Of a DNA stretch of 64,000 nucleotides, positions 1 through 64,000 are shown piece after piece. Below the pieces are notes generated by a model. That model saw only the letters and a list, made by a program, of their open reading frames with translations. It did not search any database and was not told where the DNA came from. The position numbers and the translations under genes are program-made. Position 1 is the first letter of the stretch. Each line of letters opens with the position of its first letter. Source of the stretch: Mustelus asterias (Eukaryota); contig NC_135830.1 of assembly GCF_964213995.1 (NCBI RefSeq), forward strand, positions 11,780,001 through 11,844,000, given 5' to 3'.

Positions 1-640
1 TGGCGAAAAAGTAGGAGACACACTCGCCTTTATCAGTCGGGGTTTCGATTACAAAAGCAGAGAGGTCATGATGGAGTTGTATAGAGCTTTGGCGAGGCCA
101 CATCTGGAGTACCATCTGCTGTGCTGGTCGCTACATTATACGAAGGACGTGAACGCACTGGAAGGTGTGCAGTAGATTCACCAGAATGTTGTCTGGGATG
201 GAACATTTAAGTTCAAAAGAAGATCGGATCGGTTTGGATTGTTTTCAGTGGAGCAGAGAATATGGGCGACCTGATTGGGATGTTCAAGATTATGAGGGGC
301 ATGGGCAGGATGGATAGGGAGTAGATAGGGTCAGTAACGAGGGGATACAATCTAAAAGTGAGGAGCGGGAGGTTTGGGGGGAGGGATGTGAGGAAAAACA
401 TTTTTTTTATTCAGAGTGTGGTAACAGTGTGGAATGCACTGCCTGGGAGGGTGATAGAGGTGGGATCCCTCACATCCTTTAAAAAGAGCTGGATTTTTTT
501 TTCTTGGCAAGCCAAAACATCCAAGTCTATGGGACAATTGCTGGCAAATGGGATTAGGTGGGCAGGTCAGGGCCTTTCATGCGTCGCTGCAGACTCGATG
601 AGCCGAAAGGCCACTTCGACACTGTAATATTCTGTGATTC
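1..640 (+). mobile_element. CR1 LINE 3' fragment (RT C-terminus and tail), degenerate
   Basis: Relics of RPHLEY...RFTRMLSG and FFIQSVVTVWNALP; ends in an ATTCTGTG-type tail. Confidence 0.85.
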
Positions 641-1435
641 CGTGAATCTGTGAATCACATTGCAGGCGATGCAGCTAATGACTCTCCTGGCATCTCTGCA
701 TCAGCCCAAGAGGACAATGGCTAATTCGTTAAAAATGCTCAGAGGTAGAGAAGCCACAGATGGCAGTGGGTCCTCTTACAGCTGTCTTTCAATCACTCGT
801 CTATTCCAATTTAAACAAGAGGTGCGAAGACGAGAACAACACTGCCTGCAATCAATGTGCAGTGATCTCACCGTTACATCATGGAACTGATGGAGGTCAG
901 GAACAAGGCAGCAAGATCTTTCTCGCAAAATACATCCATACATACAAAAACACATTGGCTCAATAATCGCCAGACCCGAGGCCCGCGTTCGATTCCCAGT
1001 CAGGGGCTAACAATTGACTGCTCTCATGCAGCACAGGAATTTAGAAGAGCTGGAATTACATCCGATCGATACCAGGAGAGATCTTTGTGCTAGTTTGAAC
1101 AGCAGGGAGAAAAGTTAGCCCCATTTCTCAATTACCCACAGCAATTCATATTACTATTGTCCTTGTTGCTTCCTCCTTTCAAAATAAGTATGTTGCCTTC
1201 TGCTGCATTAACTGTAACTGGAGCTGACCATATTCAAGGAGCAATGTTAGCATCAACCTGTTGGAAAGCTTATTGTGATGCATCTGTTGAACAACATTAG
1301 ATTTTCACTTCTCTGTTTTCGTCACACTGGACGTAATGTCAAAAGATGAGCAAGTTCAAAGTGTAACAACGTGCACAAGACTGGAAGGAGTGTGTGATTG
1401 TGTATAATTGGCACTGTGCACGTTCCTGTAATCAG
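640..1435. repeat. Dispersed tRNA-flank module, inverted homologue of ~14160-15230; contains a tRNA-Glu-like 3' half near 975-1005
   Basis: 1381-1433 matches the reverse complement of 14161-14214; ORFs 660..890 and 14838..15269 share MTLLASLHQP. Confidence 0.65.
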
Positions 1436-1764
1436 TGTCTTGGAGAATCAGGAAGATGAGATTCTGCTGGTCTAATGATTAGGGTTCAGTGCTTTCAGGG
1501 TCAAAGATCGGCTTCGATATACTAAGATTTAATGTGTGGGATAACCTGTTAATCAAAACTGATTTGGTTCCTGAGTGAAAACAGCTCTGCCCGAATCAGT
1601 GATGTGAGATTTGTAGTTTCGTGTCTGAGTTGGAAATGCCACATGGGACACAGGTCAAGAACAAGCGGGGAAAGAGAAGGACAGTTATAGACTTCAAAAA
1701 GCTGATGGTAAAAATGGTAATGCTTGGTAAAATCTGGGTGGCAATGGTGCAAACTCACAAATAG

Positions 1765-1985
1765 AGAGGGTGGTGGTTGTCTGGAACTTGCCACCGGGGG
1801 AGGTAGCAGAAGCAGATACGTTAGTGACTTTTAAGGGATGCCTTGACAAACACATGAATCGCATGGGAATAGAGGGATGTGTTCCCCAGAAGGGCAGGGG
1901 GCTTTAGTTCAGACTGGCAGCATTGTTGGTAGGCTTGGAAGGCCGAAGAGACTGTTCCTGTCCTCTAATTTTCTTTGTTCTTCCT
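1765..1985 (+). mobile_element. CR1 3' end fragment
   Basis: AGAGGGTGGTGGTTGTCTGGAAC...GGCCGAAGAGACTGTTCCTG, typical CR1 3' terminus. Confidence 0.75.
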
Positions 1986-2216
1986 TAAATATCACCTTGT
2001 TCTTCCTTAAATATCACGTAGATGTGGATTCAAGTCTCAGCCAAATGATAAGAAAACTTCTCGGTGAATGAAACACTGAACTCTCCGACTCCATAGAGAA
2101 ACCAGTAATTGTGAGAGAATACGGGATAGAAACTATCCCCTCGAGCTTCCTCCACGATGGACCAAGAACATGACGGACCTAAGCGCAGACTGCTAACTGA
2201 GGGGCCATAGACTCCT

Positions 2217-2287
2217 AACTAAGAGCTCAGTGGTCGAACATCTGACTGACGATCAAGAGATCCCCGTTTCAAATCCGCATGACCCAT
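2217..2287 (+). pseudogene. Degenerate tRNA-Cys-like relic
   Basis: AGCTCAGTGGTCGAACATCTGACTGACGATCAAGAGATCCCCGTTTCAAATCCG aligns to vertebrate tRNA-Cys; anticodon and acceptor stem damaged. Confidence 0.65.
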
Positions 2288-2505
2288 TCATTCATTTATT
2301 ACCACTTTTTTCCCACGGTTTCGTTCCTTTCGTTGACTGGAAAGCGCGTTGTGACGTATAATGATTGGGAAAAGCGCTATGTAAATGGAAGTCAGTCTTT
2401 CTTTAACGATCTTCAATCCCAGTCTTCGGTATTCGACTTCAGTCAGTGGAAACAGTTTGTCCCTATCTGCCCGATCAAATGGTCTTTTTTTCCATATTAG
2501 GAGAA

Positions 2506-2848
2506 GGGGCGGCACGGTAGCACAGTGGTTAGCACTGCTGCTTCACAGCTCCAGGGACCTGGGTTCGATTCCTGGCTCGGGTCACTGTCTGTGTGGAGTT
2601 TGCACATTCTTCCTGTGTCTGCGTGGGTTTCCTCCGGGTGCTCTGGTTTCCTCCCACAGTCCAAAGATGTGCGGGTTAGGTTAATTGGCCATGCTAAATT
2701 GCCCCTTAGTGTCCCGGGATGCGTAGATTAGCGGGTAAATATATGGGGATAGGGCCTGGGCGGGATTGTGTTCGGTGCAGACTCGATGGGCCGAATGGCC
2801 TCTTTCTGCACTGTAGGGTTTCTATGATTCTATTTCTATGATTCTATG
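2506..2848 (+). mobile_element. HE1-type tRNA-derived SINE, full length
   Basis: GGGCGGCACGGTAGCACAGTGGTTAGCACTGCTG head, B-box GGTTCGATTCC, V-domain-like core, CR1-like TTCTATGA tail. Confidence 0.9.
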
Positions 2849-3329
2849 AAAGGGAATAACCACGACACCACAGCAAAACTGTGGTGGTGCAATATGCAAA
2901 GGAGCTTATTTAGATTTTGTGTGGTCATGCGGGAGTTCTGGATTATGTTTTACGAGAAGAGAATAGGCGTTGGATATATAGGGTGGGTTCGAGTCATGTT
3001 ATTCTCTGTGGCGTAATTTGTCAGTGCGTTTGGCTGTTAACCGAAAAAGTGGTCGTTCAAAAGCATCCACACAAGGCGATTTCACTTTTCAAAAACAATT
3101 AGCGTTGACTGTCGCACAGTTTCGCTTGGGTCCTTGGGCAACAATAAAAATGTTTCTCACGTGTTACCGGCTCGACTGATATCTGGTCTTAACAACATTA
3201 TTTAGCTAATGAATATTCATTCATACATATTACATGCAATAATATGTTTATTTCAAATATGCTGTTAAAGTTAAGAAATCCAATCAAATAAGAACATTGG
3301 CTGAATGTGGTGTTGTGTCAGTTCTCCGA

Positions 3330-3510
3330 GGGGTCCTCGTCCTGAGATTGGACCCCAGTGTTTTAGATTTCCCGACCAGTGGAAACAATACCTGAGAATA
3401 CTGCTGGTTTCAGTGAGATCGCCTCTCATTTTTATTAACTCCAGGGAATTTCAGCCCAATTTACACAGCCTCCAATCCCAGGAGAAAACTCTCATCCCAG
3501 GGACCAATCT
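3330..3510 (-). mobile_element. Old CR1 fragment
   Basis: Similar to the CR1 relic at 61440-61640 (TTAGATTTCCCGACCAG...TGAGATCGCCTCTC...AACTCCAG). Confidence 0.5.
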
Positions 3511-3952
3511 TGACATTGACAACCGAGTATCACAGTAATCTCAAGCAATAGACATTCAGTAAGAGTTACGAGGTCACTCGTGGAAAGAAAGATAACCACA
3601 AACTTTGCATGGTCGCAGGACACTTGATTGATGAAGTAGAACAGAAGTGGAGTTGACGCTATAATGTTATTACCGGGAGAACTCAAAGCTGAAAGTCCTG
3701 TACAGTGACGGTAAAATTGAAACTGACCTGCCAGCAAATGATACTACTTAATTCATGGTCACATTCGGACAGCTGTCATTATATTGGGATGTTTGTATCA
3801 TGGGTACAAGGAAGAGACCCATCAAAAAATTGGGATAGTTGGAACTAAAGTAAAGGACGAATAGTCTTCAACGTGGCAGGCTAGCCTCATTAATAGAGGA
3901 AAGACACTTGTTAGAGACTTGGGGTTCTTATATTCATGTTTTAAAAAAACGT

Positions 3953-4172
3953 GTGGGCACAGTAAGAATTCTCACAACACCAAGTTTCACGTAGAACATG
4001 ATTAATTGGTAGCACGAGCTTTCGGAACACTGCTCCTTCATCAGCCTCTCACCTGTTGAAGGATCAGAGCTCCGAAAGCTCGTGCAAACAAAAGATCTGT
4101 TGGACTTTAAGCTGGTGTTGTGAGAGTTCTTACTGTGCCCACCCCAGTCCAACGACAACATCTCCACATCAA
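3953..4172. mobile_element. Palindromic Penelope-derived short repeat: two inverted pseudo-LTR halves, each with a hammerhead-like core
   Basis: 3953-4044 is an imperfect reverse complement of 4053-4142; same sequence flanks the Penelope ORF at 57235-57325. Confidence 0.7.
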
Positions 4173-4385
4173 GAAACTTGCGATCACCTGATGAATGAAA
4201 AGAAAAGACGAAGAAGCATTTGCTTTCTTATTTCTACACTTTGGTAGGTTGTGATTACATTAGAGATAATAATTCTCAGACATTGATATGAATTAGAGAG
4301 TATCCATTTTTATTTTCAAGCCTGTGCTGTTAAGAGGTGAAACAATTGACTAATTTTAGTAAAGAATTATAACTATTGGACTGCA

Positions 4386-5296
4386 TTATTTTCTCGGAAT
4401 AGTTAGTTTACTAATTCGGTTCAGTGGACATTGGAGAGCATTTTTCAACTCTTCTCTGAATTTCTTCTGAATGGCTGCGTAAATAAAGGTGTTGGTGCAG
4501 GAACTAAGAAGCTGCAGCATGTTTCCAGATTCCTGGAGAATAAATTTGGGATCACTGAAGCTTTTAATGTTATAATCGTTTGTGATTCGCACAGTCAAGA
4601 ACTGTATAACAAATGTCATCCACAACAGGATGAAACTGCCAGAGATTGTGAAGAGTAAAATGATGGACTTTCTCCGGCTCTCCATCTCGGGGTCAGTCTG
4701 ATTCTTTCCGCCATTGTCTGTACGAAGTCTCCTCCTGGCTCTACTGGCTGTTAGAATATGCCTGACGGTCAGAGCGTTGAACAGGAGAATTAGAAGGAAC
4801 GGAGCACACGGGGTCAATATACAATTAAACCAGTCATATGCTGTCCATAGCAGTGAAGTATACCGGATATCCTTCAGTCTGCAATACCACGGCACATTGT
4901 CAACCATGTTAATAGGCTCGTGAATAAAGTACCAGGGGATATTGGTTAAAAAGCCCAGGGCACAGACTGTTCCTATCACAACAGCCGCAGTTTTCTCGGT
5001 GCAGTATTTTATTTTCAACTTCTGGCAGCATATTGCCACAAAGCGATCAAAGGTAAACGTGACTGTTAACCAGACAGAACTCACTCTGGCTGCGTAAGTT
5101 AGGACTGTGCTCACACTACACAGCGGGGTGATGGACAAGAAGCTGCCTGGAAAATAAATGGCACTGATGCGATTTAATATCACAGCGGTGATAATGACCA
5201 GTAGATCTGTCACATTCATGGAGATAAGGTATCGAGTGATACATTTCGAAAGACCACACTTTCCTCTTGACAGGATCACAATCGCCACTAAATTAG
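4386..5296 (-). CDS. GPR139/GPR142-like class A GPCR no.1, exon 2 (end of TM1 to C-terminus); spliced protein 326 aa
   Basis: Open frame with hydrophobic helices, TM2 Asp, TFDRFVAIC, NTFIY and helix-8 KFREEL; acceptor gcag|CT at 5297-5298; joins exon 1 in frame (70+911=981 nt). Confidence 0.88.
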
Positions 5297-5759
5297 CTGC
5301 ATTAAACAGAAGGAGAATTAACTTACATGCAAAAACCACAATAATATCATCACATTGACCGAAATGCATGGACTCTTATTTTCTGCATCTGAAGCGATTT
5401 TCTGGGTCTGAAGAAAAAACAGCTGATTTAATAATATGAAGATGGACGTTAGATGGGGGCAGACATCACGGATGGAAGAAGTATATTCTTAATCATCAAA
5501 ATGGATTATCTGTTTATCAAGCATTGACTTCTCAATTACCATTACATTTTACCGTGCACGGTAATGAATTAATAAAGTTTCTATTTCCGAAATCAACCAA
5601 TTAGTGGAGTCTGATGACATTTCAACGGGTATGGAAAATATTGGTATTGATGTTTCCATGAATGGAGTAATTCGCTTACGAGGGTTGATTGGAGAAACGT
5701 GTCGAAATTTTTGTCAAATGTCAAAGATTCATTCGGGTTCTTCTGAGAGACGATCGGGA

Positions 5760-8652
5760 GAAAACTGCTCACGACACAGGAACTGCAAGCAAGGCAACAA
5801 ATCCTCCATCCACACACCGACCAGAGTGAAGAACCTCATTGGACAAAACCATACCCTTAACACCGCAAACCATTCTCACCGTCTCCCAGGCTCGAAAAAA
5901 ACAGACACTCCAGGAAGCGTGGAAAACGTGTAAGTGAGAGTGAAACAACGCGGCACCAAGGCCCCCATCCCCAGCTTATTCCTTACAAATCTCCAGTCTC
6001 TGGAAAACAAGCTAGACGAACTTAGAACGAGCCTCACTTTCCAAAGGGAACTGAGGGATTGCTGTGTACTCTGTTTCACAGAGACTCTTGCTTCACCGGA
6101 CAGTGCCCTAAAACCAGTGGGCTTCTCAATCCATCGAATGGACCGTACAGCGGCCTTAGCCATGGCTAGGGGTGGTGGGCCTGCTTCTTTATCAACACCT
6201 TGTGGTGCCTAGACGTAGCGACACCGCAACTTTCTGCTCCCCAGACCTGGAATATCTCATGCTAAAATGCCACCCCTACTCCCTTCCGCGGGGGTTCACC
6301 GCCGTTATCCTGATGGGAGTTCACCTTCCACCCAATGCACACGTGAAGATTACGCCAGACGAAATATACATCACGACGATTAGCCTTGAGACGAGGCTTT
6401 GTTCATCGTTGCTGTGGACTTCAATCAGGCCAAACTCAAGAGCATACTACCAAGATACCACCAACACGTTTCCTATTCCAACAGAGGCCCAAACATCCTA
6501 AACCACTGCTGCACAAATATCAAACATGCTCTATCGTTGCCCAGACTTTTGCCAATCAAACCACAGGACAGTACTCTTGCTCCGGCTTACTAGCAAGAAC
6601 TGAAGCGGGAGAATCCATCAAAGAAAGTCGTGCAATGTTAGTCTGAGGTTAGTATTTAAAAACTCTGTAACCAGCCTGAACGAGTACGCCACGACAGGAA
6701 CTGACATCATTAATAAGTGTGTAGAAGGCAATGTGCCAACGAAGCAAATCGTGTGTTTCCAACCGGAAACAATGGATGAACAGGGATATCCACTGCTTGC
6801 TGAAGTCCAGGTCTGAGGCATTCAAGTCAAGCGACAGTGACCTATACAAGAAAGCCAGATACGATCTAAAGAGATACATCAAAGATGCCAAAGGACAGTA
6901 CCGGACCAAGCTAGAGTCCTAGGATAGCCACACGGAGCCCCGCTTGTCTGCAAGACATAACAGGCTATAAGATGAAGGCATGTTCAATCGCCGGCTCCAA
7001 CGCACCTCTCCCTGATGATCTCAATACATTCTATGCCGGTTTTGAGCAAGAGGTCAGCCAGCACATGGCCTCTACCCTGGAAGCACAGGATGAACCTACA
7101 TCTGGGGTCACCATTGCAGATGTCAGAGCAGCTTTCTTGAAGGTCAACCCACTGAAAGCGACTGGCTCAGATGGGGTACCCGGACGAGCATTCAGAACCT
7201 GCGAGGATCAGCTGGCGGGGGTATTCACAGACATCTTCAACCTCTCTTTACAACAATCTGAGATCCCTATCTACTTCAATAAGACGACCATCATCCCGGT
7301 ACCGAAGAAAAACCAAGCAGTGTGCTTTAATGACTATCAGCCAGTGGCTCTGACAAATATCATCATGAAGTTCTTCGAAAGATTAGTCATGGCCTGAATC
7401 AATTCCAGCCTCCCGCACGACCTGGATCTACCACAATTTGCCTACCACCGCAACAGATCCACAGCAGACGCCGTTTTCCTGGCCCTGCACTCAACCTTAG
7501 AACACCTAGATAATAAGGACACCTTGTCAGATTCCTATTTATTGACTACAGCTCAGCCTTCAACACTATTATTCCCACGAAACTCATCTCCAAACTCCGT
7601 GGCCTGTGCCTCGGCACCTCCCTCTGCGACTGGATCCTGAACTTCCTCACTCATAGTCCTCAATCAGTAAGTTAAGGCAACAACACCTCCTCCACGATAA
7701 TCCTCAACCCCCGTGCCCCACAAGACTGTGTTCTCAGCCCCCTACTATAATCCTTATACACCTATGACTGTGTGGCCAAATTCCGCTCCATGTCGATTTT
7801 CAATTTTGCTGATGACACCACCTAGTGGGTCGGATCTCAAACAATGACGAGTACAGGAATCTGCTGAACTGGTGCGGCAAAAATAATCTCTCCCTCACTG
7901 TCAACAAAACGAAGGAGATTGCCATCAACATCAGGAAGCGTAAAGGAGAACATGCCCCTGTCTACATCAATGGGGCCGAAGTAGAAAGGGTCGGGAGTTT
8001 CAAGTTTTTAGGTCTCCAGATCACAAACAATCTGTCCTGGTAACCGCCCCCCCCCCCGCCCCCCAATGGACGGAACTGTAGTTGAGAAAGCCCACCAACT
8101 TTCTCAGAAGACGAATGAAATTTGGCATGTCAGCTACGACTCTCACCAATTTTTACAGATGCACCATAGAAAGCATTATTTCTGGTTGTATCACAGCTTG
8201 GTATGGCTCCTGCTCTCCCCAAGATTGCAAGGAACTGCAAAAGTTTGTAAATGTTGCCCAATCCATCACGCAAACCAGCCTCCCATCCATTGACTCTGTC
8301 TACACTTCCCACTGCCCCGGCAAGGCAACCAGCATAATTAAGGACCCCATGCACCTCGGACATTCTCTCTTCCACCTTCTTCCTTCAGGAGATAGATACA
8401 AAAGTGTGAGGTCACGTACCAACCGACTCAAAAACAGCTTCTTCCCTGCTGCTCTCAGATTGTTGAATGGACTTACCTTGCATTAAGTTGATATTTGTCT
8501 ACACCATAGCCATGACTCCAACACTACATTTTGTACTCTCTCGTTTCCTTCTCTATGAACGATATGTTTTGTCTGTATAGCACGCAAGAAGCAATACTTT
8601 TCACTGTATGTTAATACAGGGGACAATAATAAATCAAATCAAATCAAATCAA
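5760..8652 (+). mobile_element. Rex1/Babar-like non-LTR retrotransposon (APE + RT), inactivated, inside GPCR1 intron
   Basis: QSLENKLDELR, LCFTET, VDFNQA (APE); KATGSDGVPG, IIPVPKK, FADDTT (RT); tail AATAAATCAAATCAAATC; stops and frameshifts. Confidence 0.88.
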
Positions 8653-9814
8653 AACCTCAGAGGAAGGATTAAACCGAAGAGGGGATTGATTTAATGTTAT
8701 ATATAAGGGAAGAAATAGTGACGTCAGGACAAACTTTTGGCGCATGCAAATTTGCTGCATGAGAATGAGGTTGTGACAGTATTCGTAGCGACATTCAACA
8801 GGGCATTGACTTATCATCTGAATAGGAAACGTGTGTGGTGACAGGGAAACGAAGGGGGAAACTGGAGAAACTGAACTGATGTTGCCGAGCAAACGTCTAT
8901 GCTGCGACAATTCGAATATTCCATGCACTGAAAGATTAGAAACTTGAACAGAAAGCACAGATGATATAGCAATAATTGGAATTAAAACATAGAGAAACAT
9001 TTATTATATCGTATATCGGCACAACATGGATGATATCATACCTGTCTATCATGATGAGCATTTTTCACAGTTTAGCCCACTTAATTTAACTGTTCAATAA
9101 TCTTTCGAATTTTATTTTTCCATCTAGACTGATTAGGATGTAACTTAAGTTTATCGGGACATTTTGATGTGTGACCTTTTACATCGCATCTTCTCAGCCA
9201 ATTATAGTTCGGATTAATCATTGAAGTGCCAACAGAATCCTAGCAAGAAATGACCAGTCGTATCCTGTGAGTTCGAATGGTTTCTCTTATCTTTGTATTC
9301 TGTTATGTAGCTTAGCCAATTTCACAGAATGGGACAATTATTACAGCTCAGCACGATGCCATTTGAGCAATTGTGATTGCATCGTTTCTCTGAATGCACG
9401 TCTCACCGAAGGTCATCCACCGTCCTATCCTCCTAACATTCCACGTTCATCCATCCAGATAAATATGCAGTTAATTTCTGAATTGTTCAAAAGGATCTCT
9501 CTCAACCACAATATCATGCAGTGTATCACAAACACTAGCCACTCGCAGCGTACAACCCATTTCCTTAAATGAATTTTGCTGATTTCATGAATTACTTTCA
9601 TACTGTTCCCTTTAGTGTACGATGTTTTCACTGGTGGAAACAGCCTCTCCACATCCAGTAAGTCCAGAACTCTTCTAACATTGATATTTAGTCCCAAACA
9701 TTTACATGCTTTTACGTCTATTCCAGGATCTTCACCGTGAAGTAACGTGGCCCTGTGGAGTATCTAATCAAATGTTTTGTGAACTCTGTTACAAAAAACA
9801 CCGATAGATATTAA

Positions 9815-9945
9815 GAGCACATTACTGCGGCTGCTGGAATCTGAAATCAGAAAGAGAAAATGCTGGAAAATTTCAGCAGGTCTGGCAGCATCTGTAGGAG
9901 AGTAAAGAGCTGAAGTTTCGAGTTCAGAAGGCCCTTTGTCAAACT
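9815..9945 (-). mobile_element. Short Penelope-derived/SINE-like repeat (GATGCTGCCAGACCTGCTGA family); further copies near 15740-15840, 17150-17260, 20260-20395, 20530-20650, 21670-21870, 59650-59730, 62565-62690
   Basis: Shared core CAGATGCTGCCAGACCTGCTGAG...TTCCAGCA preceded by a degenerate CTGANGA...GAAACGT motif. Confidence 0.65.
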
Positions 9946-10432
9946 TCTTTGTCAAAGCAAATTCTACACCGGTAGATATTCCTATGTCCAGTACTTTGAT
10001 CACTGCTTTATTAAGTCAAATCTGGTTCGTCTCGGATTTAGAAAACCATATCCTGAGTTATTTCACCACTTCTGCCCCTTGCCTTGCGCATCCCGACCAG
10101 AAAAATCTGTTTGTTGCCCACATATCTTTGAACCCCTTTACTAATTTTAATCAAAGCGGCTAACTAGTTATTTAATCTTATATACGGAATGTACAACATA
10201 TGAGATTTATGAAACCGTTCCTGAGAATTTACTCTCGAAGAATTGGTATCGTTATAGCAAATCTACATTGCACCATTTTTGAATGAAAAGTCTATCCTTC
10301 GTGAGGTGACATGGAAGAAAATGAGTATATTGCTCCTGGTATTCAAACGTCGGATAACTTCAACCCTTTTGTTTCATGGTATCCTTGAGACGCATTCAAT
10401 TTGACAACGAATAACTTATTTTGAAGCATTAC

Positions 10433-10502
10433 CTGGGACTGCAATGACAGCAAGTGTAGTGTAGTAAATAGCATATGGTAGTCCAGTAGGTGGAGCATGC
10501 AT
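10433..10502 (-). CDS. GPCR no.1 exon 1 (MHAPPTGLPYAIYYTTLAVIAVP + 1 nt)
   Basis: 70 nt from ATG to G|gtaat donor, phase 1; homologous to 40109-40178; splices in frame to give VP-A-NLVAI. Confidence 0.85.
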
Positions 10503-11039
10503 CTTCTGTGAGGGGCGGCGATGTCTTTCTGAGAATGATTTGTGCTCTGCTCGACTTTCAAAGAACATTCTATTATACCTCATGTTATCCCCCGTAGACG
10601 CAATTAGGTCATATTACCAATAATGTTGCTTGCACTCACTGAACAAACACCGTTAATTAAACAATTAGAATGGCGGATTGTAGCCTATGAGCAAGCACTT
10701 TGATATGGTCTGTTTTTAGCTTCGTTGTTAATATCATAGATTGAACACAATTACAAATGTGCGATTTTAAATTAAAATGTATATCTTTTAACAAAGGTGA
10801 CCTGCTGACCTTCCCGCTTAAATGGACCTTCAATTCAACAATAACAATTTTTGTTGCTAACCTATATCCTAATTAGGACAGTAACAATTCCATCGATATC
10901 AATGTTCTGGAATTGAATAGCGGTATAAAAACAAAAGGAGGCCTATCGACATGAAACTTGTACAAATGACATGAAAATCAAAGGAACCTCAAACTAGTCG
11001 ATCCTTCTATAACTATGACCGCAGGCTCCAGAACGTAGA

Positions 11040-11800
11040 GTCATAATATCATGCAGTGCAGAAGAGACCCTTCGGCACATCGATTCCGCACCAACAAAAA
11101 TACACTAAATGTAAACTAATCCCCCTTTACAGCATTTGGCCCATAGTCTTGAATGCTGTGGCATTTCATGTGCTCGTCAAAAAAAACTTTGTTGGATTCC
11201 CACCTCTACAATCCTCCCAGGCAGTGCATTCCAGACTTCTAACTCTCTCTGTGAAAAATGTTTCCTTAAAAGCCCTCTAAACCTCCTGCTCCTCACCTGA
11301 AAATTATGCCCCTTTGCTACTCATCCTTCAACGATGTCCTCCCCATCCTGTCCATAAACCTCTTAACCTTATCCAATCCAATCAGGTACCCTTTCTTTCT
11401 CCTCTGTTCTAAATATATTAATCCTATCCAGCCTCTCTCCATATCTAAAACTATTCATCTCAGGCGCCATCCTTGCGAATATTCTCTTCAGCCTCGCCAA
11501 TGAAATCACATGCTTCCTATAATTGGGCGACAAGAACTGCACCCAGTACTTCCAGCTTTTGCCTATCCAAAGTTTCATACAATTCCAACATAAACTCCCT
11601 GCCCACGAGGGATAGTGAAGTTCTGTATGCCTTCTTAACTATCATATTACTCTGTTCTGCCGCTTTCAAGGATCAGTGGACAAACATCCTAAGATAATTC
11701 TGCTCCTCTGAACTTCATTTTGTCCTTCCATCCATTGCATTCTCCCTTGTCATTTTACTCCTTCCTAAGTGTGTCATTCAACACTTCACAGGGCTATGCC
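11040..11800 (-). mobile_element. CR1 LINE 3' fragment, degenerate
   Basis: YWVQFLSPNYRKHVISLARLKRIFARM, relic of the CR1 RT C-terminus. Confidence 0.8.
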
Positions 11801-11834
11801 CCTGATCGGCCGCATCTGAGCAACTCACAGAAAG

Positions 11835-12250
11835 ATAGGAACATAGGAATTATGCGCAAATGTCGGTAAATTCAGCCCTGCTATCATGCTCCCCCATGCA
11901 ATCAGATCATTGTTGATCGATTCTTGGTCTCAAATGCATCACCCCAAATGCTCCCAATATCCCTCTTTCTCTTTTGATACTGGAAATTTATCTGTCTCAC
12001 TCTCGAAACCATTCAACGATTCAGACTCCACCGTGCTGTGGGACAACGAGTTCCACACATCCATCACCGTTTGCGAGAAGTAGTTCCTCCTGAGCTCAGA
12101 TTTTAATCTACAACCTCTCAACCTATATATGTGACCTCTTTTTCTGGATTGCCGCAGAAGAGAAAGCAATTGCTCTACATTTACCTCATCAATCCATTTT
12201 ACAATTTGATATATCCCCAACAGAATCTGTCATCTCTATCTTCCTGCAAT
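11835..12250 (-). mobile_element. CR1 3' fragment (related copy at 17540-17950)
   Basis: RGHIYRL...RRNYFSQTVMDVWNSL. Confidence 0.8.
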
Positions 12251-12387
12251 CTAGAAAATGTTCGCTAATAGCCACACCAGCATTTTTTTCTGTCACTCTT
12301 AAACTTACTTATCATCCGCCCACCTTCTCATCTATATCGTTTCGGAAAAATAGTCTATTTTTGGCATGAGGGAGCCATATACATCAG

Positions 12388-12720
12388 ATCATAAGAAATA
12401 GGAGCAGGAGTAGGCCATCTAGCGCCTCGAGCCTGCCCCGCCATTCAATAAGATCATGACTGATCTGAAGTGAATCAGTTCCACTTACCCGCCTGATCCC
12501 CATAACCCTTAATTCACTTACCGATCAGAAATCCATCTATCCGTAACGTAAAAATATTCAACGAGGTACCCCCGCCACTTCAGTGGGCAGAGAATTCCAG
12601 AGATTCACCACTCTCTGAGAGAAGAAGTTCCTCCCCAACTCTATCCGAAACTGAACCCCCTTTATTTTGAGGCTGTGCCCTCTAGTTCTGGTTTCCTTTC
12701 TAAGTGGAAAGAATCTCACC
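12388..12720 (-). mobile_element. CR1 3' fragment
   Basis: TRGHSLKI...NFFSQRVVNLWNSLP; CATAAGAAATAGG tail. Confidence 0.85.
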
Positions 12721-13321
12721 ACTTCAATAGTGAAGTGTACCTGTTCCATTCGGTATCTACCCACTCTGGCTTTTTCTTTCTTTCTGTCGATAGATCTGCC
12801 TCAGTCCTTCCCTCTCTCAGTCTAACTATCCATTTCCCTCTTTTGTTTTTGTTCCTCCTATTCTCTCCCTGTCTGGGTGGAATCAAGTTTAATTGAATTG
12901 ATTCCTGAAATGAGGCGGTTGTTGAGCTGGGGTTGATTTTAATGGCGGAGGAGACTCAATGGGACATGTGATCTAATGCATCTCCAATGATTCTGTTCAC
13001 TGCCAATACTAGTTCCGACAGCAATGACTTCTGTTGGTGTCGTTGATAGGAAGTTTAAGGCATTAAATTTAGGATAGCGACATTTGTGGAGGACTGTGAT
13101 CAAATTCTCCCAATGTCAGATTTTTATTTAAATTACTTTAAACGTTACGAACTTTGATCAAACATGTGATTATTAAAATTGAATGCAGTAGAATGTGTCA
13201 TCATTCATTTTGATTAGAGAAACCAGCAGAGAGAATGTAAAGTGAGCAACTGACGGGCTTGTGGAACGAGTTTAGTTGCTCCACAAGTAAACCGGATCTG
13301 CTTCAAATCATGCATCGCAAA

Positions 13322-13395
13322 GTTTCTGTAGTGCAGTCGTTACCATGTTTGCCTCACATGCGTACAGGTCCCCGGGTCAAGACCGAGCAAAAACA
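13322..13395 (+). pseudogene. tRNA-Val(CAC) pseudogene
   Basis: GTTTCTGTAGTGCAGTCGTTACCATGTTTGCCTCACATGCG...GGTCCCCGGGTCAAGACCG; boxes damaged. Confidence 0.75.
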
Positions 13396-14561
13396 TTTCG
13401 AAATGGGTTAATTTCAAATGATTCAGATTTATTCTTGCTTTTCACGAAACATTGATTGAACGGTTGAGGTTTTGTGGCATTTAAAATGGGAATCACTCAG
13501 TAAAGAGATTAAAAGCGAAGGTCTGTGATAGAGAGCATAACAGGATGGGTTAACTGACACAAGGAATGATGGACAAGGGCAACATTGGGTGGTTCCCAAT
13601 ATTTTTATACTTTGCTGCTTTTATGGGTGAACTCCAGCTCTCCATTCCTCCGGCAATTTCACCGCTCAAACTGAGACTTTCTCCATCCCGCTTTGTTAAT
13701 CCCACAGTTACTTCTTTCTGAATGAAAACTGCTTGCAATCAGTCGAAGTCAAATAGTTTTGTGCTTCATTCAGCGAGAAGTTTTCTTATCATTTAGCCCG
13801 ATATTTTTATCCAGAAATGAGTGAAATTTGTGCCAATGCAAACGGTTAATTCTGACCCATTATCAACCAGATTTTACCTAGTGCCACCATCTCCATCGTC
13901 AGCGCTTTCCATCCTATCTCTGTCCTTCACTATCTGTGTTTCTTTTTGACCTTTTGTCCATGTGACATTTCCAACTCGGAAGCAAAACTACAAACCTCAC
14001 TCCAACGTTTCTGGCAGAGCTGCTTTGGACCAGGAAGTATTACAGTTTGTTTATCAAAAACATTAAGTCTTAGTGCATCGAAGCCAGCCTGTGACCCCGA
14101 AAGCACCGAACACTAGCCACGAGACCAGCAGGATGTAATTTTCCTGATTCTCGCAGTCACGGATTACAGGAATGTGCATAGTGCCAATTAAACACAGTCA
14201 CCCACTCCTTCCAGTCTGTTAAGATATGAAATTGTTCATATTTTCACACTAGCTTCCAGTATGACCAAAGCAGAGCTGTGACAAGCTGATGTTGTTCAGA
14301 ATTTTTACCACACTCAGGTTTATAACACTTCGATGCCAACATTCCTCGAACGTGGTGAGCTACAGTGAAATTTAATGCAGTTGAAGATAGCATATTGAAG
14401 ATAGCTTACTCATTTTTTTCAGGAGGAACCAGCAAGGGTAAAGTAAATATGAATTGCTGTGGGTTTTTGATGGGATTGTGCATTGGGGTTGATATTTCAC
14501 TCTGCTGTTCAAATTGGCACAGGTAGTGAACGACCATTTTCAGCCTGTAGCCGTGTGTTGC

Positions 14562-14626
14562 GGTCCGTGGTGTAATGGTGAGTACTCTGGACCCTGAATC
14601 CAGCAATCCGAGTTCAAAACTCGGCT
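14562..14626 (+). pseudogene. tRNA-Gln(CTG) pseudogene, 3' acceptor strand lost
   Basis: GGTGTAATGGTGAGTACTCTGGACCCTGAATCCAGCAATCCGAGTTCAAAACTCGG. Confidence 0.75.
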
Positions 14627-14719
14627 TTAATTTGCAAATGCTGATGGTTGATTTGCTGAAGGGCATTTTGTTTAAATTTCTCACAAAGTACGAATCGAGA
14701 GGACAATTTGTCAGCCAGT

Positions 14720-15530
14720 TCAACTGCTATTACAATGCACATTGCTGAGCTTCTGGTGCCAGGTGCCTGCAACATCAGTGTTTTTCATCTTTTCGCTGCT
14801 CTTTAACTCCTCTGTTGAAAAAAAGAAACAGTTGGTGTCACACAATAACAATTCGACTGGAGTCTGGCNNNNNNNNNNNNNNNNNNNNNNNNNNNNNNNN
14901 NNNNNNNNNNNNNNNNNNNNNNNNNNNNNNNNNNNNNNNNNNNNNNNNNNNNNNNNNNNNNNNNNNNNNNNNNNNNNNNNNNNNNNNNNNNNNNNNNNNN
15001 NNNNNNCAGAGTGCTGTTGATTCAATGGGTGGCGGTTCACACTCTGGCCTCTCGCCTCCTAACTTTTGTTTAAATTGGGACAGGTAACAGAGTGAACTAC
15101 ACCTCCAGGTGGACACAAAGCCCACTGTCGCTTCCCCGACTCTCAGCGCTTTGTATTCTTGAGCAATCGTTCTCTGGGGCTGATGCAATGACGCCAAGAG
15201 AGTCATTCTCTGCAACAACTGCAACTTGCACATTGCTGAGTCTCTGGCGAAAGATGCCTGCATCAGCAATGTTTTTTTTCATCTTTCGCTGCTCTTTAAA
15301 TCATCTGTTGAAAGAAAGGAGCAGTTGGTATCACACAACAACAACAATTCGACTGGAGATTGGCAATTATTGAGCAAGTGTGTGTGTGTGTGTTTTGGGA
15401 GAAAGGCCGAGTGTTATAGGTCAGAGTGCTATCATTTCCATGTCGTAACGCTTCGCAGTTTGGACTCTCGCCGTCCCACCTCTTGTTTAAATTGGGACAG
15501 ATGAGTGAGTGAATGGTACAAGTAGGTGGA
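14720..15530. repeat. Local tandem duplication spanning an assembly gap
   Basis: 14720-14868 recurs at 15215-15365; 15007-15100 recurs at 15421-15530. Confidence 0.7.
14869..15006. other. Assembly gap (N run)
   Basis: Run of N. Confidence 1.
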
Positions 15531-16115
15531 TCCCCAACAAAATATATACTGAATTCGTAACATCATTTGAAATGATTAATCCTCTTTATGTTTCATTTCA
15601 TGTCAAACAGGGTGACACATCCTTGTATCTTATTATTTAAAACCTCAGCCCTTTGACGATGCAAACAGGTCAAGTTCAGTCAAAGAAAACTACTCCACAT
15701 TGAACGAGAAAAAAAGACACTAAAGGTACTGCAAACCCCACCTCAAAACAGAAAATATTGGAAACAGCAGGTCAAACAGCGTCTGTGGTGAGGGAAACAG
15801 AATGAATGGTTCGGGTCGCTGACGTTTTATCCAAACTGGAAGAAGTTAGATGTTTAATGGTTTACGAGCAAATACAGAGTGAGGGAAAATAGAGGGCGAG
15901 AACCCTATTTATGATCTTGTGATAGGATGTAAGGCTGGAGTGATTGAATGACAATGAGGATGATTATTGTTCCCACTGACATAATCTTCCAGATCTTGCT
16001 TTAAACCTTGCGCAAAATGAGAAGAAATTTGCTCTCTGAATTAAGGACTAAACTCTTCGACTGCCCGGGAAGCAGGGATAGCTTTAATTCAGAAAGCAGT
16101 GACGGTGAGATTAGT

Positions 16116-16365
16116 GGGGCGGCACGGTGGGACGGTGGTTTGCACTGCTGCCTCACAGGGACAGGGACCCGAGTTAGATTCCCTGTTTGGGTCACTATCT
16201 GTGTGAAGTATGCACGTTCTTCCCGTGGCTGCATGGGTTTTCTCCCACAGTCGGAAAGATGTGCTGGTTAGGTGCACTGACCCGAGTGGGCGCTGGAGTG
16301 TGGCGGGTCGGTGAATTTCATCATAAATTGCAAAGTTAGCCTTACTTGTGACTAACAAAGCAAAG
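16116..16365 (+). mobile_element. HE1-related tRNA-derived SINE with a different 3' tail
   Basis: HE1-like head and core; tail CCTTACTTGTGACTAACAAA is not CR1-like. Confidence 0.75.
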
Positions 16366-16427
16366 CGGGATAGAGAAAGACTCCGTTTGAACGGTGACAC
16401 TGCCAAGACTTCACCAACGAAAGCAGC

Positions 16428-16500
16428 AAACACAGCGTGGGGCTCGAACCCACGACCCTGAGATTGAGAGTTTCATACTCCACCAACTGACCGCGAGGGA
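16428..16500 (-). pseudogene. tRNA-Lys(CTT)-derived pseudogene (loop now reads CTC)
   Basis: GTGGGGCTCGAACCCACGACCCTGAGATTGAGAGTTTCATACTC is the reverse complement of a tRNA-Lys body. Confidence 0.8.
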
Positions 16501-17009
16501 CACATATCAGAACTGGCACTTAATATTCTAAAATGCGTGGAGACAAATATGGCTTTGCCATCTGGTGTCTCAGCTTGTTCTGATTACAATGTTTACAATT
16601 AATCAACCTACAGAATGCTTGAGGTAAGAAGGCACTCCTCTCTATCATCAATAACTTCATTTACATCTTCCACTTCTTAGCTTCACCTCCTTTCAAACAT
16701 TGCAAACTCCTCCTACATCTTTCACCTGAACATTTTTGATCTAAATACTCAAAACAGGTGGGGGAAACAGCGTCACAGTATGTCCGAAGTCAAACTGTCA
16801 CCCCATTTTCAGACGTTTCAATCTGGTTAAGTGAATGTCCGCAAGGATTGTCACCTTTTGAAAATGCCTGGATTCTCTGTGAGTGTGTTGTGCTCACAGC
16901 AGCATTGCCGTGTGCGCTCAGGTTCTCAAATCATGTCCCATGTGAGCCAATTCCGCCATGTCACGGGAATGAAACTAACAAAATCCACGTCTTACCCATT
17001 ACAAAACAA

Positions 17010-17097
17010 GGGCGTGTTCAAGATTTGAACCCGGGACCTCTTGAAAGCTTTTGGACTTTAAACACCCAAAGTGAGAACACCCCTAGACCAACAAGCT
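17010..17097 (-). pseudogene. tRNA-Pro(TGG) relic with a 19-nt intron-like insert at position 37/38
   Basis: Pro body TTGGTCTAGGGG...CTCAC TT TGG G [17064-17046] T TCAAG AGGTCCCGGGTTCAAATC. Confidence 0.75.
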
Positions 17098-17539
17098 ATC
17101 GGTACAAAAGCGCGTCAACTAAATATATATTTTATTGCCATCCAAAAGCGGATCAGACATCTGCACTGAAATGTGGCAACGTTGGAAAAACTCAGGAAGT
17201 CAGACAGCGTCTGTCCATAGGGAAACAAAGATAAATATTCACCTCCAAGACCTTTCATTAACATTGGGAATGTTTAGAGATGTTGGGAGTTCAAAACAAA
17301 TGAAATCCAGCAGGGAGGAAACATAACAACATCTGGTAGGGTGGAAGCCTGGAGAAAATGAATGAGGGAAACAGAGAATCACAGAATGATTATACCACAG
17401 GGTGAGACGATTACAAAGTTACTTGCACGACCGACGTGCGTTGTGGGTGAAGGGGAACCAGAGGACGTACTGTGCATATATTTCAACAGAACCACAGTGA
17501 TGAGGTTGGTGGGCTTGAAAGTTGATCGTTACGCGAAGA

Positions 17540-17950
17540 AACATAGAAACGTAGGAATTGGGAGCAGGTGTCGGCAAATTCAGCCCTTTGGTCCTGTTCC
17601 GCCATTCAATCAGATCATGGTTGACCTCTCTTTGATCTGAAATCTACCTCCCCACCTGTTCTCTATACCCCTTTGATGCGTTTTTCTCTATCAGAAATAT
17701 TTCTATCCCTTCTTGAAATCATTCAATGATTCAGACTCCACCGCGCTATGGGACAGCGAGTTCCATCAATGCACCACCCTTTGCGAGAAGTAGTTCTTCC
17801 TCATCTCAGTTTTAAATCCACGGGCTCTCAAACTATACACGTTCTTGTTCTTGATTGTCCCATAAGAAGAAGCTTTTGGTCTACCTTTTCTTTATCAATC
17901 CATTTAGAATTTTATATACCTCTATCAGATCCCCTCCCCATCCTTCTAAA
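17540..17950 (-). mobile_element. CR1 3' fragment
   Basis: Homologous to 11835-12250. Confidence 0.75.
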
Positions 17951-18469
17951 CTTTAGCATTTTGTGGGACCATTTCACCTCACTGTCAATTCCATGACCCA
18001 GCGAATTCAACCCGTGTTGTCATTGGCTTAAGGAAGCAATTATGTTCCATCCAAACAGGACATTTTGAAGGAGAAACGTGTCACAAGTGAAAAAGAACTG
18101 AGATGAAAATAATGAGCAAAGGGACATGTGTGAAGTCAGTTTGAAAAACACAGTTCACCGGTTTCAGTCGTCCAGTGGCTTGTGTTCATCACTCTCCCTG
18201 TGATGTCTGGTTTCAATTCCCGCTTTGGAAAAGAAGACTATTTGCTCTCAGCAAACCATTAATAATGATCTGATTTACTCTCTGATCGAAAGCAGATCTA
18301 CTAGAATCAGCCGAGTGAGGTTTGCAAGTTTACATCAGAGCTGGAAGTTTCACATGTGCAACAGTTCAAGAACAAACACAGAAAGAGAAGGACAGTGATA
18401 GGGTGTATAGTACGAACGATTGAGAAGTTGTTGCAAGGTAAAATCTGTTTTGGTAATTAGTCAGATTTT

Positions 18470-19260
18470 ACCGTTTACATTGACACTGAATTATGAAACT
18501 TTTTCCCGCACTCTTCATTGAAAAGCATTTGGAAATATTTCTGTCCGGTTTCGAACCGTTGGAAACGAAAGTGATAATTGCACTGGAGTGTTTGTTATAT
18601 GTTGTCATTGGCTGAACACATCACTGGTGTTGAAACAGAAGGCGCCATTTTGCAGGAGAAAGCTGTTTGTGGCGAAAGTGGCGTGAAAATTAAAGTAACA
18701 AAAGCAGCGTGGATAATTTAAATTCTAAAACACGCTGCTGGTCTGGTGATTAGAGTTTGACTTTTTCGCTGCTGTTTAGATTACTGGTCTGGAATTGAAG
18801 ATTTATTGCCACCATCCAAACTCTGAAAACAAATATGAGTTATTGCCTGGATGAACATATAAAACATAATATGATCCTTAAGTGCAAACTCTGTGCAAAT
18901 TCAACAGGAGGTTCCGTTGTCATTTCTGGCAGGAAATTGGGAAGAGACGAGCTGATGGACAGTTTAAATGATGCCGGCCGTTCACTGCAGCTCATTGTGT
19001 TTCTGACATGAGGTGATTTCTGTTTGTTGCGCAGTTTAGGTTTACCTGAATCAGAGAAGGAGCAGGCTCATGCTTCCTGATGGCCTTTCCAAGTTTCATT
19101 GCTTTTATTGAATTTCAGTAACATTATCATTAAATAACATGACCGCGATATATTCCGAAGTGGTAGCGTGGCCGAGCGGTCTAAGGCGCTGGATAAAGGC
19201 TCCAGTTTCTGCGGAGGCGTGGGTTCGAATCCCACCGCTGCCAAAATAAATTTGCGTTTT
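18470..19260 (+). repeat. ~0.8-kb module (tRNA-Val relic, spacer, tRNA-Leu); inverted copies at ~58400-59200 and ~62800-63730
   Basis: Shared blocks such as TTTCGAACCGTTGGAA, CAGAAGGCGCCATTTTGC, AAAAGCAGCGTGGATAA, TTCACTGCAGCTCATT. Confidence 0.75.
19162..19243 (+). tRNA. tRNA-Leu(AAG), near-intact (U33 replaced by A)
   Basis: 82 nt GGTAGCGTGGCCGAGCGGTCTAAGGCGCTGGATAAAGGCTCCAG...GGTTCGAATCCCACCGCTGCCA; A and B boxes intact. Confidence 0.85.
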
Positions 19261-19424
19261 GGTCTAACAGCTCAGATTGAGTGCAGGAGTGCGTGCAGTG
19301 TCGTTTTCGTCATGAGCAACGAGCAGGGACATGACCAACTTAAAACGTTGTTGGGGTAAAGCAGCGTGTGTTCAAGTGGCTCCTTTCGAGAGCACACATA
19401 GGCTGAATTTCTGACTGCCGAGTT

Positions 19425-19550
19425 GAACAACCTGATGAAGAAGCAGTTCTCCTGAAAGTTCGCAATTCCAAATAAGCCTGTTGGACTTTTACCTGGTGAG
19501 AATTCTTACTGTACCCACTCCAGTCCAACGCCGGCATCTTTGCATCATGA
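19425..19550 (+). mobile_element. Penelope pseudo-LTR fragment with hammerhead-like core
   Basis: CTGATGAAGAAGCAGTTCTCCTGAAAGTTC...CTGTTGGACTTT...CCAGTCCAACGCCGGCATC. Confidence 0.65.
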
Positions 19551-20774
19551 TATAAATAACAGGATTACAAACAGTGAGACTGTATTCCCTGCCCAGGAAT
19601 TAAGGTGATGGACTTGAATTTTCGAAGTGAAGTTCAAAACCTATCATGTACACGTCCCATCATTCCTCGTTCTAACCAGATATTTTCAGAATTAACCTGG
19701 CTCTTGTGATAACCACCGAACTACAGAAACACGGTGTGATGACCTCGGGGCAAGCAGATCCGGTTTACTGAAGAAACAACTAGACTGGCTCCAGAAGCCC
19801 ATCTTTTGCCCACAGCAATTGATATTACATTGTCTCTGCTGATTTTTCCTGTCAAAATGAATAATGATACTTCCTACTGCATTAAAGTTTCGTAATAACA
19901 TGTTCGAGAAAAAGTATTCATGACGTGTAAAGCAAATCAACTGAACACCTGAAATTTGCGGCATTTGATCACTTTCCCCCACAAATGCTGCTGCCTCGAA
20001 TTCAATGCCTCAGAACACTCATCAACGCTTTTAACAGAGGTGATCCCTATCAGATCTGGTGCTGCAGGGAACGGAATTAGTGGAGTAGGGTTGGCTCACA
20101 TGTCCCATGGAGTCTCCTCCGGAATTTAAGGAGAACATGACGAATCCCAGGAATCAACATCAATTTCCAAACGTATCCTGATGGCCCTTCATTCCCTTAG
20201 ATTCCAAAAATATCTCCCCCTGAAACTCCAATATTCTCATTAACTGAGGATCTACAGACCTCTGGTGAAGGGTCACCCAGACTCGAATCGTTGGCTCTAT
20301 TCTCTCTCCATAGATGCTGCCAGACCTGCTGAGATGTTCCAGCATTGTCTATTTTTGTTTCAGATTCCAGCATCCGCAGTATTTTGCTTTTACCGCCACC
20401 ATTTACATTCCCTTTGATTTATTTTCCATCACAACTTTGTCAACTCTTCCCCACGGCTCCCACCCTCACACAACATATCCCACACTTAAAGTATCAATCT
20501 TGTCCTCTTTTCCTGTCTTCGGCTTTGATGACTGACCATACAGATTTGAAATGTTGGCTCTATTCTCTCTCCAGAGATGCCGTCATGCCTGTTGAGATTT
20601 TCGAGCATTTTAAGTTTTTCTTTTAAGTTCCAGAATCTGCAGTAATTGGCTGTTGACTGAAGCAGTCATTCGTGTTCGATCTAAACATGAGGTTGTTTTT
20701 TCCCGACAAACCTTTGTCGAGTATTTGAAAAACGCTGCAAGGTATCGGTCAGATTAAATTGCCAATTTGTATAT

Positions 20775-20846
20775 TCCCTGGTGGTCTAGTGGTTAGTATT
20801 TGGCGCTTTCACCGCCGCGGCCCGGGTTCGATTCCCGGTCATGGAA
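20775..20846 (+). tRNA. tRNA-Glu(TTC), near-intact with a few stem mismatches
   Basis: 72 nt TCCCTGGTGGTCTAGTGGTTAGTATTTGGCGCTTTCACCGCCGCGGCCCGGGTTCGATTCCCGGTCATGGAA. Confidence 0.85.
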
Positions 20847-21371
20847 TGTAGATTTTATAGCTGCCGACCAGCACATGATTTCGGAGGGGCTGAAATTACC
20901 TCCTGATCGATAACAGGAGTGATCATTGTGCCAGTTTGAACTCCCTGGAGAAACAAAATAAACCCATTTGCACAATCCCGTCAATTGTCCCCGGCAACTT
21001 TTCATTACATTCCCCTTGCTGCTTCCTCCTGTCAAAATGAATAATAATGCATCCTACCCCACTAAATTTCACTGTAGCTCACCACATTCACAGATCATTC
21101 GTAACCTCTGCCTCTTCTATAGCTTCTTGTGGGAAATCTGCTGAACAACATTACCTGATCACAGCTCTGCTGTGATATCAGAGATTTGTATCTCATTGTT
21201 CATCATTACGGTCTCCATTGCTTTATTCCAGGTAACTGTCGCTACAGACATAGTCACACAGTCATTCTACTTTCTGCAGCAAATGATATACTCTTCCTTT
21301 GCTTTCAGATACTTTCACCTCCAGAAACTGATTACACGCTCAGTAAAATGTTCTGTTTAGTTGACAGTTTA

Positions 21372-21430
21372 TCATCAATCCCGGGCCTTGGCGGTGAAAG
21401 CATTGACTCTGAACGACTTGACCACCCGGC
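21372..21430 (-). pseudogene. tRNA-Glu(TTC) relic
   Basis: CAATCCCGGGCCTTGGCGGTGAAAGC...TTGACCACC. Confidence 0.55.
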
Positions 21431-21877
21431 CTCCACCATCACCAGCTAAATGTTGCCTTATCCATCACTCCCTGTTTCATTTAATCACCCTCCCTTGCTT
21501 TATATCACAGACCGTTCCTTCTGTTCTTTTCACAGGCTGATTCATGGCGTTACCATCAGAAAATGTTGGAAATACTCGGCAGTTAATGATTCGTGGCAAA
21601 TGTGTGATTATTTCTGAAAGCTGAATTACTCTGAAATTGAAAACATTTGGAAATGTTTCTGTAAAGGTGAAATACTGCTCATGCTGCAACCCGAAACACA
21701 CAAAACGAATACTGGAAAATCTCAGCAGGTCTGGCAGCATCTGTTAAGAGAGAACAGAGCCAGTGTGTCGAATCAGGAAATCTGGTGAAGGGTCATCCAG
21801 ATTTGAAACGTTGGTTTCCCCACAGATGCCGTCAGTTCTGCTGAGATTTTCCAACATTTTCTATTCCTGTTTAATAC

Positions 21878-21945
21878 ATTTCTGCCCAGGATTGAACCAG
21901 GAAACTTGCGTGTGTACGGCGAACGCGATAATTACCAGAAACGCT
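21878..21945 (-). pseudogene. tRNA-Val relic
   Basis: TTTCTGCCCAGGATTGAACCAGG...GCGTGTGTACGGCGAACGCGATAA. Confidence 0.55.
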
Positions 21946-22084
21946 GCGGTGCAACGATGTAAGGAAACTGGCTCCACAAACACGTCAATTGCCCACAGCA
22001 ATTTATATTTGCATTGTGTTTACTGGTACCTCCTGTTAAAATGTTTAACGACACATTCTACTGCATGAAATTCACGTGATAACA

Positions 22085-22263
22085 TGCACGACCGACCTTG
22101 TATTAAGTTGATCTTTCTCGACACCCTAGCTATGACTGTAACAGTACATTCTGCAATCTTTCGTTTCCTTCCCGATGAACGATATGCTTTTTCTGTGCAG
22201 CGCACAAGAAAAATGCTTTTCACTGTATGCTGATGCATGTGACAATAAAAAAATCAAATCAAA
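22085..22263 (+). mobile_element. Rex1-like 3' UTR fragment
   Basis: Matches 8470-8652; ends AATAAA...TCAAATCAAA. Confidence 0.8.
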
Positions 22264-22659
22264 GGTACTCAAGGAAATTAATTAATTGAACATTCAGCAG
22301 TGATGGGTTTCGATCATACGCCTTAACGAATGCTCCTACCCTGAATTCAGTGCCTGAGACTTCAATGCTGTCAGCAGAAGCCATTGGTACTGGATCTGGT
22401 ATTGAGAGTGTACAGAATCAATGAAGTAGAACTGGGTCACATGTCCCATTGAGCCTCCTCCACGATTGATTCAAGGCAGATCCGCAACCTCAACCCCAAT
22501 TTCCAAGCTTATCCCAATAGCCCTTCATTCCCTTAGATTTCAAAAACTACTCCAACTCAACCTTCAATGTCCTCATCGACTGAGGATCCACACACCTCTG
22601 GCCGGCTGCAGAATTCTAAAGATTCACAAGCCTTTGAGAGAAGAAATATCTCCTTACCT

Positions 22660-25527
22660 TAGGATTGAGATGTGTTTACTTTAATGCCAGGGGTATAGTG
22701 AATAAAGGGGTTGAGCTCAGAGCGTGGATCGATGCCAGGAACTATGATGTGGTGGCCATTACGTAGACTTGGATGTCTCAGGGACAGGACTGGATACTCC
22801 AGGTGCCGGGATTCAGAGGTTTCAGGAAGGACAGAGAGGGAGGCAAGAGAGGGGGTGGAGTGGCACTGCTGATCAGGGATAGTGTCACAGCTGTAGAGAA
22901 GGGGTATGCTGTGGAGGGATTGTCCACCGAGTCTCTGTGGGTGGAAGTTCGGAGTGGGAAGCGGCCGGTCACGTTGCTGGGAGTTTTCTATAGGCCGCCC
23001 AATAGTAACAGGGAGTTGGAGGAGCAGATAGGGAAACAGATCCTGGAGAAATGCAGTCATAGCAGAGTTGTTGTAATGGGAGACTTTAATTTCCCAAACA
23101 TAGATTGAAATATCCCGAGGGTAAGGGGATTGGATGGGGAAGAGTTCGTTAGATGTGTTCAGGTGGGTTTACTGACACAGCATGTGGACAAGCCTACAAG
23201 AGGAGAGGCTGTACTTGATCTGATACTGACCAATGAACCTGGACAGGTGTCAGATCTCTCAGTGGGAGAGCATCTTGGGGATAGCGATCATAACTCGATC
23301 TCCTTTCGGCTTGCATTGGAAAAAAGGAGGATCAGGCAAGCTAGGAAAGTGTTTATATGGAATAAGGGGAAATATGAAAACATTAGACAGCAAATTAGAG
23401 GAGTAAATTGGAAGGAGGTTTTCTCGGGGAAATGTACTGAAGAGAGGTGGCAGTTTTTCAAGGAATGTCTGTCTAGCGTTCTACAGGACAACGTTCCGAG
23501 CAGACAGGGAGGTGTTGGTCGGTTAGAGGAACCGTGGTGCACGAAAATTGTGCGGGACCCAGTCGAGAAGAAAAGGAAAGCGTACAAAAGGCTCAGAGAG
23601 CTTGGCGAAGATAGGGATTTAGAAGAGTATATGGCTTGTAGGAAGGGACTAAAGAAAGAAATTAGGAGAGCCAGAAGGGGTCGCGAGAAGGCCCTGGCAG
23701 GAAGGATTAAGGAGAACCCTAAGGCGTTCTATAAATATGTGAAGAGTAAAAGGAAGAGACGTGACGGAATAGGGCCTATAAAAGGTGAAGGCGGGAAAGA
23801 CTGTACGGAAACAGTAGAAATGGCAGAGGTGCTCAATGAGTATTTTGTCTCGGTTTTCACAGAGCACAAGGACTTGGGTGGATGTACTGCGGGCGTGCGT
23901 AAAACTGAAAGGAGTGAGTATGTCGACTTTAAGAAAGAGGTGTGCAGGAATCTTTGAATGGCATCAAGATAGATAAGTCGCTGGGTCCGGATGGGATGTA
24001 CCCCTGGTTACTGTGCGAGGCGAGGGAGGAGATTTCAGAGCCTCTGGCGATGATCTTTGCATCGTCGATGGAGATGGGAGAGGTGCCGGAGGACTGGAGG
24101 ATTGCGGATGTGGTCCCTATTTTCAAGAAGGGGAATAGGGATAGCCCAGGTAATTACCGACCGGTGAGACTAACCTCAGTGGTTGGTAAACTGATGGGGA
24201 AGATCCTGAGGGACAGGATATATGAGCATTTAGAGAGGTTTAGTATGCTCAAGAATACTCAGCATGGCTTTGTCAAGGGCAGAAGTGCCTTACGAGCCTG
24301 GTGGAGTTCTTCGAAAATGTGACTAAACACATTGACGAAGGGAAGGCGGTAGATGTGGTTTATATGGATTTTAGCAAGGCGTTCAATAAGGTCCCCCATG
24401 CAAGGCTTCTAGAGAAAGTGAGAGGGCATGGGTCCAAGGGGCTGCGGCCCAGTGGATCCAGAACTGGCTTGCCCAAAGGAGGCAGAGAGTGGGTATAGAT
24501 GGGAATTTTTCTAAATGGAGGTCGGTCACCAGTGGTGTGCCGCAGGGATCTGTTCTGGGACCCTTGCTGTTGATCATTTTCATAAATGACCTGGATGAGG
24601 AAACGTAGGGATGGGTTGGTAAGTTTGCCGACGACACGAAGGTCGGTGGGGTTGTGGATAGTCTGGAGGGATGTCTGAAGTTACAGAGGGACATAGATAG
24701 GATGCAAGACTGGGCGGAGAAGTGGCAGATGGACTTCAACCCAGATAAATGCATCGTGGTCCATTTTGGTAGGACAAATGGGATGAAGGAGTACAATATA
24801 AAGGGAAAGACTCTTAGTATGATAGAGGATCAGAAGGACCTTGGGGTCCGGGTCCATAGGATTCTAAAATCGGCCCCGCAGGTGGAGGAGGGGGTTAACA
24901 AGGCGTATGGTGTGGTGGCCTTTATCAATCGAGGGATTGAGTTTAGGAGTCCGGGGATAATGATGCAGCTATATCAGACCCTCGTCAGACCCCACTTGGA
25001 GTACTGTGCTCAGTTATGGTCGCCTCACTGTAGGAAGGATGTGGAAAAGATTGAAAGGGTGCAGAGGAGATTTACAAGGATGTTGCCTGGATTGAGTGGC
25101 ATGCCTTATGAGGATAGGCTGAGGGAGCTCGGTCTTTTCTCCTTGGAGAGACGAAGGATGAGAGGAGACCTAATAGAGGTGTATACGATGTTGAGAGGCA
25201 TAGATCGGGTGGACTCTCAGAGGCTTTTTCCCAGGGTGGAAATGTCTGCTACGAGAGGACACAGGTTTAAGGTGCTGGGGGGTAGGTACAGGGGAGATGT
25301 TAGGGGTAAGTTTTTCACACAGAGGGTGGTGGGCGAGTGGAATCGGTTGCCGTCAGTGGTGGTGGAGGTGAACTCAATAGGGTATTTTAAGAGACTCCTG
25401 GATGAGTACATGGAGCTTAATAGGATGGAGGGTTATAGGTAGGTGTAGAAGGTAGGAATGTGTTCGGCACAACTTGTGGGCCGAAGGGCCTGTTTGTGCT
25501 GTAGTTTTTCTATGTTTCTATGTTTCT
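22660..25527 (+). mobile_element. CR1 LINE, most of ORF2 (APE endonuclease + RT), with stops and frameshifts
   Basis: YFNAR, GGGVALL, GVFYRPP, MGDFNFP, SDHN, KSLGPDG, NYRPV, DFSKAF, KFADDTK; (TTCTATGT)n tail. Confidence 0.95.
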
Positions 25528-25609
25528 ATTATGAAGAGAAGAGAGGCTGCATACTGTTGTCTTGATTATGAAGATGATACTTGGGTTCATTTTCATTTCT
25601 GTTTCACTG

Positions 25610-37552: not shown

Positions 37553-38454
37553 CTACTGTTTAAAGACACGAGTGAGCATGGTGAATGGACAGATCAGCAA
37601 TTTCCTCAGCTCCTCTCTGAACTTGTTCTGGGAGATTGCATAGATGAAGACGTTGTTGCAGGAACTTACTAACTGGAGCATGTTAGTTGTCTCTTGAAGG
37701 ATATAGTCTGGATCATTGAAATCCAGGCTGGTGAGGTAGCCCGCACCTGCGAGCCGTGCGTAGAGGAAATGTCCGACATAGGTGGCCCACAGGAGAAGAA
37801 AGCTAAGGGAAATGGTGAAGAGCAGGACAATGGATCTCCTGCGGTTTTCCATCTCCGGGTCTCCGTGGTCCTCTGTGCCTCGGAGTCTCCTGCGAGCTCT
37901 GCTGGCCACTAATATGTGTCTCATAGTCAGGCTGTTGAGTAGCAGGATGAGGAGGAATGGAAGAAAGGGGGTTAAGATGTGGTCCAGCCAGTCGTAGGCC
38001 AGCCAGGTGGGAGATGTGTAGAAGGTGATCTTGATGTCGCAGAACCAGGGCACCCCATCTAGAATGTACAAGGGCTGGTAGACGAAGTAGAAAGGGACGT
38101 TTTTCACACAGCTCAGGGCACAGACTATTCCTAAAATCAGCAATGCTGTTTTCTCGGTGCAGTATCGGGTCTTCAGGCTCTGACAGCAGATGGCGATGAG
38201 ACGGTCGATGGTGAAAGCCACTGTCAGCCAAACTGACCCATCCCGTGTGGCAAAGACCAGCAAGGAACTAACTCTACACGCAGGGGTGGTGGACAGGACA
38301 CTGTTAGAAAAGTAGATGCGGCCGATGCGGTTGAGGATGCCGGCAGTAATGATGATCAGGAAATCGCTCACCGCTATCGCCACCAGGTAAAATGTGATGC
38401 ACCGGGAGATTCCGCACCGTCCTCGGCATAGGACTATAATCGCCCACACATTGG
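37553..38454 (-). CDS. GPR139/GPR142-like class A GPCR no.2, exon 2; spliced protein 323 aa
   Basis: Open frame; AIAVSD, TIDRLIAIC, NVFIY, KFREEL; acceptor tctctcacag|CC at 38455-38456; 70+902=972 nt in frame. Confidence 0.88.
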
Positions 38455-38529
38455 CTGTGAGAGATAAAAACACGACAGGTGTCACCGCGCAAATTCGAAA
38501 TACCAGTTATTGACTCATCCAATCAGTTA

Positions 38530-39060
38530 CCGAATCTGTCCTGATCTAACCCTTTGTCACCTCCAGACTCCTGCAACTGGTATTCGTTAGATATCCAATG
38601 CTGAACAAAACATGTGTCATTGTAGACAGCATTGAAATCTGAGCCCGCCACAAACTCTGTTTTCTGGTCAGTTTGCGGTTAGTTTCCCAAATTATCTAAT
38701 TTCAAGCAATTGCTGCTGATGCTGTTATTCAAGACAGGCCCAGTGCATCGATCAAGTGCATGCTCGCTGTTCTACATTGGTTCCCAGTCGAGCAATGTCT
38801 CGTTTTTAATATTCTCATCCTTCTCATCTTTAAATCCCTCCCTAGTCCCGTCATTCTAGGTGCCTGTAACTTCTTGCTGCCAACTGAGTTCACAGTTTAC
38901 CTCCAACTTTGTCCCGTTGTGTGTCCGTATTGTTTAACCCGCCATTGACAATAGTTACGCCTCGAGATGTCGACGCGCTAATCTCTTGAACTTCCCTCTC
39001 AGCAGCTGTTTTTCGCCTTTCTTCTGAAGGAGTTCCTTGTAACCTATCTCTTTGACCTAC
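38530..39060 (+). mobile_element. L2-like LINE 3' relic in GPCR2 intron
   Basis: TTTGTCACCTCCAGACT...LAVLHWFPVEQCLVFNILIL, resembling the L2 LxxLHWLPVxxRIxFK motif. Confidence 0.55.
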
Positions 39061-39282
39061 TTAGGCCATTGGGTTTTAAATGTCTTTGTTAAAGTCCTCA
39101 TCATACGTATTGCAGTGGCTGAAGAAACAAGAGCAACTTTACCTTTTCCACTGGCAACGAGAGATGAGCAATATATATTGACCTTGCCATGGACACCAAC
39201 AAAAATATCTAAAACAATATGTACGAAACGTACCAGCACAAGAAAAACATGCATAGCAGATTTAAAATCTTGCTTTTCCATT

Positions 39283-39475
39283 CATAGAATCCTACAGTGC
39301 AGAAGGAGGCCATTCGGCCCATCGAAACTGCTTTGACAACTTTCCCACCCAGGCGCTCACCACATGACCTCATGCATTTACGCTTGTGAGTTTCCCAAAC
39401 ACTAAGGGGCAATTTAGCGTGGCCAATCCATCTTATCTGCACATCTTTGGACTGTGGGAGGAAACCGGAGCATCC
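39283..39475 (-). mobile_element. HE1 SINE, 5'-truncated
   Basis: CATAGAATCCTACAGTGCAGAAGGAGGCC...CACATCTTTGGACTGTGGGAGGAAACCGGAGCA. Confidence 0.8.
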
Positions 39476-40108
39476 CCTTGAAACCTTTCCTTAAATAATT
39501 CCTATAACCGCATTAACATTGAGGGCCGCCCAGTAATAAATCACGGTATTGTAATTATTAAATCGTTGCAGACGTCGCGCTGTACTTTCTTGTAATCACT
39601 GTAAGATTTGTTTTAGTATTCAATTTCATCTAATTCAAAGAATGCAATGTAATAGTTATTTCGCCGATGCTGTAATAAGATCATTGCATGGAAATGCATG
39701 CTACTTCGCTGTTATGCGGTATTATTCCAGAATGGCATTCAGAACACCAGCGCATTTTACTACATTTAATGAAACTCAAAGTCGACAATATAACAGATGC
39801 AAAGCCATCAATTATAGTCCAAATTAGGCAACCCAATAAAATGCATCTCAATCTTTGTGTGCAGCACAGTAATTTGAATAATGTCTTGGAATATTCCATG
39901 ATCCAATCAAATAAATCATTGAATTTACCATTGCATGGCATAATATCAAACAAGGCAGGCACAGACATATGTTGGTACCCGTTTGAAGTCCCGTAAACTC
40001 ATCATTGCTGAGTCGTAGATACGATGAGCCCGTTCCAGAAAGAGAAGAAACCCAATTTATTGTTCTTTTTAAACAACGTTAACAACTTATTTGTGATCCA
40101 TCACTTAC

Positions 40109-40178
40109 CAGGAGCACCAATACCAGCAAGAACGGGATAACAAATGGCAAAGAAGAGACCTTTCGCTGGTCCGTGCAT
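40109..40178 (-). CDS. GPCR no.2 exon 1 (MHGPAKGLFFAICYPVLAGIGAP + 1 nt)
   Basis: 70 nt from ATG to G|gtaagt consensus donor, phase 1; same size as exon 1 of GPCR1. Confidence 0.88.
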
Positions 40179-40587
40179 CGTCTCTCAAAAACTAGAGGGT
40201 TCTCAGAAGCTTAAAACTTAGCTCTGGGACACATTCAATGAGTCCCTCATTTATTTTGATTAAAGTCTCCGGGGGGACAATTAAGTAACAAACTGCACGT
40301 GACTTACATTTCGGTAAACAAACACATGAACTCACCATTTCACGTCTTCCATTTGCCACATTGGCAGGGTGGACGATTCCTTTCCTTTAGATGGCCGGAA
40401 TTTATGCGCCTGAATGTTTCACACACATAATAAAAAAAGGCACAAGTTTAACTAACACATAATTCTTCAATCTCGTCCATTTCAAAATAGTTGACCTTGT
40501 TTATGGTTAATCACAAATAAGCACTATGAGATCTATATTACCCGGTGACTCGATTCCTTTTATTAGTCAGTTAAGTTTGCAATTCAA

Positions 40588-41750
40588 AGAACAAAGAGCA
40601 AAGAACAATACAGCACAGGAACAGGCCCTTCAGCCCTCCAAGCCCGTGCCACTCCCTGGTCCAAACTAGACCATTCTTTTGTATCCCTCCATTCCCACTC
40701 CATTCATATGGCTGTCTAGATAAGTCTTAAACGTTCCCAGTGTGTCCGCCTCCACCACCTTGCCTGGCAGCGCATTCCAGGCCCCCCCCCCCCACCCTCT
40801 GTGTAAAATATGTCCTTCTGATATCTGTGTTAAACCTCCCCCCCCCTTCACCTTGAACCTATGACCCCTCGTGAACGTCACCACCGACCTGGGGAAAAGC
40901 TTCCCACCGTTCACCCTATCTATGCCTTTCATAATTTTATACACCTCTATTAAGCCTCCCCTCATCCTCCGTCTTTCCAGGGAGAACAACCCCAGTTTAC
41001 CCAATCTCTCCTCATAACTAAGCCCCTCCATACCAGGCAACATCCTGGTAAACCTCTTCTGTACTCTCTCCAAAGCCTCCACGTCCTTCTCGTAGTGTGG
41101 CGACCAGAACTGGACGCAGTATTCCAAATGCGGCCGAACGAACGTTCTATACATCTGCAACATCAGACCCCAACTTTTATACTCTATGCCCCGTCCTATA
41201 AAGGCAAGCATGCCATATGCCTTCTTCACCACCTTCTCCACCTGTGACGTCACCTTCAAGGATCTGTGGCCTTGCACACCCAGGTCCCTCTGCGTATGTA
41301 CACCCTTTATGGTTCTGCCATTTATCGTATAGCTCCTCCCTACATCATTTCTACCAAAATACATCACTTCGCATTCATCAGGATTGAACTCCATCTGCCA
41401 TTTCTTTGCCCAAATTTCCAGCCTATCTATATCCTTCTGTAGCTTGTGACAATGCTCCTCACTAGCTGCAAGTTCTGCCAATTTTGTGTCGTCCACAAAC
41501 TTACTGATCACCCCAGTTACATCTTCTTCCAGGTCGTTTATATAAATCACAAACAGCAGAGGTCCCCATACAGAGCCCTGCGGAACACCACTAGTCACAG
41601 GCCTCCAGCCAGAAAAAGACCCTTCCACTACCACCCTCTGTCTTCTGTGACCAAGCCAGTTCTCCACCCATCTAGCCACCTCCCCCTTTATCCCATGAGA
41701 TCCAATCTTTTTCACCAGCCTACCATGAGGGACTTTGTCAAACGCTTTAC
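40588..41750 (-). mobile_element. CR1 LINE, 5'-truncated RT
   Basis: ORF 40666..41766: [36 protein letters not shown]. Confidence 0.95.
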
Positions 41751-42119
41751 CAAAGCGTTCATTCAAGGAAATCCAATTTCAGAAATATTCAATTCATAAT
41801 GAGGACATGTGTTAAATAATGTATTGATATTAAATATTGAAAAGCGAAACAAATACACAGTACAATTAGTTGAGATTATTCAAAGGAAGATAAGAATGAA
41901 GCTTTAATGATGGAGCAGAAAGCATTGCTCCCATCGACATTTGCCAGACGAACGCTTTTTAATTTTGAAGTGCAAGATAAGTTGAGATATCAGGTTGAAA
42001 GTAACGGACGTGTTCATTTATTAAGTGACATGGGTCCTCAATCTAACCATGGGAACCTGCAGCAGCACACTGCAGTTGAACATTGTAGTCAGGCCAATTG
42101 GGGCACAATGCTATCATTT

Positions 42120-42190
42120 GTTTTTGTAGTGTACTGGTTATCAAGTTCGCCTAACACGCAAAACGTCGTTCGGAACCGGGCAGAAGCATT
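42120..42190 (+). pseudogene. tRNA-Val(AAC) relic in array unit
   Basis: GTTTTTGTAGTGTACTGGTTATCAAGTTCGCCTAACACGC...GTTCGGAACCGGGCAGAAGCA. Confidence 0.75.
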
Positions 42191-44002
42191 CATTAAGCTT
42201 TCTTGTTTAGGGTTAGGAAAATCTGTCAGTTTTCAGTTTGTTGTTGAAGATTATTCGAACTTCGATGTTACAGCCATATTATCTTTGCTCTGACCTCGGC
42301 CTCAAAAACTTGCTGTCAAATAAGAAATGCTGAATTTTTTGAAGCACTGAAAGGAAAAAAACGTTTCCATTTTGAAGACGTGCACAAATCAGCATCTCGT
42401 TCAGTCTACAACAGAATTTAATCGGTTTCCAGGTGCAAACTAACATGTCCAAAACTGTTGTGCGCTCCAAATAACAGGCACAAGTGATAATGTAACTGAA
42501 CTGGAGGAAGTGACGCACATTTCCCAGAAGCATATTTTTAAAAGTGTTCTTCATGATAAAGAAATTGGGAAAAAAACACTCAGACAGGTGAGGAAATCGA
42601 GAATCAGTGCGGACCTGCTGGTCTTCTTGTAGATGAACGAGATTGAGGCGCCAGAATGTTTCACACACAGTGTAAAGAGGGATCAAGTGTAACAAACAGA
42701 TCATTCTTAAATCTCTTGCCTTGAAAGATATTTCATTTTCCTTAAAAGATGATTGTAGTCAATCTCGAATAACGACCTTGGGATGTGTATTACCCAGGGA
42801 CTCGATTGCTTTTGTCAATCATGTTTCCAATCATTGTTGTATATTTCAGAGACATTCAAATCAGAATGAGGACATTTGTGCTAAATAAATGTATTGATAT
42901 TAAATGTTTAATAACGTCAAATGCTGGATAAAACTGTCTGAAGTTATTCGATGGAAGATGAGAATGATGCATTAATGATTGAGCAGAAATGATTGCTCTC
43001 TTAGACATTTGCCAGACGAACACTTTTTAATTTTGAAGTATAACGTAAGTTGAGATATCAGTTTGACAGTAACGGATGTGTTCTTGTACTAAGTAACATG
43101 GGCTCTCAATCTAACCATTAGAACCTGCAGCAACACAGTGCAGTTGAACATTGTAGTCAGGCCAATTTCGGGCGCTATGCTTTAACTTGTTTCTGTAGTG
43201 CAGTGGTTCTGGCTGATCCTCACACGTGAACCTCCCCACTTCCAAACCGGGCAGAAACATTCATGAAGCTTCATCATGAAGGGTGAGTGAAATCTGCATG
43301 ATTTCAGTTTGTTGCTGAACATCATCCGAATCTCGATATTCCAGCCATTTTATCTTTGCTCTGACCTCGGCCTCAAATGTTTTCTGTAAAATAAGATATG
43401 CTGATCTTTTTTTTGACTCACTGACAGGAAAGAAACGTTTCTATTTGACATTGTTCACGTATTAGCAACTCGTTCAGTCTACAACAGAATTTAATGGCTT
43501 TATAGGTGCAGTCTAACATAGGTAATCAGCGTCTGAAACATGTCTAACAGTATTTGGGCTCAAAACGACAGACACAATTGATACTGTAACTGAACTAGAG
43601 GAACATGGCGCACATTTCCCAGCAGAATCTATTTTTTTCAATAGTTCTTCATTGCATAGAAATAGGGAAAACCATTCACACAGATGAGGAAATCGACACT
43701 CACTGCAGATCTATTGGACTTTCTTACAGATGGCCGGAATTTATGCGCTCGAATGTTTCGTATCCATAACAGAAAAGGCTCAAGTATAACTAACAGATAA
43801 TTCTTCAATCTCTTCCACTTTAAGACTAATTGACTTTGTTTAAAAGCTGACTATGGTCAATCTCAAAGAAGCATCACGTGATCTGTATTACTCGGTGACT
43901 GTACTCCTTTTGTTGGGCAGTTGTGTTTGCAGTTGAGTGACATTAAATTTCAGAGATATTCAGTTCACAATGAGGACATGTGTGTTAAATCATGTATTGA
44001 TA

Positions 44003-45349
44003 CAGTCCCCGGGCTACGAACGCCAGACTTACGAACGCCCGTCCTTACGTACCGACCTCCGTAAAGCCTATTATTTTAAAACATCGAGTTACATACAATG
44101 GTTCGTACTCACGAACGGGCGGACTACATTGCGCGACGCTCAAAACACTGCGCCATTTCAGCGGTTCGTCGGCCCGAGGGAGAACAACGGCATGCCGTCG
44201 TCGCCATTTTAAGAAGAATCGCGCAAACACTGTTGTGTGCGTTGTGTTTTGACTTAAATTTTCCGTGTGTTTACCCTCGTGATCATGGCTCCAAAGCGTA
44301 AATCTGATGCAAGTGATAGTGATGCATCGAAGAAAAGGAAAACGATCACGATTGAAACGAAAGTGGAAATAATAAAGCGATCGGAGAGAGGTGAAACACC
44401 AACAAATATTGGAAAAGCGTTAGGCTACAGTCGGTCAACGATCGGGACAATTATAAAGGGCAAGGGGAGAGTAATGGAGAATGTAAAAGTCTCTGTCCTG
44501 ATGAAAGCGACAATTATCACTCAGCAACGCAGTGGTTTAATTATCGAAATGGAAAGGCTATTGGTAAATTGGTTAGAGGATCAAAATCAGCCGAATATTC
44601 CTATTAGCCTTGGCTTAGTGCAAGTAAAGGCGTGAAGCCTTTTCAGTGATTTAAAAGCTGCATATGCAAGTGAAGATGCTTGTGATGAAGAATTTGTTAC
44701 AAGTAGGGGTTGGTTCAAGCGTTTCAGGGGGAGGGTAAACTTACACAATGTTAAAGCGCAAGGTGAAGCAACGAGTGCCGATGTAAGTGCTGCGAGAGAG
44801 TTTCCCGAAATGTTGGAAAAAATATTGAGGAGGGAGGTTATGTGCCTGAGGAAGAAGGCCAGGACCTAGCAACCCAGAACCCAAGAAGTTTTTGACGAAT
44901 GAGTTAGCTGAAGCCTTTCGTCTCATTGAAGCAGGGATGGCAAAGTTAGAGGAGCAAGATCCTAATGCGGAGAGGTTCACCAAAGTTTACCGGATAGTTA
45001 CCGACGGCCTCAGCTGCTACAAGGCCATTTATAATAAGAAAAAGAAAAGCTCTGTTCAAGCCTCCCTTGATTTTTACTTGAAGAAATTAGTTTAATGTTT
45101 TTTATACCCACACACACACACATATATATATGAATATAAAAATAATCCAAGTTTTGTGTCATTTCCATTTATTATTACTGTATTATTATATTTAAGATGT
45201 TTTAGGTAAAATATATACTATATACTAAGACAATCATTTGACTAATTGACGCTAGATCTGAACCGTAAGTAACTGTTCCGAATTACATACAAATTCGACT
45301 TACAGACAGACTTAAAAACGGAACTCGTCCGTAACCCGGGGACTGCCTG
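44003..45349 (+). mobile_element. Tigger/pogo DNA transposon, internally deleted (non-autonomous)
   Basis: TIRs CAGTCCCCGGGCTACG / CGTAACCCGGGGACTG(CCTG); TA duplication at 44001-2 and 45350-1 in the array spacer; CENP-B-type HTH (MAPKRKS...GYSRSTIGTIIK, SRGWFKRF); DDE domain absent. Confidence 0.92.
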
Positions 45350-47134
45350 TATTAAATATTGAATAACGAAACAAATACTGAGAACAATTGGTTGAGATTT
45401 TGCGAAGGAAGATGACAATGATGCGTTAATGAATGAGGCGATATCATTTCTCCCTTAGGTATTTGCCGGACGAACGCTTTTAAATTTTGAAGTTCAAGAT
45501 AAATTGAACTTTATGTAAGTAACGGATGTGTACTTGGATTAAGTAACATGGGCTCTCAATCTCACCATTCGAACCTGCAGCAACACAGTGGAGTTGAACA
45601 CTGTAGGCAAATTGGGAACTCAAGTTTATGACTTGGTTCTGTAGTGTAGTAGTTATCACGTTTGCCTACCATGTGTAAAGTGCGCTGTTCGAAACTGGGC
45701 AGATACGTTTATTAAACTTTCTCATGTAGAGTGGGGAAATCTGTATGATTTCACTTGGTTGCAGAACATGAAACGAATCTCGATGTTATAGCGATACTAT
45801 CTTTGCTCTGACCTCGACCTCAAATGCTTTCTGTAAAACAAGAAATGCAGAATGTTTTTGACGCACTGACAAGAAAGAAACGTTTCTATTACGACAATGT
45901 GCATAAATTAGCATCTCCTTTAGTACACAACAGAATTGAATAGGTTGAAATATGGAGACTAACATAGTTAATCACCAGCTGAAACTTGCCTAATAGTTTC
46001 TGTGCGCAGAAAGACAGACACAGGTGACACTGTAACTGAACTAGAAGAAATGGCACCCATTTCCCAGAAACATATTTTTAGAGATGATTGTTGTCAATCT
46101 CAAATAAGCCCCATGTCATGTGGATTACCCAGTGTCTCAATTGCTTTTGTTGGTCAGTCATGTTTGCAATTCAATGTTCTATACTTCATCGATATTCAAT
46201 GCAGAATGAGGACATCTGTGTTAAATAAATGTATTGACACTAAATGTTGAATAATGAACAAATACTGGACATAACTGGTTGAAATTATTAGACCAAAGAT
46301 GAGAATGAAGCATTAATGACTGAGCAGAAATCATTGCTCCCTTAGACATTTGCCGGACGAAATCTTTTAATTATGTATTACAAGGTAAGTTGAGATATCA
46401 GGTTGAAAGTCACGGAACTGTTCTTGTCTTTCGTGACATGGGCTCTCAAGCTAACCATTAGAACTGGCAGCAACGCAGTGTAGTTGAACATTGCAGTCAG
46501 GTCAATTGGCAGCGCAACACTATCACGTGTTTCTTCAGTTTTTTGGTTGTCACATACACTAAACACACGATAAGTCTACGGTTTGAAACCGGGCAGAAAC
46601 TTTCATCAAGCTTTCTCATGTAGGTGAGGGTAATCTGTATGATTTCAGCTTTTTGCCGAACATTATCCGAATCTCGATGACATTGTATCTTTGCTCTGAC
46701 CTCGGCCTCAAAAGCTTTCTGTAAAATAAGGAATACAGATTTGTTTTTGATGCACTTACAGGAAGGAATAGTTTCCATTTTGCCAACGTGCATACATTAG
46801 CATCTCGTTCCAGTGTACAACAGAATTTAATGGATTGAAAGGTGCAGACTGACATCGTTAATCAGCATCTGAAACATTCCTAATAGTATTGTGTGCGCAA
46901 AAAGATAGACACAAGTGACACTGTAATTGAACGAGAGGAAATGGCGCACGTTTTCCAGAATAATCTTTTTAAAAATCGTTCCTCATAACAAATTAACAGG
47001 AAAAACCACTCAGGCAGATGAGGAAATCGAGAATCAGTGCGGACCTGCTGGTCTTCCTATAGATGAACGAGATTTAGGCGCCAGAATGTTTCACACATAG
47101 AATAAAGAGGGATCAAGTATAACTAACAGATCAC

Positions 47135-47545
47135 ATGGAACATAGAACGCAGAACATAGAACAGTACAGCACAGAACAGGCCCTTCGGCCCACGATGTTG
47201 TGCCGAGCTTTATCTGAAACCAAGATCAAGCTATCCCACTCCCTATCATCCTGGTGTGCTCCATGTGCCTATCCAATAACCGCTGAAATGTTCCTAAAGT
47301 GTCTGACTCCACTATCACTGCAGGCAGTCCATTCCACACCCCAACCACTCTCTGCGTAAAGAACCTACCTCTGATATCCTTCCTATATCTCCCACCACGA
47401 ACCCTATAGTTATGCCCCCTTGTAATAGCTCCATCCACCCGAGGAAATAGTCTTTGAACGTTCACTCTATCTCTCCCCTTCATCATTTTATAAAGCTCTA
47501 TTAAGTCTCCCCTCAGCCTCCTCCGCTCCAGAGAGAACAGCCCTT
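47135..47545 (-). mobile_element. Young CR1 3' fragment
   Basis: Nearly identical to 50067-50460. Confidence 0.92.
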
Positions 47546-48575
47546 AAATCATTCTTAAATCGCTTCCCTTGAAAGATATTTGATTTCGTTTAAAAGATGA
47601 TTGTGGTCAATCTCAAATAAGCACCTTGTAATGTCTATTACCCGGTGACTCGATATTTTTTGTTGCTCAGTCATGTTTGCAATTCAATTTTGGATATTTC
47701 AGAGATATTCAATTCAGAATGAGGATATCTGTGTTAAATAAATGTATTGCTATTAAATGTTGAATAACGAACAAATACTGGATATAACTGTTTGAAATTA
47801 TTCGACCTAAGATGAGAAAAATGCATTAATGATTGAAGAGAAATCATTTCTCTCTTACACATTTGTCAAACGAACTCTTTCTAATTATGAAGTACAAGAT
47901 AAGTTTAGGTATGCGGCTGAAAGTGACGGATGTGTTCCTGTCTTTCGTGACAAGGGCTCTCAAATCTAACCATTGAAACTGGCAGCAAGACAGAGGCGAT
48001 GAACATTGTAGTTAGGCCAATTGGGGACTCAATGCTGTCAATTGTTTCTGTTGTATGGTGGTTATCACGTTCACGTAACAGGCGAAACGCCGCTGTGTTC
48101 AAAACCAGGCAGAAATATTAATTACATTTTCTCATGTAGGTTGAGAGAAATCTGTTTGATTCCAGCTTGTGGCTGATCATTATCCGAATCTCAACGTTGC
48201 AGCCATTTCATCTTTGCTCTGTCCTCGGCCTCAAATGCTTTCTGCAAAATCAGAAACGTTGGCGGCTTTTTTACCCGCTGACAGGAAGGAAGAGTTTCTA
48301 TTCTGACAACGTGCACACATTGGCATCTCGTTCAGTCTACAATAGAATTTAATGGGGTTATAAGTACAGACTAACTTAGCTAATCACCATCTGAAACATC
48401 TCTAATAGTAGTGCGTGCTCATGAAGGCAGAGACAAGTGATACGCTAACTGAAGTAGAGGAAATGGTACACATTTACCAAAATAATATTTTTAAAAATAG
48501 TTCTTCATATCAGATCAATAGGGAAAACCACTGAGACATCCGAGGAAAGCGAGACTCAGTGCTAATCTACTGGAC

Positions 48576-49971
48576 TTTGGTTTTGGTTTGATTTGGTTTG
48601 ATTTGTTATTGTTACATGTCCTAACATACAGTGAAAAGTATTCTTTCTTGCGTGCTATGCAGACAAAACATAACATTCATAGAAAAGGAAACGAGTGTAG
48701 AATGTAGCGTTAGAGTCATAGCTAGTGTGTGGAGAAAGATCAACTTAATGCAAGGTAAGTCCATTCAAAAGTCTCACAGCAGCAGGGAAGAAGCTGTTCT
48801 TGAGTCAGTTGGTACGTGACCTCTGATTTTTGTATATTTTTTCCGATGGAAGAATGTCCGGGGTGCGTGGGGTCCTAAATTATGCTGGTTGCTTTGCCGA
48901 GGCAGCGGGAAGTTTAGAGAGAATCAATGAACGGGAGGCTGGTTTGCTTGATTGATTGGGCTACATTCACAACCTTTTGTAGTTCCTTGTGGTCTTGGGC
49001 AGAGTAGGAACCATAGAAAACTGTGATGCAACGTAAGAATGCTTTCTATGGTGCATCTGTAAAAGCTGGTCAGAGTCGTAGCTGACATGTCAAATTTCCT
49101 TAGTCTTCTGAGAAAGTGGAGGTGTCCGTGGGTTTTCTCAACTGTAGAGTCGGCATGGGGGGACCAGGACAGGTTGTTGGTGATCTGGACAGCTATAAAC
49201 TTGAAGCTCTCCACACTTTCTACTTCGTCCCCGTTGATGTAGACAGGTGCATGTTCTCCTTTACGTTTCCTGAAGTCGATGACAATCTCCTTCGTTTTGT
49301 TGACATTGAGGGAGAAATTATTGTTGCCACACCAGTGCACCAGACTCTCTATCTCATTCCTGAACTCTGTCTCGTCATTGTTTGAAATTGTTTGAAAATG
49401 GTGTCGTCAGCAAACTCGAAAATCGAATTGGAGGGGAATTTAGCCTCACAATCATAGGTGTGTAAGGAGTATAGTCGGGGGCTGAGAACAAAGCCTTGTA
49501 CGGCATCGGTGTTGATGATGATCGTGGAGGAGGTGTTGTTGCCTATCCTTACTGATTGTGGTCTTTGAGATAGGACGTTCAGGATCCAGTCGCACTGGGA
49601 GGTGCCGAGGCCCAGGCCACGGTGTTTGGAGATGATTTTGGTGAGAATAATATTGTTGGAGGCTGAGCTGTAATCAATAAATACGAGTCTGACATAGGTG
49701 TCCTTGTTATCTAGGTGTTCCAGGGTTGAGTGCAGGGATAGGGAAATGGCATCTGATGTGGACCTGTTGTGGCGGTAGGCAAACTTTAGGGGGTCCAGGT
49801 AGTCCGGCAGGCTGGAATTGATTCGTGCCATGACTAACTTTTTGAACCACTTCATAATGATGGATGTCAGAGCCACCGACCGATAGTCAATAAGGCACGC
49901 TGCTTGGTTTTCCGTCGGTACTGAGATGATGGTCGTCTTCTTGAAGCAAATGGGAACTTCAGATTGTTGTA
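48576..49971 (-). mobile_element. Rex1/Babar-like LINE, 5'-truncated RT and 3' tail
   Basis: FIDYSSASN, FADDT, NVNKTKEIVIDFRK; (TTTGA/TTTGG)n tail; homologous to 7250-8652. Confidence 0.9.
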
Positions 49972-50066
49972 ATTAGCACTGAATCTCGAATTCCTGCTCT
50001 GTCTGAGTCGTTTTTCCTATTTCTTTGTTATGAAGAACGATTTTTAAAAAGATTCTTCTGGGAAAT

Positions 50067-50895
50067 AGAACATAGAACAGTACAGCACAAAACAGGCCCT
50101 TCGGCCCACGATGTTGTGCCGAGCTTTATCTGAAACCAAGATCAAGCCATCCCACTCCCTATCATCCTGGTGTGCTCCCTGTGCCTATCCAATAACCGCT
50201 TAAATGTTCCTAAGGTGTCTGACTCCACTATCACTGCAGGCAATCCATTCCACACCCCAACCACTCTCTGCGTAAAGAACCTACCTCTGATATCCTTCCT
50301 ATATCTCCCACCACGAACCCTATAGTTATGCCCCCTTGTAATAGCTCCGTCCACCCGAGGAAATAGTCTTTGAACGTTCACTCTATCTATCCCCTTCATC
50401 ATTTTATAAACCTCTATTAAGTCTCCCCTCAGCCTCCTCCGCTCCAGAGAGAACAGCCCTAGCTCCCTCAACCTTTCCTCATAAGACCTACCCTCCAAAC
50501 CAGGCAGCATCCTGGTAAATCTCCTCTGCACTCTTTCCAGCGCTTTCACATCCTTCTTATAGTGAGGTGACCAGAACTGTACACAATATTCCAAATGTGG
50601 TCTCACCAAGGTCCTGTACAGTTGCAGCATAACCCCACGGCTCTTAAACTCCAACCCCCTGTTAATAAAAGCTAACACACTATAGGCCTTCTTCACAGAT
50701 CTATCCACTTGAGTGGCAACCTTTAGAGATCTGTGGATATGGACCCCAAGATCTCTCTGTTCCTCCACAGTCTTCAGAACCCTACCTTTGACCCTGTAAT
50801 CGACATTTAAATTAGTCCTACCAAAATGAATCACCTCACATTTATCAGGGTTAAACTCCATTTGCCATTTTTCAGCCCAGCTTTGCAACCTATCT
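50067..50895 (-). mobile_element. Young CR1, 5'-truncated, with an uninterrupted 248-aa RT C-terminal frame
   Basis: ORF 50142..50888; CATAGAA tail. Confidence 0.95.
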
Positions 50896-51269
50896 TTGGA
50901 TCATCTGAAATGTACGTCATTTCCTCTAGTTCACTTACAGTATCACTTGTGTCTGTCTTTCTGTGCACACACTACTATTACAGATGCTTCAGATGTTGAT
51001 TAACTATGTTAGTCTCCACCTATAACCACATTAGATTCTGCTGTGGTTATAGGTGGAGAGGTGCTAATACGTGCACGTTGTCAAAAAATAAACGCTTCCT
51101 TCCTGTCGGAGGGTCAAAAAGAAACCAGTATTTCTGATTTTGCAGAAAGCACTTGAGGCCGAGCACAGAGCAAAGATAAAATGGCTGCAACATTGAGATT
51201 CAGGTAATGTTTCGCAACGAACTGAAATCATAAAGATTTTCCTCACCCTACATGAGAAAGTTTAATGAA

Positions 51270-51342
51270 TGTTTCTACCCGTTTATGAACCGCAAACCTT
51301 TCGCGTGTAAGGCGAACCTAACAACCACTAAACTATAGAAAC
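51270..51342 (-). pseudogene. tRNA-Val(TAC) relic in array unit
   Basis: GTTTCTATAGTTTAGTGGTTGTTAGGTTCGCCTTACACGCGAAAGG...GGTTCATAAACGGGTAGAAACA. Confidence 0.7.
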
Positions 51343-51589
51343 AAGTGGCAGCGCTGCATTCCCAATTCGCCTGACTACAATGTTCAACTCCACTGTGTTG
51401 CTGCAGGTTCCAATGATTAGATTGAAAGCCCATGTCACGAAAGACAAGAACATATCCGTGAATTTCAAGTGATAGCATTGGAGCCCCAATGGGCCTGACG
51501 ACAATGTTTAACTCCATTGTGTTCCTGCAGGTTCCAATGGTTAGGTTGAGAGCCCACGTCACTTTGTACAAGAGCACGTCCGTCACTTT

Positions 51590-51905
51590 CAACCTCCATT
51601 CCCCCTTCCAAAGTGCATAACCTCGCACTTGGCCCCATTGTATTTCATCTGCCACTCCATTGCCCACTCTCCTCACCTGTCAAAGTTCTTCTGCAGCCCC
51701 CCTGCTTCCTCAATACTACCTGCCTCTCTTCATACCTTTGGATCATCTGCAAACTTAGCAACAGCTCCGTCTTCCAAATCGTTAATATATATTGTGAAAA
51801 TTTATGGTCCCAGCACTGACCCTGAGGCACGCCACTAGTCACCGGCTGCCATCTTGAAAACGACCCCATTATCCCCACTCTGTGCCTTCTGCCAGTCAAC
51901 CAATT
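51590..51905 (-). mobile_element. CR1 internal RT fragment
   Basis: [11 protein letters not shown] and AKFADD relics. Confidence 0.8.
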
Positions 51906-52539
51906 TTGCTTTAAAACGTGTTCAGAGCGCCACCAACTTGCTTGGATACAACCTTCAACTCCACTATGTTGCTGCAGGTTCTCATGTTCAGATTGAGACC
52001 CCATATCACTTAATACAAGAACACATCCGTTACTATCAACCCGATATCTCAACTTATCTTGCGCTTCAAAATTAAAAGACAATCGTCCGACAAATGCTTA
52101 AGCGAGCAATGACTTCTGCTCAATCATTAATGCATCATTCTCATCTTCCGTCGAATAATTTCAACTAGTTATATCCAGCATTTGTCGTTATTCAACATTT
52201 AATGTCAATAAGGATATTTAACACATATCCTCATTATGAATTGAATATCTCTGAAATATACAACATTGTATTGCAAACATGACTGAGCAACAAAAGAAAT
52301 AGTGTCACTTGGGAATGCACATGCTTACTTGAAATTGAACACAATCATATTTTAAACAATTCAAATATTCTTCAAGGAGAGTGATTTAAGAATGATCTGT
52401 TAGTTATACGTGATCCCGCTTTATTCTGTGTGGGAAACCTTCTGCCGCCCAAATCTCGTTCATGTACAGGAAGTCCAGCAGGTCTGCACTGATTCCCAAT
52501 TTCCTCATCTGTTTGAGTAGTTGTTCCTATTTATTTATG

Positions 52540-54905
52540 GAGTCATAGAGTCATAGAGGTTTATACCAAGGAAACAAGCCCTTCGGGCCAACTTGTCCAT
52601 GCCGCCCATTTTTTGCAACACTTAAGCCAGTCCGAATTGCTCGCGTTTGGCCCATATCTCGCTATACCCATCTTACCAATGTAAATGTCGAAATGCTTTT
52701 AAAAGAAAATATTGTACCCGCCTCTACTACTACCACTGGCAGCTTGTTCCAGACACTCACCACTCTTTGTGTGAAAAAATGCCCCTCTGGGCCCTTCTGT
52801 ATCTCCCCCCTCTCAGCTTAAACCTATGCCCTCTAGTTTTAGAATACTCAAACTTTTGGAAAAGATATTGACTAGCTAGCTGATCTATGCCCCTCATGAT
52901 CTTTTATACCTCACTAAGATCACCCCTGAGACTCCTACGCCCCAGAGAAAAAGTCCCAGTTTATCCGGTTTCTCCTTATAACTCAAACCATCAAGTCCCA
53001 CTAGCATCCTGGTGAAGCTTTTCTGCACTCTTTCTAGTTTAATAATGTCACTTCCCAAGTAGGGTGACGGCAACTGAACGCAATATTCCAAGTGTGGCCT
53101 TACCAATGTCTTGTACAACTTCAACAAGACGTCCCAACCTCTACATTCAATGTTCTGACCAATGAAACCAAGCTTGCCCAATGCCTCCTTCACCACTCTG
53201 TCCACCTATGACTCCACTTTCAAGGAGCTATGAACCTGTACCCCGAGATCTCATTGTTCTATAACTCTCCCCAACGCCCTACCATGAACTGAGTAATTCT
53301 TGCCTGGTTCGATCGACCAAAATGCATCACCTCGCATTTATCTAAATTAAACTCCATCTGCCATTCGTCAGCCTTCTGGCCGAATTGATCAAGATCCCGT
53401 GCAATTCTTGATAACCTTCTTCACTGTCCAGTATGCCACCAATCATGGTGTCATCTTCAAACTTACTAACCATGCATCCTATATTCTCATCCAAATCATC
53501 AATATAAATGACAAATAACAGTGGACCCCACACCGATTCCTGAGACACACCGCTGGTCACAGGCCTCCAGTTTGGAAAACAATCCTCTACAACCACCCTC
53601 TGTCTTTTGCCATCGAGCCAATTTTGTATCTCACCCTGGCTCCCGTGTGATTTAACCTTATGCAACAACTTATCATGTGGTACCTTGCCAAAGGCCTTCC
53701 TAAAGCCCATGTAGACAACATCAACAGCATTGCCCTCATTTATATTCTTTGTTACCCGTTCAAAACACTGAATTAAATTTATGTGACATTATTTTCTACT
53801 CACAAAGCCATCTTGACTGCCCCTAATCAGTCCTTGTGTCTCTAAATGCCTGTAGATCCTGTCTCTCAAAATAACTTCGAACACGTTACCTACAACAGAT
53901 GTGACGCTCAGCGCCCTGTAGTTCCCAGGCTTTTCCCTGCAGCCCTTCTTAAACAAAGGCACAACATTTCCCACCCTCCAAGCTTCAGGCACGTCATCTG
54001 TGACTATCGATGATTCAAATATCTCTGCTAGGGGGCTCGCAATTTCCTCCTCAGCCTGCCATAATGTCCTGGGATGCACTTCATCAGATCCGGGGATTTA
54101 TCTACCTTGATGCGGTTTAAGACTTCCAGCACCTTCTGCTCTGTTATATGTACACTCCTCAAAAAATCACGATTTATTTCCTCAAATTCCTTAACGTCCA
54201 TGCTTTTTTCAACTGTGAATACTGTTGAGAAATATTCATTTCGGACCTCAATCATCTCTTGTGGATCCGCACATCGATGACCTTGTTGAGCTTTAAGAGG
54301 TCCTACTCTCTCCCGAGTTACTCTTTTGCCCTTTATGCATTTGCAAAACAATCCCTTTTTTGCTCTCCTGATTTCTCTCTGAATTCTACTCCTATACCCA
54401 CTTCAAGGGATCCACTTGGATCCCAGCTGCCTATGCATCTCATGTGCCTCCTCCTCCTTCTTCTTCTTGACCAGGGCCTCAGTATCCCGCGTCATTCAGG
54501 GTTCCCTACTTCTACCATCCTGCCATTCGCTCTGAGAGGAATGTGCTTACCCTGAAATTTTGAAAGCCTCCACTTACCAGACGTCCATTTGCCTTCCTAA
54601 AGACTCCACCAATTAAATGTTGAAAGTTGCTGCCTGATACCATCAAAATTGGCCTTGCCCCAATTTAAACTTTTAACTTTTAGGCCAGACTAATCATTCT
54701 CCATAACTATGTTAAAACTAATGGATTTATTGTCACTGGTCCCAAAGTGATCCCTCACGAACACTTCTGTCACCTGCCCTCCCTTAATTCCCAAGACGAG
54801 TTCAAGTTTTAACCCCCTCTCTAGCCGGGCCATCCACACCCTGAATGAGAATTTCCCCCTGAATTCACTCAACAAATTTATCTCCATCCAAGCCTCTAAT
54901 ACTAT
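52540..54905 (-). mobile_element. CR1 LINE ORF2, degenerate (~2.4 kb)
   Basis: VVPLFKKG..PGNYR, KAFGKVPH, KFEDDT, LVRPHLEYC; GAGTCATA tail. Confidence 0.92.
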
Positions 54906-55252
54906 CATTAAGAACAATTTTTAAAAGATCTTCTGGGAAATGTGCGCCATTTCCTCTAGTTCAGTTCCCGTATCAATTGTGTCTGGCTTGATGAGCACGG
55001 AATACTCTTAGACATGTCTCAGATGGTGATTAAATATGTTCGTCTGCATCTATAAAGCCATTACATTCTGTTGTGGACTGAACGAATTGCGAACATGTTA
55101 ACAAACGATAAAATCATTTCTTTCCTGCCATTACGTCGTAAAATGCAGCTTTTCTGATTTTCCTAAAACCATTTAAGTTGGTGTAACAACGAGATTCACA
55201 ATGAACTTAAATCATACAGACTTCGCACACCGTTAATGAGAAAGGTCAACTA

Positions 55253-55325
55253 TGCTTTTGTCCGTTGTCAGTCCGGGGAACATTCGCATGTGAGGCAACC
55301 GTGATAACCACTACACGACAGAAAC
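55253..55325 (-). pseudogene. tRNA-Val(CAC) relic in array unit
   Basis: GTTTCTGTCGTGTAGTGGTTATCACGGTTGCCTCACATGCGAA. Confidence 0.7.
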
Positions 55326-55526
55326 AAGTGACAGCAGGCATGCAGCAAATTGGCCTGTCTGCAATGTACAACTGCGCTGTGTTGCTGCACGTTCCAATGG
55401 TCAAACTGAGAGACCATGACACTTCAATCAAGAAAACCGTTACTTTCAACCTGATTTCTCAACTTATCTTGAACTTCAAAATTTATAAGCGTTCGTCTGG
55501 CAAATGTCTAAGGGAGCAATGATTTC

Positions 55527-55845
55527 TGAATCACAGAAATCCTACAGTGCAGAAGAAGGCCATTTGGTCCATCGTGTTTGCACCGACGACAATCCCACCC
55601 AGACCCTATTCTCGTAATGCAATACATTAACCCAACTAATCCCCCTGACACTAAGGTCAAGTTAGCATGACCAATCAACCTAACCCGCACATCTTTGGAC
55701 TGTGGGAGGAAACCGGAGCACCCGGAGGAAGCCCACGTAGACAGGGGGAGAATTTGCAAACTCCACATAGACAGTCACCCAAGGCCGGATTTGAACCCGG
55801 GTCGCTGGCGCCGTGAGGCTGCAATGCTGTGCCACCGTGCCGCCC
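55527..55845 (-). mobile_element. HE1-type SINE
   Basis: Reverse complement of the HE1 head, core and tail. Confidence 0.9.
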
Positions 55846-56959
55846 TCAAGGATTAATGCATCATTCTCATCTTCCTCCGAATAATCTCAAACAATTATAC
55901 TCAGTGTTTATTTCGCTATTCAATATTTAATATCAATACATTATTTAGCACATAGGTACTCATTATGGAATTGAATAGCTCTGAAATTGAATATCACTGA
56001 ATTGCAAACATAACTGACGAACAAAAGGAATTGAGTGACCGGGTAATACAGAACCCATGGTGCTTATTTGAGATGGACCCTAGTCAGCTTTTAAACAAAG
56101 TCAACTATTTTTAAATGGAAGAGATTTAAGTATTATCTGTTAGTTATACTTGAGCCTTTTTGCTTTTGGGTGTGAAACATTCAACCACTTAAATTCTGGC
56201 CATCTACAGGAAAGACCAGGAGATCCACATTCAGTCTCGATTTCTTCATCTGTCTGAGTGGTTTTTCCTATTCCTTTATTATGAAGAACAATTTGTTAAG
56301 AATGCTTCTGGGAAATGTGCGCCATTTCCTCTAGTTCAGTAACAGTATCACTTATGTCTGTATTTTTGAGCACACAGCACTTTTTGACATATTTAGATGG
56401 TGATTAACGGTGTTAGTCTGCACCGAAAAACTCATTAAATTATTTTTTAGACTGAACGAAATGCTAACATGTGCGCGTTGTCAAAATAGAAACGTGTCTT
56501 TCCTGTCAGTCCGTCAAAATATTTTACAGAAAGCATTTTAGGCCCAGGTCAAGTAAAGATAATATGAATCCAGATTCGGATAATATTCAGCAACAAACTG
56601 AAATAATACAGACTTCCCTGACCCTACATGAAAAAATCTTAATGTATGCGTCTGCCCGGTTTTGGACCGGGCTCCTTTTCAAGCACGAAACTACAGAAAC
56701 AAATGGCAGTATATCGCCCCCAATCGGCCTCACTACAATCCTCAACTCCACTGTGTGGCTGCAGGCTCTCATGGTTAGGTTGAGAGCCCATGCCGCTTAA
56801 TACAATAACACATTCGTTACTTTCAACCTGATACCTCAACTTATCTTGTACTTCAAAATCGAAAAGCGTTTGTCCGGCAAATGTCTAAGGGAACTAAGTG
56901 AGTTTAAACTCAATTGTTTTAGTTCAGATTTCAGTCGATGTTGAGTGATATCTTGCCTC

Positions 56960-57110
56960 TTTAGAGATTGGTTCATTCTTGACAGAGCCAGCAGGAGACA
57001 CCCAATCAGCTCACAGCTCATTTTTCCTCTATTTCATCCAATCAGCTCAGAGTTTCTTCGTTCTCCAATTCATGACGTCAGAGAGAGGAGCAGGAACTAT
57101 TTGAATCTGT
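56960..57110 (+). promoter_or_regulatory. Orphan promoter-like cluster: four CCAAT boxes, a CRE and TATTTGAAT
   Basis: ATTGG 56967; CCAAT 57002, 57038, 57065; TGACGTCA 57073; TATTTGAAT 57098. Confidence 0.35.
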
Positions 57111-57229
57111 TCTCAGAACAATGAGCTGGACAGAAGAACATCAGAGAATAGGGAATAGGAGCTGGGGTGGACCATTTTCTCTTTCAGACGGGCCTGTTCC
57201 GCCATTCAGTAAAATGAATGTTGATCTCC

Positions 57230-58325
57230 CTCGCAGTAAGAAGTCTCACCACACCATGTTGAAGCCCGACAGCTTTATTTGCTAGCACGAACTTTCAGAG
57301 CGCTGATTCTTCATCAGGTGAGTCGAGAGTTGGGTTCACAAACAGGGCATAGAAAGACACAGACTCAATTGTAATATAATCTTTGGAATGCGAGTCTGAA
57401 CAGGTAATCAAGTCTTTACAGACACAGACAATGCGAGTGGAGAGAAAGATGTTATGATAAAGAGGCATGAATTGTCTCAAGCCAGGACAGTTCGTAGGAT
57501 TTTGCAAGCCCAGGCCAAATACTGGGGGTTACACGTAGCTTGACATGAACCCAAGATCCCGGTTGAGGCCATCCTCATGTGTGCGGAAATTAGCTATCAT
57601 TTTCTGCTCGGAGATTCTGCGTTGTCGTGTGTCTTGAAGGCCGCCTTGGAGAGCGCTTACCCGAAGATCGGAGGCTGAATGCCCTTGAATGCTGACGTGT
57701 TCCGCGACAGGAAGGGAACATTCCTGTTTGGTGATTGTCGAGCGGTGTCTGTTCATCCGTTGTCCTAGTGTTGGCATGGTCTCGCTGATGTTCCATGCCT
57801 CGAGTCATCCTTTCCGGCAGCGTATGTGGTGTTTTTTTAACCTAGTGTTTTAACCTGGTGTTGTTAAAACTCTTACTGCGTATGTGGTAGACAGCGTTGT
57901 CCGATTCACATGAGTATGTACCGTCTAGCTGGTGGATAATGTTCTCAGGTGAGATGATGGCATCCGTGTCGTTGATCCAACACGTCTTGCAGTGGTAGCC
58001 GTGGCAGGGTTGTGTGGTGTCGTGGTCGCTGTTCTCCTGAAGGCTGGGTAGTTGCTGCGAGAATTGGGGTGTTTGAGGTTGTTCTGTTGTTTGAAGGCAT
58101 GTTATGGCGGTGTGTGGATGGCCTTGGCGAGGTGTTAGTCTTCATCGATGACATGTTGAAGGTTCCAAAGAAGATGTCGTAGTTTCTCCACTCTGGGAAA
58201 ATATTGGATGACGAAGGGTACTCTGTTGGCCGTGCCCCATGTTTGCCTTCTGAGGTTTTCACTGTGGCGCATCGGAACTGTCGATCAATGGATGAGTCGA
58301 GCATCCTATCCTGTTATGACGAGGA
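57230..58325 (-). mobile_element. Penelope-like element 3' part (GIY-YIG endonuclease relic and pseudo-LTR)
   Basis: TLGQRMNRHRS...PVAEH...H...RRISEQKMI..FRT...GLN, typical PLE GIY-YIG C-terminus; 3' repeat with CTGATGA...GAAA. Confidence 0.85.
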
Positions 58326-58413
58326 CATCAGTCAAAAACGACACCGCATGCACTCCTGTATTCAACCTGAGCTGTTGGACTTCAGCTGCAAGGACAAAAA
58401 CTGAAATTAATTT

Positions 58414-58497
58414 TGGCAGTGGTGGGATTGGAACCCATGGCTTCCGAAAAACGGGAGCCTAAATCCAGTGTCTTAAAGCGCCCGGCCACGCAATCCC
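58414..58497 (-). pseudogene. tRNA-Leu(TAG) relic
   Basis: TGGCAGTGGTGGGATTGGAACCCA...GAGCCTAAATCCAGTGTCTTA...CGGCCACGC. Confidence 0.7.
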
Positions 58498-59522
58498 ACA
58501 GAAAGACATTGTAATCATCTCGTTTTCTTGTATTGATACTGAAATATCTTAGAATCCGTGGAGTTGGGATGGGACATGAGGAAATCTTTACCGAATCAGA
58601 TGATCATGAACTGTTCAATAAACAAAAAACATCTCCAGTCAGAAACACAATGAGCTGCAGTGAAGGACCGGCACCATTTAAACTGTCCTGAACTCGTCTG
58701 CATCCCAGAAAGGACAACATGGCTTCCTGTTGAATTTGCTCAGGGTCTTCACGTCAGAAAGGACAGGACACAAGGCGAGACTGAGATGTCTGTTTTCTAC
58801 CGGGAAATAACTGATACTTGTTTTCACAGATTGGGGGAGAGCAATAAATCTCCTTTTCCTGACCTGCAATCAAAACAGCAGTGAAAGTGTCAAGCTCTAA
58901 CCACCCGACCAGCAGATTACAGCGTGTTTTACGATTTGCTTTGTCCACGATCCTTTTGTTGTTTAATTTTCACGCCAGACCTCACTCACCACAAATTTCT
59001 GCAGAATGGCCACTTCTGGTTCAACACCAGTGATGTGTTCAGCCAATGACGGCAAACATTCCATTACAGTTATCTCGTTCGCCTCCCACGGCCGGAAACA
59101 AGGCAGAAATATTTCCAAATCCTTTTCATTGCAAAGTGCGGGAAAGGTTCTATTCTTCGTATTTTTGCTAAATATTAAGTCGTCTGATGAGCTTTCCTTG
59201 CACTTTCTGATTGTAAAGCCAGGAGTCACTCCTTAAAAAAGAACAGAAGTAAGGTTCGTGATAGAGAACAAGACAGGATGGATAAGCTGACACAAGGAAT
59301 GATGGATCAGGCAACATTGAGCTGGTGAAGGTGGAGACCGGGTGGTCAGCTGGTTCATAGTCATTGTTCTCACGACCACGGGTTCGAGGGCAGGTGATAA
59401 ATGTGGAACAAAACAGAGTATTTTTTTCTGTAATGAGAAACCTGTCTAATAAGTGACGGACCAGAAGGAAGGCAATGCATAAACTAACGGTCGTCAACTG
59501 ATTGGAAAAGTCACTGTCAGCT

Positions 59523-59594
59523 TCCCTGCTCGTCTCGTGGTTTGGATTCGACACTTTCATCACTGTGGCCTGGATTCAATCCCCAGCCAGAGAG
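59523..59594 (+). pseudogene. tRNA-Glu(TTC) relic
   Basis: TCCCTGCTCGTCTCGTGGTTTGGATTCGACACTTTCATCACTGTGGCCTGGATTCAATCCCCAG. Confidence 0.6.
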
Positions 59595-59879
59595 TAACTC
59601 GTTTGTATTGCTGTGTGAACTGGCACCATGGAAACTAATTCCTCATTGAATGAAACAAGATCTAGCAGAGTCTGTGGGGAGAGAAACAGAGCTAATCTTC
59701 CAGCTGGATGATCTTTCATCAGAGCAGGAAAAGTCAGAAATGTAACAGATGGAAAACAGTTGCTTGGCTATGATTGAAAATATTGTGATAGACTTGAGGG
59801 GCTATATGTTATTTCCAAAATCCCCACTATATTCTAACCCGGTGCTAATACAACTCGGGGTAATCGTGAGCATGTGGTT

Positions 59880-59967
59880 TGCAATGGCAGTTAGGCCTAA
59901 TGTTCTTAGACGCAGGATTTAGACTCCAGTATGTGAGAAGGTGTGGGTTTAAATCCCACCACTGCCA
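59880..59967 (+). pseudogene. tRNA-Leu relic
   Basis: GGATTTAGACTCCAG...GGTGTGGGTTTAAATCCCACCACTGCCA. Confidence 0.6.
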
Positions 59968-61169
59968 AAAAAGGCAGCTCCTTTATCTATTCAGTGAGTG
60001 GCATTTTGTTTGGAAGAAAAACGAGAGGGATGAATGTTGCAGGGTGACCTCCAAGGGCCAAATGTTCCTTTTTGTTGTTGTAACTATTCAATAGTTTTAT
60101 ATGAGTGACACTAACACATTAACATCGGCCAAGCGGCGAAGGCAGAGGATTTGAAATTGTTTTCTCACGAAGTTTTGAACCTCAGCCATGCGCTGCTCAG
60201 CATTCAATCCTTTAGGTGGCTGCAGAATTAATTATTCATTCAATGGGATCAAAACCTTCCATATATTCCCGTCTGCTTTTCCTGCTTCACGTCCGCGTTC
60301 CTTCATTTCTGTTTATCAGCTAGAATTCACCAAACCTCCAGCCAGAAATGGAACAAAACTGAACTCAATTGGTGACATGCTTGATTCATGGATGTTTGCG
60401 TCTCCTCAGGCCTCTATCACTCTCGGTGTCTTTGTGCGTTCCTCTGTGTGCATCAATGTGATTCGGTTCCCCGAGAGGGTAAACACATTTTTAGCATCAC
60501 CAACTGCATTCATTTATTCATATACTCAATGGCAATTGGTACAGAGAATAACAACATGTTTGAAAGTTGCGAGAAAAATTGACTGATTCGGCTTTTTTTT
60601 TCAGTGGATATCGCTTATTGACTCAGTGTCCGTATGTTACACAGCAGAAGATGATTGAAATTTTCACTGATCAACATTTAAACAGGCAGTGGATTCACTC
60701 GGTGTGATGGTGGGTTCCAGTTCTATGCCTGCAATCATAGCATCCATTTCTATCAATTACTGTAAGCCCGATATTTCTAATCAGTTGGAATATATCTCGT
60801 TTTATTTGAAACGAATATTCATAGATCGAATTGTATGACAACTTACTGAATAACTGTAAGACTGGCAAAGTTTAGACAATATTTCCCTGTTGCTGAAGGA
60901 CACAAAGCATCTCTATTTCGGGAATATAAGTAGAAACAGGAATAGAGGGACTCTTTTTGTCTCGGGGTGCTCTCATACCTCCACCCGTTCAGTTGGTAGC
61001 AAACTTTCCTGAACAATATTTTTACAGATATAATACAGCTGTTTGAATTCAGGGCTTTCAGTGCCTGGATCCATTTCAATTCCTCGTCTCGATGTTGTGC
61101 TAATTGTTATAATTGCTCCACATTTGTTGCAAGTCCTGCTGAGAAAGTCCAGGACATTCTGTTTTTAAT

Positions 61170-61870
61170 CTAACATGAATCATAGGAGGAGGAGCAGACC
61201 ACTCTGTCCATCGAGATTTTTCCACTATTCAATACCATCATGGCTAGCCTTGGGCTACAACTTAGTTTTTCCACGTGCTCCCAGCTCCCTGAATTCCCCA
61301 AGAGACCAGAAACCTGTTTCCCAACCTTAAATGTGCTCGATGATGCGGCATACATAACTGTCAGGTACAGAGAATGCCAAAGATTCTCAGCCCTTTGAGT
61401 GAAGTAATGTTTCCTTATCATAGCCCTAAATGATCAGCTCCTTATCTGTGCCGCACTGGGTTAGATTCCCGACCAGCAGAAAAGAATCTCACAGCTTCCA
61501 TCCTATCAAACCTAGTCAGAGTTGTGTCGGTTTAATGAGATCGCCTCTTTTTGCTCTAAACTCCAGAGAATTTCAGCACGATTTACTCAGCCTCTCATCA
61601 GAGGACAACTCCCTCACCCCAGGGAGCAACCTGGTGAACCTTCTCTTTACTGTTTCCAATGTAAGCATATCATTTTTTAAATGTGACTATCGTATTTGCA
61701 CAGAGTATTCAACATGTGGTCTCAACAAACACCTGTGCAACAGCAGCAACACCTCGTTACTCTTGGACTCCAGTCTGCCAGCAATAAAGACAAAAATGTA
61801 ATTTCTCTTCCAATTATCTGCTGCACCTACATGCTGACTTTATGGATTCCTTGCACAAGGGCATCTATTC
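61170..61870 (-). mobile_element. CR1 3' fragment, degenerate
   Basis: RKHYFTQRAENLWHSL; CATGAATCATAG tail. Confidence 0.75.
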
Positions 61871-62242
61871 TGTTCTCAATATCATCACTTACAAATGCTG
61901 CAAATTCCTTGCAGTACGTGTAACATTATTAGTGGATTAAGGAACAGGATTGGGTTTGAGGTCGGAGATTTTTGATGAATGTGGACATTTCTGAGGTGGA
62001 GAGCAGGAAGTTCAAAGATACAACTTGAAAATGACATGATTTGACATGTGTGCTTTGTGTGTATCTGACATGTATGTTGTACGTGTCGTGTGATTCTTCT
62101 TCAGAGTTTATCGTTAGTGTTACATCACTGAATTTTCCAGTTCCCATGCAAGTTCATCCAGCTGGAAGATTTAGCTGTTGCTCCCTTCACAGACGCTGTG
62201 AGGCGTGTTTTCATTAAATGAAGAATTGAACAATAAGTTATT

Positions 62243-62306
62243 CACTACGTGACTGGGAATTGAAACCGCGTCACGGCGCCGATCCTGATCACTAGACCCT
62301 CAGTGA
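62243..62306 (-). pseudogene. tRNA-Glu-like relic
   Basis: GACTGGGAATTGAAACCGCG...GCGCCGATCCTGATCACTAGACC. Confidence 0.5.
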
Positions 62307-62841
62307 CGCTGATGTGAGAAATTTGCAATGAGTTGATCATCTCTGTACCCATTGCTTCATTTCCAATAACTTTCAATAAAAATAAGTCACAATGAGGAAT
62401 GACGCGAAGTGGACATGACAGGATTTGAACCTTAGTTAGAAAATCCTAATCCATCCCCTGGGCCGGGACTACAGTCTCAATGTTTGCAATCAAGCTATTT
62501 ATAGACAACCGTTCAGCCTGCGTTCCCGTTTGTATTCTCTATCGGAGAAACTCCAATCCTTCCAGTTTTGACAAAGGGTGATCTGAACTCGGAACGTCAA
62601 CTCTCTTTCCTCACTGATGCTGCCAGATCTGCTGAGATTTTCCAGCATTTCCCTTTTTGTTTCCAATTCCAGCATCTGCAGTAATTTGCACACTCCTTCC
62701 ACGCACGCTCCTTTGCTTCAACAACTGTTTACAGTGGTATGTGTCTCCTCTTTCTTCCTGCCATAAACGACACAGCACAAACTCCTGACTTCAATCTGAA
62801 CTGCTGGAATTCAGCTGCAGAGACCAAAACATAAACTCATT

Positions 62842-62914
62842 CTAGTAGCAGCTGGATTCGAACCCACAACTGCACAAAAACAGGAGGGGTTTAACCTGCT
62901 CCGCCACGCTACCA
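62842..62914 (-). pseudogene. tRNA-Leu relic
   Basis: GGATTCGAACCCAC...CTCCGCCACGCTACC; same flanking module as 19162. Confidence 0.6.
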
Positions 62915-63134
62915 TGTAATTATCCTGTTGTCTACTGATAACGTTACTGAAATTCATTAGCAGCGAAGGAGCTGAGAAAGGCCATCTGTTGGCTTGAGCC
63001 TGCTCCTGCACTAAATAAATTCATTCTCAACTGTGTAACAAACAGATATCACATCCAGTCAGAAACAGAATGAGCTGCAGTGAAGGTCCAGCAGCATTTA
63101 AACTGCCCTTAATCTTGTCTGGTTCCCAATATCC

Positions 63135-63275
63135 TGATTGGAGATGACGGCGTTGGACTGGGGTAAACACACTAAGAGTTTTAACAACACCTGGTTAAAG
63201 TCCAACAGGTTTATTTGGTAGCAAATGCCATTAGCTTTCCGAGCGCTGCTCCTTCGTCAGATGGAGTGGATATCC
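63135..63275 (-). mobile_element. Penelope pseudo-LTR fragment
   Basis: Same family as 4050-4172 and 19425-19550. Confidence 0.7.
63228..63264 (-). ncRNA. Minimal type I hammerhead ribozyme-like motif
   Basis: CCAT-CTGACGA-AGGAGCAGCGCTCG-GAA-AGCT-A-ATGG: helix I CCAT/ATGG, hairpin II, palindromic AGCT helix III. Confidence 0.5.
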
Positions 63276-64000
63276 CAATATCCTGTCAGATATGACATGA
63301 AAACCTCCTGTTGAATTTGCTCAGTCTTCACTTCAGGACCAGAGGTAAGATTGTGTTTTATATGTTTCACCAGGCAATAACTGACATTTGTTTTTATGGT
63401 TTGGATGAGAACAACAAATCTTCATTTCCTGACCTGTAATCTAAACAGCAGTGAAAGTGTCAAACTCTAACCATCAGACCAGCCTGTTTTACAGTTTTTC
63501 CTTATCCACGCTGCTTTTGTTATTTTAATTTTCGTGCCATATGACATTCACCACAAGCAAGTCTCTACCGCAAAATGGCACCTTCTGTTTCCACCACAAT
63601 GGTATATTCAGTCAATTGCAACAGACGTTCCACGCACAGTTGTTACTTTCGCTTCCAACGGTTCGAAACTCGACAGAAACTTTTCCAAATTTTTTCGTTG
63701 CAGAGTGAGGGAAAGGTTTAGTAATTCAGTGCGAACGCGGTGGTAAATTGGTGGGATTGGTTTACAAGGGTTTTGGTTTGAGAACCTGAGCATACAGTGC
63801 AGGGAATCCATCAACACAATACTCACACAGGAAAATCAAGACATTTTCAAAAGGTTACTACGCTTGCGGGCATTCACTTTATCCCTGGTCACCAGTTTAG
63901 AGGACGCCATGTTTGTTGGTTCAGACAGTTGGCTGTGTGTATATTGTTATTCATTCATGGGTTGTGGATGTGTACCCCACTCGCTATTTCTGTTATTCAT

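Follow-up and report, generated by a model that had tools for sequence, protein, structure and literature searches.

What are the two receptor genes that stand on either side of immunoglobulin M (IgM) sequence in the shark Mustelus asterias, and are they tied to the antibody genes between them? A first-pass annotation of the window, i.e., the whole stretch of 64,000 nucleotides analysed here, had described them as members of an expanded GPR139-like receptor repertoire, chemosensory or immune, that may duplicate together with the IgH clusters.

Two intact receptor genes

Both genes have two exons with GT/AG intron ends (Table 1). Their products, 326 amino acids for gene 1 and 323 for gene 2, are identical at 185 of 328 aligned positions (56%), in agreement with an estimate by eye of about one half. 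As had been described, the phase-1 intron lies within transmembrane helix 1 (TM1), where it splits the codon preceding the TM1 Asn in both genes. The products have the features of class A (rhodopsin-like) G protein-coupled receptors (GPCRs): a Pfam 7tm_1 match (E values of 1e-21 and 9e-20), seven TM helices plus helix 8, and a DRY-like motif. No other Pfam family scored above the cut-off, and there was no match to an OR, TAAR, V1R/ORA or V2R family. Because of the 7tm_1 E values, and because 123 of the 131 genome matches scored against gene 2 are free of internal stops, we regard both as real receptor genes rather than chance reading frames. The other coding sequences checked in the window, i.e., LINE and transposase fragments and the IgM remnant, are broken, as the annotation had it. 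Four aligned runs over gene 2 are contigs that extend through the intron, and none of the alignment joints shown falls on a predicted splice site; since the intron is covered too, these four contigs are uninformative on gene 2 transcription.

The annotation had also pointed to an N-terminus of about 8 residues that lacks a glycosylation sequon, and both details hold. Helix 1 begins at residue 8 in the AlphaFold model of a 95%-identical paralogue (P0003; mean pLDDT 84.7), and sequons occur only at residues 51 and 222 of gene 1, with none in gene 2. In a Foldseek search with this model, peptide and chemokine receptors had TM-scores of about 0.7 and GPR139 came at rank 31; the search does not resolve the family.

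Table 1. Features of the window (positions counted from its first nucleotide)
Feature	Positions	Strand	Remarks
Gene 1 exon 2	4386..5296	-	TM1 second half to stop; open frame, AG acceptor, 7tm_1
Gene 1 intron	5297..10432	-	phase-1, 5,136 nt, LINE fragments inside
Gene 1 exon 1	10433..10502	-	70 nt, N-terminus and first half of TM1; ATG to GT donor; N-terminus matches skate database proteins
Gene 1 predicted promoter	10572..10649	-	TATA-like 10572-10577; homeodomain and degenerate O/E-like block 10590-10606; forkhead-like 10640-10649
Broken LINE	22662..25525	+	directly upstream of IgM CH3, at expected place of CH2
IgM CH3 exon remnant	25610..25909	+	C1-set; 54% to CH3 of intact cluster; acceptor apparently CTG, not CAG
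Duplicated cassette	26008..40380		IgM CH4-TM remnant, gene 2 and promoter; blastn 75-90% over colinear blocks
IgM CH4 and secretory tail	26745..27135	+	frameshift: 1-nt deletion near 26830
IgM TM1 exon	30896..31020	+	81% to intact cluster
IgM TM2 exon	31161..31169	+	sequence
66-bp tandem repeat	32546..33123		8.8 copies; part of duplicated cassette
Gene 2 exon 2	37553..38454	-	open frame, AG acceptor, 7tm_1
Gene 2 intron	38455..40108	-	phase-1, 1,654 nt
Gene 2 exon 1	40109..40178	-	70 nt; N-terminus matches database proteins
Gene 2 predicted promoter	40249..40324	-	TATA-like 40249-40255; homeodomain and O/E-like block 40267-40283; forkhead-like 40315-40324

Ancestry of the family

Relatives of the two genes carry only automatic names in the databases and the Atlas, typically "probable GPR139". 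That genes 1 and 2 are ordinary orthologues of GPR139 or GPR142, as these names imply, has practically no chance of being right, even though human GPR139 is their best sequence match among solved structures (PDB), the intron position is common and the automatic names agree. The match scores 33.8 bits, whereas the true orthologue at C23 reaches 533.8 bits, and the window genes are only 21-25% identical to the GPR139 and GPR142 of this genome, which sit at C23 and C12; orthology is thus refuted. The tree joins 30 elasmobranch rows (91/88) with a single-copy gene of amphibians and sturgeon as their sister group (100/99) and leaves GPR139 and GPR142 outside. The ancestry of the family lies in the GPR139 clade, separate from GPR139 and GPR142 themselves. 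The annotation was correct in giving GPR139 an intron at the equivalent codon: GPR139 and GPR142 of this genome share the acceptor position, and the phase-1 intron before the TM1 Asn is present at 54 of 54 loci (47 distinct places), these two included.

GPR139 and GPR142 are activated by L-Trp and L-Phe, and their pocket for these ligands is given as E3x32, F3x33, H5x43, W6x48, R6x51 and N7x38 (PMC5430874). By alignment-based numbering, which may be off by one, the same positions read T/Y/N/W/F/N in gene 1 and V/F/D/W/Y/N in gene 2. In this alignment neither gene carries the set as a whole: W6x48 is kept, as is Y4x61, whereas E3x32, H5x43 and R6x51 are lost from both. The shark family also differs from GPR139 in lacking the TM6 proline and in having a conserved TM3/ECL2 cysteine pair, and its thousands of loci contrast with one locus each for GPR139 and GPR142.

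The sister group, an amphibian and sturgeon orphan named "probable GPR139" (P0218, P0430, P0446), is 32-34% identical to the window genes and forms about one cluster per species (20 amphibian clusters plus sturgeon); our literature search found no study of it. Next closest is a single-copy fish-to-reptile orphan (coelacanth P0231; G000:C25:56.72 Mb) with the same intron. It differs from the shark family in having one copy in this genome, at 60%, and a conserved pocket with R6x51, and is possibly one of the "GPR210" subtypes (GPR210A/B) of PMC6504862. The short N-terminus is not a shark novelty, since these single-copy relatives have the same. Locus L047 was considered as an orthologue of the salamander gene, which the tree did not bear out. 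That genes 1 and 2 arose by a recent tandem duplication was likewise rejected: dS is saturated, and the two fall into separate shark-ray subfamilies, each gene grouping with ray genes. According to the tree, subfamilies have been retained since before the shark-ray split.

A very large family with a variable pocket

The annotation had proposed a lineage-expanded repertoire under purifying selection. Motif counts, the tree and dN/dS all bear this out, and the proposal understated the scale. Exact matches of two family motifs number 1,909 and 1,612 in this assembly, with 0 for the reversed controls. Among the matches listed, 40 places are common to 99 and 75, which puts the union near 2,700. We estimate that the assembly holds about two thousand or more copies, of which 1,000-2,000 may be intact genes when haplotype copies are allowed for. 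Of the loci chosen by motif, 31 of 40 in one sample and 26 of 30 in another (together 57 of 70) have an intact exon 2, so that about a fifth of these sampled copies are broken. Relatives are present in sharks, skates and rays, and a literature search found no description of this receptor family. It is large and clustered, with pseudogenes and a variable pocket, as repertoire-type families are, and it has probably grown by tandem and segmental duplication from one ancestral gene.

Over 28 paralogue pairs, dN/dS is 0.24 by pairwise counting, which indicates purifying selection. Entropy reaches 2.30 bits at the pocket and 1.38 at other TM columns, and the pocket value was not equalled by any of 2,000 randomly drawn sets of columns; in the single-copy relatives the order is reversed (0.60 at the pocket vs 0.92 elsewhere in TM). 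Across the family the pocket varies and the cytoplasmic face is conserved. Between recent paralogues, change at the pocket is not in excess (pairwise dN/dS 0.25, p 0.14). Acidic residues are frequent in family pockets.

A broken IgM remnant

The two genes do bracket IgM sequence, but what lies between them is not the IgM locus that had been announced: only CH3, a frameshifted CH4, TM1 and TM2 are present. V, CH1 and CH2 were not found in the window or in the 20 kb before it, in a search that had the intact cluster at C71:5.09-5.14 Mb for a positive control, and the window holds no functional shark IgM cluster, i.e., V-D-D-J with RSS, CH1-CH4 and TM in frame. Gene 2 is indeed tail-to-tail with IgM TM2, 6.4 kb from its stop. 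By blastn, colinear copies of the cassette that joins them lie at G000:C71 11.867-11.887 Mb and 4.647-4.665 Mb. In the four cassettes examined, the IgM has no V match in the stretches inspected; in three it carries stops or a frameshift and in the fourth only CH4 and TM remain. The IgM between genes 1 and 2 therefore appears to be a broken passenger copied along with gene 2.

Predicted promoters

The promoter blocks in Table 1 rest on family-wide positional conservation, and the factor names are putative. Enrichment was compared with shuffles, far-upstream sequence and V2R-type promoters only. An O/E-like site with at most 1 mismatch is found in 11 of 46 non-redundant family promoters (1.4 in shuffles; 3 of 43 far upstream), a perfect one in 0 of 46. 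A homeodomain site is present in 38 of 46, compared with 22 in shuffles, and TATA in 29 of 46, compared with 7.8. These three elements stand at fixed distances across the family promoters; the forkhead-like block, with 33 of 46, is the strongest of all. Because the de novo k-mer scan used a crude family-wise null, we rely on positional concentration and named-motif shuffles. A strict three-part pattern has 2 matches genome-wide and is uninformative. EBF, forkhead and homeodomain factors are active also in B cells and other neurons.

As a held-out set we used 12 non-redundant V2R-type cluster promoters of this shark. O/E-like sites with at most 2 mismatches occur in 11 of them (5.6 in shuffles), and scored with the family matrix the 12 lie above all 100 shuffles. 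The forkhead-like block is not enriched there (2 of 12; shuffles 2.7). V1R-type genes and single-copy relatives were unsuitable as promoter controls, several having acceptor-like sequence just before the ATG. Mouse OR promoters are reported to be enriched for O/E, homeodomain and TATA elements, and the word "forkhead" does not occur in the text of that paper (PMC3247239). An adjacent Lhx2/Ebf pair, whose spacing matters, is described for mouse OR enhancers; the homeodomain-to-O/E gap is 2 nt in the shark family (0 in the other register) and 1 nt in one mouse probe (PMC5608512).

Proposed function and alternatives

We put the chances at about even that the family is an olfactory-type chemosensory repertoire. 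A little more tentatively, we suggest a fifth, independently evolved olfactory family of elasmobranchs, in which 1,000-2,000 intact genes per genome, derived from one GPR139-related ancestor and driven by an OR-like homeodomain/EBF promoter, would form the main odorant repertoire, among the largest of vertebrates. Each gene would be switched on in a subset of sensory neurons by its short TATA promoter, in which homeodomain and O/E (EBF)-like sites adjoin, and the mini-exon would be spliced to exon 2. With about 8 residues outside, ligands would bind within the TM3/5/6/7 pocket; different copies may bind different water-soluble ligands, acidic pockets hinting at amines, basic amino acids or short peptides, and all copies would signal through one shared G protein. 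Like the OR, TAAR, V1R/ORA and V2R repertoires of vertebrates, the family has clustered birth-and-death arrays, a compact coding region, a variable pocket and putative homeodomain, O/E-like and TATA promoter elements, the O/E-like one degenerate. Unlike them, it has a coding intron in TM1 and an extra forkhead-like block, and it shows no family-level homology to them, Pfam 7tm_1 alone being above cut-off; the V1R-type and class C genes of this genome are separate loci.

Cartilaginous fishes have been described as GPCR-poor (PMC8455134), and their smell as served by about 30-35 V2Rs and 5-8 genes per other family (PMC6368271; PMC11979771). Whatever they sense, a thousand-plus intact receptors under the name "probable GPR139" conflict with this picture. 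If olfactory, they would explain large olfactory organs despite few known receptors and provide an independent case of receptor gene choice; if the main odorant repertoire, they would overturn the view of shark smell by a few dozen V2Rs.

Catshark OR and some V2R genes are reported to be expressed outside the nose (PMC11979771), which means that evolution in the manner of a repertoire does not by itself point to one organ. A chemosensory repertoire of solitary chemosensory cells, skin, gill or gut epithelium, or somatosensory neurons, comparable to MRGPR or bitter receptors, fits family size, pocket and selection data equally, and MAS1-related receptors are reportedly absent from sharks (PMC8455134). 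The forkhead-like block, not common to V2R-type promoters, also points this way. We nevertheless consider this site of action rather unlikely, because the predicted layout of adjacent homeodomain and O/E-like sites with TATA is in part common to the shark V2R-type genes and to mouse OR promoters. The least probable of the functional readings is that the receptors serve endogenous peptides or metabolites, as GPR139 and invertebrate relatives do, and owe their number mainly to duplication-prone DNA, each copy adding little new function. The GPR139-clade ancestry, the fold closest to peptide and chemokine receptors and the broken fifth of sampled copies are in line with it; the low dN/dS, subfamilies older than the shark-ray split and a pocket more variable than the rest of the TM bundle argue against it.

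An immune repertoire, carried by leukocytes or B cells and linked in function to the IgH clusters, is also improbable, falling between these two. EBF1 and FOXO are B-cell factors, and the 20-Mb contig C71 holds at least 56 family members and 26 IgM last-constant exons. Members of the gene 2 subfamily lie within 30 kb of IgM above chance (5 of 14; 1.1-1.6 expected, p 0.004-0.015), but these five include the window's own gene 2 and copies of one cassette, and other C71 members are at chance level (3 of 42; 3.4 expected). In a genome-wide subsample, 17 of 20 chromosome-placed copies are on chromosomes without an IgM match; most chromosome-placed copies are on C5, C8, C15, C16, C20, C73 and C75, which have no such match. 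The lack of positive selection signal at the pocket and the mostly broken, V-less IgM of the cassettes also speak against an immune role. Given chance-level distances, copies on chromosomes without an IgM match and decayed IgM, we reject a functional IgH link as a general rule. Of the proposed co-duplication, only the cassette of about 14 kb stands, weakly, in which a decaying IgM 3' fragment accompanies the gene 2 subfamily. Under the olfactory-type reading, some duplications on the IgM chromosome would have taken along 3' pieces of IgM that then decayed next to a still intact receptor; as passengers of receptor duplications, Ig fragments can apparently spread on the IgM chromosome of the shark.

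The receptor family

The window lies at 11.78-11.84 Mb of contig C71 in the 3.68-Gb genome, which its IgM type and nearest proteins mark as that of a shark, and the exon design and protein lengths reported in the first-pass annotation for its two receptor genes are confirmed here. Both genes are intact, and each has a 70-nt exon 1, GT/AG splice ends and a phase-1 intron. Their products, judged by eye to be roughly half identical, agree at 185 of 328 positions (dN 0.33, dS saturated), and both match Pfam 7tm_1. In an AlphaFold model of the paralogue P0003 (95% identity to gene 2; 84-row alignment) there are seven long helices and a helix 8, with helix 1 beginning at residue 8. The closest database matches of the two genes were not counted as independent evidence, because they are possibly annotations of the same assembly or of a near relative.

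Features of the window
Feature	Position	Strand	Remarks
Gene 1	exon 1 10502-10433, exon 2 5296-4386	-	326 aa
tRNA-Leu(AAG) gene	19161-19244	+	ARAGORN; between gene 1 and the IgM remnant
tRNA-Glu(TTC) gene	20774-20847	+	ARAGORN; between gene 1 and the IgM remnant
Gene 2	exon 1 40178-40109, exon 2 38454-37553	-	323 aa
CENP-B N-terminal domain frame	44258-44632	+	pogo/Tigger-like transposase fragment

These genes belong to a real, large and apparently undescribed receptor family of a known kind, the expanded chemosensory-type GPCR repertoire. The lineage-specific expansion that had been proposed is borne out by 1,909 exact genomic matches to a degenerate TM3 motif and 1,612 to an ICL1 motif (reversed controls, 0 for each), far above one to a few copies. 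An intact exon 2 preceded by its acceptor is present at 31 of 40 loci, taken in even steps through the first 100 motif matches listed, and at 26 of the 30 loci fetched from a genome-wide rare-codon subset (32 loci, 20 on chromosome-scale contigs). In the stretch where both motifs were listed, the TM3 and ICL1 lists (99 and 75 places) have 40 places in common; the scaled union is near 2,700, and a rough capture-recapture figure, which assumes that the motifs are independent and that C4-C8 are typical, is 3,600-4,000. Contig C131 repeats C71:11.78-11.88 Mb at constant offset with 99-100% protein identity and is likely an uncollapsed haplotype; such copies on unplaced contigs inflate the gene counts. 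The TM3 motif alone gives about 970 (700-1,200) intact placed copies and, with missed ones allowed for, we estimate that the family may number 1,000-2,000 intact copies.

Family arrays are present on C4, C5, C8, C15, C16, C20, C71, C72, C73 and C75. Protein searches of the genome scored 131 of 5,752 and 130 of 5,928 candidates, every one with at least 53% identity. For 55 of 71 intact loci an exon 1 could be located no more than about 8.5 kb away, and in 49 of those 55 it is 70 nt long; none of 57 family exon 1 peptides has an N-glycosylation sequon. The protein database holds 582 clusters beyond E 1e-10, and the best 120 come from sharks, skates and rays where the source is named. In trees, gene 1 clusters with skate genes (81% identity) and gene 2 is placed with a gene from a stingray, which dates their separation to before that of sharks and rays. 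No paper on the family or its Ig neighbourhood was found in open-licence PMC and bioRxiv, where supplementary expanded-family tables may list the genes, and word searches of the available portions of four shark genome papers returned no mention of it.

Relation to GPR139 and GPR142

NCBI automatic annotation names family proteins 'probable GPR139', and the top PDB sequence match of the window genes is human GPR139, with a score of only 33.8 bits. It is extremely improbable that they are GPR139 orthologues. A motif search placed two separate GPR139-type loci elsewhere in the genome, at C23:73.89 Mb (533.8 bits to human GPR139) and at C12:99.0 Mb (56% identity to human GPR139; read as a putative GPR142). 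Both window genes share 21-25% identity with these loci and fall in a separate clade, and orthology to either receptor was therefore rejected. Two trees were built, a quick one of 81 rows and, with LG+G4 and a midpoint root, a bootstrap tree of 47 rows. In them the elasmobranch rows group together (91/88), and their sister (100/99) is a gene of amphibians and sturgeon, for which 21 of 25 matches amount to roughly one cluster per species, the remaining 4 being elasmobranch. The next branches out are the single-copy gene shared by fishes, amphibians, turtles and squamates and, at C5:28.7 Mb, a lone gene; GPR139 and GPR142 fall outside the elasmobranch group, which holds the window genes, and outside its nearer relatives (100/99). 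Extra fish and coelacanth subtypes are named GPR210A/B in the available part of PMC6504862, in whose text a word search did not find "shark".

An AG precedes the TM1 Asn codon by two bases in 54 of 54 loci (47 distinct places), GPR139 and GPR142 included. Thus, the intron is ancestral, and the equivalence with the GPR139 intron given in the first-pass annotation is correct. The short N-terminus also occurs in coelacanth, salamander and amphioxus relatives and, as judged from these sequences, is old.

The lone gene on C5 (L047, 28.70 Mb) is an intact, divergent member of the GPR139 clade outside the expanded family, with the same intron and short N-terminus. The conserved orphan at C25:56.72 Mb (L046, the C25 gene), present once in this genome, is found in fishes, amphibians, turtles and squamates, and the 120 matches listed include neither birds nor mammals; two related database models named TMEM183A isoforms suggest adjacency to TMEM183A. 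The expansion may have begun at C5:142.9 Mb, where a tandem array contains a deep-branching family member (L081) close to catshark P0202.

Ligand pocket and promoters

Over 28 disjoint paralogue pairs (76-97% identity) dN/dS is 0.24, in keeping with purifying selection; at the pocket it is 0.25 (p 0.14 versus random TM columns), so positive selection was not seen there. Pocket columns were taken from GPR139 mutagenesis and modelling (PMC5430874, in the part available), and 3x36, 3x37 and 6x52 were added here. Among 84 family sequences below 90% identity, entropy at pocket columns (2.30 bits) exceeds that at the remaining TM columns (1.38), whereas the 116 orthologues of the C25 gene show the opposite, with 0.60 at the pocket and 0.92 at the remaining TM columns. 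The cytoplasmic face of the family is conserved (ICL1 CGLS, DRF, ICL2 ICC, the ICL3-TM6 basic stretch and helix 8). GPR139, GPR142 and the C25 gene all retain R6x51; Arg is not among the five residues that the family has most often at this column. Positions 3x37, 5x40, 5x43 and 7x35 (numbering possibly off by one) are often acidic, which hints that the ligands may be cationic.

Across 46 non-redundant family promoters from ten contigs, the blocks upstream of the ATG follow one another in constant order. A forkhead-like block lies near -143 (33/46; shuffles 7.9) and another block near -130 (11/46; shuffles 0.6); then, between -105 and -90, comes a homeodomain site followed by an Olf/EBF-type (O/E-like) one, and finally a TATA near -75. 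All three main blocks are present in both gene 1 and gene 2. The O/E consensus, fixed prior to the scan, occurs within one mismatch in 11 of 46 promoters (shuffles 1.4; far upstream 3/43), none of which has a perfect site. Because several patterns were defined after the sequences had been seen, a held-out test on V2R-type genes weighs more. About 40 class C genes at C3:3.8-10.4 Mb, taken as V2R from clustering and a domain match rather than a tree, have TATA and O/E-like sites close to the ATG. Of 29 class C genes in this cluster, 25 had an exon 1 that could be located, and these gave 12 non-redundant promoters. O/E-like sites are present within two mismatches in 11 of these (shuffles 5.6) and within one in 3 (0.7), homeodomain sites in 8 (4.8) and TATA in 9 (1.5). 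Against the family's matrix they score 7.5 (shuffle maximum 7.0), and the forkhead-like block is not enriched in them (2/12; shuffles 2.7).

The IgM remnant

What had been called an IgM locus between the receptors is a broken 3' fragment. Compared with the intact cluster at C71:5.09-5.14 Mb, it consists of CH3, CH4 with a 1-nt deletion, TM1 and TM2; V, CH1 and CH2 were not found in the window or the preceding 20 kb. A search with the last constant exon of IgM returned 408 candidates; of the 150 that were scored, 112 are matches, and every one lies on C71 or on a small contig numbered C87 or higher. The proximity set has 105 rows, 26 of them on C71, and leaves out one split piece and six Ig constant exons with 42-44% identity to IgM CH4 (C71:0.75, 0.98 and 2.92 Mb, and C185), which are probably IgW or IgNAR.

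Gene 2-like copies on C71 lie within 30 kb of such an IgM exon in 5 of 14 cases (1.1 expected, p 0.004; within the Ig span, 1.6 expected, p 0.015), although gene 2 itself and duplicates of a single cassette are among the five. Two other C71 sites align colinearly with 26.0-40.4 kb of the window at 75-90% identity; there, IgM is cut down to CH4 and TM, and one copy has a stop. A more distant example, on C127, retains IgM CH1-CH4 with stops. Since receptor exon 2 is intact at each site and IgM is broken, the IgM fragment rides with the receptor. The suggested co-duplication with IgH loci is weakly supported: it stands for the cassette, whose copies carry the IgM fragment and gene 2, and the other known C71 members, from an incomplete list of the receptors there, lie near IgM no more often than by chance (3 of 42 within 30 kb, 3.4 expected).

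Nature of the repertoire

We suggest that each copy would have its own pocket, with a signalling face and a promoter common to all, and we see about an even chance that the family is an olfactory-type chemosensory repertoire. The promoter layout is suggestive of olfactory-type regulation, not proof of it. According to the available parts of the sources, mouse OR promoters show an excess of O/E, homeodomain and TATA elements (PMC3247239), and the homeodomain-O/E gap is 1 nt in the mouse Lhx2/Ebf composite probe (PMC5608512 supplement 7), whereas it is 2 nt in the shark block. Available portions of published surveys describe small, V2R-dominated olfactory repertoires in cartilaginous fishes (PMC6368271; PMC11979771) and a relative paucity of their GPCRs (PMC8455134). 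Chemosensing outside the nose, for which the pocket would vary in the same way, is rather unlikely to be the family's role.

An immune receptor repertoire would be in keeping with the IgM neighbourhood of gene 2, and we consider it unlikely; the IgM association is local and passive, and 3 of 20 chromosome-placed copies in the genome-wide subset are on C71. In view of the dN/dS and of the variable pocket, amplified receptors for endogenous ligands are a very unlikely account of the family.

Among the other elements of the window, more decayed tRNA-like stretches seem to lie near both tRNA genes. The transposase fragment sits in a region of repeated pieces at 41.8-56.9 kb, which also match C127.
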